From positions 1 to 55,445 of the IMG/VR virus record IMGVR_UViG_3300047407_000019: a stretch of DNA of 55,445 bases; one strand, written 5' to 3'. The stretch comes from a virus (taxonomy: Duplodnaviria > Caudoviricetes). The notes below the pieces were generated by a model. The model was given only the letters and a program-made list of their open reading frames with translations, was not told the DNA's origin and made no database searches. Shown one piece after another: positions 1 through 55,445 of this stretch. Numbering within the stretch: position 1 is the first letter of the stretch; every line of letters begins with the position of its first letter. Position numbers and translations under genes: made by a program.

Positions 1-1
1 T

Positions 2-490
2 GTGTCTTTGATCAACACCGCTCATCCCATCGTGAATGGTACTTTCAGCAATCAGTTGGCCACCGCCGCTGTTCTGTCCCAGACCTCTCTGGAACAGATG
101 CTGATTCAAGTCCGTCAAGCTGTCGACAACAACGGCAAGAAGATCCGTTTGGTGCCCCGTCAATTGATCGTGGCTCCTGGCAACATCTTCCAAGCTGAAG
201 TTCTGTTGAAATCAGTTCTGCGTACTGGCAACGCCAACAACGACATCAACCCCGTCAAGTCGATTGGCTTGTTGGACGAAGGTGCCGCAGTGTTGTCGCG
301 TTTGACCAGCGCCACCGCATGGTGGGTGCAGACTGATGCTCCTGAAGGCTTCAAGCTGTTAATGCGTCGTCGCCTTGAGAAGACCATGGAAGGGGACTTT
401 GAAACCGACACCATGCGGTACAAAGCCACTGAGCGTTACGACATCGGTTTCACCGATCCTCGTTGCGCCTATGGAACTCCTGGCGTGTAA
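2..490 (+). CDS. Major capsid protein, C-terminal part (5' truncated by window edge)
   Basis: Motifs PRQLIVAP, NDINP, GDFETDTMRYKATERY..GFTDPR..YGTPG typical of Mu gpT-like/HK97-fold capsids; followed by a UUCG hairpin. Confidence 0.88.
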   Translation: MSLINTAHPIVNGTFSNQLATAAVLSQTSLEQMLIQVRQAVDNNGKKIRLVPRQLIVAPGNIFQAEVLLKSVLRTGNANNDINPVKSIGLLDEGAAVLSRLTSATAWWVQTDAPEGFKLLMRRRLEKTMEGDFETDTMRYKATERYDIGFTDPRCAYGTPGV

Positions 491-496
491 ATCTGT

Positions 497-512
497 GGGG
501 GCTTCGGCCCCT
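497..512 (+). terminator. GC-rich UUCG hairpin after capsid gene (weak terminator or mRNA stabiliser)
   Basis: GGGGGC-TTCG-GCCCCT; lacks a U-tract. Confidence 0.55.
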
Positions 513-531
513 ACTCTACAAGGAGTAAAAC

Positions 532-966
532 ATGGCATCTAATTCGACGGTCTTCAATTCCCTTGCAACTGCCACAGTGCAACCAGGTGGTGCTTCTGCA
601 TCAAATTTGGGTTTGGTTACTTCTAACCAAAACACAAACATCACTTATGGCGCAAACGGATCGACCACCACGATTTGTACCATTCCTGCGGGTGCTCAGA
701 TTTTGTTCATCAATATTGATGTGACAACTGCATTCAATGCTGGTACTACCAACACCGTTTCTATTGGTACCTCAGGTTCGGCAACACAATTTGTGTCTGC
801 CACTTCTGTTGGTGCTACTGGACGTGCTTCAGTTGCTACCACTGGTAACTATGCAAACTGGGTCAATGTCGGTACTTCTGACGTGACCATTATTGCAACG
901 TACAACCAGACTGGCACTGCGGCATCTGCAGGTGCTGCCACCATCACGGTCGTTTACGACTTCTAA
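532..966 (+). CDS. Virion structural protein, probable capsid decoration/cement protein
   Basis: RBS AAGGAG; beta-rich T/G/A sequence (TIPAGAQI..I.IDVTTAFNAGT); directly after the capsid gene. Confidence 0.65.
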   Translation: MASNSTVFNSLATATVQPGGASASNLGLVTSNQNTNITYGANGSTTTICTIPAGAQILFINIDVTTAFNAGTTNTVSIGTSGSATQFVSATSVGATGRASVATTGNYANWVNVGTSDVTIIATYNQTGTAASAGAATITVVYDF

Positions 967-979
967 AAGGAGAATCACC

Positions 980-2479
980 ATGAGTGAATTCAAACCTATG
1001 GTGAAGATGTACACCGATGAGCCTTCAGTTATTCTGAAACTCAAAAAAGGTGGCAAGGTACATCACAAGGCTCACCACAAAGAGCATGAAGAGCATGGCC
1101 ACAAAGCTATGCATCATGTCACTGGTGGACATATGCACGGTGCACACCATGCATTTGAGTCTGAGCATGGCAAGTCTCCCAAAAAGCCTTCCATGCATGA
1201 GCGCCACAAGGCGATGAACCCCAACCTATACGCCAAGGGTGGCAAGGTTCATCATAAGCTAGACGGTGGTGCCATGCCTGCCGCGCCCATGGCGCCTATG
1301 GCTCGTCCTGCTTTGGCTGGAATGGCTCCTGCCGCTCGCATGGCTCGTGCCGCCGCTGTTCGTCGTGCCTTGACTGGCATGAAGAAGGGTGGTTCTGCGG
1401 GTATGGAGAAGCACATCGAAAAGCTGGAGAAAGAACTTCATCACCATGAAGCTCTGGACATGGCGCATGCCCACCATAAAAAGCATGGTGGCAAAATGCA
1501 TCACAAGGCTGACGGTGGAGCTATTGACAAGGCTGAGACCAAAACCACGATCAAGGGCAATGCAAAGAAATTTGAGAAGTCCATGGTTGTGGATGGTAAT
1601 CACCATGACAAGACTCACGGCACTGGTGAAATCCATGAAGGCAAACCCGGTGGTTACAAGCATGGCGGTCATGCCAAGCATCACAAGGCAACTGGTGGTG
1701 AAATTCCCGCTGACACTCATGAGTCCAAAAACAAGGCCAAATCGGTCATGGGCGGTACTCTTGAGGACAACGAGAAAGACTACGTTGAGACTGAGATGCA
1801 CAGTGCCAAGGCTGACAAAGCTCATGGTACTAGCGGTGTGCACATGGCCAATGCTGGTGGCTTCAAACATGGTGGTCACACTAAGCACCACAAGATGCAC
1901 CACAAGGCATCTGGCGGTGCGATTCCCGCGGCGACCCAAAAGTCAAAGCGTGAAGACCATCTTAAGGGTGACACCTATGAAGGTGGTGCTTGGGAAAACC
2001 GTCCGGCTGACACCTCAACTGCAGGCGTGAAGGGCACTAAGACTGGTGAAGTCAAAGAGTCCAATGCAGGTGGTTTCAAGCATGGAGGTCATGCCTCAAA
2101 AAAGCACTACGCCACGGGGGGAAATGTTATTGATGATGGGAAAGCGGTGAAATATCCGCCCCGCATCAAGCATGCTCCCGTGGCAAACACCATGCAGTCT
2201 GGCACATACAAGCGTGGCGGCAAAGTGAAACACCGTGCAGACGGTGGGTCGTCGGGCGATCCGATCATTGATCGTGAAACCCGACGCATGGAAGCCGAAC
2301 GTGAAGCTGAGAGGCGCAGTAATGAGGCGATGCGTGACACCATCCTTGGTGCTCCTGCTCGAGCTTACAACGCTATCAAAGGCATGTTTGGGTCAAGCAC
2401 ACCTCCTGCTGGGAGCGTGACAAAGACTGAAAAGTCTACGACTGTCACACCCAGCCGGAAGCGTGGTGGTAGGTGCTGA
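980..2479 (+). CDS. His/Lys-rich repetitive head-associated protein with many xxGG motifs
   Basis: AAGGAG upstream of ATG 980 (preferred over 893); repeated KKGG/KHGG/ADGG/ATGG/KRGG. Confidence 0.75.
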   Translation: MSEFKPMVKMYTDEPSVILKLKKGGKVHHKAHHKEHEEHGHKAMHHVTGGHMHGAHHAFESEHGKSPKKPSMHERHKAMNPNLYAKGGKVHHKLDGGAMPAAPMAPMARPALAGMAPAARMARAAAVRRALTGMKKGGSAGMEKHIEKLEKELHHHEALDMAHAHHKKHGGKMHHKADGGAIDKAETKTTIKGNAKKFEKSMVVDGNHHDKTHGTGEIHEGKPGGYKHGGHAKHHKATGGEIPADTHESKNKAKSVMGGTLEDNEKDYVETEMHSAKADKAHGTSGVHMANAGGFKHGGHTKHHKMHHKASGGAIPAATQKSKREDHLKGDTYEGGAWENRPADTSTAGVKGTKTGEVKESNAGGFKHGGHASKKHYATGGNVIDDGKAVKYPPRIKHAPVANTMQSGTYKRGGKVKHRADGGSSGDPIIDRETRRMEAEREAERRSNEAMRDTILGAPARAYNAIKGMFGSSTPPAGSVTKTEKSTTVTPSRKRGGRC

Positions 2480-2484
2480 AATCA

Positions 2485-2512
2485 GGCGGGGGCTTCGGCT
2501 CCCGTCTTCTTT
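2485..2512 (+). terminator. Rho-independent terminator
   Basis: GGCGGGGGC-TTCG-GCTCCCGTC followed by TTCTTT. Confidence 0.7.
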
Positions 2513-2524
2513 AAAGGTTGAAAC

Positions 2525-2830
2525 ATGAAACCTCAAGTTTATAGCCAAACGGGCGCTGGAACGACTAGCTCGTTTGTAGTGAACACCAATGCAACTCCTG
2601 TGAACATTGGAATTGCTGTGGTGGTGAGTGGTACTGTGAACTACACGGTTCAGCACACTTATGATTCTCCACAATCAGGTTTTACGACTTGGTTTAATGA
2701 TGCCACTTTGGCGGCTCAGACTGCCACTGGGCAAACAAGCATTACTTATCCCATTACTGGTTTGCAATTGGTTGTGAATTCGGGAACTGGGACTGCAACG
2801 ATGACTGTTGTGCAAGCTGGCATTGCATGA
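2525..2830 (+). CDS. Small beta-rich virion protein
   Basis: 101-aa ORF in the structural operon; VNYTVQHTYD motif. Confidence 0.65.
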   Translation: MKPQVYSQTGAGTTSSFVVNTNATPVNIGIAVVVSGTVNYTVQHTYDSPQSGFTTWFNDATLAAQTATGQTSITYPITGLQLVVNSGTGTATMTVVQAGIA

Positions 2831-2838
2831 GGTGAATC

Positions 2839-3357
2839 ATGCCTCTCATCAAATCCAAATCAGACAAGGCCTTTAAATCTAACATAAAGGCTGAAATCCA
2901 TGCTGGAAAGCCCCAGAAACAAGCTGTGGCGATTGCATATGCTGTCAAGAGAAAAGCGCCCAAAAAGGCTTCTGGTGGCTCTATGAGCCCTCATGACTAT
3001 GACAGTGATGTTGACTACTACAGTGCCACGAGCAGGCCTCATGCCGCCATGGAAGCGGCCGAGGATGTTGAGCCTCACTCATACAAGAAAAAAACGTATG
3101 AAAAGGCAGAACGCCAACTCAAGACTGAGCGGGAACTGAAAAAGCGTGGTGCTACTGAAGAGGCCAAGAAACTTCAGGGTCGCCGAGTGCGTCGTGGTCA
3201 AGATGAAAGTTTGCAGAGTGCCGCTCGAGCATTCAAACATCTTGGTGATGATGAGGGTGTTCAGAGTTCTCGGCAAGACTGGGAGCGCAAGATGAACAAG
3301 CCTGGGAAGAAATATGCATTTGCACCCTTCAAAAAGGGTGGAAAGGTGTGCTGGTAA
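2839..3357 (+). CDS. Basic head-associated protein (DUF6496-like N-terminus)
   Basis: MPLIKSKS..AFKSNIKAE..AGKPQKQAVAIAY phage motif; RBS GAGGTG; ASGG and KKGG motifs. Confidence 0.7.
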   Translation: MPLIKSKSDKAFKSNIKAEIHAGKPQKQAVAIAYAVKRKAPKKASGGSMSPHDYDSDVDYYSATSRPHAAMEAAEDVEPHSYKKKTYEKAERQLKTERELKKRGATEEAKKLQGRRVRRGQDESLQSAARAFKHLGDDEGVQSSRQDWERKMNKPGKKYAFAPFKKGGKVCW

Positions 3358-3749
3358 TGAAAGATGGACTCTATGCCAACATCCACCGAAAGCAGGAGCG
3401 AATTGCTCATGGATCAGGTGAAAAAATGCGAAAGCCTGGAAGCAAGGGTGCACCCACTGCCGAGGCTTTCCGAGAGTCTGCCAAAACTGCCAAGCACAAA
3501 GAGGGTGGTCCCTCCCTCGCTGTTGGTCGTGGGGAGAAATTACCGGTCTCTAAGGGTGCTGGTTTGACTGAAAAGGGTCGAGCCAAGTACAACCGTGAGA
3601 CTGGATCGCATTTGAAGGCACCTCAACCTCAAGGGGGGTCGAGAAAAGATTCATTTTGCGCCAGAATGTCGGGTGTGGTGAGTCACTCGAAAGGCGATGC
3701 AGAACGTGCCAAGGCTTCTTTGAAGCGTTGGAAATGTCCAGGCTGGTAG
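3357..3749 (+). CDS. Basic phage protein (DUF6321-like)
   Basis: GLYANIH.K..RI..GSGEKMRKPG and AGLT.KGRAKYNRETGS.LKAPQP.GGSRK.SFCARM...SLKRWKC motifs; ATG overlaps the upstream TAA. Confidence 0.75.
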   Translation: MKDGLYANIHRKQERIAHGSGEKMRKPGSKGAPTAEAFRESAKTAKHKEGGPSLAVGRGEKLPVSKGAGLTEKGRAKYNRETGSHLKAPQPQGGSRKDSFCARMSGVVSHSKGDAERAKASLKRWKCPGW

Positions 3750-3767
3750 AGTGGAAGCGCTTCCACT
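3750..3767. repeat. Palindrome copy 1 (intergenic, 18-bp perfect AGTGGAAGCGCTTCCACT)
   Basis: Read directly from the sequence. Confidence 0.95.
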
Positions 3768-3790
3768 AAATACAGTTTGCAGGAGTACTT

Positions 3791-4861
3791 ATGGCATACA
3801 GCGGGACAGTCGGCACCACGGTAGTAACCGTGCAAAATTTTATAGATCAGGGTGCTCGGTTGTCGGGCAAACTGGCTGAAGAACTGACTGTCGAGCAGGT
3901 TCAGGCGTCCAAGCAAGCATTGTTCTTCACCCTCAGCAACCTGATCAATCAGGGCATCAACTACTGGGCGATCAACAAGAAGGTCTATGGTCTTAATCCT
4001 GACCAGTATGAGTATCTTCTTCCCTTGGGTGGTGTGGATGTGCTCAATGCTTTGTATCGGCGCATGAATCGACCAACGCCTGCCGCGGATGGTGGGTATT
4101 TTTCTTCATCAGGCATCACTGGATTGGCTTTTGACAACAATGTGTTGACATCGGACATTCAGACCGCGCCAAATGGATACATCGGGGTGAACTTTGGTCA
4201 GTTCAATCCAATCTATGCTGGGTCAATTGGCATTTTGCCTTCAGTATCTGGGTCATTTCACATTCTTTTGGAATGGTCTAGTGATGGTGTGACTTGGAAT
4301 TTGCTTGAAGACACGGGTGTCACGACTTGGGTGTCTGGCACTTGGCTTTGGTATGACATTGATCCTGGTGTGACTGCTCAGTACTACCGTATGCGTGAGA
4401 CATCTGGTAACACTTTGAGTGTTGCTGAGTTCTATGTTGGAAACAATTCCACCGAAGTCACCATGGCTCGGTTGAATCGTGATGACTACACCAACCTTCC
4501 CAACAAGAACTTCACTGCAAACCAGCCCTATCAGTACTGGTTCAACCGCACGATCCCGCAGGCAACGATCACTTTGTGGCCGGCGCCGAGCGATCCATTT
4601 GTGCAAATGACCATTTGGTACTCGCGCCAGATCATGGATGTAGGTGATTTGAGTGGGCAACTTGAGATTCCACAGCGTTGGAATCAGGCTATTCAACTGA
4701 TGTTGGCTCATCAGATGAGCATGATCCTGCCTGCGGTTGATTTGGCGCGCATTCAGTACCTTGAGGGGCAGGCTGAGAAGTACTTCATCATGGCAGAGAA
4801 TGAAGAACGTGATCGTTCGCCAATTTATTTTGCTCCGAACATCAGCGTTTATACGAGGTAA
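3791..4861 (+). CDS. Head-tail adaptor/tail protein with inserted carbohydrate-binding-like domain
   Basis: RBS AGGAG; N.GINYW, RDDY.NLPNK, LWPAP, EERDR motifs seen in podophage neck proteins. Confidence 0.6.
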   Translation: MAYSGTVGTTVVTVQNFIDQGARLSGKLAEELTVEQVQASKQALFFTLSNLINQGINYWAINKKVYGLNPDQYEYLLPLGGVDVLNALYRRMNRPTPAADGGYFSSSGITGLAFDNNVLTSDIQTAPNGYIGVNFGQFNPIYAGSIGILPSVSGSFHILLEWSSDGVTWNLLEDTGVTTWVSGTWLWYDIDPGVTAQYYRMRETSGNTLSVAEFYVGNNSTEVTMARLNRDDYTNLPNKNFTANQPYQYWFNRTIPQATITLWPAPSDPFVQMTIWYSRQIMDVGDLSGQLEIPQRWNQAIQLMLAHQMSMILPAVDLARIQYLEGQAEKYFIMAENEERDRSPIYFAPNISVYTR

Positions 4862-4864
4862 CAC

Positions 4865-5203
4865 ATGCCTCGTTTTCTGAACACCGAAGGCAATGCAGTA
4901 ATTGCAATCTTCATTTGCGACCGTTGTCGCATGAAGAGACCAATTATTCAAGCCATGCCTGATCCCAATTTTCCTGGGCTCAAGGTGTGTCAACAGGGGT
5001 GTGCTGATGAGAAGGACCCCTATCGTTTGCCTGCCAGGAAGACTGAGCGCATCACATTGCAATTTCCGCGGCCTGATGTCAGTGTGGCAGTCAATCCGAA
5101 TGACATATCTGTGTCACCATATGGTGGTGCACTGAGCACTGAGCAAAGTGGACAAGTCCCTGTGACTGATGGAAACAACCAAACCTTAAAGATTCAGCCC
5201 TGA
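4865..5203 (+). CDS. Zn-finger phage protein
   Basis: CDRC...C.QGC; DPYRLPAR.TE.I.L.FPRPD. Confidence 0.7.
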   Translation: MPRFLNTEGNAVIAIFICDRCRMKRPIIQAMPDPNFPGLKVCQQGCADEKDPYRLPARKTERITLQFPRPDVSVAVNPNDISVSPYGGALSTEQSGQVPVTDGNNQTLKIQP

Positions 5204-5204
5204 T

Positions 5205-8200
5205 ATGCCACAAGCACAAGTCCAGATCACTGACTTACCCCAAGCTCTGGCGCTGACTGGCACAGAGTCAGTGCCTATTGTCCAAAATGGGGTGACTGTT
5301 CAGACCACTACTGGTGCAATATCTGGTGCTGGGGCGCTAAACTACCCATTTTTGACCGTTGGTTCGACTGTAGGACTGACGCAAGCTCGTTATTTGGCTA
5401 CTGGAACTGGGTTATCACTGACTGACAATGGTGCAGGATCAACCTTGCAGGTCAAATTGACGGGTGCGGCGCTGTCTTTGGATGGTTCGGGGACTGGAAT
5501 TCAGGTCAAAACTGATGCAAATACATTGACACCTCGGCAAATAGCCGTGGGGACAGGTATGACAGTCTCAAATCCCGATGGAGTTGCGGGAAATCCGACT
5601 ATTGGACTCAATACCAACCTCCAAAACCTGTCTTCATTGTCTGGAACAGGTCTTTTGACCATCAATGGGACAACTTTTAGCCAGACAAGCATCAATGGGA
5701 CGACCGATCAGATTTCTGTTGCAAGTGGAAACGCTTCCACTGGTGCACCAACCATAGGTATTGCCTCCAATCCTGTTCTACCAGGCACCAGTAGTGTTGT
5801 TTTACCTCAAGGAACGACTGCACAAAGGGGTTTGCCGGGTTATGGAGCACTGAGATACAACACAGATACAGCGACTCTGGAGGCTTACACCCTGTATGGA
5901 TGGGGTGCAATCATCTCTGGTTCAGGTGTCGTCAATTTTAGTGCTGGAACTACAGGTTTAACACCATCTTCACTTACAACTGGAAGTATTGTTTTAGGTG
6001 GAACATTAAATGTAGACAGTGGTGGTACTGGTGCAAATTCTTTGACTGGATATGTCATAGGAAATGGCGTTAGTGCATTCACTGCATCCACGACAATTCC
6101 GACAACTGATTTGTCAGGAACAATCACCAATGCACAATTGACAAATAGTTCATTGACTGTCAATGGCGTCAATATATCTTTGGGTGGTTCTGGAACCATT
6201 ACTTCCACCACATCAAACCCATTGACCATAGGCACTGGGTTGAGTGGCACAAGCTACGATGGTTCAACTCCAGTCACCATTGCAATTGATTCAACGGTTG
6301 CCACTTTGACTGGAATCCAGACTCTGACCAACAAATCAATGTCGGGGTCTTCCAATACATTCACGAGCATCCCCAACTCTGCACTGACCAACAATAGCGT
6401 TACCTATAACGGTGTGAATGTGGCCTTGGGCGGTTCTGGGACGATTACTGCCAACACCACGAATGCTTTGAGTGTTGGCACAGGTCTCACAATGACCCCT
6501 GGAGCCTCGTTCAATGGTTCTGCGGCTCAATCCATCAGTATTTCTAATACTGGGGTTACTGCGGGTACCTATGGGTCATCAACAGCCATTCCGACAGTAG
6601 TTGTCAATGCTCAGGGTCAGATCACCTCAATCAGCACCAGTCCTTTGAATTCCCCTGCCTATCAGGGGACATGGAATGCGTCGACAAACACGCCGACGCT
6701 GACCTCGAGCGTGGGGACAAACAACAACTACTACATCGTCTCAACGGCAGGTACAACGAGTCTGAATGGTATTGCTCTGTGGTCTGTGGGTGACTGGGTC
6801 ATCTTCAACGGGACAACCAGCGCATGGCAAAAGATTGATGGATCAACTTCAGAAGCCTTCAATAGCATTACAGTGACGGGTCTGACGGGTTACATGTATG
6901 CCAACGGCTCAAGCGCCGTCACGGCCTCTACAACAATTCCCACAACTGCACTAAGTGGAACAATCACAAATGCACAGTTGGCAAATAGCACAATTTCTGG
7001 AGTTTCTCTTGGTGGAAATCTTTTTAACCTGACGGCGGGTTCTGGGGTTTCTTTCAGCAGTGGGACAACTTATAACGGATCAGCCGCCATCACAATCAAT
7101 GCGACTGGAACGGGTGGAACAGTAACTAGCATCACTGCGGGAACAGGATTAAGTGGTGGAACCATCACAACATCAGGCACTATTGCAATTGCAAATACTG
7201 CTGTCACGGCTGGATCGTATGGTTCAGCAAGTTCTGTTGGAACATTTACAGTCAATGCACAAGGTCAATTGACGGCGGCGGCAACGACTGCAATTGCCAT
7301 CAATGGCAATCAGATTACTTCTGGTACTGTTGGATCGTCATACATCAGTGGGTCTTACACAGGCATTACAGGCGTTGGAACGTTAACCGCTGGTACATGG
7401 AATGCCTCCACAATTGGAGTGCCATATGGTGGTACAGGTTTAACAAGTTTGACGGCTGGGTCTTTGCTGTATGGCAATGGCACCTCTGCCATGAATACCT
7501 TGCCAATTGGCACCAATGGGTACGTTCTTACATCAAATGGAACAGCCCCGACTTGGACTGCCTTGTCAGGGATTGGTGTGACATCCTTTAGTGCAGGGAC
7601 AACTGGTTTGACGCCAAGTTCTGCAACCACAGGTGCAATCACTTTGGGTGGCACTTTGGGAATTTCCAATGGTGGAACTAATGGAACTGCAACACCAACT
7701 GCGGGTGCAATTGCTTATGGAACAGGAACGGCATATGCATTCACTGCGGCAGGTAGTGCAGGTCAGTTCTTGCAAAGCACGGGATCAGGCACTCCAACCT
7801 GGTCAACCCCATCATCAGGGTCATTCCAGCCTGCCTATTACGGCACTTTTGTCAGCACCGCAAACCAAACCAATGGTGGATCAACCACGGCAAATGCGGT
7901 CAACTTTGACACTGTGGCGTTGTCCAATGGGGTGTCAATCAGCAGTAGCAACCGCATCACATTTGCCAACGCTGGCATCTATCTGATCGCTTTTGAGTTG
8001 GCGGTCAATAACAGCACAGGATCAAATGCTTCAATCAATTGTTGGTTGGCTCAAAATGGCACAAATATCGCCAATACAACTTCTGATCTGACAATTTTGG
8101 GCGGTGCAAACCAGCCTCAATTTCTTGAACAACAGTGGATTTTGAACGTCAGCGCAGGGGACTACGTTCAGATTTACTGGTCTTCATCATCGACAAGCAT

Positions 8201-8576
8201 TAGTTTGGCATATCAGGCAGCAGCCAGTAGCCCGACCCGACCTGCAAGCCCATCGGCAACTGTCAACGTACAATTTTTGCCTCCAAGCGGGTCTAATCTG
8301 GTCATCAACTCGTCAACCACCACGGGTGGAACATCGGGTTATGTCCTTTATGACAACGCTGGCAAAGTTGGTGAAATCGCCCAATCAAGTTTGTCTGTGG
8401 GTTCAGCAACAAACGCAACAAACACGGCAATTACAGCCAACTCGACAGATACGGCTGACTATTTGACATTCGTTTCTGCTACTAGCGGTAACCTACCGCA
8501 ATTGGTAAACTCATCAATAACTGTAAACCCCAGTAAAGGCACAATTACTGGCGGTATTTCTGGGGGAACATTCTAA
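5205..8576 (+). CDS. Long tail fibre protein
   Basis: 1123 aa, T/G/S-rich, with internal repeats (FSAGTTGLTPSS, TAGxYGS..VNAQGQ, YQGTWNASTNTPTL) and a C1q/TNF-like distal region. Confidence 0.8.
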   Translation: MPQAQVQITDLPQALALTGTESVPIVQNGVTVQTTTGAISGAGALNYPFLTVGSTVGLTQARYLATGTGLSLTDNGAGSTLQVKLTGAALSLDGSGTGIQVKTDANTLTPRQIAVGTGMTVSNPDGVAGNPTIGLNTNLQNLSSLSGTGLLTINGTTFSQTSINGTTDQISVASGNASTGAPTIGIASNPVLPGTSSVVLPQGTTAQRGLPGYGALRYNTDTATLEAYTLYGWGAIISGSGVVNFSAGTTGLTPSSLTTGSIVLGGTLNVDSGGTGANSLTGYVIGNGVSAFTASTTIPTTDLSGTITNAQLTNSSLTVNGVNISLGGSGTITSTTSNPLTIGTGLSGTSYDGSTPVTIAIDSTVATLTGIQTLTNKSMSGSSNTFTSIPNSALTNNSVTYNGVNVALGGSGTITANTTNALSVGTGLTMTPGASFNGSAAQSISISNTGVTAGTYGSSTAIPTVVVNAQGQITSISTSPLNSPAYQGTWNASTNTPTLTSSVGTNNNYYIVSTAGTTSLNGIALWSVGDWVIFNGTTSAWQKIDGSTSEAFNSITVTGLTGYMYANGSSAVTASTTIPTTALSGTITNAQLANSTISGVSLGGNLFNLTAGSGVSFSSGTTYNGSAAITINATGTGGTVTSITAGTGLSGGTITTSGTIAIANTAVTAGSYGSASSVGTFTVNAQGQLTAAATTAIAINGNQITSGTVGSSYISGSYTGITGVGTLTAGTWNASTIGVPYGGTGLTSLTAGSLLYGNGTSAMNTLPIGTNGYVLTSNGTAPTWTALSGIGVTSFSAGTTGLTPSSATTGAITLGGTLGISNGGTNGTATPTAGAIAYGTGTAYAFTAAGSAGQFLQSTGSGTPTWSTPSSGSFQPAYYGTFVSTANQTNGGSTTANAVNFDTVALSNGVSISSSNRITFANAGIYLIAFELAVNNSTGSNASINCWLAQNGTNIANTTSDLTILGGANQPQFLEQQWILNVSAGDYVQIYWSSSSTSISLAYQAAASSPTRPASPSATVNVQFLPPSGSNLVINSSTTTGGTSGYVLYDNAGKVGEIAQSSLSVGSATNATNTAITANSTDTADYLTFVSATSGNLPQLVNSSITVNPSKGTITGGISGGTF
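5725..5740. repeat. Palindrome copy 2 (one mismatch, GTGGAAACGCTTCCAC)
   Basis: Inside the tail fibre gene; reads SGNAST. Confidence 0.8.
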
Positions 8577-9635
8577 ATGGCACAGTCAGGATATACACCA
8601 ATTGCGTTGTACTACAGCAGTACAACGACCAACGTGCCGTTGGCGGCAAATCTCAGCAACGGCGAACTTGCCATCAACATCACTGATGGAAAATTGTTCT
8701 ACAAAGACAACAGTGGAACTGTTCAAGTCATTGCCACAAAAACAAGTGGCCAATTTACTTGGCCTGGTGCAGGGATTCCCAACTCCACAGGTTCTGCTTG
8801 GGGCACTTCGTACTCAACAAGTGGCTCTGGTACTGTCTTGGCGCTGACTAATAGTCCAGTCTTCACAACTCCGAACCTTGGAACACCAAGCGCAGTGACG
8901 TTGACCAATGGAACGAGCTTGCCCATTTCAACTGGTGTTTCTGGACTTGGAACAGGTGTTGCCACGGCAATGGGCAATGCTATAAATACTACAGGCGGTA
9001 TTGTTACCCAATCTGGAACTCTTACCGCTAGTGCAATCCTGCTTGGTGGTGGTTCTGGTACAGCTATTTCCTCAACCACCACAGGAACAGGGGTTGTTAC
9101 CGCTATTGGTAATGCCGTGAATACCTCGGGTGGCGTGGTAACCCAATCTGGAACTTTATCGGCAAGTGCTATTTTGTTGGGTGGTGGCTCTGGTACAGCG
9201 ATCACATCCACAACCACTGGCACTGGGGTGGTTACTGCACTGGGTAACAATGCAAACGCCACAGGTGGTTTTACCACGATTGATGGCACTGCAACTCTGA
9301 CCAACAAGCGGATTGACCCCAGAGTCTCAAGCACAACATCTTCTGCGTCTGCTGTAACTCCCGACATCAGTGCATATGACATATATGCTTGGACGGCACA
9401 AGCGGCGACATTGACGATCAATGCACCTATTGGAACGCCTGTCAATGGCGACAAACTGATCTTCCGTATTTTGGACAATGGCACACCACAAACAATTTCT
9501 TGGAATGCGACCTTTACTGTAATCGGTGTGACTTTGCCAACCACGACAACGGCAAACAAGATGACTTACGTTGGTGCTATTTACAATGCTGCAAACACTC
9601 GTTGGGATGTAATTGCAGTGACCACACAATCTTGA
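8577..9635 (+). CDS. Tail fibre protein
   Basis: N-terminal GELAINITDGKLFYKD motif; 45-aa internal repeat; C-terminal GAIYNAANTRWDVIAV. Confidence 0.8.
   Translation: MAQSGYTPIALYYSSTTTNVPLAANLSNGELAINITDGKLFYKDNSGTVQVIATKTSGQFTWPGAGIPNSTGSAWGTSYSTSGSGTVLALTNSPVFTTPNLGTPSAVTLTNGTSLPISTGVSGLGTGVATAMGNAINTTGGIVTQSGTLTASAILLGGGSGTAISSTTTGTGVVTAIGNAVNTSGGVVTQSGTLSASAILLGGGSGTAITSTTTGTGVVTALGNNANATGGFTTIDGTATLTNKRIDPRVSSTTSSASAVTPDISAYDIYAWTAQAATLTINAPIGTPVNGDKLIFRILDNGTPQTISWNATFTVIGVTLPTTTTANKMTYVGAIYNAANTRWDVIAVTTQS
8973..9269 (+). repeat. 135-bp (45-aa) tandem repeat, about 2.2 copies
   Basis: Units start at 8973, 9108 and 9243 (GNA.NT.GG.VTQSGTL.ASAILLGGGSGTAI.STTTGTGVVTA). Confidence 0.85.
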
Positions 9636-9643
9636 GGTGAAAC

Positions 9644-9853
9644 ATGAAAATCGACTTTGAATTTGAAACTCAATATGGAAAATTCGCAGATGCTCTGTGG
9701 TTTCCCGATGACCAACCTGTGCCATCTGATGCTGACATTGAAGCCATGAAACAGCAAAGGTTGAACAATTGGATCGCCATCATTACTGCACCACCTATTG
9801 ATACCCCTGCTGACGTTCTTGTTGACGCTTCTGCTCCAGCACAGGGGGTGTAA
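9644..9853 (+). CDS. Small tail-fibre-associated protein (possible chaperone)
   Basis: RBS GAGGTG; located between fibre genes. Confidence 0.7.
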   Translation: MKIDFEFETQYGKFADALWFPDDQPVPSDADIEAMKQQRLNNWIAIITAPPIDTPADVLVDASAPAQGV

Positions 9854-9855
9854 GC

Positions 9856-11928
9856 ATGGCAACGTACTATTGGGTCGGTGGCACTGGGACTTGGACAAGT
9901 TCGTCCACAACAAACTGGGCTTCATCATCTGGTGGCGCTGGTGGTGCTGGTGTTCCTGGCACTGGTGACTCGGTTATTTTTAACAGTGCATCCAACGCAA
10001 CAGCTTATACGGTCACGATTTCCACTGGTGCGGTTTGCTCGTCAATCACTGTTGCTGGCCCTGCATCGGGTAATGTCACTTTCTCAGGATCGGCGGCTTG
10101 GTCTGTTTATGGTAGTTTCACTCTACCAAGTTCAGGCATTACTTGGTCTTATATTGGCTCATTGACGTTTGCATCAACGGCGACAGGAAATACCATTACG
10201 ACCAACGGGATTTCATTGGGAGGCGCCACCATTGTTTTCAATGGAGCTGGTGGTGGCTGGACGTTAGGAAGTGCATTTACATCAACTACTAGCGTAACTT
10301 TTATAAACGGCACATTCAATACAGGTAATTTTTCGTGCACAAATAGTTCTTGGGGAAATTCTGGCTCGGGGACTAACGCAATTTCCCTTGGAAGTTCTAC
10401 TATCACCTGTTCAGGTACTAACGGCTGGAACTTTTCATCGACAACAGGGCTGACATTTAGCTCGGGAACTTCAACGCTTTCTTTTAGCAATAGCGGCACT
10501 TTTGCTTCCGGCGGACTGACTTATAACAATGTCAACTTCACAAATACTGGCGCTGTATCAAATACCATAACGGGCACAAACACTTTTGCGAATTTGACGT
10601 TCTCAACCACTGCCAGCACTGGAGTACGTTCAATTCTTTTTCAGGGTAATCAGACAATCACAGGCACATTCACAGCCAACGGTGGGGCATATAACCAACG
10701 TATTTTCATCCAATCCGGCACATTAGGCACACCATACACCATCACCGCAGCAACAGTATCTGCATCCTATTGTGATTTCCGTGACATTACTGGCGCAGGT
10801 GCTGGCACTTGGTCTGGAACATCTTTTGGTAACTGTGGTGGTAACTCGGGCATCACATTCACCACCGCCAAGACGGTATATTGGAACTTGACTGGCTCAC
10901 AAAACTGGTCGGCTACTGGATGGGCAACAACGTCAGGAGGAACTCCTGCTGCGGCTAATTTCCCATTGACCCAAGATACAGCAATCATTGACCAGAATAG
11001 CGCAATCACAACTCTGACAATTGACGCTGCGTGGAACATCGGTACATTTGATGCTCATTTGCGTACCAGTGCAATGACGCTGGCAACGGGTACGACTACA
11101 CCAACGATCTACGGCAACTGGAGCAACGGCACTGGTACGACGTTGTCGGGTACGGGTATTGTTACTTTTGCAGGGCGTGGATCACAGACGATTACAAGTG
11201 CTGGAGTGACTTTTACTCAGCCTATCACGATCAACAGTCCAAACGGGTCTGTGACTTTACAAGATGCTTTTTCCAGCAGTGCGACTGGAAATGCTTTGCA
11301 ACCAGCATGGGGGACTTTCAACGCAAATGGTTATAACGTCACGCTGACAGGTTCTAATTCTACGGTTTTGACAAGCACATCCAATACGAGAACTGTTGCA
11401 ATTGGCTCTGGCACTTGGACACTTGGAGGCACTGGTGGATGGAATGCCTCTACATCAACGGGACTGACCATTACAGGCACAGGCACGATCAGCCTGACCA
11501 GCGCATCAGCCAAATCATTTCAAGGTGGAAGTGTTTCTTACTCTGGTATCACACTCAACCAAGGTGGCGCAGGTGCTTTGACCATTACTGGCTCAAATAC
11601 TTTTGGCAACATCACTGCAAGCTACATCTCTACTGGTGCAACGACAATCACGTTTACTGCTGGAACAACGCAGACAGTAGCAAACTGGACTGCAACGGGC
11701 AATGCAACCAACACGCTGACCATCAATTCAAGTACATCAGGAACAGCGGCAAACTTGTCTTACACAGGAAGTCCAGTAATTTCTGTTGACTATTTGAGCA
11801 TCAAGGACAGTCACGCCACACCATCAACATTGAAATGGTACGCAGGGACACACTCCACAAATGTCAGCGGTAACACAGGGTGGATATTCCCTAGTCCAAG
11901 CAACTTCTTTAACTTCTTCCCAATGTGA
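9856..11928 (+). CDS. Beta-helix-like tail spike/receptor-binding protein
   Basis: YYWVGGTGTW...NWASSSGG N-terminus; repeated T/G/N/F beta-solenoid pattern; SGNTGWIF end. Confidence 0.75.
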   Translation: MATYYWVGGTGTWTSSSTTNWASSSGGAGGAGVPGTGDSVIFNSASNATAYTVTISTGAVCSSITVAGPASGNVTFSGSAAWSVYGSFTLPSSGITWSYIGSLTFASTATGNTITTNGISLGGATIVFNGAGGGWTLGSAFTSTTSVTFINGTFNTGNFSCTNSSWGNSGSGTNAISLGSSTITCSGTNGWNFSSTTGLTFSSGTSTLSFSNSGTFASGGLTYNNVNFTNTGAVSNTITGTNTFANLTFSTTASTGVRSILFQGNQTITGTFTANGGAYNQRIFIQSGTLGTPYTITAATVSASYCDFRDITGAGAGTWSGTSFGNCGGNSGITFTTAKTVYWNLTGSQNWSATGWATTSGGTPAAANFPLTQDTAIIDQNSAITTLTIDAAWNIGTFDAHLRTSAMTLATGTTTPTIYGNWSNGTGTTLSGTGIVTFAGRGSQTITSAGVTFTQPITINSPNGSVTLQDAFSSSATGNALQPAWGTFNANGYNVTLTGSNSTVLTSTSNTRTVAIGSGTWTLGGTGGWNASTSTGLTITGTGTISLTSASAKSFQGGSVSYSGITLNQGGAGALTITGSNTFGNITASYISTGATTITFTAGTTQTVANWTATGNATNTLTINSSTSGTAANLSYTGSPVISVDYLSIKDSHATPSTLKWYAGTHSTNVSGNTGWIFPSPSNFFNFFPM

Positions 11929-11935
11929 GATAAAC

Positions 11936-12079
11936 ATGAACATTCAAATTTCAATTGAACTTGCCAACCAAATCATTGCGTATTTGGCAACAAGACCTTA
12001 TCAAGAAGTGTTTCAACTGATTGATGGAATCAAAGAATCAGCCAAACCAAAAGAGGCTGAACAAAAAGAAGAGCAGTAA
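11936..12079 (+). CDS. Small phage protein
   Basis: MNIQISIELANQIIAYLATRPYQEVFQLI; conserved-looking RPY.EV motif. Confidence 0.7.
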   Translation: MNIQISIELANQIIAYLATRPYQEVFQLIDGIKESAKPKEAEQKEEQ

Positions 12080-12088
12080 GAGGCAAAG

Positions 12089-12301
12089 ATGACTCCAGAG
12101 GAAACCATTGCAGACACGGACAAAAGGTTGACTGTGCATGAAGCAATTTGCGCCCAAAGATATGAGTCCATCCAAAAGCGGTTTGATGACGGATCGAAGA
12201 GGATGACCAAGATCGAATATCTTTTGTACATCGTGATTGCAACGGTTCTTCTGGGGCCGGGTGTTGCCGCTGAGTTTGCCAAGAAATTTTTCCACATGTA
12301 A
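12089..12301 (+). CDS. XhlA/hemolysin-like membrane protein (holin candidate)
   Basis: HEAICAQRY motif plus a C-terminal TM helix; first gene of the lysis cassette. Confidence 0.65.
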   Translation: MTPEETIADTDKRLTVHEAICAQRYESIQKRFDDGSKRMTKIEYLLYIVIATVLLGPGVAAEFAKKFFHM

Positions 12302-12303
12302 TC

Positions 12304-12795
12304 ATGATCGACCCCGTCTCGGCGCTCGCAGCAGTACAGTCTGCGGTCAAACTCATCAAGCAGGCATCCAAAACTGTTGATGATGTTGCGTCTCTGGGGC
12401 CGATGATCGGGAAGTATTTTGACGCCAAGGCTACAGCTACAAAGGCAGCCAGAGAAGCCAAGAAAGCTGGCGGCTCCAACATGGGCAAAGCCATTGAGAT
12501 CGAACTCGCACTGAAGTCTCAAGCCGACTTTGAAAGGGAACTACAGAACCTTTTCTTTGCATCCAACAATATGGACGTCTGGCAGAACATCATGAAGCGG
12601 GTGGCTGAAATGAACGCCGCAGACGCTGATGATGCCAAACGAGATGCCATAGAAGCCGCAAAGCGAAAGAGAGAAGAAGAGTTCCAAAACGAAGTCCTGA
12701 TGGCCGCACTTGTGGTCATTTTTGTTTTAAGTGTGGTTGGGTACTCCATCTATGCAGCGATGGACTTCTGTTCTGGCGCAAGGTGTGGACGATGA
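12304..12795 (+). CDS. Membrane-anchored coiled-coil protein
   Basis: MIDPVSALAA start; C-terminal TM segment. Confidence 0.7.
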   Translation: MIDPVSALAAVQSAVKLIKQASKTVDDVASLGPMIGKYFDAKATATKAAREAKKAGGSNMGKAIEIELALKSQADFERELQNLFFASNNMDVWQNIMKRVAEMNAADADDAKRDAIEAAKRKREEEFQNEVLMAALVVIFVLSVVGYSIYAAMDFCSGARCGR

Positions 12796-12953
12796 AGAAG
12801 TTCCTCTGCAAAGAAATACTCGACGGCTTTGACCGTTGGTTCAAGTACTGCTGTTACGCCACGGGCTTGTGGTTTGTCTTGGACCTTCTCCCGAGACTGC
12901 CCGATGAGTTGGCCAAACCCATTGCCGACAAATTGGTTGGGGTGATCAAATGA
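12792..12953 (+). CDS. Small protein, 53 aa (absent from ORF track)
   Basis: MKKFLCKEILDGFDRWFKYCCYATGLWFVLDLLPRLPDELAKPIADKLVGVIK; ATGA overlaps on both sides. Confidence 0.65.
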   Translation: MKKFLCKEILDGFDRWFKYCCYATGLWFVLDLLPRLPDELAKPIADKLVGVIK

Positions 12954-13177
12954 GAGACTTCATTGTCTGGACTTTGCTCGGGGCTGTGGTTGGAGCGGCC
13001 GTTATATTCCTGACTGGATGTGAAGACAGGTACAGATACGCATGTCAAGACCCTGACAAGTTCTACACCGCCGAGTGTCAAAAGCCAAGATGTCTGTTCA
13101 CGCAGACTTGCCCCGAATACTTGGTCGCCCCGATTTTGGAGAAACAAGTTGGACAAGAAGCTCCTCACAGCAGATGA
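12950..13177 (+). CDS. Cys-rich lipoprotein
   Basis: Hydrophobic signal with lipobox FLTG-C; further Cys residues in the mature part. Confidence 0.7.
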   Translation: MRDFIVWTLLGAVVGAAVIFLTGCEDRYRYACQDPDKFYTAECQKPRCLFTQTCPEYLVAPILEKQVGQEAPHSR

Positions 13178-13673
13178 GATAGAAATACGAATCTGGGGTT
13201 TCGTGGTCGTTGTGGTCACGATGATTCTGGTATTCATCGTGGGGAGCATGCTGTATTCCATCATCTTTGTGGTGCAACCCATCAAGTCGATGGCGCCGAT
13301 TGATCAGGCGTTCACGAAGATGCTCAATGACATTGTCTTGCTCATTGTCGGGGGTATCGGTGGGATCATGTCCAAGAGGGCTGTAAAGGCTGCGGCAACG
13401 GCCCTGGCGCCTACGCCCACATATCCACCATGTGGCGCTCAATTTCCACCCCAACAAGGACAATACCCTTACGCTCAAGGAGCAGCACCTTTTTCTCAGT
13501 CATTTCCGGGTCAACCCACTGCTCAACCTTTTGGCGCAATGCCGACCTTTGTAAATCCTGCGCTTGATGAGTCTTGGACGCCGGGTCCGCCACCGACGAC
13601 ACCGCCCGATTATCTGCACCCCGAGCGGGAGGAGATAGCTGCTGAGCGTATGGCTGCAAGGAGCGAATCATGA
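13149..13673 (+). CDS. Two-TM membrane protein (holin-like) with Pro-rich tail
   Basis: TTG start after GGAGA; two hydrophobic helices; located in the lysis cassette. Confidence 0.65.
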   Translation: MDKKLLTADEIEIRIWGFVVVVVTMILVFIVGSMLYSIIFVVQPIKSMAPIDQAFTKMLNDIVLLIVGGIGGIMSKRAVKAAATALAPTPTYPPCGAQFPPQQGQYPYAQGAAPFSQSFPGQPTAQPFGAMPTFVNPALDESWTPGPPPTTPPDYLHPEREEIAAERMAARSES

Positions 13674-14155
13674 ATCCCTACGTGATCATCGGTGCCATCA
13701 TCATTGTAATTGGCTCGTATTTTTATGGGCATCATGCGGGTTGGTCAGACCGTGATGTAGAGATGCAGGCCGAGATTGCAAAGAAAAATGAAGAATCTCG
13801 ACAGACTGAGCAAAAGCTGACGGAACAGGTCAACCAGACCGCAACCAAGTTACAGGAGGCCAATGATGTTGTCACTCAAAAACAAACTGCTTTGGATCGT
13901 GCCATTCGCAATGGTCGGGTGCGGATCGCCACAGGTTGCGTACAAACCACCCCAAATCCCACCCCTCCCTCCGGAAATCGGGCAGAAACGGGAAGCCAAC
14001 CTAACGGACCGACTGACGCAGCTTCTGATGCCGAGCGAGCAACCCTCGAAGCCATCGCAGAAATAGTGGCTCAAGGGGATAAAAACACCCAACAGCTCAA
14101 TGCATGCATTGACGCCTATAACAACCTCAGGGAGCAGATGAATGTTGCGCGCTGA
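13670..14155 (+). CDS. Rz-like inner-membrane spanin
   Basis: N-terminal TM, periplasmic coiled coil, terminal LNACIDAY. Confidence 0.8.
   Translation: MNPYVIIGAIIIVIGSYFYGHHAGWSDRDVEMQAEIAKKNEESRQTEQKLTEQVNQTATKLQEANDVVTQKQTALDRAIRNGRVRIATGCVQTTPNPTPPSGNRAETGSQPNGPTDAASDAERATLEAIAEIVAQGDKNTQQLNACIDAYNNLREQMNVAR
13863..14066 (+). CDS. Rz1-like outer-membrane spanin lipoprotein, embedded in Rz (+1 frame)
   Basis: AGGAGG RBS just upstream; lipobox MVG-C; Pro-rich PPQIPPLPP. Confidence 0.8.
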   Translation: MMLSLKNKLLWIVPFAMVGCGSPQVAYKPPQIPPLPPEIGQKREANLTDRLTQLLMPSEQPSKPSQK

Positions 14156-14741
14156 TCAACTCCAACGGATGGGGATTGGCCCTCAGTGGGTGGATGCCCT
14201 CAATGAAACCTTCCAGCGGTTCGGGATCAACACGCCCATTGAGCAGGCGGCTTTCATAGGTCAGTGTGGACATGAGTGCAACAACTTTCGGACGCTGGAA
14301 GAGAATCTGAACTATCGGGCGGCCACCCTGATGAAGCTCTGGCCCAAGCGGTTTCCCACCATTGAGGTTGCAAATGAGTACGCCGGACAGCCACGAAAGA
14401 TCGCCAACAAGGTTTACGCCTCTCGCATGGGCAATCGTGATGAGTCTAGCGGGGATGGGTATCGTTTCCGGGGACGGGGATGTCTCCAAATTACGGGTTC
14501 TGATAACTACCATCATGCCGGACAGGCTCTGGGGGTGGATTTCTGGGCTGACCCAGACCTTGTTTCAACGCCTAAATACGCCGCTTTGACGGCAGGGTGG
14601 TTCTGGTCCACGCATAAATGCAATGAGATTGCCCAGTCTCAAGACTGGACCCGCCTGACCAAGATCATCAATGGGGGTACATTTGGTCTGGAAGAGCGCA
14701 TAGCTTTGACCAATACCGACATTGCGATTCTTTCGGCATAG
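14142..14741 (+). CDS. Endolysin, glycoside hydrolase family 19
   Basis: AAFIGQCGHEC...LEENLNY, YRFRGRGCLQITG..NY, TKIINGG..GLEER. Confidence 0.92.
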   Translation: MLRADQLQRMGIGPQWVDALNETFQRFGINTPIEQAAFIGQCGHECNNFRTLEENLNYRAATLMKLWPKRFPTIEVANEYAGQPRKIANKVYASRMGNRDESSGDGYRFRGRGCLQITGSDNYHHAGQALGVDFWADPDLVSTPKYAALTAGWFWSTHKCNEIAQSQDWTRLTKIINGGTFGLEERIALTNTDIAILSA

Positions 14742-14771
14742 TGGGAAAATCAAGGAAAAGAGAGGACTTGC

Positions 14772-15404
14772 ATGACCACACCATCTTTTGTACTAACTTA
14801 CGACAGTTTGACAAGTACTGTTCTTCAATATTTGGAAAGACAAGATCAAGCAGTAGTCAATGCTATTCCAACTTTTATCACGTTGGCTGAATTTGAAATT
14901 GCAGAACAAGTCAAGACTCTAGGTCAGTTGCAAATTGCTGAGTCTGTGATGACCATAGGAAATCCTGTTTTGGCAAAACCTTCACGGTGGCGAAAGACTG
15001 TTTCCATGAATGTTTTGATCAATGGAAATAAACAACCTGTTTTGTTGCGCAAGTATGAATATCTGACAAATTACAATTCATCAGGGAGTACTGGACAACC
15101 TCTGTACTATGCTGACACTGATTGGGATCATTGGTATTTGGCGCCGACACCTGATCAGGCATACTCATTTGAAGTTCTGTACTATGAGCGAATTGCTCCT
15201 CTTAGTTCAACCAATCAGACAAATTGGCTTACGCAGAATGCGCCCAATGCAATGTTGTTTGGGACACTTTTGCAGGCGATGCCATTCTTGAAGAATGATG
15301 CACGTCAAATCTTCCAACAGAAGTACACTGAATCCATGCAGGCTTTGAAAGCAGAGGATGTGGCTCGTGTTGGTGACCGTCAAGCTGTTGCTGTGGACTC
15401 TTAA
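14772..15404 (+). CDS. Tail adaptor/tail tubular protein A-like
   Basis: FITLAE, G.PLYYA, LAPTPD..Y..EVLYY, NWLT.NAP..LFGTL. Confidence 0.7.
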   Translation: MTTPSFVLTYDSLTSTVLQYLERQDQAVVNAIPTFITLAEFEIAEQVKTLGQLQIAESVMTIGNPVLAKPSRWRKTVSMNVLINGNKQPVLLRKYEYLTNYNSSGSTGQPLYYADTDWDHWYLAPTPDQAYSFEVLYYERIAPLSSTNQTNWLTQNAPNAMLFGTLLQAMPFLKNDARQIFQQKYTESMQALKAEDVARVGDRQAVAVDS

Positions 15405-15406
15405 TC

Positions 15407-16621
15407 ATGACTTCATATACAAATCCTTATAGCGGTCAAACTATTCAACCTTCACAGGTTGGATATGAATCATTGACCATCAGTGCCAATGAATATCTTC
15501 AATGGCCAGTAAATGGGAATACCTCAGATGTAGTTGCTAACATCATTGAGATTACGGCAACTGCTACCAATCTGTTGGTCTACATGCCACCTGCGACTCA
15601 GGTGTCTGTTGGCCAAACAACTTTAATAAAAAACGTCGGTTCGAACCCTTTTACTGTTGTAGATAATGGTGGAAACACAATCATCACCATTTCATCTGGA
15701 GTTGCTCAGTATATTTATCTGACCAACAATCTGACTGTAAATGGCACTTGGAATACAGTTACTTTTGGAGCAGGCACTTCATCTGCAAGTGCATCTGCTT
15801 TAGCTGGATATGGTCTGAAAGCTGTTACCACCAAACTGAATCAGGCATATACCGTCAGCACAATTTATTCAAATTATGTGCTTCAAAACTCAGATCAAGC
15901 ATCTGTTGTTACATGGGAGGGTGGTGCTGGAACAATCACTTTGCCAAGTGCTAACACATTAGGTGCATCATGGTTTGTGACAATCAAAAATGATGGTTCA
16001 GGCATACTTACATTGTCCCCAAGTGGAACTGACACGATTGATGGAGCATCAAATTTTCAACTTCAACTTGCTGAATCATTGACACTTGTATCTACTGGAT
16101 CAGGTTGGGTGTCATATGGATATGGTCAGTCTACTCAGTTTTACTTCACAATTTTGTCTAAGGTCATTACTGGTGGAACGGTGACTTTGACATCAGTTGA
16201 AGCATCGAACTTGATACAAGAATATACAGGTGTGTTGACATCAAACTGTTTGGTGATTGTTCCACCGACCGTGCAGTTTTATTCAGTAAACAATCAAACT
16301 ACTGGCTCATTTACTCTGACATTCAGCACTGGTGCTGTAGGTGGTACAAATCTTACTTTGCCACAAGGCCAGACTATTATTGCAATTTGTGATGGCACAA
16401 ATGTGTACAACGCACAAACTGCCGCCTCAACTGCTGCAACCATTTCACTTGCAAATGGTAGTGGATCAAATCCATCTTTGCATTTTTCTTCTGACCCGCA
16501 AACAGGTTTGTACTTGGCGGCATCAAGTCAGTTGGGGCTATCTTTGGGTGGATCAACAGCGGTGACTTTCACTCCATCTGGAATTCTGGCTCCAATCGGC
16601 ATTGTTGCGGGGACTTTCTAA
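15407..16621 (+). CDS. Tail structural protein
   Basis: 404 aa, beta-rich with TITLP repeats; lies within the tail module. Confidence 0.65.
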   Translation: MTSYTNPYSGQTIQPSQVGYESLTISANEYLQWPVNGNTSDVVANIIEITATATNLLVYMPPATQVSVGQTTLIKNVGSNPFTVVDNGGNTIITISSGVAQYIYLTNNLTVNGTWNTVTFGAGTSSASASALAGYGLKAVTTKLNQAYTVSTIYSNYVLQNSDQASVVTWEGGAGTITLPSANTLGASWFVTIKNDGSGILTLSPSGTDTIDGASNFQLQLAESLTLVSTGSGWVSYGYGQSTQFYFTILSKVITGGTVTLTSVEASNLIQEYTGVLTSNCLVIVPPTVQFYSVNNQTTGSFTLTFSTGAVGGTNLTLPQGQTIIAICDGTNVYNAQTAASTAATISLANGSGSNPSLHFSSDPQTGLYLAASSQLGLSLGGSTAVTFTPSGILAPIGIVAGTF

Positions 16622-18387
16622 TGACATCCAAAGTCATTGCACTTCAAATCAAAGCTGGTATTCAGCGTGATGGAACACAGTTTGCATCACCCACTTACAT
16701 CGATGGTAAGTGGTGTCGCTTCCACAATGGTTTACCCAAAAAAATGGGTGGATACAAAGGAATTTTTCCATCAGCATCAGGAATCAGCCGTGGAATGACT
16801 TTGAGTTCCCAAAATGGTTTGACTTATGTTTTTTCGGGTCAATCTGACAATTTATATCAATACATCACCGACAATGATGATGGTATTGGCTCTGGACCTT
16901 ATCCATGCACAGTGACTGGATTATCGGCAAATGCCAATAATCTTTGGCAATTTGACATTGGCTATGATTCAACTGGTAATGGTCAAAACAACATCATTGC
17001 ACATGCAGGACAAAATCTGCAATACATTGACAGCACCACAAATACCAGGCCTTTTTATGGGCCTTTCACGGGCACTACATTGGCTCCTGTGGGTGTTTTT
17101 ACTGCAACAGGAACTCTGACATCTGGTAGCCCAACTGTAACCTTCGCAACGACGATTGTAGCTATTGGTCCGGGTGTATCAGTGACTGGTACAGGTATCC
17201 CAGCAAACACTACTGTCGTATCAGCAAATACTGTTGGTGGGGTTTGGACTGTCACATTGAACAACAATGCCACGGCAAGTGGTGCTAAGACTCTGACTTT
17301 TGACAACAACATTCAAGTGTCTGGTGGAGTTGTGATGCTGTATCCATACCTGTTTGTGTATGGAAACAATGGGCTGATCCAGAATTGTTCAGCAGGTGAC
17401 TTTAACAATTGGACATCTGCTGATTCAAATGCCAACAATGTAGCCTCTACAAAAGTGGTCAAGGGACTTCCTTTGCGTGGTGGTACGACCTCTCCCGCGG
17501 GTTTGTTTTGGACGCTAGATTCAGTTGTCAGGGTGACTTATGCACCCCAGTCTGTTGGAACCTCGACTCTGTATTGGCGGTATGACCTGATTACCCAACA
17601 ATCTTCAATCATGTCTAGTTCATGCGTTATTGAATATGACGGTTTGTATTTTTGGATGGGCGTTGACAGATTTTTGATGTATGACGGTGTTGTTCGTGAA
17701 ATAGAAAACACTCAGAATTTAAATTGGGTATTTGACAACATCAACTTTTCACAACGACAAAAAGTATGGTGTACCAAAGTGCCCAGGTGGGGTGAAATTT
17801 GGTGGTTTTATCCTCGAGGTAATGCAACAGAATGTACTGATGCAGTGATTTACAACGTGCGTACCAAATCTTGGTATGACGTGGGTTCTGCTGATGGAGC
17901 GCGTCGTTCTGCCGGGACATTTTCTGAGGTATTCCATTACCCAATTTGGGCTGGATATGATCAGAATTCATTGGGTTTGTACACTCTTTGGCAACATGAA
18001 ACAGGTGTGAACTCAGTGTTTACAAATCATGTTGATGCAGTTGATTCATACATTGAGACAAACACATTAGGTCAACAAGCTGGTTTGGTCGGATCGACAC
18101 AACAGCCTGGAGATAACGTCTGGACAAGATGCGAAAGGATTGAGCCTGACTTTGTTCAGTCTGAGCAAATGTATGTAGTGGTCAAGGGTAAGGGTTATGC
18201 TGATGACATTGATCAATCATCTGATCCATACTATTTTGACCCGACTACATTGAAAATTGATATGAGAGAACAACGCCGAGAAATGAGATTGAGGTTTGGT
18301 TCAAACATTGTCAATGGCAACTATTACATGGGTAAAGTGTTGTTGAGTTTAGACACGGGCGATGTCCGTGGAACGGGCAACCCATGA
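16621..18387 (+). CDS. Tail tubular protein B/nozzle (P22 gp10-like)
   Basis: GIQRDGT, CRFHNGLPKKMGGY, FWMG.D.F.MYDG, EIWWFYP, D.VIYN motifs. Confidence 0.75.
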   Translation: MTSKVIALQIKAGIQRDGTQFASPTYIDGKWCRFHNGLPKKMGGYKGIFPSASGISRGMTLSSQNGLTYVFSGQSDNLYQYITDNDDGIGSGPYPCTVTGLSANANNLWQFDIGYDSTGNGQNNIIAHAGQNLQYIDSTTNTRPFYGPFTGTTLAPVGVFTATGTLTSGSPTVTFATTIVAIGPGVSVTGTGIPANTTVVSANTVGGVWTVTLNNNATASGAKTLTFDNNIQVSGGVVMLYPYLFVYGNNGLIQNCSAGDFNNWTSADSNANNVASTKVVKGLPLRGGTTSPAGLFWTLDSVVRVTYAPQSVGTSTLYWRYDLITQQSSIMSSSCVIEYDGLYFWMGVDRFLMYDGVVREIENTQNLNWVFDNINFSQRQKVWCTKVPRWGEIWWFYPRGNATECTDAVIYNVRTKSWYDVGSADGARRSAGTFSEVFHYPIWAGYDQNSLGLYTLWQHETGVNSVFTNHVDAVDSYIETNTLGQQAGLVGSTQQPGDNVWTRCERIEPDFVQSEQMYVVVKGKGYADDIDQSSDPYYFDPTTLKIDMREQRREMRLRFGSNIVNGNYYMGKVLLSLDTGDVRGTGNP

Positions 18388-18620
18388 TCACATATGACCC
18401 TAGGTATATGACATGGGATCAGTATTGTGCTCTCATGGCAGAGCTTTTTGCACCTAATCAACTTGGCACTGTGTCGGAAGAAAATTGGAAGGAGTGGGCT
18501 CGTGGGCTTAATGGCATTGGTTATTTTGTTCAGTCTGGCGTTCCCGATCCTGGCAGTTATTCTGACTGGCGTGACTGGGCGATGAACATGGTTGGCATCA
18601 TGTCTGTGATTCCACAGTGA
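18384..18620 (+). CDS. Trp-rich small tail protein
   Basis: W..WA repeats (NWKEWA, DWRDWA). Confidence 0.7.
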   Translation: MITYDPRYMTWDQYCALMAELFAPNQLGTVSEENWKEWARGLNGIGYFVQSGVPDPGSYSDWRDWAMNMVGIMSVIPQ

Positions 18621-18627
18621 GATTAAG

Positions 18628-18999
18628 ATGACACCAAGTCAAATCATTTCCAAAAGTTTTGATGATCAAGGTTTTGATTCAAATCAGGCCTTGCAAACCA
18701 TCCATGAGCATTTGAAACGTAAAAACGCTTCTATTTTGCACTTCGGAGATTCTGTTTTGGTGGTTATCAAGATTGCCCCGCATGATGTTGAGGTTCATCT
18801 GTACACGCAGGACAAACCATTGGCAATGGTCAAAGCGGTCAAACATTTTATGAAACAGATCAAGGCGTCACACATTCAGCGCGTGTATGGAAAGGCAGAT
18901 ACTCGTCAAATTGTTGACTTGATGCGACATGTCGGTGTGAAGATCAGGCAATCAGACAAGCCTCAGTACAACTGGATGGCTTTGGTGGGAGAACACTGA
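18628..18999 (+). CDS. Hypothetical protein (acetyltransferase-like slot between nozzle and ejection genes)
   Basis: 123-aa coupled ORF; function inferred from position only. Confidence 0.55.
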   Translation: MTPSQIISKSFDDQGFDSNQALQTIHEHLKRKNASILHFGDSVLVVIKIAPHDVEVHLYTQDKPLAMVKAVKHFMKQIKASHIQRVYGKADTRQIVDLMRHVGVKIRQSDKPQYNWMALVGEH

Positions 19000-21900
19000 T
19001 GGGTGTACAACTTCCAATTGGAAATCTTTCTAATATCCCAACGATTGATCCTACGCAGCCTGTTGTTCCTGCTGCTCAAGCGGTTGATCAGGCGGCATCT
19101 ACGTCTTCGCTTTCTAGCATTGCACCTGCAACCACAACTGCTCCTGCGGCATCTGCCCCCGCAGCTTCGGCAGCGCCATCTTTACCTGCAAACCCCACAT
19201 CTGCGCAGTTGAAAGCGGCGGGATATTCTCTTCAAACTTTTGGTCCCGGTGGAAACTATTCATATCAAATGTGGGTCAGCCCAACGGGGCAAGGTGCCAC
19301 TTATAATCCTAGCGTCATCTCACAAAATGATACTAATGCCCAAGCTGCTTCCGATGCCGCCGCAGCAAAAGCAGGAAACTTTACATATGTGACGGTGGGT
19401 CAACCATATAATTCATATACACACACAGGCGGTCAAACACAGGTAGCTGTTCCTAATGCCGATCCAAATTACAAGATGTCATCCACACTGGCAAACAGTA
19501 ATTTGTTCAGTGGTAATTTGAACGCCGACAGTGAATCTCATGGTGCATTGTCTGCTCTGGTAAACGGCGTCAATTCTGGAAACTATGCCGTTCAGGGCAA
19601 TACACTTATTCTTGGAAATGGCCAGACATACAACCTGCAAGACACTGGCACAAGCGGCATCATGGGTGTGTCTGTACCAGACATCAATGGTGGCGGTTCT
19701 TATGCTGTGCCTATTTCTGTTGATTCGTCTTCAGGCAAGGCATCTATTCCAGATAATTTTTTAACGCAAGGCGTTCAGTACGTTGGTGGTCAATCTGGCG
19801 GGTTTTTGGGTAATGTTGTAAGTGGTCTTGCCAGTTCTTTGGCGCCCATTGCACCCTTATTGAGTCTTGCATCTATTGCCGCACCAGAACTTGCCCCTAT
19901 TGCCGCCGCCGTAAACACTGGTGAAGCAGTTGCAAACAACAATCCTTTGGCGGCTTTGGCTTCAGCAACAGGAATCCCTGGTGTGACTGATGCTGTTGGG
20001 GGTGCTTTGGGGGTTGATCCAAGCACTGTCAAGACTGTTGCCAACACTGCCAACCAAGCCAATAACTTGGTCAATGCGGTGCAATCAGGAAACACTCTTG
20101 GGGCCTTGTCTGCTGGTGCAAACTTAACGGGCGCAGGCTCAACTCAGATTGGAGATTCTGGTTTGACAGTATCTGATGCTGTTAAGACGGCAAATCTTGC
20201 CAATGCAATCAATTCTGGGAATACCACAGCAATTGCAACGGCGGCGGCTGGTCTTGCCAATTCACCGACTGTTCAAAGCACTGTTGGCAATGCAATCAAC
20301 CCATCTACTGGTGCTTTGCCGGCAACTGGCACAAGTGGAAGCGCTTCCACCCCTGTGGATAACTCAGCTCAAAGTGGAAGCGCTTCCACTTCAGGGTCAG
20401 GCGGACTCCCAACAAATACATCATCGAATCCTGCCGGGTTCAATACTTTGTCTTCAGGGGACATCAATTCAATTTTGGCAACTGGGGCAGTGACGGCAGG
20501 TCAAGGTACGCAAACAGCAAGTAGTGCAGGTGGATTGCCTGCTACTAGCCCCCCGAACAACACAACAAGTTCAACTTACCCCCCTGATATTGGCGCAACA
20601 TGGGATGCTAATACAGGCAGATGGATTGATCCAAGCGGTAATGGCTATTGGACAATGAGTTCAAATGGTGGTTACACATACAAAGATTTTGGTGCCACAT
20701 CAGCAAATGCAACAGAAAATGGCACTGGAACTGGAGCAGGTACTGGGTCAGACCAAACTGCTACTACTGATACATCAGGCGCAACAACAAATGCAAATGG
20801 CACTACTGCATCAAACACTGGAGCATTGTCATCTGTGACACCCACAAACACACAATCAAATCCAGGACTTACTGCCGCAGATGTGAACAATGCAATTACG
20901 TCTGCCACGTCAAACCTTCCGACAACTGCTGATGTCAATCAAGCCATCACGTCTGCCACATCAAATCTACCTACATCTTCTGATGTGCAGAACATGATTC
21001 AGCAAGCCATGGCGAACAATCCGAACATGACTCCTAGTCAAGTTCAGGACATTGTGACAAAGGCAATTCAAGACAATCCAGGGATGACGACCGATCAGGT
21101 CAACACTATTGTTCAAAATCAGTTGTCTGGTGTTCAGTCACAAGTAGGTGCTTTGTCAAACACTGTCAATGCTAATCAAGCTCAAAATGCATCTGCACTT
21201 AGTTCATTGACTGGGACTGTTAATGCTAATCAAGCCCAGACAAATGCACAATTGCAGGAAACCAATCAAAATGTTGCCAATCTCAGTGCTTTAGATCAAG
21301 CCAACTATGCAAAGTTGACAGACGCTCAGCAGTCTCAAGCGCAGGCATTGGCCGCTCAGGGGGTTTCGCTTTCTGATGCCATCAACCAGGTTGCGCAGTC
21401 AACAAGTGCTCAAATTACTGGTGTTCAAAACTCATTACAAAATCAATTAGCTCAGTCGGATGCTGCCACTCAGGATGCTTTCAACAAAATGTCTACGGCG
21501 CAACAAGCAGAAACTGCTGCTCGAGTTGCTCAGGGACAAAGTTTGCAAGATGCGATTACTGCATCGCAACAAGCCACATCTCAACAAATTGGGAATGTAC
21601 AGTCAAGCCTTGAATCACAACTCAATGATCAAGGAAAATCATTGTTGGCTACTTTGCAACAGCAAGGTGTTGATTACAACACTGCTTTGAATCAAGCAAT
21701 TGCACAACAAAACCAACAGATTTCTGCCAACCAAGCACAGACAGAATCACAGATTTCAGGATTAAGTGCTTTAGATCAAGCAAATTACAACCAACTGAAT
21801 GCTGCACAACAGGCACAAGCTCAGGCTTTAGCATCACAGGGCATGTCATTGTCCGATGCCATCAATCAAGTTCAGTCTGGGTTGTCTGGTCAAATTACAG

Positions 21901-23489
21901 CTTTGTCTCAACAGACGCAAGATCAACTTGCACAAGCTGATGCAAATACACAAGCTAAATTCAATGCGTTGACTTCTGCCCAGCAAGCTCAAGCTGATGC
22001 ATTGACTGCACAAGGCGCTTCTTTAACTGATGCAATTAACCAGGTTGCTCAACAAAATCAATCTGCCATCGGTGCTTTGAGTAATGTTGTCAATGCCAAC
22101 CAAGCACAAACACAACAAAGTCTTGATCAGTTGTCTCAAACATTCCAAGATCAACTCAATGCTTCTGACCAAGCTACTAAGGATGCATTCAATAATCTGT
22201 CTTCCAATGAACAGGCTTTGGCGGCAACGCAAGCCGCAAATACTGGTGATTTGAAAGCCGCAATCGCTGATGTCCAAGCGCAAAGCAATCAAGCAATCTC
22301 TGGAGTTGGTCAACAAGTATCTGAGCTTTCAAACGTTGTTTCATCAAATCAAGATGTAGTTACACAGCGCATCAATGATTTGGTTAGCCAAGGTCTTACC
22401 CAACAGCAGGCTATTGATCAGACAAATCAAGAATTGTCTCAGATGAGTTCTGATCTCAACCAACAGATTGCGGCAAGTGATGCCGCTAATCAAACTGCAG
22501 TGAGCAACTTGGCATCTTCAACTGCCGCTCAAACCAAGGCCATTCAAGACCAGATCACCCAACAACAGCAACAAGCCCAAGCAAAACAAGCCTTGGCTGA
22601 TGCTTCCAAGTTCATTGATGTCAAGAATCCTTGGTTGACAGTTGGAAAATCTCAGGATCAGGGGCTTCAAGAAGAGAAGTTACAGCAGATTTTCAATAGT
22701 CTTGACCCAGCCCTGCAGGTTCAACTTGCTCGAGGAACTCAGCAAGCCGCAACAGGGGGTTCTATTCATGGGATTGACCCCGATCTGTACTCTCTGATGA
22801 TGAACAGAATGGGTTACCCTGATGGGGGTCTGGTTACAGAGACACAACCGATTGCTGATGCTGGGAACATGTTGGTGGACATGAACAAGACTGCCAACTC
22901 TTTGGCGCCGAAGTTTGTAAAGTCTGAGCCAAAGTTCTTTCGCCCCCAGGCTAAAGGTAAGCCCATGGAATTGGGTGCTCTGACCCAGTTAAAACAGGCT
23001 CCAAAGCTCGGAGCATTGGCTCATGGGGGTTTGCCCTCAAAGTATGAAGAAAACGCCCCAAAGGGCCATAAACCAGAATTTATTACGGGTTTGACGGGCT
23101 ACTATGCTGGTGGTCGAGGAACTGGTCAGTCTGATGACATTCCGGCGATGCTCCACGATGGGGACTATGTAATCGACGCGGAAGCAGTTTCCGCCCTTGG
23201 GGATGGGTCTTCCAAGGCTGGAAAGGACGTTTTGACGCATTTCATGCATGAAGTGCCCCACAGGGATGGTGCTGAAGGAAATCCTGTCCCGGCAAAGATT
23301 GCTGATGGGGAGTTTGTCCTTCCTGAGTCATTTGTCACAGCCCTCGGAGGAGGAGACAATAAGCATGGGGCTAAGATGCTGGACGAGATGAGAAAAAGAC
23401 TTCGTGAGCACAAACGATCTGCACCACTATCAAAAATCCCACCGAAAGCAAAATCTCCACTTGACTATCTCAAGGGAGTGAAAGGTTAA
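18999..23489 (+). CDS. Large internal virion/ejection protein with Q/A-rich repeats and C-terminal GxGTGxSDxIPA domain
   Basis: 1496 aa; repeated LSALDQANY..L..AQQ.QAQALA.QG.SL.DAINQV; GRGTGQSDDIPAMLHDGDYV and PAKIADGEFV. Confidence 0.7.
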   Translation: MGVQLPIGNLSNIPTIDPTQPVVPAAQAVDQAASTSSLSSIAPATTTAPAASAPAASAAPSLPANPTSAQLKAAGYSLQTFGPGGNYSYQMWVSPTGQGATYNPSVISQNDTNAQAASDAAAAKAGNFTYVTVGQPYNSYTHTGGQTQVAVPNADPNYKMSSTLANSNLFSGNLNADSESHGALSALVNGVNSGNYAVQGNTLILGNGQTYNLQDTGTSGIMGVSVPDINGGGSYAVPISVDSSSGKASIPDNFLTQGVQYVGGQSGGFLGNVVSGLASSLAPIAPLLSLASIAAPELAPIAAAVNTGEAVANNNPLAALASATGIPGVTDAVGGALGVDPSTVKTVANTANQANNLVNAVQSGNTLGALSAGANLTGAGSTQIGDSGLTVSDAVKTANLANAINSGNTTAIATAAAGLANSPTVQSTVGNAINPSTGALPATGTSGSASTPVDNSAQSGSASTSGSGGLPTNTSSNPAGFNTLSSGDINSILATGAVTAGQGTQTASSAGGLPATSPPNNTTSSTYPPDIGATWDANTGRWIDPSGNGYWTMSSNGGYTYKDFGATSANATENGTGTGAGTGSDQTATTDTSGATTNANGTTASNTGALSSVTPTNTQSNPGLTAADVNNAITSATSNLPTTADVNQAITSATSNLPTSSDVQNMIQQAMANNPNMTPSQVQDIVTKAIQDNPGMTTDQVNTIVQNQLSGVQSQVGALSNTVNANQAQNASALSSLTGTVNANQAQTNAQLQETNQNVANLSALDQANYAKLTDAQQSQAQALAAQGVSLSDAINQVAQSTSAQITGVQNSLQNQLAQSDAATQDAFNKMSTAQQAETAARVAQGQSLQDAITASQQATSQQIGNVQSSLESQLNDQGKSLLATLQQQGVDYNTALNQAIAQQNQQISANQAQTESQISGLSALDQANYNQLNAAQQAQAQALASQGMSLSDAINQVQSGLSGQITALSQQTQDQLAQADANTQAKFNALTSAQQAQADALTAQGASLTDAINQVAQQNQSAIGALSNVVNANQAQTQQSLDQLSQTFQDQLNASDQATKDAFNNLSSNEQALAATQAANTGDLKAAIADVQAQSNQAISGVGQQVSELSNVVSSNQDVVTQRINDLVSQGLTQQQAIDQTNQELSQMSSDLNQQIAASDAANQTAVSNLASSTAAQTKAIQDQITQQQQQAQAKQALADASKFIDVKNPWLTVGKSQDQGLQEEKLQQIFNSLDPALQVQLARGTQQAATGGSIHGIDPDLYSLMMNRMGYPDGGLVTETQPIADAGNMLVDMNKTANSLAPKFVKSEPKFFRPQAKGKPMELGALTQLKQAPKLGALAHGGLPSKYEENAPKGHKPEFITGLTGYYAGGRGTGQSDDIPAMLHDGDYVIDAEAVSALGDGSSKAGKDVLTHFMHEVPHRDGAEGNPVPAKIADGEFVLPESFVTALGGGDNKHGAKMLDEMRKRLREHKRSAPLSKIPPKAKSPLDYLKGVKG
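20335..20391. repeat. Palindrome copies 3 and 4 (exact; 39 bp apart)
   Basis: Cores at 20335-20350 and 20374-20389; both read SGSAST. Confidence 0.95.
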
Positions 23490-23491
23490 AA

Positions 23492-24649
23492 ATGGCAAAT
23501 TTGCTTCAGAGTTCCCAGACACAGGCAACGACTGCACCGCAGTATTACACGGACTATCTGTCCAACCTTGCGAGTCAAGGTCAGACTGCCGCGGCGAATG
23601 CTCAATATGCAGGGGCTCAACCTCTGCAACAGCAAGCATTTCAGGATGTTTCGGGTGCTGCTTCAGCTTTCCAACCGACTTTGAGTCAAGCTGGTAATGT
23701 TTTGACTCAGGCGGCTCAATCAACGAATCCTTTGGCTGCGGGAACCCCGTACATGTTGGCGGCATCTGGAAGCCCTGCCGCTTTGGCTTCTCAGTACATG
23801 AACCCGTACATTCAGAATGCTGTACAGGGTCTGTCTGATGTGGCCATGAGGGACATTCAGCAGAACTTGGCACCTCAAGCTACTGCGGCGGCAGTCGGGT
23901 CGGGTCAATTCGGTTCTCAGCGTGGGGCTCAAGTTCAAGGTCAAGTTGAAGCCAATGCACTGCAGAACTTGGGAACTCAGATTGCCCAACAGTTGGCTAC
24001 TGGATATGGTCAGGCATTGACTGCTGGTACGGCTCAGAATCAACTATTTGGTCAGTTGGGATCGACTGCAGGTCAGTTGGCATCTGCTGGTCAGCAAAAC
24101 CTCACACAAGCAGGTGGGGCACTGAGTTCTCTGGCGGGTCAGAACCAAGCTCTGAACCTGGCAGACATCAATGCCTTGTCTACTCTGGGTGGACAACAGC
24201 AGACAATTGCACAGAATGCTCAGAACTATCCATTGACGAAGTTGGCAAGTCTTGCCGCCTTGTTGCAGGGTCAGCAGATTCCTTCGACTGTCACGACACA
24301 ACTCAACATGTCGCCATTGTCTGGTTTGGCTACGATTGGTTCTGGAGTTGCAGGCTTGTTCCAAGGATCGGGAACTAACGGAACTGGACCGAGCATCTTC
24401 CAACAATTGACTGGTTCTGGTTCTGGTGGATCTGGCACAAGTATTTTGAATCAGATTCAAAATGCTTTTGGATTGGGATCAGGGACCAATACAAACTTGA
24501 ACTCAAATTCATCCAACACAATTGATGCAAATGGCAATCCTGTTGTTCCAAATGCAGGAAATGGAAGTTTGGTTGTAAATCAAGACTATCCATCTCAAAA
24601 TAATAGTTCAGTATCAAACACAAATGACACACAGTCAACTCAAAGTTAA
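23492..24649 (+). CDS. Ejection/DNA-transfer protein
   Basis: Q/A/G-rich; YMNPYIQN, GQFGSQR, L.TLGGQQQ motifs of pilot proteins. Confidence 0.7.
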   Translation: MANLLQSSQTQATTAPQYYTDYLSNLASQGQTAAANAQYAGAQPLQQQAFQDVSGAASAFQPTLSQAGNVLTQAAQSTNPLAAGTPYMLAASGSPAALASQYMNPYIQNAVQGLSDVAMRDIQQNLAPQATAAAVGSGQFGSQRGAQVQGQVEANALQNLGTQIAQQLATGYGQALTAGTAQNQLFGQLGSTAGQLASAGQQNLTQAGGALSSLAGQNQALNLADINALSTLGGQQQTIAQNAQNYPLTKLASLAALLQGQQIPSTVTTQLNMSPLSGLATIGSGVAGLFQGSGTNGTGPSIFQQLTGSGSGGSGTSILNQIQNAFGLGSGTNTNLNSNSSNTIDANGNPVVPNAGNGSLVVNQDYPSQNNSSVSNTNDTQSTQS

Positions 24650-24656
24650 GGAGTAA

Positions 24657-26405
24657 ATGATGGGTGGTGAAACACAAAACATGGGCGGTCTGTCTCAAAC
24701 CATGGCCGAACAAGCCAAGTTACCCCTTTATGGGACATCACAAGAACAACTCCAAGAACTCAAAGATGCTCAACAAAAGGCACTGGAAGCACTTGAGTCA
24801 AGATATGCCCAACCGAATTGGTTCAAGGTAGCCGCTGGGTTTGCAAAACCTCAGTTGGGTGGTTTCCTTGCATCCATGGGTTCTGCGGCTGAAGCCTTGG
24901 GTGAGAACGTCGAACAACAACGTGCACAGCAATTGCCTATTGCTCAGATGAGGGCTCAGTTAGCTCAGACCAATTTGCTATTGGGCAAAAACAAAGGGGT
25001 CACTGAAAAAATTGAAAAATGGAAAGCTGACCATCCCGGTCAAATGCCATCTTCTGCTCAGATCATGGAATGGAGAGCAGAGGCTCCTCAGTCTCCGACT
25101 GTCCAAGCCCTGGCCGAACAGCAAAAACTTGGAATGGAACAACAAGGTCAAGAAATTCAAAGACTGCAAGGATTGTTTTCATCGGGAACGATTACTAAAA
25201 AAGAATATGGTGAGCGCTTAAAAGCATTGCAATCAACAGCCTCATATCCATATGCGCCTCAAAATGGCAAGCCATCAGTTCCCTCAGAACCAACTGGGAC
25301 AATGCCTGGTGTTACACCTGTATCTGGAGCATGGCATCAAGGTACAACTTATGCTGAAAGCCGTAACAAGCCTGATGCAAAGAATCCAGAAAGCACTGCT
25401 AGTGGTTTGTATCAAGTGTTAGATTCCACTGCACAAAACCCAGGATATGGAATTGAACCTGCAAAAGATGCATCCCTTGCTGAAAAAGATCGGGTTGGAA
25501 AAGAGTATCTGGACAAGATGACCGAGAAATTTGGCCCTGCATGGGGTGCTCTTGCTCATCATTATGGTGAAGGAAAAGTCAATGAATGGTTGAAGGCTGG
25601 GGACTTGTCAAAGTTACCACCTGAAGCAAAGGCATATCTTGGTGAAATCACTTTGGCTCAATTCAAACCAGGTGCTGAACAAAAACCTGTCTCTCAAATT
25701 GATTTTGAGTCCGCAGGTTTGACGGGAGAAAAAGCATCCGAGCAAAGCGCCACAGCAGTCAAAGGTCTTGAGCAAAACAACATTGATTACATCAACTACA
25801 TCAATAGTCAACGCAAGAATGTGACAAATGAACGTCGCAATGACTTGTCTCGAGGCCTGTCAATTGTTGATGATCCCAAAGTCCAAGAGGGTATGGGTCA
25901 GTTGTACAAGAACGAAGGTTTTGTCAGTGGCTTGCAGACTGCTTTGCAAGAAGGTTTGAACTTTGCATTGAACCATACTGGTGGTGCATTCACTGCTCAG
26001 GTTGCTTTCCCAGTTGATAAAGTAATCACAGCGGCCTCTACAGATCCTCAGACCAAACAAAAATTGCGTGAATTGATGCGCATCGTGATTAAGGATTCTT
26101 TGGAAGACATCAAGGCTGGAACTTCAGCACTTGGTGGTGGCCACATGAATGCTGTGGAATTTCAAAATGTGATGGGCATGTTCCCCACAACTTCAGAGCC
26201 ATACAAGTTGATGCGCCAATATTTGGCTACTAGAGCGGCCAGGAATGAGTTGGTGTCTGACTTGCATAGCAATTGGTCAAAGTACAGCGGAACACCTGAT
26301 TACGCTAAAAAACCACTGTCAAACTTTTTCAGTTTGCCCGAAGTTGAAGAAGCCTACAACAAGCATGATGCACGTCATCGTTCTGCTTTGAAACTTGCTG
26401 ATTGA
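24657..26405 (+). CDS. Ejection protein with lytic transglycosylase (SLT-like) domain
   Basis: AES..KPDAKNP.STASGLYQ...ALAHHYGEG...LPPEAKAY. Confidence 0.75.
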   Translation: MMGGETQNMGGLSQTMAEQAKLPLYGTSQEQLQELKDAQQKALEALESRYAQPNWFKVAAGFAKPQLGGFLASMGSAAEALGENVEQQRAQQLPIAQMRAQLAQTNLLLGKNKGVTEKIEKWKADHPGQMPSSAQIMEWRAEAPQSPTVQALAEQQKLGMEQQGQEIQRLQGLFSSGTITKKEYGERLKALQSTASYPYAPQNGKPSVPSEPTGTMPGVTPVSGAWHQGTTYAESRNKPDAKNPESTASGLYQVLDSTAQNPGYGIEPAKDASLAEKDRVGKEYLDKMTEKFGPAWGALAHHYGEGKVNEWLKAGDLSKLPPEAKAYLGEITLAQFKPGAEQKPVSQIDFESAGLTGEKASEQSATAVKGLEQNNIDYINYINSQRKNVTNERRNDLSRGLSIVDDPKVQEGMGQLYKNEGFVSGLQTALQEGLNFALNHTGGAFTAQVAFPVDKVITAASTDPQTKQKLRELMRIVIKDSLEDIKAGTSALGGGHMNAVEFQNVMGMFPTTSEPYKLMRQYLATRAARNELVSDLHSNWSKYSGTPDYAKKPLSNFFSLPEVEEAYNKHDARHRSALKLAD

Positions 26406-26413
26406 GGTGAATC

Positions 26414-27403
26414 ATGAGTGATGAAAAATTTGATCTTGACAAATACCTTGAGCAAAATCTTCCAAAAGAAGGTCAAGAGCCAAAACAACCTGTGGGTGCT
26501 GGTGCCGGCAGAGGTTTTGTCAATCCACCGACTGCCGCTCAATTGTTTGAAAAAGAAAAAGCAGAACAGGCGGCTCATGATGAGGAGATGAAAAAACTTA
26601 CTGCCGCTGGAGCAGGTGCGGCCACTGGTGCATTTTTGCGTCACAAAGGTGTTGAGGCCAAAAATGTGTTTGGTCCTGGACAAAATGTGTATCAACCCAG
26701 CGAAAAGAACATCAACTCAATCAACATGGTTTTGCGCCAAAAAACTGGCGACCCCACAATGGATGTGCGCGGGTTGACGACCGCACAAGTTGAGAGAATT
26801 CTTTCTGGAGGTCCTGGTTCTGCATTGGATACTTCTGGTCGTCAAAGGTCTGAGGGATTCGGTTTGGAATCTCAACGTCGTTCTCGAGTTCAACAAGAAA
26901 CTGAAAATTTGGTCAATCGTTTGTCCCCAACGACTCGTGATCCATTGGCGGCTGTTGGTGAACCATTGGTTCCACTCAAAAGTGACTTGATAGTTCCTCG
27001 TAGTGTTGCTGTTCAACAGCATGAACAACAAACTGCAAATCAATTGAATGCAATTCAGAATGCTGAACAAAAACTTCGCACATATGGATTGAAATCTGGT
27101 GCGGCAAAGGTTGGCATGGGTACTGTTGGTGGGGCTTTGACTGGCTTGCAAGGTTACAACATGGCCACTCAAAAAGAACCAGTTGACTGGTCTCAATACC
27201 TGAGTTTGCTTGGCAACTTGGGCATAACTTTTGGTGGCCCAAAACTTGGAACTGTTGGTGGTTTGGCACAGATTCCCTATGCCGTCAAACATCGCGAAGA
27301 TATTGCACGAGGTATGGGATTGGGAGAAATAAACCCCACCGCATTTGGTGGGGCTCCAGAAGCTCTGGAAACGCCTATTGGATCAGCGATGGGGAATCGC
27401 TAA
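26414..27403 (+). CDS. Internal virion protein
   Basis: RBS GAGGTG; last gene of the late operon. Confidence 0.65.
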   Translation: MSDEKFDLDKYLEQNLPKEGQEPKQPVGAGAGRGFVNPPTAAQLFEKEKAEQAAHDEEMKKLTAAGAGAATGAFLRHKGVEAKNVFGPGQNVYQPSEKNINSINMVLRQKTGDPTMDVRGLTTAQVERILSGGPGSALDTSGRQRSEGFGLESQRRSRVQQETENLVNRLSPTTRDPLAAVGEPLVPLKSDLIVPRSVAVQQHEQQTANQLNAIQNAEQKLRTYGLKSGAAKVGMGTVGGALTGLQGYNMATQKEPVDWSQYLSLLGNLGITFGGPKLGTVGGLAQIPYAVKHREDIARGMGLGEINPTAFGGAPEALETPIGSAMGNR

Positions 27404-27456
27404 CAGGACATGCCGGCTGTCTCCCCGGCGTGTGGGCATTGCAGTTGCCCATGTTT

Positions 27457-27486
27457 ACCCCCTGCCTTGCGGCGGGGGGTCTTTTT
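27457..27486 (+). terminator. Rho-independent terminator at convergence of late and leftward operons
   Basis: ACCCCCTGCC-TTGC-GGCGGGGGGT followed by CTTTTT. Confidence 0.8.
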
Positions 27487-27547
27487 AGTGTGATATGAAC
27501 ATCACAAAGCACATCAGCACGATGTAAAAGATGATGAAGCCAATCAC
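27485..27547 (-). CDS. 20-aa hydrophobic peptide (putative)
   Basis: GTG start overlapping the upstream TGA; (M)IGFIIFYIVLMCFVMFISH. Confidence 0.4.
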   Translation of the reverse strand: MIGFIIFYIVLMCFVMFISH

Positions 27548-27771
27548 ATCTGTTTCCTGACTGATTGAATCTTGTTGGCGACCAAGATGTTCACACTTTT
27601 GGCGATGTCCACACACAGATCACGTTCAGCTTTTTCAATCTTAGGTTTGGCGGCTTTGATGAATGCTTCAGCCAACTTCATCAAGTCTTCTTGAAGGAAG
27701 TTGTAGTTCTCTTCCAGATGAGCATTGACAAATGCTTCTGTGATTTCTTTGGAAGTGAGGATGGGTTTCAT
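27544..27771 (-). CDS. Hypothetical phage protein
   Basis: RBS GGAG; coupled to the exonuclease gene. Confidence 0.7.
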   Translation of the reverse strand: MKPILTSKEITEAFVNAHLEENYNFLQEDLMKLAEAFIKAAKPKIEKAERDLCVDIAKSVNILVANKIQSVRKQM

Positions 27772-28560
27772 TTATTCTCCAAATGCGTTTTTGAGTTTCC
27801 AGTAGCCGAGAAGATGGTTGAACATCTTCCAGCCCCTTTGGAGGTCTTCTTCTGACCATTCGATGATCTTGATGAGTCCAGGTTTGCTCACAGATGCAAA
27901 GACGTTTGCACACCGAGCATGGGGAACACCCAACCCATGGCGGTAGGCCGCCAACTGGAGGAGGTGTTCATCATAGGCGGCGACTGCGTCTCCATCGTCA
28001 AACTCTTTGGTCTTGGCATCAAGGACGATGCCTGTGGGGGCTGACTCATCGGCAGGACACCACAGATCGACCTTTCCACCATAACCCAGTTCACTTGCAA
28101 ATGCGGTCTCTGTCTTCCAAGGTTGGAATGGGTGGGTCTTGAAGTGATTGAAGACAGACTCCTCGAAGGCTTTGGCGATGTCATCGTGCTCGACAGGTCG
28201 GACACCGTCATACCAAGATTCGATGGACTCATGGACTCGAGTTCCCCGATCTGCGGCTCGTCTGGCGGTCTCTTTGGAGTCAGCGACGATCCGAGCGATC
28301 AAGTCCTTTTCAGTCTCACCATCATGCCGAGGAAGGGTCAAGGCGGCGAGGAGCATTTGCTCCTGCTTCCAGGCCTCCAGACCGGGCTTGGCGGCGATTT
28401 TGAGGACTGTGGTGACCGAAGGTACCAGATTGAGCTTGCGCGCGTCTCTGAGGGTTGTAGGACGATCTGAGCCGTCCTTTGCCTTCACGGTGTACTGGGG
28501 TCCCCCATCTTGGCGATACCAGTGAACAGACTCGGCTGACCGAGCAATAATTGTTGCCAT
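27772..28560 (-). CDS. PD-(D/E)XK exonuclease
   Basis: PSVTTVL, RGTRVH..IE, GYGGKVDL...DAKTK, QLAAY. Confidence 0.85.
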   Translation of the reverse strand: MATIIARSAESVHWYRQDGGPQYTVKAKDGSDRPTTLRDARKLNLVPSVTTVLKIAAKPGLEAWKQEQMLLAALTLPRHDGETEKDLIARIVADSKETARRAADRGTRVHESIESWYDGVRPVEHDDIAKAFEESVFNHFKTHPFQPWKTETAFASELGYGGKVDLWCPADESAPTGIVLDAKTKEFDDGDAVAAYDEHLLQLAAYRHGLGVPHARCANVFASVSKPGLIKIIEWSEEDLQRGWKMFNHLLGYWKLKNAFGE

Positions 28561-28569
28561 GTTTTTACC

Positions 28570-29208
28570 TCAAAAGGGAATGTCACTAAGATCATCATCC
28601 TTTTGGGGGACAACATGACCAATATCACTAGCAACATTTGCTTTTTGCCATTCTGGTGATGCGGCAATCTTTGCTTTCAGATGATCTGAGAATGTTGCAA
28701 ACAGTGCCATATCGGGTTCAGATAGGTTGAAGATTTCATTCTTGTTCACAGCGGTAGGTAGACCGTTTTGCTTGATCATGGAAGGCACTGGTGTGACTCC
28801 ATCCACATTGGCATAGGTCTTTCCATTTTGACCTTGGCGCTCAATGACGTTAAGCATGCACCAAGCACCAAGGACATTGGTCAGGTCAAACCGACGCATC
28901 TCTTCTGTGGAGAATGGTCTGCCACGCCATGACTGAAGATCAAGGCGAAGATTTGCCTTCTCAGACCATGACAGGGTATAGTTCTTGAAGATCGCAAAAG
29001 GACGACCATCGTTCATTTTGAGGGGTGAGCCATCTTCTCGATTTCCGTGAAGTTCCCATCCGAGCATGATCTTGTGTAGGAACTTGGTCTGTCCCATGTA
29101 CTCGGACTTTTGAGTCCCCAGATCAACAATTCGATAGCACCGAGCAAGGTGCATCCCAGGTGGGCAACGCTCAAATGAACCACCCGAATCTTCTGCATAT
29201 AAAGCCAT
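28570..29208 (-). CDS. Phage ssDNA-binding/recombination protein (NGO0469-like)
   Basis: G.HLARCYRIVDLGTQ, YTLS.SEKANLR.DL.SWRGR.F; acidic SSB-type tail DDDLSDIPF; RBS AAGGAGG before ATG 29208. Confidence 0.8.
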   Translation of the reverse strand: MALYAEDSGGSFERCPPGMHLARCYRIVDLGTQKSEYMGQTKFLHKIMLGWELHGNREDGSPLKMNDGRPFAIFKNYTLSWSEKANLRLDLQSWRGRPFSTEEMRRFDLTNVLGAWCMLNVIERQGQNGKTYANVDGVTPVPSMIKQNGLPTAVNKNEIFNLSEPDMALFATFSDHLKAKIAASPEWQKANVASDIGHVVPQKDDDLSDIPF

Positions 29209-29250
29209 GACGTCCTCCTTGGACAATTACCCGGTCAACATGACCGTGAA

Positions 29251-29286
29251 ATAACTATAACACACATCTAATAATGTGTTAGACTA
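29251..29286. promoter_or_regulatory. Overlapping divergent extended -10 promoters with central inverted repeat
   Basis: Minus strand TGTTATAGT (29254-29262); plus strand TGTTAGACT (29277-29285); ACACAT-N6-ATGTGT between them. Confidence 0.55.
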
Positions 29287-29293
29287 TTTTTTC

Positions 29294-29375
29294 GGGGAAA
29301 AGCGGATGCTGGTTACAAGCAACACAATGATCGGTTCGCTGATTTGGATTTTGCGCCAGACGCAGCGAGTACCCC
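29294..29375 (+). ncRNA. Candidate structured leader RNA upstream of cro-like gene
   Basis: GGGGAAAAGCGGATGCTGG ... CCAGACGCAGCGAGTACCCC ends pair, with a GAA/AGUA internal loop. Confidence 0.4.
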
Positions 29376-29393
29376 ACCAATGAAAGGACGACT

Positions 29394-29594
29394 ATGGATT
29401 TGAAAACCTACTTCAAAGACGAGCCGTACGGGTCAAAGAAGGAAATGGCAGAGTACCTGGGAATCACAACGACATGGCTGGGACTGCTACTCCGAAAGGC
29501 ACGACGACCGTCAGCCGCACTGGCAAAAAAGATTGAGAAGGCCACACAAGGCCTCGTGACAAAAAAAGAACTGCGACCCGATATTTTTGAGTGA
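29394..29594 (+). CDS. Cro/YdaS-like HTH regulator
   Basis: KKEMAEYLGITTTWL....RRPS..LAKKIEKATQGLVT..ELRPDIF. Confidence 0.85.
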   Translation: MDLKTYFKDEPYGSKKEMAEYLGITTTWLGLLLRKARRPSAALAKKIEKATQGLVTKKELRPDIFE

Positions 29595-29623
29595 CCCACT
29601 GTTGGGTTTTTAAAGGAGATGAA

Positions 29624-30427
29624 ATGAAAAGAGCAATCAAAGCTGTAAACATGAATGAGATTCGGATTGATGGGGGCACACAGTCTCGTGTCAGCATCGA
29701 CCCGCATTGGATTTCAGAGATCGTCGACAACATGAAGCACGATGTTGTCTATCCCGCAATTCATTGTCGATTTGATGGGGTGACATATTGGCTCTCTGAT
29801 GGTTTCCATCGGTACCATGCACACATCCAACTGGGTTTGAAGACCATCCAAGTGGCATATCTTCCAGGTTCTGTTGCCGATGCCCGTCGTGACTCATATA
29901 GCGCCAACTCTGACCATGGAAAACCGAGGTCATATGAGGACAAACGCAAGGCTGTTTTGAGCGCTTTGGCTGACCCAGACATCAAAGATAAGTCCAATCG
30001 TGAGATTGCCCGTATCTGCAGTGTGTCCCACACGTTTGTGAATGACATCATCAAATCTGAGGCAAAAAAACAACAGAAAGAGGAAAAACCTAGGGAAAAT
30101 CCTGATAAAAAACCTGCCAAAGTGGAAGCGCTTCCACCTGAGAAGGTTGATGAAGTGGAAGCGCTTCCACCTGCGGGGGGTGAAGCGCCCGATGATGCTG
30201 AGTTGTTGGCCAATCAAAAGAAGCATGAAGCTGACCTTGAAATGTTGGGAAAGTTGCTTGATGCTGATGACAAGATGGCCCATCTCTATGAAGAAAATCA
30301 GCGCCTGAACCACTTGGTGACCATGAAGGACCTGCGAATCAAAGAGTTGATGAGCGAGAAGGGTGCCGCAGTAAAGATGGTCAAAGACCTCCAAAAACAA
30401 CTTGACAAACTGAAAGCCAAAAAATGA
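29624..30427 (+). CDS. ParB-like protein (ParB/Srx N-domain, HTH, C-terminal coiled coil)
   Basis: IRIDGGTQSR, DGFHRYHA (GxxRxxA), N.DHG, HTH SNREIARICSVSHTFV; RBS AAGGAG. Confidence 0.85.
   Translation: MKRAIKAVNMNEIRIDGGTQSRVSIDPHWISEIVDNMKHDVVYPAIHCRFDGVTYWLSDGFHRYHAHIQLGLKTIQVAYLPGSVADARRDSYSANSDHGKPRSYEDKRKAVLSALADPDIKDKSNREIARICSVSHTFVNDIIKSEAKKQQKEEKPRENPDKKPAKVEALPPEKVDEVEALPPAGGEAPDDAELLANQKKHEADLEMLGKLLDADDKMAHLYEENQRLNHLVTMKDLRIKELMSEKGAAVKMVKDLQKQLDKLKAKK
30122..30170. repeat. Palindrome copies 5 and 6 (exact; 33 bp apart) inside the ParB-like gene
   Basis: Cores at 30122-30137 and 30155-30170; read VEALPP twice. Confidence 0.95.
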
Positions 30428-31953
30428 ATGCAGTCCTAGCGCCGAGTGAGCGTGATGACGGATTTCCAGCGCCACGCCAATTCCAAATTGATGCCCACAA
30501 TGCCCTCAGAAAGGGTTTTAAAGAGGGTCACAAGAACCAATTGATCATGGCCCCCACGGGTGCCGGCAAGACCTATCTGGGTCTGCGGGTGTGCTATGAG
30601 GCCATGCAACGGGGCAAGAAGGCTGTCTTCCTGTGTGACAGGACTACCTTGATTGACCAGACCTCTGCGGTGGCTGATCGGTATGGTCTCCAAGACCATG
30701 GAGTCATCCAGGCCCAACATTGGCGTCGCCGGCCAGATGAGTTGCTCCAGATTGCCTCTGTGCAGACAGTGGCCAAGCGCCAGTTCTGGCCACAGATGGA
30801 TGTCTTGGTGGTCGATGAGGCGCACACCACCTACAAGGCTTGGACGAACTTTGCTAAGGAGACTGGTGCGGCGGTGATCGGTTTGTCGGCGACTCCCTTC
30901 ACGCCGAGTCTTGGGAAGATATTCACCAACCTGGTCAATGCGACCACCATGCATGATCTGACTCAGTTGGGTGTGTTGACCCCAATGCGGATCTTCTCCT
31001 GCCGCAAGCCTGACATGACTGGTGCTGAAACTCAGGGCAAGTTGGGTGAGTGGACTGACAAGGCCGCTGAGGAGCGCGAGATGGCCATTGTTGGGGATGT
31101 GGTCAATGACTGGCTCACCTATGGTGAGAACAGAAAGACCATTGTGTTTGGAGCGACGATCAAGCACTGTCAGGAGCTTGCGCGCCAATTCATCGCCAAT
31201 GGGGTGATGGCCGCGGTGTTCACTTCGGAGACCACCGCCAAAGAGCGCGAGGAGTTGCTCAAGGAGTACAGAACGCCCGACAGCATGCTCAAGGTGCTGA
31301 TCAGCGTGGAAGCCCTTGCAAAGGGTTTTGACGTGCCTGACGTGGGTTGTATTTGCGATGCCAGACCTTTGAGGAAAAGCCTGAGTACTGCCATCCAGAT
31401 GTGGGGTCGGGGTTTGCGCTCGAGCCCAGGCAAGAAGGACTGCCACTTGCTGGACTTCTCGGGCAACATCATTCGATTTTTTGATGACTTCAACGACATC
31501 TATTTCAATGGTTTGGATGCCTTGAATGATGGTGAGAAGTTGGACAAGAAGGTCAGGACGAAGGAAGAGTTTGAGAAGAAGGGTTGCCCTCGTTGTGGCT
31601 ACACGCCATTTCACAAGCGGTGCATGGCCTGCGGCTTTGAGAAGCAATCCACCACGATCACTGAAGTCAAACCGGGTGACATGCGCGAGATTTACATGGG
31701 TGAGGGCAAGAACAAAAAGAAGATGGCTGACAATGCTGAGCACTTGTGGAATCAGTGCTGTTCATACGCCAGGATTCACAGCAAACCTGAATCTCAACAG
31801 GGAAGGTCATATCATCTGTTCAAGAAGATTACTGGCCAAGACCCGATCTGGAAGTTTTCTACTGCTCCACAGGTGGAAATCCTGAATGCGGTGTACAACA
31901 AAATTCAACAGATGAACATGGCCTACAAAGCCGCAACAAAGGGGTTGAGATGA
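30424..31953 (+). CDS. Superfamily 2 helicase with C-terminal Zn ribbon
   Basis: APTGAGKT, DEAH, SAT, QMWGRGLR, CPRC..CMAC. Confidence 0.92.
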   Translation: MNAVLAPSERDDGFPAPRQFQIDAHNALRKGFKEGHKNQLIMAPTGAGKTYLGLRVCYEAMQRGKKAVFLCDRTTLIDQTSAVADRYGLQDHGVIQAQHWRRRPDELLQIASVQTVAKRQFWPQMDVLVVDEAHTTYKAWTNFAKETGAAVIGLSATPFTPSLGKIFTNLVNATTMHDLTQLGVLTPMRIFSCRKPDMTGAETQGKLGEWTDKAAEEREMAIVGDVVNDWLTYGENRKTIVFGATIKHCQELARQFIANGVMAAVFTSETTAKEREELLKEYRTPDSMLKVLISVEALAKGFDVPDVGCICDARPLRKSLSTAIQMWGRGLRSSPGKKDCHLLDFSGNIIRFFDDFNDIYFNGLDALNDGEKLDKKVRTKEEFEKKGCPRCGYTPFHKRCMACGFEKQSTTITEVKPGDMREIYMGEGKNKKKMADNAEHLWNQCCSYARIHSKPESQQGRSYHLFKKITGQDPIWKFSTAPQVEILNAVYNKIQQMNMAYKAATKGLR

Positions 31954-32102
31954 AAAAACCACCCAATCAAAAAGTGTGTCTGTATTTGGCTCAGATGTAT
32001 TGGGACATACCTCGACGCACAGAAGAGCAAACCCGCCTGAGTTGGGATTACCTGATCTGTTGGGCTTTTTACGAGATGTATGTGGAAGGATACTTTGAAT
32101 GA
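31950..32102 (+). CDS. Small hypothetical protein, 50 aa (absent from ORF track)
   Basis: MKKPPNQKVCLYLAQMYW...EGYFE; ATGA overlaps both neighbours. Confidence 0.6.
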   Translation: MKKPPNQKVCLYLAQMYWDIPRRTEEQTRLSWDYLICWAFYEMYVEGYFE

Positions 32103-32968
32103 GTTTCATTGACTTTGCTCGAGCCCATGGGGTGGAGATCGACCCTTCAAAGTTGTACCCATCAGACAAGATCAAGCGGTGTGGGACTGTGGAGAGACCG
32201 CGGTCAGGCAACGGAGCCTACTTCTGGGATGGACAGAGGGGTTGGTGCATGGACTGGTCAGGAGAGGCCAAGGTGATCTGGTATGAGGACCCCAATGCCA
32301 AACCATGGACTGAGGAAGAAAAACGCGTCTGGGCGGCTAAAAGGGCTTCTGCGGCCACTGAACAGGAGCATCGCTACCAACAAGCCGCGCTTCAGGCAGA
32401 CATCACCCTGAGATCGGCCAAGCCTGATTACCACCCCTACCTTGAGATGAAGGGGTTCAAAGAAGAGAAGGGGTTGGTTCTGGACGACAAACTGCTGATC
32501 CCGATGAGGAACGTGGTGACCAATAAACTCCATGGATACCAGTCGATTCGGTGGATTCCAGAGGTCAGGAAGTATGAGAAGAAGATGCTGACAGGCATGA
32601 GGGCCAAGAATGCCGTGATGTACATGGGGAATAGGGATCAGGGTGAATCTTGGATTGTGGAAGGGTTTGCCACGGGGTTGAGTGTCAGGAATGCCTTGAG
32701 GAGTGTGGGATTACCTGGATCGGTGGTGGTGTGCTTTTCGGCGTCAAATTTGATCCAGGTGGCTGACCAGATCCCCGGCAAGAGGTTTGTCTTTGCTGAC
32801 AACGATGAGAGCAAGACTGGGGAGAAGGCGGCGCAACAGACTGGACTGCCTTGGACGATGGCTGATGAAGTGGGCATGGATGCCAATGACCTGCATGCCA
32901 AGAGGGGTCTTTTTGCTGTGGTGAAAAAAATCATGGACTGCCGAGCCAAGGAGGCATTACACTCTTGA
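32099..32968 (+). CDS. Toprim-domain DNA primase
   Basis: HPYL..KG, LLIPM, EGFATGLS, FADND, DANDL. Confidence 0.88.
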   Translation: MSFIDFARAHGVEIDPSKLYPSDKIKRCGTVERPRSGNGAYFWDGQRGWCMDWSGEAKVIWYEDPNAKPWTEEEKRVWAAKRASAATEQEHRYQQAALQADITLRSAKPDYHPYLEMKGFKEEKGLVLDDKLLIPMRNVVTNKLHGYQSIRWIPEVRKYEKKMLTGMRAKNAVMYMGNRDQGESWIVEGFATGLSVRNALRSVGLPGSVVVCFSASNLIQVADQIPGKRFVFADNDESKTGEKAAQQTGLPWTMADEVGMDANDLHAKRGLFAVVKKIMDCRAKEALHS

Positions 32969-32974
32969 TTTGAA

Positions 32975-33051
32975 GCCCTTGTAGCTCAGTTGGTAGAGCA
33001 CCTGTTTTGTACTCAGGAGGTCGGGCGTTCGATTCGACCCCAAGGGCACCA
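32975..33051 (+). tRNA. tRNA-Thr (anticodon TGT)
   Basis: Acceptor GCCCTTG/CAAGGGC plus ACCA; D-arm GCTC-AGTTGGTA-GAGC; anticodon loop TT-TGT-AC; GTTCGATTC. Confidence 0.88.
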
Positions 33052-33061
33052 AAAAAAGTAC

Positions 33062-33092
33062 TTGACATCTACTAGTAGAGATTAGATACAAT
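33062..33092 (+). promoter_or_regulatory. Sigma70-like promoter (long spacer)
   Basis: TTGACA-N19-TACAAT; the spacer contains palindrome TCTACTAGTAGA. Confidence 0.5.
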
Positions 33093-33143
33093 ACACACAT
33101 CAACGGACTGGTAACCCGTTGTAGTTCATCGAAACGAATCCGC

Positions 33144-33244
33144 AAACCCATTGGTGAGCGGGCTTTGTCAAAGCTGGGAAATCCTGTCGATGCAGGCTCT
33201 CATGCGGCAACCAAGCCTAAAGCTCGTTCACCAATGGGTTTTTT
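33144..33244 (+). ncRNA. Long hairpin/attenuator-like structured RNA
   Basis: 23-bp arms 33144-33166 and 33219-33241, perfect except two G-U pairs on the + strand; ends in a U-run. Confidence 0.6.
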
Positions 33245-33527
33245 GCTTTCTAGCCGTTACCCGTACTCCGCACGATAGCAAGCACCTCAGTCGTGGTGGC
33301 GCGGAAGGAAAGCGTAACTGGTATGACTTCGTTCTAGGGGGCAGTTCCCGAACAATCCAGTCGGCTGGTCGAATCATCAAGCCGGGGGCATACGGTATCC
33401 AATCCGTAGCATGATGATCCTGCATTGCAGGGGTGAAGCACCTTCTCCTTCCTTACCCTTTATGGGGTAGGGGGGGTCTTTGGGTGAAAATATATTAAGA
33501 GGGTAAAAGGGGCTAGCCCAAAAAAAT

Positions 33528-33558
33528 TTGACACAAAACACAAACAAAGTGTTAGACT
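33528..33558 (+). promoter_or_regulatory. Promoter
   Basis: TTGACA-N19-TAGACT with TG extension, upstream of an AAGGAG RBS. Confidence 0.55.
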
Positions 33559-33593
33559 GTGATCACCACAACAAAGTGGGTTAAGGAGAACAG

Positions 33594-34046
33594 GTGAGAA
33601 CGTATTCGATGCTTGATGCGATGATGGCTAGTCCTACTGAGCCGTTACCGATAGAAAAGCGCATGTATCAACTGCAGGTGATGTGGCAGGGGATGGACAA
33701 TCTTGAGAAGTCACCGAGCCCGACGGTGAATGATTGGCAAGTGGTTGCTGATGCCATCAACATGATGGAGGCTTTGAGGGACATAGGGGCGGTGGAAGAC
33801 CCTGATGGGGCTTTGGACGATGCCATCCAAGCCATGGGGAAAGCTGGTTACCGATCTTTGGGTGGAAAGAACATCCGACTTGATGGGGCGGCGATCAATC
33901 TCATGAGGGGCATTTTGGAGGACTACTGTGAGGCTTTGAATGCTTTGCCGGCTAGAACTGTCATCTCAGCCCACCGCTATGCTGAAAAGCGCATACAGGC
34001 GATTTTGAAGGGCAAGAAACACAAACATGATGTGGTGGTCAAATGA
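33594..34046 (+). CDS. Hypothetical phage protein
   Basis: GTG start with AAGGAG. Confidence 0.75.
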   Translation: MRTYSMLDAMMASPTEPLPIEKRMYQLQVMWQGMDNLEKSPSPTVNDWQVVADAINMMEALRDIGAVEDPDGALDDAIQAMGKAGYRSLGGKNIRLDGAAINLMRGILEDYCEALNALPARTVISAHRYAEKRIQAILKGKKHKHDVVVK

Positions 34047-34306
34047 CTGAACTGGAAGACAAAGTGTTCATGAGGCGCTATGGAGTCTTCACTACCGAGG
34101 GTCTTGATCATGATGAGGCGGCAGAACTGGCGTTTGAGATGACTCAGAGGGATCGGGATGAGTTTGATGACCGCCGAGTCTGTTTTGAGTGTGCACACTA
34201 TGTCAAGAAGTACTGCCAGAGGATTCTTGTTAATGGTAAGCCGACACAACGACTGAGATTCATTCTGCAACGCTGTGAATATTTCAAACTGAAGGGGACG
34301 AAATGA
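34043..34306 (+). CDS. Cys-containing hypothetical protein
   Basis: RDRD..DDRRVCFEC...LQRC. Confidence 0.7.
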   Translation: MTELEDKVFMRRYGVFTTEGLDHDEAAELAFEMTQRDRDEFDDRRVCFECAHYVKKYCQRILVNGKPTQRLRFILQRCEYFKLKGTK

Positions 34307-34470
34307 AAAACAAGAAACTGATGTTGGAGGTCTCACATGCGCGCATGCGTATGGGGATGATGATGGACTGGTTTGAGATAGCAAAAGACTGGGGAAACTA
34401 TTTCAAGTGCTGTTGCATGTTCAGGGCATATGACGAGATGTTGGAGAAACTCAAAAAGGAGATGAAATGA
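34303..34470 (+). CDS. Small hypothetical protein, 55 aa (absent from ORF track)
   Basis: MKNKKLMLEVSHARMRMG...; ATGA coupling on both ends. Confidence 0.6.
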   Translation: MKNKKLMLEVSHARMRMGMMMDWFEIAKDWGNYFKCCCMFRAYDEMLEKLKKEMK

Positions 34471-34916
34471 ACATCATGGGAATTGATCCCGGTTTGTCGG
34501 GAGCTTTTGTGGTTCTGGAGGATGGGACACCGATTGAGTGGGGAATCATGCCCATCGTGGTGGAGGGATCCAGCAAGAGGGTGAATGGGACGCATCTGGC
34601 GGCGATTTGGAGGAACACCAAGATCGACGTGGCATTCCTTGAGAACGTCGGCGCTATGCCTGGACAGGGGGTGACCTCCATGTTCACGTTTGGACACGCT
34701 GTAGGCACTGTCAGGGGCGTTCTAGGGGCATTGGAGATACCAGTAAGGCTGATCACCCCACAAGTCTGGAAAAAGCATGTGGGTTTGATCCACAAGGACA
34801 AAGATGCCGCTCGGTCGCTGGCTATTCAGATGTGGCCTGAGTGGAGGGTTTTGGACAAGAAGGGTGAGGGTCAAGCACTGGCTGATGCCGCATTGATTGC
34901 GAGGTATGGACTATGA
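34467..34916 (+). CDS. ruvC: RuvC-like Holliday junction resolvase
   Basis: GIDPGLSGA, E.VGAMPGQGVTSMF.FG, PQVWKK, ADAALIA. Confidence 0.88.
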   Translation: MNIMGIDPGLSGAFVVLEDGTPIEWGIMPIVVEGSSKRVNGTHLAAIWRNTKIDVAFLENVGAMPGQGVTSMFTFGHAVGTVRGVLGALEIPVRLITPQVWKKHVGLIHKDKDAARSLAIQMWPEWRVLDKKGEGQALADAALIARYGL

Positions 34917-35107
34917 GAAACGTCAGCGGATACCTGACTGAAGACGGAAAGTTCTTCACAGACAAAAAGGAAGCCGAGGCTCATGAGCGTTTTGCTGTCA
35001 TGGATAAGCACATCAGGCAGTTTGTGGAAATGCATTACAAGGGCGCCTCGTCGGTCGTGGAGTATCTGAGACATTGGGAACAGTACAGATCGGAGGTGAG
35101 CAAATGA
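34913..35107 (+). CDS. Hypothetical protein
   Basis: YLTEDGKFF..K.EAEAHE motif; coupled ORF. Confidence 0.7.
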   Translation: MRNVSGYLTEDGKFFTDKKEAEAHERFAVMDKHIRQFVEMHYKGASSVVEYLRHWEQYRSEVSK

Positions 35108-35448
35108 CCACAGATGAAATACGCACTTACTTTGCCCTTAAAGGCGTAAGCCAGAGAGAAGTTGGTAGGTTCATTGGAGTTGATGCACGAACAATCAGGA
35201 GTTGGTTTTCAGGTGACAAAGAGCCGCCGCAACTTTTTATCATGGCCATTGAAGCCGACATTTTTGGAGTGGAAGAATACCTCCAAGAGCGCATCAACAA
35301 AAGGCTTGTGCTAAAGAAGATGAGCGATATGCAACAGCGAATTGAAACACTATATGCCTTGTATGAGCAGGCATCCAAACAACGCGATCAGGTAATGGAA
35401 AATCAACGCGCCATGATGATGGCACATATAAAGGAAATGAAGAAATGA
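35104..35448 (+). CDS. HTH protein with C-terminal coiled coil
   Basis: GVSQREVGRFIGVDARTIRSW; RBS GGAGGTG. Confidence 0.75.
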   Translation: MTTDEIRTYFALKGVSQREVGRFIGVDARTIRSWFSGDKEPPQLFIMAIEADIFGVEEYLQERINKRLVLKKMSDMQQRIETLYALYEQASKQRDQVMENQRAMMMAHIKEMKK

Positions 35449-35711
35449 AATTCCGCAAAAAGCCCGTGGTCATTGAGGCCACGCAGTGGTTCAAGGACGG
35501 TGACCATCCAGCAGTGCGCCGTGGAAGATTTACTGGTAGAGCGTTGGTGGACACGCTTGAGGGGGAACACATGGTTACCCCAGGCGATTGGATCATCACT
35601 GGCGTGAAGGGTGAGCACTACGCCTGCAAGCCCGACATCTTTGAAATGACTTATGAGCCTGTGGAAATTGAATTCAAATATGAATCATATCCACCGGAGG
35701 TGAGCAAATGA
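35445..35711 (+). CDS. Conserved phage protein (PGDYG-like)
   Basis: KFRKKPVVIEA..TLEG...PGDWII.G.KGE.Y.CKPDIF..TYE. Confidence 0.8.
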   Translation: MKFRKKPVVIEATQWFKDGDHPAVRRGRFTGRALVDTLEGEHMVTPGDWIITGVKGEHYACKPDIFEMTYEPVEIEFKYESYPPEVSK

Positions 35712-36049
35712 GCGACAAAAACATATCAGATGCTGTGGACTACCTGTATACCCATGGGCGCAAATATGCTGAGGCGAAAGGACAGAGGGTGCAGCTCGAG
35801 GAGTACCGCAAGAGCTTGAAAGCGATGCTGATGAAAAAGGCTTTGTCGGATGGGAGAGCCAAGACATCAGCCGCGGCTGAGATGGAGGCTTATGCTGACC
35901 AGTCCTATGTGGAGCTGCTCAAGGGCCTTGGATCGGCCGTAGAGCGAGAAGAAGAGCTTAGGTGGGGGTTGGTATCAGCACAGGCACGAATTGATGTGTG
36001 GCGCTCTCAGGAAGCTAGCAACAGAACAATGGACAAGGTGACAATGTGA
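35708..36049 (+). CDS. Conserved helical phage protein
   Basis: A.MEAYA...Y, IDVWRSQEASNR. Confidence 0.75.
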   Translation: MSDKNISDAVDYLYTHGRKYAEAKGQRVQLEEYRKSLKAMLMKKALSDGRAKTSAAAEMEAYADQSYVELLKGLGSAVEREEELRWGLVSAQARIDVWRSQEASNRTMDKVTM

Positions 36050-37053
36050 ACAAGATAGAGTTTGGTGATTGCCGAGAAACGATGCGTCGTTGGGCACAAG
36101 AGGGCGTGAAGGTTCAGACCTGTGTGACCAGCCCACCTTATTATGGTCTGCGTGATTATGGGCATGATGGTCAAATAGGTCTTGAAGAAACGCCAGAGGA
36201 ATACATCGCCAACATGGTTGAGGTTTTTCGATGCGTGAAAGACATTCTTGCTGATGATGGGACGCTGTGGGTCAATATTGGGGACAGTTACAACGGCTCT
36301 GGTGGACAAGGCACTAAGCCAAATATCATGTCAAGAGAAGCGGCAGAAGGACGTGGTGGCAAGGCAATAAAAGTTGACGGCATAAAGCCAAAAGACCTGA
36401 TTGGCATACCTTGGATGCTTGCGTTTGCCCTGCGTGCTGATGGTTGGTATCTGCGTCAAGACATTATTTGGCACAAACCCAACCCGATGCCTGAGAGTGT
36501 GCAAGACAGATGCACCAAGGCGCATGAATACATCTTCCTGTTGAGTAAGTCACCCAAGTATTACTATGACCATGAGGCTATCAAAGAGCCTGCCCTTGAT
36601 GTTTCTTTGGCAAGAATGCAAAGAGGTGTAAGTGATAGCCATAAAAATGTTAATGGCGCACCTGGTCAAACTCCGCATAGTATGAATAAGCCAAGACCCA
36701 ACATGAAAAATGTACAGCCAGATGGTCAAACTCCAAATTCATTTCATGTTCGTAGACAAAATGGCGAGGCTGATGAGGTTTATGAAAATCGTAACAAGCG
36801 TAGTGTTTGGACAGTCACTACAAAGCCCTATGAGGGCGCACACTTTGCTGTGTTTCCATCTGACCTGATTGAGCCTTGCATCTTGGCTGGTGCGCCTGTA
36901 GGCGGGATTGTTCTTGATCCGTTCATGGGTAGTGGCACAACAGCGCAAGTGGCACAAAACCTTGGTCGGCAATACATGGGTTGTGAACTCAATCCAGATT
37001 ACAAGCCATTACAGGACAAACGCCTGAGCCAATTGTCTTTGGAGTTGGAATGA
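36046..37053 (+). CDS. DNA amino-methyltransferase, beta class (probably N4-cytosine)
   Basis: TSPPY catalytic motif N-terminal; VLDPFMGSGTT SAM-binding motif C-terminal. Confidence 0.92.
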   Translation: MNKIEFGDCRETMRRWAQEGVKVQTCVTSPPYYGLRDYGHDGQIGLEETPEEYIANMVEVFRCVKDILADDGTLWVNIGDSYNGSGGQGTKPNIMSREAAEGRGGKAIKVDGIKPKDLIGIPWMLAFALRADGWYLRQDIIWHKPNPMPESVQDRCTKAHEYIFLLSKSPKYYYDHEAIKEPALDVSLARMQRGVSDSHKNVNGAPGQTPHSMNKPRPNMKNVQPDGQTPNSFHVRRQNGEADEVYENRNKRSVWTVTTKPYEGAHFAVFPSDLIEPCILAGAPVGGIVLDPFMGSGTTAQVAQNLGRQYMGCELNPDYKPLQDKRLSQLSLELE

Positions 37054-37322
37054 ACGGAACCCTCAATGCATCCGAGCGCAAGTGGGTGGGGTTGGTCAAG
37101 GAACAGCCCTGCTCAGTCTGTGGTAACAATCCCCCAAGTGATGCTCATCATATTAAGCAGGGCAATCACTACACAACAGTAGCTTTATGTAAATCTTGCC
37201 ATCAAGGTAGCCTCCTTGGACTCCATGGCCAAAAGAGAGCATGGGCAATTGCAAAGATGGATGAGATTGATGCCCTGAACATCACCATCAAAAACATCTT
37301 TTCCAGCCTGACAAGTAAATAA
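37050..37322 (+). CDS. HNH-like nuclease (Ref/DUF968-like)
   Basis: CSVC...DAHH...LCKSCH...GLHG. Confidence 0.75.
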   Translation: MNGTLNASERKWVGLVKEQPCSVCGNNPPSDAHHIKQGNHYTTVALCKSCHQGSLLGLHGQKRAWAIAKMDEIDALNITIKNIFSSLTSK

Positions 37323-37350
37323 TCTGTTTTCAAATTCCCTAACAAAATAT

Positions 37351-37431
37351 TAGGGTAAGTCCCTATGTTCGACAAACCGAAACAATCTGTTAGAATCCTA
37401 ATCACTGCAACGTCGCAGGTTTATCTAGGAG
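37351..37431 (+). promoter_or_regulatory. Early promoter-leader module, copy A
   Basis: TAGGG..CCCTA box, TGTTAGAAT extended -10, CTGC-N6-GCAG dyad, AGGAG RBS; near-duplicate at about 41.7 kb. Confidence 0.65.
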
Positions 37432-37437
37432 TTCCAA

Positions 37438-37746
37438 ATGACAGTTCAAGCCCTCATCCAAGCCACCTCAGCCATTGAGTCGCTGGCAAACCCCATCGAC
37501 CAACTTGCTGTGTTCGATGCAGAGATCAAGCGTCTCGAGGCAATCACCAAACAATTGAAGGCTGACATCAGCAACACTTTCGGTGAAGGCAAGCACCGTG
37601 GTGAGAAGTATGGTGTGTCAGTCCTGTTGTGCAACACCACCAAGGTTGACTACAAGGCTCTGCTTGCAGAATTGGGTGCAACACCTGAGCAGATCGCCAA
37701 GCACACCACCACCGGCGCATCCATCCGTGTTACTGCAACCGCTTAA
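37438..37746 (+). CDS. Hypothetical protein
   Basis: RBS AGGAG; followed by a GGCCC-TTCG-GGGCC hairpin. Confidence 0.75.
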   Translation: MTVQALIQATSAIESLANPIDQLAVFDAEIKRLEAITKQLKADISNTFGEGKHRGEKYGVSVLLCNTTKVDYKALLAELGATPEQIAKHTTTGASIRVTATA

Positions 37747-37777
37747 TCAACGGCCCTTCGGGGCCATGGAGACTACC

Positions 37778-37957
37778 ATGCAAAAAACAACCAAGTGGAC
37801 AAAGTGTTTTGTCGTTGAGGTTTTTGAGAATGGGTTTTGGAAGACCATGACCAGGCCCATGACTGAATTGCAAGCCATGCGCCTGATGTTGACAGATCGG
37901 ATCCTGTGCCGCTTCTATGACATCAACAAAGCCCGAGTTGTCAAAGTTGAATATTGA
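37778..37957 (+). CDS. Hypothetical protein
   Basis: GGAG RBS, MQKTTKW... Confidence 0.55.
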   Translation: MQKTTKWTKCFVVEVFENGFWKTMTRPMTELQAMRLMLTDRILCRFYDINKARVVKVEY

Positions 37958-37967
37958 GGAGACCACC

Positions 37968-38105
37968 ATGGAATACACAGTCACAGTCCGCGCAAAGACA
38001 CGAGCAGTCTATGAATATGTTGTCCAAGCCGCCTCAGAAGAAGAGGCAATGGACAAGGTCTTGGAAGACATCTGCTATGACATGGCCGACATTTGGGTTG
38101 ATTAA
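37968..38105 (+). CDS. Small hypothetical protein
   Basis: GAGGAG RBS; YTVTV...V.A.SEEEA motif. Confidence 0.65.
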   Translation: MEYTVTVRAKTRAVYEYVVQAASEEEAMDKVLEDICYDMADIWVD

Positions 38106-38115
38106 GGAGAAAACC

Positions 38116-38301
38116 ATGGAATATGTTTGGACACCCCCTGGCACAGACATCACAATTCGTTGGCGCAAACTGGGTTGGGTTCCACCCAGTGAGCAGGCTC
38201 AATACCAAGCAAAGTGGAAGCGCTTCCAGCAGATGCCGATGCGGACATTGGACGATGACAAGGTTGAGCCCCCAAAAACTAAAATGTTGAGGTTGAAATG
38301 A
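38116..38301 (+). CDS. Small hypothetical protein
   Basis: AAGGAG RBS; TDITIRWRKLGWVPPSE motif. Confidence 0.7.
   Translation: MEYVWTPPGTDITIRWRKLGWVPPSEQAQYQAKWKRFQQMPMRTLDDDKVEPPKTKMLRLK
38214..38229. repeat. Palindrome copy 7 (one mismatch, GTGGAAGCGCTTCCAG)
   Basis: Reads KWKRFQ, a third reading frame. Confidence 0.85.
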
Positions 38302-38486
38302 CATTCGATCAATGGTGGGCAACGCTCACAGAGCCAGAGCAAAAGCTACTTGGCCGCACCAACGCCAAGTATGTGTGGGTGTGTGCAACGGAGAACGAGC
38401 GTGAACGTATTCTTGAGATATGCAAAGAGGGCTGGTGGGACGCCGCCGGAATAAGGCTTCATGCTGAAGGGGACAAGCATGACTAA
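38298..38486 (+). CDS. Hypothetical protein
   Basis: MTFDQWW; ATGA coupling. Confidence 0.65.
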   Translation: MTFDQWWATLTEPEQKLLGRTNAKYVWVCATENERERILEICKEGWWDAAGIRLHAEGDKHD

Positions 38487-39207
38487 AGATGAGGTACTCA
38501 AACTGGCGCTGGAACTGTTGCAGGATTATGTCGAAGAATATGGGCCGTATGAAAAGGACAGCGGAGCCGCATACACCATCACCGCCATCAAACAAGCATT
38601 GGAACAACCAGAGCCATCGGAGCCTGTGGGCTATTGGATGGGAGAGTTCAGTAAAGATGGTGGCGCAACGCTTTATGAAGTTCCACAAGAGTCTGCGTTT
38701 GGTAAAAAGTATAGAAACATTCCCCTCTACACCACCCCACCCAAGCGTGAGCCAGAGCCAGAGCCTGTAATGTTTGGATTGGATGCAGATGGATACTTCA
38801 CGTTTTCAGTGGGTGTGCAAACCTTTTCTTTGGATTACATCCCCCAAACTGAAGAAGATATTGAGTTGATGAAGAAATGTTTGTTACAGGCTTTTGCAAG
38901 CGCATCCCCACCCAAGCGTGAGCCGCTGGATTGGCAACCAATTGAGACTGCGCCGAAAGATGGAAAAAAGATCATCTTGTATTACAAAAACCGAAATAAC
39001 TTTGGTCGCACCGTGATGGGTTGTTGGGTCACTGAGGAGCAAGCAAATGAAACGGATACGGATGATGTTGGTCTGGAGGCTGGATGGTATGAGCAGATTG
39101 ACAACTGGGACGACTATTCACAAATTGCAATCCATGAAGGCGAGCCAACTCACTGGATGCCTTTACCAAAACCGCCCACCGCCCACGGCATAGGAGAGAA
39201 GAAATGA
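38479..39207 (+). CDS. Mosaic early protein with DUF551-like C-terminus
   Basis: PLYTTPP, WQPIETAPKDG, PTHWMPLP. Confidence 0.75.
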   Translation: MTKDEVLKLALELLQDYVEEYGPYEKDSGAAYTITAIKQALEQPEPSEPVGYWMGEFSKDGGATLYEVPQESAFGKKYRNIPLYTTPPKREPEPEPVMFGLDADGYFTFSVGVQTFSLDYIPQTEEDIELMKKCLLQAFASASPPKREPLDWQPIETAPKDGKKIILYYKNRNNFGRTVMGCWVTEEQANETDTDDVGLEAGWYEQIDNWDDYSQIAIHEGEPTHWMPLPKPPTAHGIGEKK

Positions 39208-39392
39208 TTTTCAGATTTTGTTGGCACAAATGGGGTCGATGGAGTCGTGTGATTAGGGGATTCGATGAATCATTACACCAAGTGTGCGAATGCGAAAAGT
39301 GCGGAGTTATCAAACTCAGAAAAACGGACGGCATGATTGCGGTACAACTGGACGAACATCAAGTCAACTCGGCCATTAAGGGGGAAGCATGA
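39204..39392 (+). CDS. Small Cys/His protein (DUF1660-like)
   Basis: CWHKW...CEKCG. Confidence 0.65.
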   Translation: MIFRFCWHKWGRWSRVIRGFDESLHQVCECEKCGVIKLRKTDGMIAVQLDEHQVNSAIKGEA

Positions 39393-39577
39393 ACCTACCA
39401 ATCAGAATCCAATACTATCAGCAAGCCAAAAGCAATGTCACGTTGCCTGGTGAAGAAAAATGGGTGGACAAATGGGATGTGTGCGTGACTTGTGATTCAC
39501 CCGAATCGGCAAAAAAGCTGAAAGAAGCACTGTTGGCTATTGATGTCGATGTGTTGATGTGGAGTGCAGAAAAATGA
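39389..39577 (+). CDS. Hypothetical protein
   Basis: Coupled ORF. Confidence 0.6.
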   Translation: MNLPIRIQYYQQAKSNVTLPGEEKWVDKWDVCVTCDSPESAKKLKEALLAIDVDVLMWSAEK

Positions 39578-39855
39578 GTGAATATGAAACAACACGCGAA
39601 CAGGACGAAGTGTTGAGGGATTGGTTACAAGAATCCATCGTGCCATTGATCGAGCAAGTGCTGGTCAAAAAGATTGGTCAAGCGATGCAGTATGCGGCCG
39701 AGGAACTTATCCAGCCTAAATGTGAATGGCAAGGGCTGACTGATGATGAGGTGGATGCCCTATGGATTCCATGTTCAATTATTCAGGCCAAAGACAGACA
39801 ACGCCAAGCATTTGCCAAAGCCATCGAAGCCAAACTCAAGGAGAAGAACACATGA
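39574..39855 (+). CDS. Hypothetical protein (LKEKN family)
   Basis: EWQGLTDDE...AIEAKLKEKNT. Confidence 0.7.
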   Translation: MSEYETTREQDEVLRDWLQESIVPLIEQVLVKKIGQAMQYAAEELIQPKCEWQGLTDDEVDALWIPCSIIQAKDRQRQAFAKAIEAKLKEKNT

Positions 39856-40166
39856 GCGAACATCCAACACGATTTACTGGTCTTTTCAGGCAAGATATTG
39901 TTGACACAGTAAGAGCAGGTTTGAGAAAGTTTGAGCATGAAACAGCTTGCGGTCTGATTGCCGTTGAGACACTTGCTGTTCAAAGGGAGGTGCTTATCAA
40001 ATTGTGTGAAGAGATTGAGTCTTTGCGAGCATCAAAGCGTGAATGGGTTGATCTGACGGATGAAGAGGTTAACCAGATATGGGAGAAGGTTAGCTCAAAA
40101 CCGTTTACCCACAAAGACTTTGCCAAAGTCATCGAAACCAAACTCAAGGAGAAGAATCATGGATGA
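39852..40166 (+). CDS. Hypothetical protein (LKEKN family)
   Basis: EWVDLTDEE...IETKLKEKNHG. Confidence 0.7.
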   Translation: MSEHPTRFTGLFRQDIVDTVRAGLRKFEHETACGLIAVETLAVQREVLIKLCEEIESLRASKREWVDLTDEEVNQIWEKVSSKPFTHKDFAKVIETKLKEKNHG

Positions 40167-40467
40167 CATCATTCACGTCAACGCAAGCCCAACTCGGGAA
40201 CACGCAGAGAAAAAGAGGCTGACATACAAAGACGCAGACAACTATGGATTGTTTTGTGCATTCCGAAACGATGGAACGCAGTCGTGGGTTGTATTGCCCA
40301 ACCATGTTCTGGAATTGATTCACGACACCCAATCAATTGACAAAAAATGGGTTGAACTTGATGAGCGCGAGAAATACGCCATTGCAGATTTCCACCTATT
40401 CAACCCGTCCGTTTTCCAAGCCATGTACGAAGACATCTCGGCAAAGCTGAAGGAGAAAAACACATGA
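40159..40467 (+). CDS. Hypothetical protein (LKEKN family)
   Basis: KWVELDE...SAKLKEKNT. Confidence 0.7.
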   Translation: MDDIIHVNASPTREHAEKKRLTYKDADNYGLFCAFRNDGTQSWVVLPNHVLELIHDTQSIDKKWVELDEREKYAIADFHLFNPSVFQAMYEDISAKLKEKNT

Positions 40468-40790
40468 CTAACTACACATACAAGCCCGCAGGTGTGGGCA
40501 TCGGAAGAATCGAAGTGTTTGAACCCAAACCAAACATTGTTTTTCAAATGGGTCACGCCAATACCGAAGTTATGCGCTTAACAAAAGAAGGTGTATGGGT
40601 GAATCCTGACCTTAAGCCAGATGATGTTGCACAAGCCGTTTTAAACGCCCTTGACGCACAGATACAGCACATGGTGAAGAAAGCCGTAGAGGAAGAACGA
40701 GAGGCTTGCGCCAAGGTGTGTGAGGATAACTTTAGTGACGGGGCTTTAAACATTGCAGACGCAATCAGAGCAAGGAGTAAGAACATATGA
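40464..40790 (+). CDS. Hypothetical protein
   Basis: EEREACAKVC...IADAIRAR C-terminal motif. Confidence 0.7.
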   Translation: MTNYTYKPAGVGIGRIEVFEPKPNIVFQMGHANTEVMRLTKEGVWVNPDLKPDDVAQAVLNALDAQIQHMVKKAVEEEREACAKVCEDNFSDGALNIADAIRARSKNI

Positions 40791-40990
40791 TCGCTGACGA
40801 AGCTTGTTTTGAACGGGGTTGCATTTGCTATGACAGCCGAGAATCTCAAGGAGTTTTAGTTGTGCGTAAACGTGAGTGGCAGGGATTGACGGATGATGAG
40901 ATTGACATGATTTACCAAGGTGCTGGTAAGCATGATTTTGCAATTTCCAGAGAAGTCGAAGCCAAACTCAAGGAGAAGAACAATGAGTGA
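40787..40990 (+). CDS. Hypothetical protein (LKEKN family)
   Basis: EWQGLTDDE...VEAKLKEKNNE. Confidence 0.7.
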   Translation: MIADEACFERGCICYDSRESQGVLVVRKREWQGLTDDEIDMIYQGAGKHDFAISREVEAKLKEKNNE

Positions 40991-41276
40991 AAAAAAAGAA
41001 CTGAGCCCCCTGGCTCGACAACTCTTGGGTAGTGCTGGGCACATCCAGGTGTTCACACAATCAGAGTTCGATGAAGCTCTGGTGATGGCAAAGGCAGAGA
41101 TTATGCAGGTGGCGATTGAAACCACCAAGCAGGCGATTTTCATCGAGCGTCAGGAATGCGCCAAAATCGTTCAGGCGCTTGCAGATGAAGAAGAGGAGGG
41201 TGAGACATGTACCGCACTCAAAAACGCCGCTCAAGCCATCCTGAATCGAATGCAAGCCCCCAAGGTGGCATCATGA
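40983..41276 (+). CDS. Hypothetical protein
   Basis: AAGGAG RBS; ERQECAK motif. Confidence 0.7.
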   Translation: MSEKKELSPLARQLLGSAGHIQVFTQSEFDEALVMAKAEIMQVAIETTKQAIFIERQECAKIVQALADEEEEGETCTALKNAAQAILNRMQAPKVAS

Positions 41277-41362
41277 ATGATCAAATCCCTGGCTTCATAA
41301 AGGCGTTGTATGTGATTGCCCTAATTGTCATACTGATGGATATCTTAATTTGGAGACCATGA
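41273..41362 (+). CDS. 29-aa membrane peptide (absent from ORF track)
   Basis: MNDQIPGFIKALYVIALIVILMDILIWRP; ATGA coupling on both ends. Confidence 0.55.
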   Translation: MNDQIPGFIKALYVIALIVILMDILIWRP

Positions 41363-41679
41363 TGGATGACAAGGAAATGAAGCGGGTGATTGAGATTTGC
41401 AATCGTCTTGAGCCAATAATTCAGCGGTTCATTACATCTATGATTGATCGGGATGATGCAAACGTCACAACCAGTGTGGTGAGCAATTTAGCCACGAGTT
41501 TTATGGCACAAGCCATCACGATGATCGAAGCCAGAGGTGCAGACGTAGATCAGTTTGTGACCATCCTGATGTATGAGACCAAGCAAAAGTACACCCAAGC
41601 CAAAGCCCAGATCGAATCCGAGTTGGCACTCAGCAAAATGATGTCTGCAGGCAGGGATTCAGCAGGCCCCCTGCACTAA
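41359..41679 (+). CDS. Hypothetical protein
   Basis: GGAG RBS; coupled ORF. Confidence 0.65.
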   Translation: MMDDKEMKRVIEICNRLEPIIQRFITSMIDRDDANVTTSVVSNLATSFMAQAITMIEARGADVDQFVTILMYETKQKYTQAKAQIESELALSKMMSAGRDSAGPLH

Positions 41680-41768
41680 GGGAAAACACCTACCAACAAT
41701 TTGTTGACCAACAACAGTAACTATCTGTTAGAATTCCAATCACTGCGATGTTGCAGGTTTATCGGAGA
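41677..41768 (+). promoter_or_regulatory. Early promoter-leader module, copy B
   Basis: TAAGGGAAAACACCTA box, TTGACC-N19-TAGAAT (TG-extended), CTGC-N6-GCAG dyad, GGAG RBS. Confidence 0.65.
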
Positions 41769-41774
41769 ATGAAA

Positions 41775-42101
41775 ATGATCACTAAGCAAGAGTTCCCCTT
41801 CGCCAACAGGCACGGCTGGTCTGACATCGAGCCATATGAGGTTGTGCGCGTCATCAGCGACAAGACCATTGAAATTCGTGCCATGAAGTACGAGCGTGAC
41901 GAGTCGGTGCAACTGGAGTGGGTTGCTGGCGGCTATGCTGGTCACTGCGTCAACCAGCGTGACCAGAAGTGGCACATCACTAGCGATGAGTCTGAGCCTG
42001 TCATCCGTGCCCGTAGGCGCGTCGATGGCTACTACCACAGCATGTTTGGCAAGCACATGCTGAACGACCGCGCTGTGCGTTTTTACGATTACAACTTCTG
42101 A
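41775..42101 (+). CDS. Conserved phage protein
   Basis: SDIEPYEVVRVIS.KTIEIR.M...FYDYNF. Confidence 0.75.
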   Translation: MITKQEFPFANRHGWSDIEPYEVVRVISDKTIEIRAMKYERDESVQLEWVAGGYAGHCVNQRDQKWHITSDESEPVIRARRRVDGYYHSMFGKHMLNDRAVRFYDYNF

Positions 42102-42111
42102 GGAGAACACT

Positions 42112-42309
42112 ATGCAAGAACTCGACTTCCAGATCCGCGGCGAGAACTACAGCCACATCTTTGCATCTGAAAACAAAGATTTTGATGGCGAAGATGAAGT
42201 GCGTTTATCAATCCATATTCTGGGTGGAAACCTATCCACCACCATGAATCTTGAGTCAGCCCGTGAGTTGGCTGAGGCTTTGATGCAGATCGTCGAGGCT
42301 AAGTCATGA
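42112..42309 (+). CDS. Hypothetical protein
   Basis: GAGGAG RBS. Confidence 0.7.
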   Translation: MQELDFQIRGENYSHIFASENKDFDGEDEVRLSIHILGGNLSTTMNLESARELAEALMQIVEAKS

Positions 42310-42413
42310 GTTGGCCCTTCCCACCTCCGGGTGGGCCTATTCCTTGGACACCCGCCCAAGAGCAGGCCTACCAACACCAACAGCGCCAACAGGCACCTGA
42401 AGCCCCCTTTTAG
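42306..42413 (+). CDS. 35-aa Pro-rich peptide (absent from ORF track)
   Basis: MSWPFPPPGGPIPWTPAQEQAYQHQQRQQAPEAPF; ATGA coupling. Confidence 0.6.
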   Translation: MSWPFPPPGGPIPWTPAQEQAYQHQQRQQAPEAPF

Positions 42414-42422
42414 GAGAACATC

Positions 42423-42674
42423 ATGGCAACAGCTAAAAAAGCCCCCACAAAGACCGCAAAGCCTGAAACTAAGGCCAAGGCACCCGCGGCTCCGAAAAAG
42501 CCCCCAGAGCCCCAATTTAGCATGCCCATGGAGGTCAAAGAATGGATTGAAAGAGCCCAGTCCATCATGAATCACCAAAGGGGTGAGATCGAGCGCCTAA
42601 AGGAAGAAGTGAAAGACTTGAAGGCATACAAGAAATGGGCAGAGCACAGAATACTTAGGAGCGATCATGAGTAA
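42423..42674 (+). CDS. Hypothetical protein with K/A/P-rich N-terminus and coiled coil
   Basis: AGGAG RBS; MP.EV.EWIE.A. Confidence 0.7.
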   Translation: MATAKKAPTKTAKPETKAKAPAAPKKPPEPQFSMPMEVKEWIERAQSIMNHQRGEIERLKEEVKDLKAYKKWAEHRILRSDHE

Positions 42675-42770
42675 AACCAAAAACAAAATAACCTCTTCAC
42701 AAGATAAATAGTTACAGAGTACACTCAGTCCCCATGACGCTGAAATGATTGCGTCGGAAAGGACTGAGAT

Positions 42771-43397
42771 ATGTCAGCAATATGGAAATGGTACGTCTAT
42801 GAATTGGTCGATCCAAGATCAAATACTGTCTTTTATGTAGGAAAAGGCACAAAAGACAGAATACTGGATCATGAGCGCGAAGCCAAAAGAGGAGTATGCT
42901 CAGAAAAAACCAATAAAATCAATGAGATACTCGCATCCAAAAACGAAGTTGGTAAGCGCAAAGTAGCATATTTTTGCGATGAACAAGCGGCATATGACCA
43001 TGAGACTGAAGTCATTGCTAGTTATGGGTTGGACAACCTCACCAACATCATGCCAGGTGGTCAGGTTGCGTTCAATCGACGACTCGGCTTCCTGCGGCAA
43101 AAGATTGAAACACCGAAGCCTTTATCAGACTGGTTTGTAGAGAATGAAGGCAAGGCAGAGCCAGTATTCAGCGCCTTTGCAGATTGGTTTAGGTTGGGTC
43201 TTCATGAACTGGATGCTAGGGTCCAAATCACAATCAAGGATGAAAAATATAGATTCCATGCAAAACTTGCTGAATCAATCTACAACGGCATGATTCCAAC
43301 TTTATGGAATGCTGTACAAAAGTGCGAGAAATCTATGGTTGCATTTGCTCAACGCATGAAACCATATGGAATTGAGGTGCAGTATGGCCGCGCGTAA
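42771..43397 (+). CDS. GIY-YIG endonuclease (LEM-3-like), possible homing endonuclease
   Basis: YVYELVDPR....FYVGKG...R..H, E..VIA.YG..NLTN..PGG. Confidence 0.85.
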   Translation: MSAIWKWYVYELVDPRSNTVFYVGKGTKDRILDHEREAKRGVCSEKTNKINEILASKNEVGKRKVAYFCDEQAAYDHETEVIASYGLDNLTNIMPGGQVAFNRRLGFLRQKIETPKPLSDWFVENEGKAEPVFSAFADWFRLGLHELDARVQITIKDEKYRFHAKLAESIYNGMIPTLWNAVQKCEKSMVAFAQRMKPYGIEVQYGRA

Positions 43398-43668
43398 AAA
43401 CAAGGTTGAACTGAGCGAAACATGGAAAGATGGGATTCGCGTGTCACAGATCATGAAGCGTTTGTATGACCATGCAACTGGTGACAAAGAACTCATGACA
43501 ATCAGCCAAATCAACGCCGCCAAAGTCATTTTGAACAAATTGGTGCCTGATCTTGCGCGCACTGAAGTATCTGGACAAATGGATTTGGACATGCAGGCAG
43601 ATGTCCACCTGAATGTCTTTGGGGAATTGCTCAAGAATTTGAAGATGCAAAAGCAATTGGGTGAGTGA
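43384..43668 (+). CDS. terS: Terminase small subunit (putative)
   Basis: GAGGTG RBS; SQI..RL..HA.G..MT.SQI.AA..IL.K.VPDL; directly upstream of terL. Confidence 0.7.
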   Translation: MAARKNKVELSETWKDGIRVSQIMKRLYDHATGDKELMTISQINAAKVILNKLVPDLARTEVSGQMDLDMQADVHLNVFGELLKNLKMQKQLGE

Positions 43669-45122
43669 TGGGAGCGGTCGATCAGATACTGAAAGACCCG
43701 AAGATCATGGGTGTTTTTGCCCAGATGCACCCATTGAATCAAGTGGCGGTCAATTGGCAGATCGCCTGGAACTTAAAAGCCCATAAGCACCAGAGTGAGC
43801 CGCAGTCTGACTGGTGGAACATCTGGTTGATGTTGGCCGGCAGGGGTGCTGGGAAGACTCGAGCGGCGGCAGAGACCCTTGGTTCATGGGCATGGATGTA
43901 TCCAGAGACCCGTTGGCTGGTGAGCGCGCCAACCAGTGGAGACGTCCGCGGGACGTGCTTTGAGGGTGACTCAGGGCTACTGAACGTCATCCCGACAGAA
44001 CTGATTGAGGACTACAACAAATCCCTCCATGAGTTGAAACTGGTCAATGGGTCATTCATCAAGGGCATCCCGGCGTCGGAGCCCGAGCGCTTCCGTGGGG
44101 GTCAGTGGCATGGGGCATGGCTGGACGAGTTAGCCGCCTGGGACTACCTGCAGGAAAGCTGGGACATGATCCAGTTCGCTGTGCGGTTGAAGCTGGACGC
44201 CAAGAGATATCCTGATTTCCGCACCAAGATCATTGCGTCGACCACCCCAAAGCCCAAGCCATTGGTGATGGAGCTGCTCGGTAGGGAAGGCGACGATGTG
44301 GTGGTTACCAAGGCTTCCACTTATGTGAACGTCGACAACCTGGCTCCGACTTTCCAAAAGCAGATCCTCCAGTATGAGGGGACGAAGCTGGGCAGGCAGG
44401 AGATTCACGCCGAGATCATCGACCCCGAGGAGGGTGGAATTGTGAAGAGGGATTGGTTCAGGCTTTGGCCAGATGGCAAGCCCTTCCCCAAGCTCGAGTT
44501 CATTGTCCAGTCCTATGACTGTGCGACATCAGACAAGACGATCAATGACCCGAGCGGGTGCATTACCTTTGGGGTTTTCAAGCCCATGGATGGTGGGATG
44601 TCTGTCATGGTCCTAGATTGTTGGACGGAGCACCTGCAGTATCCTGACCTGCGCCCCAAGGTCATCAATGAGTATGAGACAGTTTATGGCGAGGGCAAGG
44701 CCAGGAAGCTGGTCGATCTGGTCCTGGTGGAGGACAAGAGTGCCGGCATCAGCCTGATTCAAGACCTGCAGAGGGCTCATCTGCCTGTACATGCCTACAA
44801 CCCTGGAAGGGCTGACAAGGTCCAGCGCCTGTCCATTGTGGCCAACATCATTAAGGCAGGACGGGTCTGGGTGCCCGAGTCCAGCCAGAGGAAGGGGTTT
44901 GTTCGGGACTGGGCTGAGGGCATGGTGAGCCAGATATGTGCCTTCCCTGAGGGCACGGTGCATGATGAATACGTCGACTGCATCAGCCAGGGCTTGCGGT
45001 ACTTGAGGGATGCCGGGTGGATCAGCATCGATGCGCCTCCAAGGGAAGATATTGAGCAAGAAGACATCACAGATGCCGAGATATACAACATGCGGGAGAG
45101 GGGCAATCCGTATGCTGCCTAA
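43665..45122 (+). CDS. terL: Terminase large subunit
   Basis: AGRGAGKT Walker A, WLDELAAW Walker B, TTP, nuclease region SYD...VEDK..G...HDEYVD. Confidence 0.95.
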   Translation: MMGAVDQILKDPKIMGVFAQMHPLNQVAVNWQIAWNLKAHKHQSEPQSDWWNIWLMLAGRGAGKTRAAAETLGSWAWMYPETRWLVSAPTSGDVRGTCFEGDSGLLNVIPTELIEDYNKSLHELKLVNGSFIKGIPASEPERFRGGQWHGAWLDELAAWDYLQESWDMIQFAVRLKLDAKRYPDFRTKIIASTTPKPKPLVMELLGREGDDVVVTKASTYVNVDNLAPTFQKQILQYEGTKLGRQEIHAEIIDPEEGGIVKRDWFRLWPDGKPFPKLEFIVQSYDCATSDKTINDPSGCITFGVFKPMDGGMSVMVLDCWTEHLQYPDLRPKVINEYETVYGEGKARKLVDLVLVEDKSAGISLIQDLQRAHLPVHAYNPGRADKVQRLSIVANIIKAGRVWVPESSQRKGFVRDWAEGMVSQICAFPEGTVHDEYVDCISQGLRYLRDAGWISIDAPPREDIEQEDITDAEIYNMRERGNPYAA

Positions 45123-45172
45123 GTGGAAGCTCTTCCACTCCAACCACCTAAAAGTGGAAGCGCTTCCACTTT
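45123..45172. repeat. Palindrome copies 8 (one mismatch) and 9 (22-bp perfect), intergenic after terL
   Basis: GTGGAAGCTCTTCCAC at 45123-45138; AAAGTGGAAGCGCTTCCACTTT at 45151-45172. Confidence 0.95.
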
Positions 45173-45189
45173 AACCATGGAAAAACGAC

Positions 45190-45468
45190 ATGAGTGAAGA
45201 CTTTTGGTATACAAATGGGATTGGGGACAACTATGAGCGAGTCATGCAACACGCCGGAGTCAAGACGACGATCTGCAAGAACAGGTTTGAAGTTGTCTGC
45301 AGGGAGCGGGGGGAAATCAACGAGCAGGCGATCCTTGGGGAGTTCAAGGCATGGTTGGCCAAGCGCAGGGAGGCAGCGATGCGAGATGATGGGGATTTGC
45401 CAGTGGTCATGCCCAGATTGCCCGAACAGGGCGCTGAGGGCATAATCAAAGAAACCAACCAGGGGTAA
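45190..45468 (+). CDS. Hypothetical protein
   Basis: 92-aa ORF between terL and the large protein; weak RBS. Confidence 0.5.
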   Translation: MSEDFWYTNGIGDNYERVMQHAGVKTTICKNRFEVVCRERGEINEQAILGEFKAWLAKRREAAMRDDGDLPVVMPRLPEQGAEGIIKETNQG

Positions 45469-45472
45469 AGCT

Positions 45473-48400
45473 GTGGCACAACCGTCACCAGATATACGTC
45501 AGCAACTGGCCAGACTGAAGGCTGAGTTCAAGATCAAGGCCGAGCAGGGTGAGAGGCAAAAGAGGGCCATAGAGAATGCTGAGAGGGTAGCTGGTCAGCC
45601 GGTGGTGTTACCGACAGACAAGAAGGCCAAGGGTGGCTTAGAGGAATCCGACTATCGCAGTAGCCACATTGCCCCAGGCCCTAACTTCGGTGCCCCAATG
45701 CATGATGTGACTCGGGATATGTATCCCAAAGACTTCTATGGCCCTAATGGGTTTCGCTACTATGCCGACTTTGGTGAGCACCACGACCGCGAGGCTTATG
45801 ACAAAGTCAGGCGAGTCAAAGATAAGCCAGAAGAAACGGTATGGATTCATCGAGCAATTCCAACTAAGGTGTATAAAGAGGCGCTGAAAAAAGAATCGCC
45901 ACTTAATCACATGATCCGCAAAGGCGACTGGGTAGCCATCAGCAAGCAATACGCCAAAGACCATGGTGAAAGTGTCTTGCTTGGAGACTACAAGATTGCC
46001 TCAATGCGCGTCCCTGCCAAGCACGTCTGGACGAATGGTGACTCAGTCCACGAGTGGGGCTATCACCCAGTAGAGTCCAAAGCTCAAGGTGGAAGCGCTT
46101 CCACTCCAAGCATAGATGTCATGCGCCTAGCCATTGGTGGACAGGGCCCCAGGAACTGGCTCAAAGGGTCTGTGGAGAAGGTGACTGAGCCGTTAAAACA
46201 AAAGTTAATTTCAGGCACTGACCCTGCGGATGCACTCAAGCAACTGCAAGATCAATATCCTGCAGAGGTAATGCAAAATCTTCCCGCAAACAGTAGAGCT
46301 AGTGTTGAACGATCTTTGCATTCAGTTGGTCGAATGAACGCCATGAACCAATGGATCGAGCGCAACCTTGGAAACTACATTCGCAAGCAGATGGGTTCAC
46401 ACAATGACCCAATCCGCAAGGTGGCTGAAGAGGGCGTCATACATACTGATCCTGAAAATGTGGCCATCATTGGTGGGCATAACACACCACATGAGTATGC
46501 TGAAAGCCGCAGGCAGATGCTAGGTGGTGAGCAGTTGGGCAAAGGTGCATTGGCTCGGGCTTGGGAAGATGCTGTGGACTCAAGGTTTGAGCCGCATAGC
46601 ATTGAAGACATAATGAGACTGCCTGAGATGTACCATGATTTGATCGAACCATGGATGCACAAAGCTGATCCCAAGACCATGGTGTATGAGCCCTATGCTT
46701 TTGATGAGTTGGGTTTTGACCACATTGTGGACATCTTGAAACAAGACTTGGCAGAGGGCCGTATCCGTCCTGAGCAGTTGAGCAAGGTGAGCATTGAGCA
46801 GGCCGTTCGGCGTACCCATGAGTTCGACCAGGCTCAGAAAAAGAAGATGGCCGAGACGGCACTCAAGGCTACTGAGGGCATGCCTGTCCACAAGGACTAT
46901 GGGAATGGGTACAAGTGGATTGAGTTGACCAAACCAAACTTGAAAGAATTGCCTGAAGGCTATCAAGTTAAGCACACCTCACACAATTTGCCTTACTTGG
47001 TAAATCCAGAGGGCTTGAATGTTGGATACTTTGAAGAGGGCGCTGGAATGAGTGGTGCCCTTGATAGATTGTCAGAAGACAAACTCAAAGAAGCTCTCAA
47101 GTACGAAGGCGACACCATGGGCCACTGCGTCGGTGGCTATTGCCCTGATGTGGCATCTGGCCAAACCCGCATCTTCAGCCTGCGTGACGCAAAGAACGAG
47201 CCCCATGTGACTGTGGAGGTTAAACCGCCAAAGAGATATGACGAAGAAGATGTCATCAGGCAATTCCCCGGAGGTGTTACTGATGCGATGAAGCAGGGAG
47301 ATGTTGGTGGACAAAAATACATAGCCAATAAACTGGCTGAAATGAACGACCCAAATAGACCGCACGCCATTAAACAAATCAAAGGCAAAGGCAACGCCAA
47401 GCCCAAGAAGGACTACATCCCTTATGTTCAGGACTTCGTGAAGAGCGGCAACTGGTCAGAAGTTGGTGACTTGAAGAACACTGACCTGATCAAGCATGAA
47501 GGCAAATACCTGACACCAGATGAGCATTCAGACTATTTGCTGAGTCAACTTCAGCCCCAAAAGAAAGCCCAAGGAGGCAACGTGCAACCCACACAAGCCC
47601 AGATGAGATTAGCCCTGATGAAGGGCAACCCAATGACCATACAGAGCATTGGAGCGAACGAAGCACCTGACATGAGCCCCAAGACCTATCTGCCGCCAGA
47701 CAAGCAGACGGGTCAATTTGTTCCTCCTGGAGGGGCACAACTGCCTGCTGGTGGGGTAGATATGAGCCAACAGCCTGGACAACAGTTGATGCCTCAGAAC
47801 ATGGCTCAGAACGCACCACAGCCGATGCAACAACCTACTGGTCAGCAACCACAGATGCCGCAGGGGATGGGTCAGTCTCAACAGGGTAGTAATATCCTTC
47901 AGATGACACCGCAGGGTCAGACGATGGCGGCATTGCAACCGCAGGGGCAGCCACCTGGTATGGCCAAAGGTGGTACACCACCCGTTGAGCAAATGAAGGC
48001 TGAGTTGGCCAAGAAAAAGAAAAAAACAGCGCCGGCGCCCAAAGAGGTGTCGAACATCGATGATGAAGAGGAAGAAGAAAAAGCCCCGGCAAAGCGCATC
48101 CTGGTCAAAGGCACTGGCCCTGGCGGCGTGACCGGCATTGTCATCCCTCACCACATGCTACATGGCCGCAGTTGGATATCCAAGAAGACCGGCGAGAAAG
48201 TTGTCGTGCCTGGCCTCAAGGACATCAACAAAGCCCGTGCCAAAGTCTATGGCGCTGAGAACCGTGACCCGTTGACCATTGGTCAGATGGGCCGCATTCA
48301 CAAAGATACCTTGGACGAGCACTTTGCCAAACCGATCAAAGAGCAACTGGCTGCCGAGAAGGAAGCCCTTGCAAGACTGCGCGAGGCCAAACACATCGGC

Positions 48401-49942
48401 CACAAAGCCAACACCCTGGACGAGTCAGAGAAGCTGGACACCGTGCGCCACGAGTACGACGAGCAAGGACGTCCCCACGTTGGCTATGCATCCAAAGGTG
48501 TGGCAGGCCACGCCCTGTACATCTCTGGCCATGGTAAAGACGCCAAGTACCACATCCTCAACACCTGTCCTGGCCAGGTCGAAGGCTGCGGCGGTGGCAC
48601 TGATGCCAATGGCGTTGTGGACACCAGCAAGGGCACATGCTTTGCACCTGGCGCTGAATCACAGTACGTCCACGCTGCGGTGCGTCGTGCATCCCATACC
48701 CAGGCCAAGCACGACCCAGCCATGACCCGTGACTGGATCTTGGCTCACGCTGGATCAATGCGCGGTGCTGCGAACAAAGCCGACAAGAACAACGAGCGCC
48801 TGTTGTTCCGTCCCAACGTGGTGGACGAGACCGACGTGTCATCTGATCACTTGATCGGCCTGCTCAATGACCAGCGCGCTCAAGAAGAGAAGCCACCGAT
48901 CATCTCAAACGCCTACAGCAAGACCAACTCAAAGCACGACCCAGAGAACGGCATCTACAAGACGCACTCAAACGTCGGACCCAAGGTCAAGCATGGCCAC
49001 GAGATCGAGACCAACATTGGCCGCGACGCCGCACGAGTTCGTGAGACCGTCAACGCTGCCGACAACCGTGGCGACTACATCAACAAGAATGGCAACCTCA
49101 CACCACCCAAGGGCACATACCTGGTGACTGATGTCAAGCGCAACTCACCTCTGAGCAAACAGATGGAGGAGCACATCACCCATGCCAAGTACTGGACCAC
49201 TGGTCGCGAAGCAAACGAATTGAGCCCTCAGGAGCACGACGAGGGCCCAGAAGGCCACTTTGGACCATCAGGTAAGCCCACCACACCCGAAAAGGCCCAC
49301 TATGGCCACACCACCGTCAACGGTCGCCGCTACGACTATCAAAAGCAGCATGTCCTGCACCCCCGTTTGGTGAACGTGCCAGAGCGCAAGAAGGACAAGA
49401 AAACCGGCGAGATCAAAACCGTGGATCACATGATCCCAACCGACTCGCGGTTCATGGACACCAACTTCTTGCCAAAGAATCGCTACAAGACCAAGAACGG
49501 CAAAGAAGCTGGCCACATCCTGATGACCACGCCCACCGAGTCGACCAGCAACTTGGGCCATGAGACATCGTTCACGCACAACGTCAACCAGCAAAGCATT
49601 AAGCATGCAATGGAAAACAATGGCGAGTATGAGATCGACAACCCAATGAAGCAAGAAGCTGCGCGAGGCAAAGAGTACAAAGCACCTGTAGCCCCACAAA
49701 AGATCAGCATACCCAAGACTTGGAAACTGGCTGTTGGTGGCAGCGTCACGCATGAGCGTCACCCCGGCTATGAAGACGACAACTTCCACGCCTTCCCAGA
49801 ACAAAACGTGGCCGCACAACGCCATCTAGCAATGCGCCTTGGTGATGACGAAGAAATGCCACGCAAAACAAAATACAAACAGCCAGTGTCGTTTCACAAA
49901 AACATTGACACAATGCGCCTTGAATTGATGAGGAATAAATGA
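45473..49942 (+). CDS. Large multi-module ('polyvalent') protein including a PcfJ-like domain and a Cys-containing Gp88-like region
   Basis: EGDTMGHCVGGY...IFSLRD.KNEPHVTVEV...QIKGKGN (PcfJ-like); NTCPG..GC...CFA; modules separated by AxGG. Confidence 0.7.
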   Translation: MAQPSPDIRQQLARLKAEFKIKAEQGERQKRAIENAERVAGQPVVLPTDKKAKGGLEESDYRSSHIAPGPNFGAPMHDVTRDMYPKDFYGPNGFRYYADFGEHHDREAYDKVRRVKDKPEETVWIHRAIPTKVYKEALKKESPLNHMIRKGDWVAISKQYAKDHGESVLLGDYKIASMRVPAKHVWTNGDSVHEWGYHPVESKAQGGSASTPSIDVMRLAIGGQGPRNWLKGSVEKVTEPLKQKLISGTDPADALKQLQDQYPAEVMQNLPANSRASVERSLHSVGRMNAMNQWIERNLGNYIRKQMGSHNDPIRKVAEEGVIHTDPENVAIIGGHNTPHEYAESRRQMLGGEQLGKGALARAWEDAVDSRFEPHSIEDIMRLPEMYHDLIEPWMHKADPKTMVYEPYAFDELGFDHIVDILKQDLAEGRIRPEQLSKVSIEQAVRRTHEFDQAQKKKMAETALKATEGMPVHKDYGNGYKWIELTKPNLKELPEGYQVKHTSHNLPYLVNPEGLNVGYFEEGAGMSGALDRLSEDKLKEALKYEGDTMGHCVGGYCPDVASGQTRIFSLRDAKNEPHVTVEVKPPKRYDEEDVIRQFPGGVTDAMKQGDVGGQKYIANKLAEMNDPNRPHAIKQIKGKGNAKPKKDYIPYVQDFVKSGNWSEVGDLKNTDLIKHEGKYLTPDEHSDYLLSQLQPQKKAQGGNVQPTQAQMRLALMKGNPMTIQSIGANEAPDMSPKTYLPPDKQTGQFVPPGGAQLPAGGVDMSQQPGQQLMPQNMAQNAPQPMQQPTGQQPQMPQGMGQSQQGSNILQMTPQGQTMAALQPQGQPPGMAKGGTPPVEQMKAELAKKKKKTAPAPKEVSNIDDEEEEEKAPAKRILVKGTGPGGVTGIVIPHHMLHGRSWISKKTGEKVVVPGLKDINKARAKVYGAENRDPLTIGQMGRIHKDTLDEHFAKPIKEQLAAEKEALARLREAKHIGHKANTLDESEKLDTVRHEYDEQGRPHVGYASKGVAGHALYISGHGKDAKYHILNTCPGQVEGCGGGTDANGVVDTSKGTCFAPGAESQYVHAAVRRASHTQAKHDPAMTRDWILAHAGSMRGAANKADKNNERLLFRPNVVDETDVSSDHLIGLLNDQRAQEEKPPIISNAYSKTNSKHDPENGIYKTHSNVGPKVKHGHEIETNIGRDAARVRETVNAADNRGDYINKNGNLTPPKGTYLVTDVKRNSPLSKQMEEHITHAKYWTTGREANELSPQEHDEGPEGHFGPSGKPTTPEKAHYGHTTVNGRRYDYQKQHVLHPRLVNVPERKKDKKTGEIKTVDHMIPTDSRFMDTNFLPKNRYKTKNGKEAGHILMTTPTESTSNLGHETSFTHNVNQQSIKHAMENNGEYEIDNPMKQEAARGKEYKAPVAPQKISIPKTWKLAVGGSVTHERHPGYEDDNFHAFPEQNVAAQRHLAMRLGDDEEMPRKTKYKQPVSFHKNIDTMRLELMRNK
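46089..46104. repeat. Palindrome copy 10 (exact)
   Basis: Reads GGSAST. Confidence 0.95.
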
Positions 49943-52476
49943 TGGACGAAAACCAAGACGAACTACAGATCGACGAACAGGAAGATGGGTCAGCGGTAGT
50001 TGACCTTCCTGAGATCGAGACTGAAGAGCAACCTGACGGCTCGGCCATCATCACAATGGAAGACGGGCCTGAGTTCAATCCCGACTTCTATGACAATTTG
50101 GCTGACAGCATCAACCCTGGGACGTTGTCTTCATTGGCTTTCCGTTACCTTGATCTGATTGAGACGGACAAGGAAGCCCGAAGCCTGCGCGACAAGCAGT
50201 ATGAAGAGGGCATCAAGCGCACTGGCATGGGCAATGATGCTCCTGGTGGTGCGACCTTCATGGGGGCAAGTAAGGTGGTGCACCCTGCCATGGCAGAGGG
50301 TTGTGTTGACTTTGCCGCTAGGGCGATCAAAGAGTTGTTTCCACCTGATGGACCTGTCAAGACCAAAGTTTTGGGCAAGATGGATCAAGTGAAGTCAGAC
50401 ACCGCTGAGAGGAAGCGAGACTTCCTGAACTGGCAGATCACTGAGCAGATTGAAGAGTTCCGGGATGAGCAAGAGCAGTTGCTGACCCAGTTGCCTTTGG
50501 GTGGATCGCAGTATTTCAAGCTATGGTTTGATGAGGAGAAGAAGCGCCCTGTGGTGGAATTTCTTCCAATTGACCGGGTGATTTTGCCGTTTGCCGCAAC
50601 TAACTTCTACACGGCTCAACGTGCCGCAGAGGTTCATGAGATCACGGCATATGAACTCGAGCGCCGAGTCAGAACGGGGATGTACCGCGACATCAGCTAC
50701 ATCAAAGCCACTCAGACCTTGGAACAAAACAAGGTTGAGCAGGCCAACAACAAGGTTGAAGGCAAGGTATTTGAAGACAACAAGGATGGACTGAGAAAGG
50801 TCTATCACATCTATACCTGGTTGGAGCTTGAGGATGACAAGCGCACCAAAGGCAAGATGGCACCATACATCTTGATGATTGATGAGCTTGAGAATGAAGT
50901 GTTGGGCTTGTACCGCAACTGGGAAGAGTCAGACAAGACGATGACCAAGTTGGACTGGGTTGTGGAGTTCAAGTTCATTCCATGGAGGGGTGCATATGCA
51001 ATTGGTTTACCTCATCTCATTGGTGGTCTTAGTGCCGCTCTCACTGGTAGCCTGCGTGCTTTGCTTGATTCTGCTCACATTAACAACGCAGCCACTATGC
51101 TGAAGTTGAAGGGTGCCAAGATCAGCGGCCAAAGCCAGCAGGTCGATGTCACCCAGATTGTGGAGATTGAGGGAGCACCAGGGGTGCAGGACATTCGGCA
51201 GATTGCCATGCCGATGCCATTCAACCCACCTAGTCAAGTGCTGTTTGAACTCTTGGGATGGTTGGACACGGCCGCCAAGGGGGTGGTGACCACCAGCGAG
51301 GAGAAGATTGCTGATGTCAATGCCAATGCACCTGTGGGGACTACACAGGCTTTGATTGAGCAGGGTGCGGCGGTGTTCTCGGCCATTCATGCTCGGTTGC
51401 ATGATAGTCAAGCTCGAGTGCTGAAGATTCTGTGCCGCCTGAACCGTTGGCACTTTGATGAGATGCAAAAGGGCGATGTGGTGGCTGATCTGGACATTGT
51501 CCGAGAGGACTTTGCCAGAAACACCGATGTGGTGCCTGTGAGCGATCCCCACATCTTTTCTGAGACTCAGAGGATGGCTCAGATGCAAGCCGTTCTGGCG
51601 CGTGTCAAAGAGGCTCCAGACCTATACAACCGCAGTGCAGTAGAACAGCGTTTCTTGAAGCAGTTGAAGGTTCCGAACACCAATGAGTTGTTGAAGGACA
51701 CTCCGGCGCCAGAACAGCGCACTAGTGCGGATGAGAATGCGGCTATGTTGTTGGGTCAGCCGGCATATGCGTATTTGCAGCAAGATCACATTGCTCACAT
51801 CCAAGATCATTTGCAATTTGCGATGAATCCATTTTTGGGTCAGTCGCCATTTGCTGATCCGTCCTATCTGAACAACAACATTGAGCACATCAAACAGCAC
51901 ATGACGCTGTGGTATTTGAATCGCTCAAATGGGTATGTTGAGTCCAGCATGCACAAGCCTGTGACCAACTATGAAGACCCGAATATGACTTCGACGTATG
52001 ACAAGTTGTACACCACAGTGGGTGCACATGTCATGATGGATGTTCAGCAAATCTTTGGTCAGTTTGCGCCGGCATTCCAGCAGTTGATTCAGATGGCTCA
52101 ACAACGCACACAGTCTCAACAGCAAGTGTTGCCTCCTGATGCACAGGTGGTCAAAGACACGAGCATGGCAGAGACTCAGCGCAAGGCTCAGGCAGATCAA
52201 GCCAGACAGCAATTTGAGCAACAGAAGTTGCAATCAGACATGCAAAAGACTGTTCTTGAGAATCAGACGAAGATTGCGATTGAGAATGCCAAGATCACGC
52301 ATCAGGCGATCAATGACAATGCTGCCCAACAAAATGCCATGCAAATGCATGGAGCGGAGCAACAAACAGATTTGCAAAAGCATGCCATGACGCAAGACAC
52401 AGCCTTGCAACAAGCGGCTATGCAACAACCCGCGGCACCTGCCGCACAACCTCAAGGAGCCCCAAATGTCCAGTGA
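49939..52476 (+). CDS. Portal protein (P22-like, with Q-rich C-terminal barrel)
   Basis: F.GASKVVHP...E.CVDF.ARAIKELFPPDGPVKT, LPLGGSQYFK, GAYAIGLPHLIGGL, APVGTT.ALIEQG. Confidence 0.9.
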   Translation: MMDENQDELQIDEQEDGSAVVDLPEIETEEQPDGSAIITMEDGPEFNPDFYDNLADSINPGTLSSLAFRYLDLIETDKEARSLRDKQYEEGIKRTGMGNDAPGGATFMGASKVVHPAMAEGCVDFAARAIKELFPPDGPVKTKVLGKMDQVKSDTAERKRDFLNWQITEQIEEFRDEQEQLLTQLPLGGSQYFKLWFDEEKKRPVVEFLPIDRVILPFAATNFYTAQRAAEVHEITAYELERRVRTGMYRDISYIKATQTLEQNKVEQANNKVEGKVFEDNKDGLRKVYHIYTWLELEDDKRTKGKMAPYILMIDELENEVLGLYRNWEESDKTMTKLDWVVEFKFIPWRGAYAIGLPHLIGGLSAALTGSLRALLDSAHINNAATMLKLKGAKISGQSQQVDVTQIVEIEGAPGVQDIRQIAMPMPFNPPSQVLFELLGWLDTAAKGVVTTSEEKIADVNANAPVGTTQALIEQGAAVFSAIHARLHDSQARVLKILCRLNRWHFDEMQKGDVVADLDIVREDFARNTDVVPVSDPHIFSETQRMAQMQAVLARVKEAPDLYNRSAVEQRFLKQLKVPNTNELLKDTPAPEQRTSADENAAMLLGQPAYAYLQQDHIAHIQDHLQFAMNPFLGQSPFADPSYLNNNIEHIKQHMTLWYLNRSNGYVESSMHKPVTNYEDPNMTSTYDKLYTTVGAHVMMDVQQIFGQFAPAFQQLIQMAQQRTQSQQQVLPPDAQVVKDTSMAETQRKAQADQARQQFEQQKLQSDMQKTVLENQTKIAIENAKITHQAINDNAAQQNAMQMHGAEQQTDLQKHAMTQDTALQQAAMQQPAAPAAQPQGAPNVQ

Positions 52477-52618
52477 TAAAGAGCAAAAAGGCATTGACGT
52501 GCCGCAACACAAGCGCATCGCCATGGGCGAAAAGCTAGATGGCACGAGCTACAACCCCAAGGGTGGTAGTAAAAGCAACAAGCCTACTGGTGGCTTGTCG
52601 CATGTGAAGAAGAAATGA
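52466..52618 (+). CDS. Small basic protein, 50 aa (absent from ORF track)
   Basis: AAGGAG RBS; VPQHKRIAMGEKLDG; ends TGGLSHVKKK. Confidence 0.65.
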   Translation: MSSDKEQKGIDVPQHKRIAMGEKLDGTSYNPKGGSKSNKPTGGLSHVKKK

Positions 52619-52794
52619 TTGAAGCCCTCCTGCATAGGATTCGGCTCAAACAGGGCGAGATCAGCTACGCCCTAGCCACTGGGTCAGCAATGACCTGGGA
52701 GGCATACCAGAGGCTTGTTGGTGAACATCAGGGACTGCAAGATGTCTTGGATATGGTCAACAGCCTACTGGAAGAAGAACGAAACATGGAATGA
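52615..52794 (+). CDS. Small protein, 59 aa (absent from ORF track)
   Basis: LATG...W.AYQRLVG..QGL motif typical of the gene between portal and GroES. Confidence 0.7.
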   Translation: MIEALLHRIRLKQGEISYALATGSAMTWEAYQRLVGEHQGLQDVLDMVNSLLEEERNME

Positions 52795-52817
52795 TAGCCC
52801 CACTCCGGGGTGAGACC

Positions 52818-52857
52818 GCGCTGAAAAGCGCTTAATGATGCGCCTGAGATATGGCGT
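52818..52857 (+). promoter_or_regulatory. Two boxB-like RNA hairpins upstream of groES
   Basis: GCGC-TGAAAA-GCGC and GCGCC-TGAGATAT-GGCGT. Confidence 0.45.
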
Positions 52858-52871
52858 GAAGGAGAGAGAGT

Positions 52872-53339
52872 GTGAATGCAGTAGAAGAGAAGCAACACAT
52901 TGTTGCGTTTGAGGCATCGAATGATGCGCCAGACCCGGCAGACCTTGCCTGGGCTTTTCCTGATGTCAAACCTGGCATGGAGCCCTTTGGTGGGCGAGTG
53001 ATCATCCAACTGCGTCGGATTAAAAAGAAGACCGCGGGAAAGATCATCCTTGTTGAGGAGACCAAGGAGAACGAAAAGTGGAACAACATGATCGGCAAGA
53101 TCGTGGCAATTGGTCCATTGGCGTTCAAAAACAGGGACACAATGCAACCATGGCCAGAGGGAACTTGGGCTCAGGTTGATGACTATGTCCGAGTGCCCAA
53201 ATGGGGTGGTGATCGATGGGAAATTAAGGTCCCAGGCTCAGATGACCATGAAGACCCCGTGCTTTTCATGACCCTCAATGATCACGAACTGATCGCCAAG
53301 GTCACAAGCAACCCACTTTCTTTCAAAGCCTACGTCTGA
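52872..53339 (+). CDS. groES: GroES-like co-chaperonin
   Basis: P.GGRVIIQ...KTAGKIIL.E.TKE...GKIVAIGPLAF...W..V.DYVRVPKWGG...LNDHELIA. Confidence 0.85.
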   Translation: MNAVEEKQHIVAFEASNDAPDPADLAWAFPDVKPGMEPFGGRVIIQLRRIKKKTAGKIILVEETKENEKWNNMIGKIVAIGPLAFKNRDTMQPWPEGTWAQVDDYVRVPKWGGDRWEIKVPGSDDHEDPVLFMTLNDHELIAKVTSNPLSFKAYV

Positions 53340-53349
53340 GGAGTGAAAA

Positions 53350-54342
53350 ATGGCTGATCCGAACGATAAACAAGAAGATTTGGCGATTGTTGAGGGCCAA
53401 GATGGCTCGGCAACCGTTGATTTGCCTGAGAATTTGCTCTCTGAGGGCGATTTTGAAGGTCAAAATGCACCTGCAGAGGAAAAAGCAGAGGGTGGAAGCG
53501 CTTCCACTGATGATGATGACCATCCTGATGATGATGATGACCTCAGACAGGCCAAACGCAACCGCCGTCGGGCTAAAAAGGACTTGATTCGTAAGACAAA
53601 TCAGGAAAAAGACGTCCGATTGCAGCAACTCCAGCGTGAAAATGAGGAATTCAAACGCCGTTTGAGCCAGTTGGAGCGCAACACCAAGGCTGAACACATC
53701 ACCCGACTGGATAAAAACATTGAGGATGCCCAGGTTCAACTGGAATATGCCAAGATGAAGCTGTCGGAGGCCACATCGAACAACGATGGGCAGGCCATGG
53801 TGGAAGCTCAGACCCTGTGGCACAACGCTCAGGAACAGGTCAGGAACCTTCAGGGAATGCGCCAGAGGGCAGATGCTGAATTGCGCCAACCGCAACAGCA
53901 AGCACCCCAGATTGACCCTTTAATCCAGCGCAATGCCGCCAACTGGATGAAGCGCAATAGCTGGTACAACCCTTCGGCTACAGACCCTGATAGTCGGATT
54001 GCCAAAAGCATCGATGAAAAGATGTCTTCAGAGGGTTGGGATGCCACTGACCCCGATTATTTTGATGAGTTGGATAGCCGTTTGCAAAAGGTATTGCCCC
54101 ATCGTTACAATGAATCCAATGACGACGATTCGCGTCAAGTCAGACGACCGAGGAATGTTGTGGGAAGTTCAGGACGTGAGGCTTCAGCCGCATATGGGGG
54201 TACAAACCGTACGCAGTTCGTCCTTTCGCCTGATCGGGTGAAAGCGATGAAAGATGCGGGTGCTTGGGACAACCCCGAGCGCAAAGCACGAATGATCAAG
54301 AACTTCATCGAATTTGATCGCCGCAATGGCGTTCGCAACTAA
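53350..54342 (+). CDS. Capsid scaffolding protein (putative)
   Basis: Acidic N-terminus, long coiled coil, W..RN.WY and YFDELD.RL motifs; upstream of the capsid genes. Confidence 0.7.
   Translation: MADPNDKQEDLAIVEGQDGSATVDLPENLLSEGDFEGQNAPAEEKAEGGSASTDDDDHPDDDDDLRQAKRNRRRAKKDLIRKTNQEKDVRLQQLQRENEEFKRRLSQLERNTKAEHITRLDKNIEDAQVQLEYAKMKLSEATSNNDGQAMVEAQTLWHNAQEQVRNLQGMRQRADAELRQPQQQAPQIDPLIQRNAANWMKRNSWYNPSATDPDSRIAKSIDEKMSSEGWDATDPDYFDELDSRLQKVLPHRYNESNDDDSRQVRRPRNVVGSSGREASAAYGGTNRTQFVLSPDRVKAMKDAGAWDNPERKARMIKNFIEFDRRNGVRN
53492..53507. repeat. Palindrome copy 11 (exact)
   Basis: Reads GGSAST. Confidence 0.95.
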
Positions 54343-54357
54343 TCCAAGGGGAAAGAC

Positions 54358-54906
54358 ATGACTGAATCACGACTCAAAAAATCTCTGAATGCAGGTGGTC
54401 GCCATGATCGCTCAAGCGAGGACGCTGGCCGCTCTGCACCAGAAGAAAAGTTCATTTCTACGCAGGAACGTCGCAAGATGTGGAGCGAGGAGTGGACGCA
54501 ATCAGCATTGCCAAAACTGCCGTCTTTGGACGGATGGCACCTTTGCTGGCTCTCGACAACCAACAGCTACGACAGCATTGATAAGCGGATGCGCCTTGGG
54601 TACGTTCCCGTGAAAGCGGATGAGTTACCGGGCTATGAAGACTATCGCGTGAAGTCGGGTGAGCATGTTGGTCACATCTCTTGCAACGAGATGCTGTTGT
54701 TCAAACTGCCCATGGATATCTACCAAGAGGTCATGCTTCACATGCACCACGAGAAACCTCGTGAGGAAGCAGAGAAGATCAAGGTCCAAATGGAAAATCT
54801 CCAAGGTCAGCGTGACTCCAACGGTCGCCCATTGCTGAGTGTCGAAGGCGAAGGCTTTGGCTCTATTGAACAGCAACCCAATCGCAACCCCGTTTTCACG
54901 GGATAA
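54358..54906 (+). CDS. Conserved head-module protein
   Basis: GWHLCWLSTTN.YD.IDKR.RLGY.PVKA.EL, CNEMLLFKLP. Confidence 0.75.
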   Translation: MTESRLKKSLNAGGRHDRSSEDAGRSAPEEKFISTQERRKMWSEEWTQSALPKLPSLDGWHLCWLSTTNSYDSIDKRMRLGYVPVKADELPGYEDYRVKSGEHVGHISCNEMLLFKLPMDIYQEVMLHMHHEKPREEAEKIKVQMENLQGQRDSNGRPLLSVEGEGFGSIEQQPNRNPVFTG

Positions 54907-54919
54907 CAAGGAGTTTTAA

Positions 54920-55445
54920 ATGAGTGCATCCTCTGCTCCGTTTGGCTTGCGTCCTGCGTTCCATCCCTCTGGTCTGGATCGCGCACAGGCGCTTGCTGGC
55001 GGCATCACATCGGGTTACGCAACCCAAATCCTCAAAGGTCAACCTGTTGCCTATTCGGCATCGGCTGGCGTCATTGTCCCCGTCACTGCAAACAGCACCA
55101 ATGCCGCATGGTCTGGCGCTTTTGCTGGTGTTCAGTGGACTGACACCACTGGTCGTGCTCGAGTGAGCAACTACTGGCCTGCCAACACTGCGTACACCGC
55201 AGGAACCTGTGTGGCTTATTTCTACAACGATGCCAACATCGTTTATGAAATTCAAGCTGACGGTTCTATGGCTCAAACCACCATCGGCAACGAGTATCTG
55301 TTCACCAATGTGACCAATGGTTCTTCGACCACTGGTTTGTCGCAAGCCACCTTGGGTGCTTCGACTGCCGTGGGCAATGGTGCTCAAGGTCAGATGCGTG
55401 TCGTGGACTTGGCTCCGTATGTCGACAACGCTTGGGGCGATTCGT
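54920..55445 (+). CDS. Minor capsid/decoration protein, 3' truncated (absent from ORF track)
   Basis: AAGGAG RBS; MSASSAPFGLRPAFHPSGLDRA...; open to the window end. Confidence 0.75.
   Translation, partial: MSASSAPFGLRPAFHPSGLDRAQALAGGITSGYATQILKGQPVAYSASAGVIVPVTANSTNAAWSGAFAGVQWTDTTGRARVSNYWPANTAYTAGTCVAYFYNDANIVYEIQADGSMAQTTIGNEYLFTNVTNGSSTTGLSQATLGASTAVGNGAQGQMRVVDLAPYVDNAWGDS

What the first reader, a model, noticed from the sequence alone, without database searches (positions are those of the whole stretch)
3750..53507. Genome-wide 16-bp palindrome plus a ParA-less ParB-like protein: candidate phage ParB/parS-like system
Seen in sequence: GTGGAAGCGCTTCCAC occurs exactly at 3751, 20335, 20374, 30122, 30155, 45154, 46089 and 53492, and with one mismatch at 5725, 38214 and 45123. 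Chance expectation for a given 16-mer in 55 kb is about 1e-5 at uniform base composition. Copies are intergenic (3751, 45123, 45154) or coding in three different frames (SGSAST/GGSAST, VEALPP, KWKRFQ), so conservation is at the DNA level. Established: parS sites are 16-bp palindromes that load ParB CTPase clamps, which carry a GxxR motif and an HTH. Inference: the ParB-like protein at 29624-30427 binds these sites. With no ParA or integrase recognised, the role may be genome condensation, protection, transcriptional silencing or coupling to packaging rather than plasmid-style partition.
Basis: partly seen in the sequence, partly recalled or inferred. Interest (0 to 1): 0.92.

Follow-up and report, generated by a model that had tools for sequence, protein, structure and literature searches.

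The report
Phage ParB-like protein and its palindromes
An uncultured 55-kb phage carries eleven copies of a 16-base palindrome that is very probably the docking site of its own partner-less ParB-family protein, because related phages change the palindrome and the protein's DNA-reading helix together; what the pair does for the phage is still open.

Summary
Observation confirmed: 8 exact and 3 one-mismatch copies at the stated coordinates, against 0.01 expected.

The binding inference is strongly supported.
- Five close relatives (TerL 78-86% identical) lack this palindrome. Each has its own 15-17-bp palindrome, 3 to 9 copies.
- In 6 of 6 genomes, copies sit at two shared places: the linker-coding part of the ParB-like gene and the spacer just after terL.
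- The first two residues of the predicted recognition helix track the palindrome.
- Three blind motif scans agreed with this: 5/6, 9/11 and 9/9.
- So did linker-peptide imprints in 118 homologues, e.g. 32/35 against 0/83.
- TerS, the Cro-like protein and the gene after terL do not track the palindrome.

The fold is ParB/Noc/KorB-like. The N-domain is sulfiredoxin-like in sequence and scores below Pfam's ParB_N cut-off. CTP use is untested. No ParA or integrase was found.

Function is unresolved: KorB/Noc-like multi-site loading (favoured) or a lambda-O-like replication initiator. The gene precedes a helicase in 50/59 loci.

The scan found the same system before on other DNA (e1-3436111). My literature searches found no description.

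The parts
3751..3766 (.). palindrome copy, exact; intergenic, starts 2 nt after the stop of ORF 3348-3749 and lies 25 nt before the ATG at 3791
5725..5740 (.). palindrome copy, 1 mismatch; inside ORF 5205-8576 (encodes SGNAST, low-complexity stretch)
20335..20350 (.). palindrome copy, exact; first of a pair 39 bp apart inside ORF 18999-23489 (SGSAST)
20374..20389 (.). palindrome copy, exact; second of that pair (SGSAST)
30122..30137 (.). palindrome copy, exact; first of a pair 33 bp apart inside the ParB-like gene, in the disordered linker (VEALPP, residue 167)
30155..30170 (.). palindrome copy, exact; second in-gene copy (VEALPP, residue 178)
38214..38229 (.). palindrome copy, 1 mismatch; inside ORF 37954-38301 (KWKRFQ)
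45123..45138 (.). palindrome copy, 1 mismatch; starts at the base after the terL stop codon; first of a pair 31 bp apart
45154..45169 (.). palindrome copy, exact (22-bp palindrome with flanks); 20 nt before the ATG at 45190
46089..46104 (.). palindrome copy, exact; inside ORF 45473-49942 (GGSAST)
53492..53507 (.). palindrome copy, exact; inside ORF 53350-54342 (GGSAST). Orthologues have the same length here, so the copy was written by substitution, not insertion
29624..30427 (+). ParB-like protein, 267 aa (ATG 29624, AGGAG 5 nt upstream; an in-frame GTG at 29591 is less likely): ParB/Srx N-domain, HTH, disordered linker, long C-terminal helix
30023..30052 (+). residues 134-143 VSHTFVNDII: turn and start of the predicted recognition helix; H136 and T137 are the positions that covary with the palindrome
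30098..30187 (+). linker, residues 159-188, pLDDT below 50; carries the two in-gene palindromes
30194..30421 (+). C-terminal helix, residues 191-266; probable coiled-coil dimerisation region (inference from the model)
29394..29594 (+). 66-aa Cro/repressor-like HTH protein directly upstream; conserved 71-89% among relatives and does not track the palindrome
30424..31953 (+). SF2 helicase (ResIII, Helicase_C); its start overlaps the ParB-like stop; follows the ParB-like gene in 50 of 59 related loci
32099..32968 (+). Toprim primase-like protein; present downstream in 43 of 59 related loci

Best explanation
The 16-bp palindromes are the cognate DNA sites of the phage's own ParB-family protein (29624-30427). 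The protein has no ParA partner and is encoded first in the replication operon after a Cro-like gene. It is predicted to dimerise through a long C-terminal helix. Each monomer places an HTH recognition helix (VS-HT-FVND) on one half-site (a)GTGGAAGC. The sites are not one centromere. They are 8 loci (3 pairs, 5 singles) spread over early and late genes, written by substitution into tolerant, low-complexity coding stretches and into two short gene spacers.

I infer that the protein uses them as dispersed entry points on the replicating phage genome, as KorB uses its OB operators on RK2 or Noc its binding sites on the chromosome. The conserved nucleotide pocket of the ParB/Srx N-domain probably gates this, with the nucleotide unknown. 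The output would be control or organisation of phage DNA (transcription roadblocks at gene junctions, or marking the phage's own genome) rather than ParA-driven partition. The protein-site pairing has been re-specified repeatedly between close relatives, which suggests selection against cross-talk between co-infecting phages.

Shown by computation: the sites, their positional conservation, the fold, and the covariation. Inferred: dimer binding, nucleotide gating, spreading, and biological output. I put the pairing itself at about 0.9 and the whole statement, including the KorB/Noc-like mode of action, at 0.55.
For: Sites. Eleven copies against 0.01 expected.

Swapped motif. MW202545 (TerL 78% identical) has none of the window's palindrome but 8 exact TACTAGTCWGACTAGTA. 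G001 has 5 of that motif, G002 has 9 of CGTAGTTNAACTACG at up to 1 mismatch, and G003 and G004 have 3 and 4 of GAGTAATTNAATTACTC at up to 2 mismatches.

Position. A copy or pair lies at 0.59-0.67 of the ParB-like gene in 6/6 genomes and in the terL 3' spacer in 6/6. That spacer consists of little else.

Covariation of helix residues 136-137:
- HT with GTGGAAGC or GTGGCAAC
- QS with TACTAGTC
- RS with GCGTAGTC
- KS with CAGTAGTC or CCGTAGTT
- KP with GAGTAATT
- RP with CTACGAATC
- EH with TACTGATC

Discordance test. G001 is the window's nearest relative (most proteins 84-93% identical, ParB-like 68%) yet uses MW202545's palindrome and shares its QS helix. The two ParB-likes are only 55% identical outside the HTH.

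Partial Mantel. Site distance against helix distance, given the rest of the protein: r = 0.38, with 0 of 5000 permutations reaching it, n = 24.

Blind scans of IMG/VR, counting only loci that also hold a ParB-like gene:
- TACTAGTCWGACTAGTA: 6 loci, all 6 with the motif inside the gene, 5/6 with SQSFV.
- GTGGCAACGTTGCCAC: 9/11 with SHT(F/Y), against 7/61 in the unselected set.
- GTGGAAACGTTTCCAC: 9/9 with His at helix position 1, five of them NREI..C.VSHTFVND as in the window. One 59,960-bp contig carries 12 copies.

Peptide imprints of the in-gene palindrome in 118 homologues:
- QS helix: 32/35 have TS[QL]TS against 0/83 others.
- QP: 18/37 against 0/81.
- HP: 5/10 against 0/108.
- KP: 5/8 against 0/110.

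Fold. AF2 mean pLDDT is 80.7. Foldseek's best matches are ParB-CDP 6sdk (8e-8), Noc 7nfu, M. xanthus ParB 7bnk and KorB 8qa8, over about 150 columns that include the HTH.

Pocket. The invariant residues Q20, R22, D59-G60-F61-H62-R63 and N95 fall on ParB boxes I-III in the alignment to 7o0n.

No ParA, and no ParA-binding motif in 0/120 proteins.

Precedent. Dispersed ParB-family sites are reported for RK2 and N15 (passage in PMC3235114). KorB is reported as a CTP-gated sliding clamp and repressor (passages in PMC11790492).
Against: - No binding experiment exists; all pairing evidence is comparative, and the sequences are related, so the Fisher and Mantel figures overstate independence.
- Exceptions: one TACTAGTC locus has ES rather than QS. 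Two GTGGCAAC loci have other helices, with the site kilobases from the gene. P0005 has an HT helix but a linker imprint (MSQTH) that implies a different palindrome; this was inferred from the peptide only.
- 44 of 59 homologue loci have no perfect in-gene palindrome with arms of 7 or more, and I found no candidate site for the large '..MTVGRVR' helix group.
- Acidovorax phage AP1, a cultured homologue carrier at 28% identity, shows no dispersed palindrome.
- The N-domain is closer in sequence to sulfiredoxin (7e-6) than to ParB (1.5e-4). Its motif is GFHR, not GERR. Ala replaces the Glu that precedes the conserved Asn in M. xanthus ParB. CTP binding, clamp closure and sliding are therefore open.
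- The canonical ParB C-terminal domain is replaced by a single long helix.
- None of the 11 sites coincides with a sigma-70-like promoter match, which gives no support to an operator role, though the host's promoters are unknown.
- The fixed position ahead of helicase and primase fits a replication role at least as well.
Confidence: 0.55

Rival explanations
1. Replication initiator. The ParB-like protein is the phage's origin-recognition protein. The pair of palindromes inside its own linker-coding region is the origin, as in lambda O/ori-lambda or SPP1 G38P/oriL (recalled from textbooks). The protein recruits the SF2 helicase and primase encoded next to it, and the other copies are secondary origins or accessory sites.
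For: - The ParB-like gene is followed by the helicase in 50/59 and the primase in 43/59 related loci, and its stop overlaps the helicase start.
- No other candidate initiator was recognised in the operon.
- In the temperate Acidovorax phage AP1 (integrase plus Xre repressor), the ParB-like/helicase/primase trio sits just right of the immunity region, where lambdoid phages keep O and P.
- The in-gene sites lie in the inter-domain linker in 6/6 close genomes.
- Initiator-origin specificities are known to covary among lambdoid phages (recalled).
- An integrating phage needs no partition protein.
Against: - Most copies (9 of 11 in the window) lie outside the gene, and the terL-flank position is as conserved as the in-gene one (6/6).
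- There is no AT-rich unwinding stretch next to the in-gene pair: AT is 0.53 within 100 bp either side, against 0.51 genome-wide.
- 44/59 homologue loci lack a perfect in-gene palindrome.
- The fold is that of DNA-clamping and partition proteins, and no initiator family matched.
Confidence: 0.23
2. Plasmid-prophage partition. The phage can persist as a low-copy plasmid, and the ParB-like protein with dispersed centromeres segregates it using a host ParA or a ParA-independent route, as N15 SopB does with its dispersed sites.
For: - ParB fold with HTH and palindromic sites.
- Dispersed centromere-like sites are reported for prophage N15 (passage in PMC3235114).
- No integrase in the window.
Against: - No ParA, and the ParA-binding motif is absent in 0/120 family members.
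- No plasmid replication or protelomerase gene was recognised in the ORFs I scanned (not every ORF was scanned).
- The homologous module also sits in an integrating phage, AP1.
- The record looks like a virulent or at least non-integrating phage, but its lifestyle is unknown.
Confidence: 0.05
3. The palindromes are bound by another factor (another phage protein, or a host LacI-type or other dimeric regulator), and the ParB-like protein is a bystander.
For:
- One 118-aa protein (40920-41276) is slightly more similar between the two phages that share a motif: 74% against 66-71%.
Against: - The motif differs between phages that presumably share hosts and are 84-93% identical elsewhere.
- TerS does not track the motif. 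G001 TerS is 78% identical to G002's although their motifs differ, and G003 and G004 share a motif but have different TerS.
- The Cro-like protein does not track it, nor does the 92-aa gene after terL.
- The window's HTH_3 protein and its methylase have no orthologues in most relatives.
- Only the ParB-like helix tracks the motif, in three blind tests.
Confidence: 0.04
4. The palindromes act at the RNA level as hairpins (terminators, RNase sites), or are scars or targets of a mobile element or restriction system.
For: The copy at 45154 with its flanks is a 22-bp palindrome followed by TTT, and two copies sit exactly at gene 3' ends.
Against: - Only 1 of 11 copies is called terminator-like, and that one is on the antisense strand.
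- The symmetry is perfect, with a 0- or 1-nt centre, and both orientations of the central base are used in relatives. That fits a protein dimer on duplex DNA, not a hairpin loop.
- Coding copies arose by substitution at unchanged length, not by insertion.
- At 16-17 bp the sites are far longer than restriction sites.
Confidence: 0.02

Closest known systems
KorB and its OB operators on IncP-1 plasmid RK2 (PMC11790492, passages read; PDB 8qa8 among Foldseek hits)
   Same: - A ParB-fold protein with an HTH.
- About a dozen copies of one palindrome dispersed over a replicon of about 60 kb, some far from promoters.
- A small HTH protein gene in the same operon (KorA there, the 66-aa Cro-like gene here).
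- Action on the replicon's own DNA other than partition.
   Different: - KorB is a demonstrated CTPase clamp with a ParA partner (IncC) on a plasmid.
- Here there is no ParA, and the N-domain is sulfiredoxin-like in sequence (GFHR).
- A long helix replaces the ParB C-domain.
- Sites lie mostly inside coding linkers and inside the protein's own gene.
- The host replicon is a phage, and specificity differs between close relatives.
- The count of 12 OB sites on RK2 is recalled, not taken from a call.
Noc and its Noc-binding sites in Bacillus (PDB 7nfu, 7ol9 among the best Foldseek hits)
   Same: A ParA-less ParB paralogue that binds dispersed 16-bp palindromes. Specificity is set by a few residues of the recognition helix (recalled: Jalal et al. 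2020, Cell Reports; not read here).
   Different: Noc is chromosomal, has a membrane-targeting N-terminal helix and acts in division-site control. None of this is evident here.
SopB and dispersed centromere sites of linear plasmid-prophage N15 (cited in PMC3235114, passage read)
   Same: A phage genome with ParB-family sites dispersed through it rather than in one centromere.
   Different: N15 has SopA and a plasmid lifestyle. No ParA was found here, and the plasmid functions I looked for did not appear in the ORFs scanned.
Lambda O protein and ori-lambda; SPP1 G38P and oriL (recalled textbook knowledge)
   Same: - Binding sites lie inside the binder's own gene, in the inter-domain linker-coding region.
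- The gene sits directly before the helicase-side replication genes.
- Specificity and sites covary among relatives.
   Different: - Unrelated folds.
- Lambda's iterons are clustered with an AT-rich stretch.
- Here most sites are elsewhere in the genome and no AT-rich stretch is present.
Phage 5mYOX-associated ParB activators (PMC13229309; abstract and passages read)
   Same: Orphan ParB-fold proteins of phages, acting without ParA on phage DNA transactions.
   Different: - Those ParBs lack a DNA-binding domain and pair with a TET/JBP-type dioxygenase.
- This protein has an HTH.
- The window has no homologue of the relatives' oxygenase.
- That oxygenase belongs to 2OG-FeII_Oxy_5, and no TET/JBP family was reported for it.

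Membership tests
ParB/Srx superfamily (ParB-CTPase fold) | N-terminal ParB/Srx fold | tested here: met
   Foldseek: 6sdk 8.2e-8, 7nfu, 7bnk, 8qa8, and sulfiredoxin 6ky4 at 6.4e-6. Family profile against PDB sequences: 6ky4 7.4e-6, 7o0n 1.5e-4.
ParB/Srx superfamily (ParB-CTPase fold) | Pfam PF02195 (ParB_N) above its gathering score | tested here: not met
   No Pfam hit in hmmscan even at E<=10. A six-frame search gives 13.9 bits against a 26.3 cut-off. Some of the 120 listed homologues carry a precomputed PF02195 hit.
Canonical ParB (parS-binding CTPase clamp) | HTH DNA-binding domain after the N-domain, with a cognate palindromic site | tested here: met
   The model has helices 104-116, 125-132 and 136-154, aligned over about 150 columns to ParB, Noc and KorB. 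The site assignment rests on covariation and three blind tests, not on a binding assay.
Canonical ParB (parS-binding CTPase clamp) | Box II GERR arginine patch and box III Glu-Asn (CTP binding and hydrolysis residues) | tested here: inconclusive
   GFHR aligns with GARR of M. xanthus ParB. Q20/R22 align with QPR. N95 is kept, but Ala stands where the Glu is. All are invariant or nearly so in 13 sequences. The role of these residues is recalled from the ParB literature.
Canonical ParB (parS-binding CTPase clamp) | CTP binding, N-gate closure and sliding | not testable with these tools
   Needs biochemistry. The survey PMC12704722 (passages) reports that ParB-fold proteins bind CTP, ATP or GTP variously.
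Canonical ParB (parS-binding CTPase clamp) | ParA partner and N-terminal ParA-binding motif (L/F/I)G(K/R)G(L/F/I) | tested here: not met
   No PF13614 or PF01656 match at E<=0.1 in the record. The motif, as defined in PMC12704722, is absent in 0 of 120 family proteins.
Canonical ParB (parS-binding CTPase clamp) | Canonical C-terminal dimerisation domain | tested here: not met
   No Pfam domain found. The model shows one helix spanning residues 191-266.
KorB-type global regulator | Many dispersed copies of one operator on the replicon | tested here: met
   Eleven copies at 8 loci in 55 kb; 3-12 copies in relatives.
KorB-type global regulator | Operators at or acting on promoters; cooperating small repressor | tested here: inconclusive
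   No sigma-70-like match coincides with a site, but host promoters are unknown. A Cro-like gene lies upstream; its interaction was not tested.
Lambda-O-type initiator | Binding sites inside own gene, next to helicase-side replication genes | tested here: met
   In-gene sites in 6/6 close genomes; helicase follows in 50/59 loci.
Lambda-O-type initiator | Clustered iterons with an adjacent AT-rich unwinding element; homology to known initiators | tested here: not met
   Only 1-2 in-gene copies; AT 0.53 against 0.51 genome-wide; no initiator family in Pfam or PHROGs.

The most novel reading that the evidence does not exclude
A ParB/sulfiredoxin-fold, nucleotide-gated DNA clamp has been recruited as the origin-licensing factor of a widespread phage replication module. 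It would load at palindromes scattered through the genome (one set inside its own gene) and hand the DNA to the adjacent SF2 helicase and primase, giving multi-origin initiation. Its rapidly re-specified recognition code would keep each phage's replication machinery private during co-infection. That would be a new class of replication initiator and a new job for the ParB fold.
Probability: 0.2. Interest if true: 0.88.

Novelty: new variant of a known kind. Interest (0 to 1): 0.72.

Why it matters
Orphan ParB-fold proteins are known to be common on phages, but their DNA targets and roles are largely uncharted (survey PMC12704722, passages).

This family offers a protein-site pair that can be read from sequence alone. 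At least 1,445 relatives exist in public data. Their specificity has been rewritten many times between near-identical phages, often apparently by one or two helix residues.

That makes it a natural series for three purposes:
- learning a ParB/HTH recognition code;
- asking how a dozen dispersed sites and their binder change in step;
- designing orthogonal DNA-labelling or roadblock tools.

It also makes a direct question testable: what does a ParA-less ParB do in a phage replication operon? The candidates are genome-wide regulation, marking the phage's own genome, or origin licensing.

My four literature searches found no description of such a phage system.

Tried and rejected
- Megablast of 29000-32000 against GenBank phages found no match. 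Protein-level searches were needed.
- TerS as binder: rejected. ORF 42771-43397, which I first took for TerS, is a GIY-YIG endonuclease. TerS is more likely 43366-43668.
- Cro-like 66-aa HTH as binder: rejected.
- The 92-aa gene after the terL pair as binder: rejected.
- A screen of 21 shared protein families for whole-protein tracking of the motif found only a marginal case, 40920-41276.
- 5mYOX-activator reading: relatives carry a 2OG-FeII_Oxy_5 oxygenase. The window lacks it, and no TET/JBP family was reported for it, so I dropped this reading.
- The window's N6_N4 methylase (36046-37053) has no orthologue in the five relatives, so it cannot explain a shared system.
- Terminator or promoter role: 1/11 and 0/11 coincidences.
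- AT-rich unwinding element: none.
- Insertion origin of coding copies: not seen at 53492 or 5725. For 20335, 20374 and 46089 the orthologues do not align there, so this is untested.
- Acidovorax phage AP1: no in-gene or dispersed palindrome. Its 18-bp repeat is a tandem coding repeat.
- Distant '..MTVGRVR' helix group: no in-gene palindrome even with one mismatched pair, and no convincing dispersed motif in the 15-20-kb loci held.
- Complex prediction of the ParB-like protein with the helicase returned 'no answer' at score 0.17. This is not evidence either way.
- Pattern CACTAATCNGATTAGTG gave 6 single hits. I had guessed the flanking bases, so the result is uninformative.
- The remaining structure job and the structure libraries other than 'pdb' were not used.

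Full report
**The observation**

The palindrome GTGGAAGCGCTTCCAC occurs exactly at 3751, 20335, 20374, 30122, 30155, 45154, 46089 and 53492. It occurs with one mismatch at 5725, 38214 and 45123. Nothing further appears at two mismatches. The expectation is 0.01, and none of 100 shuffles reaches 11. It is the only over-represented palindrome of 10-16 bp in the window.

Three copies are intergenic. 3751 and 45123 start directly after a stop codon, and 45154 lies 20 nt before the next ATG. Eight copies are coding, in three frames, mostly in Ser/Gly/Thr-rich stretches: SGSAST, GGSAST, SGNAST, VEALPP twice, and KWKRFQ. At 53492 the orthologues have the same length, and at 5725 they differ by one residue. 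The copies were therefore written by substitution, not inserted.

The window is a whole IMG/VR virus record, 55,445 bp, linear, rated 98% complete by CheckV.

**The protein**

ORF 29624-30427 (267 aa) has no Pfam hit in hmmscan. PF02195 scores only 13.9 bits against a cut-off of 26.3. It matches PHROG 1033 'ParB-like partition protein' at 1.4e-20.

An AlphaFold2 model built on 13 homologues has mean pLDDT 80.7. It shows:
- an alpha/beta N-domain;
- helices 104-116, 125-132 and 136-154;
- a disordered stretch at 159-188;
- one long helix at 191-266.

Foldseek against the PDB puts these first, over about 150 columns that include the HTH:
- ParB-CDP (6sdk, 8e-8);
- Noc (7nfu);
- M. xanthus ParB (7bnk);
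- KorB (8qa8).

By sequence profile the best solved relative is plant sulfiredoxin (7e-6), ahead of M. xanthus ParB (1.5e-4). In that alignment TQSR matches DQPR and GFHR matches GARR. The conserved Asn is kept, but Ala stands where ParB has Glu. These residues are invariant or nearly so in the 13 sequences. A conserved nucleotide pocket is therefore likely, but which nucleotide it binds, and whether it hydrolyses it, is open.

The two in-gene palindromes fall in the disordered linker, at residues 167 and 178.

There is no ParA-type ATPase and no tyrosine integrase in the record. The ParA-binding motif defined in PMC12704722 is absent from all 120 family proteins examined.

**Relatives swap the palindrome but keep its places**

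The nearest GenBank record, MW202545 (TerL 78% and ParB-like 45% identical), has none of the window's motif. It has eight exact copies of TACTAGTCWGACTAGTA.

I fetched four whole IMG/VR relatives with TerL 80-86% identical. Each has its own palindrome:

| Genome | Palindrome | Copies |
|---|---|---|
| G001 | TACTAGTCWGACTAGTA | 5 |
| G002 | CGTAGTTNAACTACG | 9 (up to 1 mismatch) |
| G003 | GAGTAATTNAATTACTC | 3 (up to 2 mismatches) |
| G004 | GAGTAATTNAATTACTC | 4 (up to 2 mismatches) |

In all six genomes a copy or pair lies at 0.59-0.67 of the ParB-like gene, and another in the short spacer after terL. That spacer holds little besides the palindromes. Some other positions recur in two or three genomes.

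G001 is the window's closest relative, with most proteins 84-93% identical. Yet its palindrome is entirely different, and the ParB-like protein is among the most diverged shared proteins, at 68%.

**Who reads the palindrome**

In the ParB-like alignment, the two residues that open the recognition helix follow the half-site:

| Helix residues | Half-site |
|---|---|
| HT | GTGGAAGC / GTGGCAAC |
| QS | TACTAGTC |
| RS | GCGTAGTC |
| KS | CAGTAGTC / CCGTAGTT |
| KP | GAGTAATT |
| RP | CTACGAATC |
| EH | TACTGATC |

G001 and MW202545 share palindrome and QS helix although their proteins are only 55% identical outside the HTH. G001 and the window are 76% identical there but differ in both helix and site.

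A partial Mantel test compared site distance with helix distance, given the rest of the protein. It gives r = 0.38, with 0 of 5000 permutations as high (n = 24; seven entries had been picked by motif, and L054 is a doubtful site).

Other candidates fail:
- TerS types cut across motif groups.
- The Cro-like protein is 71-89% conserved and its HTH does not follow the motif.
- The gene after the terL pair does not follow it either.

**Blind tests**

I scanned IMG/VR for palindromes first and looked at the proteins afterwards.

1. The window's own 16-mer occurs elsewhere only as single copies, in 9 contigs. One of these (L087) has a 353-aa ParB-like protein with a His-Pro helix. Its contig also carries two copies of GTGGAAACGTTTCCAC.
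2. TACTAGTCWGACTAGTA occurs in 47 stretches. Six hold a ParB-like gene (one is G001). All six have the motif inside the gene at nt 485-540. Five have SQSFV and one has SESFV.
3. GTGGCAACGTTGCCAC was reported in 97 stretches, of which 80 were stored. Eleven hold a ParB-like gene, two of them already known. Nine have SHT(F/Y); the two exceptions have the site kilobases from the gene. In the unselected set HT occurs in 7 of 61.
4. GTGGAAACGTTTCCAC is a motif I predicted from linker peptides. It occurs in 108 stretches. Nine loci hold a ParB-like gene, and all nine have His at helix position 1. Five have the window's own NREI..C.VSHTFVND. One 59,960-bp contig carries 12 distinct copies.

**Peptide imprints**

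The in-gene palindrome is translated, so it leaves a peptide imprint. Of the 120 best of 1,445 homologues, two had no recognisable helix and were dropped. Among the remaining 118 proteins, which include the window's own:
- 32 of 35 QS proteins carry TS[QL]TS, against 0 of 83 others.
- 18 of 37 QP proteins carry TN[PR]IS, against 0 of 81.
- 5 of 10 HP proteins carry GNVT, against 0 of 108.
- 5 of 8 KP proteins carry SN.IT, against 0 of 110.

Within one tight clade, single helix changes go with single imprint changes: QS with TSQTS, QP with TNPIS, and HT with MSQTH.

The sequences are related, so these numbers overstate independence. P0005 (HT with MSQTH) shows that two residues do not make the whole code.

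**What the pair does**

This is the weak part. The favoured reading rests on these points:
- The fold is that of ParB, Noc and KorB.
- The nucleotide pocket is conserved.
- There is no ParA.
- Eight loci are spread over early and late regions.
- Placement is conserved at a gene junction in the late operon.
- Published precedent exists for dispersed ParB-family sites on RK2 and N15 (passage in PMC3235114), and for KorB acting as a sliding clamp and repressor with a small HTH partner (passages in PMC11790492).

I therefore favour dispersed loading sites for a KorB/Noc-like protein acting on the phage's own DNA.

The main rival is a replication initiator:
- The gene precedes an SF2 helicase in 50 of 59 related loci and a primase in 43 of 59.
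- Its stop overlaps the helicase start.
- In the temperate Acidovorax phage AP1 the same trio occupies the lambda O/P position beside the immunity region.
- Sites inside the binder's own linker recall ori-lambda (recalled).

Against the rival:
- Nine of eleven copies lie elsewhere.
- The terL position is as conserved as the in-gene one.
- There is no AT-rich stretch.
- 44 of 59 homologue loci have no perfect in-gene palindrome.

The two roles are not exclusive.

**Other readings**

- Partition of a plasmid prophage is unlikely without ParA or its docking motif.
- An RNA-hairpin or terminator role fits 1 of 11 copies at most.
- A link to the phage T-dioxygenases that need ParB activators (PMC13229309; abstract and passages) was considered because the relatives carry a 2OG oxygenase. 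That enzyme is of the 2OG-FeII_Oxy_5 type and is absent from the window, which keeps the ParB/palindrome system. The published activators also lack a DNA-binding domain.

**Novelty**

Four full-text searches found no description of a phage ParA-less ParB with dispersed, co-evolving palindromes. The 2025 survey of the ParB fold notes many orphan phage ParBs without assigning sites (passages).

Within this scan the same system was reported before on another genome (e1-3436111). That report describes a 17-bp palindrome, ten copies, two in the gene, and covariation. Analogous ParB/KorB-like palindrome sets were noted in other phage groups. I reached my reading before seeing those notes, and they agree.

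I class this as a new variant of a known kind: ParB-family protein plus dispersed cognate sites, here in a phage replication operon, without ParA, with a sulfiredoxin-like N-domain and hypervariable specificity.

Noticed in passing
window 42771-43397: A GIY-YIG (LEM-3-like) endonuclease gene sits just upstream of the terminase genes and has no orthologue in the five relatives. It is probably a homing endonuclease insertion.
   Followed up: partly
window 36046-37053: An N6/N4 DNA methyltransferase (PF01555, 1.4e-52) is present only in the window among the six genomes compared.
   Followed up: no
window 32968-33594, against G001 20754-21377 and orthologues: All close relatives carry a 2OG-FeII_Oxy_5 oxygenase between the primase and the orthologue of 33594-34046. 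The window has no homologue, and that interval is largely without long ORFs.
   Followed up: partly
window 40920-41276: The pairwise identities of a 118-aa protein of unknown function are slightly highest between phages that share a palindrome: G001-MW202545 74%, G003-G004 77%. The effect is marginal and may be plain phylogeny.
   Followed up: partly
window 29255-29285: The divergent early promoter region holds an inverted repeat, AACACA...TGTGTT, between the leftward exonuclease operon and the Cro-like gene. It is a possible Cro operator and contains no ParB palindrome.
   Followed up: no
L012 10777-13128: The helicase orthologue is 783 aa instead of about 510 and aligns to the window's in two pieces. 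This suggests an intein or other insertion.
   Followed up: no
L014 3055 and 14646; L016 9534; L017 299, 7507 and 18850: Phages of the GTGGCAAC group carry a second recurring palindrome, GTAAACGTTTAC, at 1-3 places in the stretches held. Its binder is unknown.
   Followed up: no
L022/L024 7345-8310; L026 4543-9761; L065 7245-8398: More distant relatives have 5-6 copies of a non-palindromic word, AGCCAGCGCAGG or a variant, clustered 2-3 kb upstream of the ParB-like gene. These may be early promoters or operators.
   Followed up: no
L233 (Acidovorax phage AP1) 3257-3610: About 18 tandem copies of an 18-bp unit lie inside CDS 3222-3782, a hexapeptide-repeat protein.
   Followed up: partly
L087, L235 and L312 (one 61,380-bp IMG/VR contig): One contig carries one copy of the window's exact 16-mer, two copies of GTGGAAACGTTTCCAC, and a longer (353-aa) ParB-like protein with a His-Pro helix. 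It may be a degenerate-site variant of the same system.
   Followed up: partly
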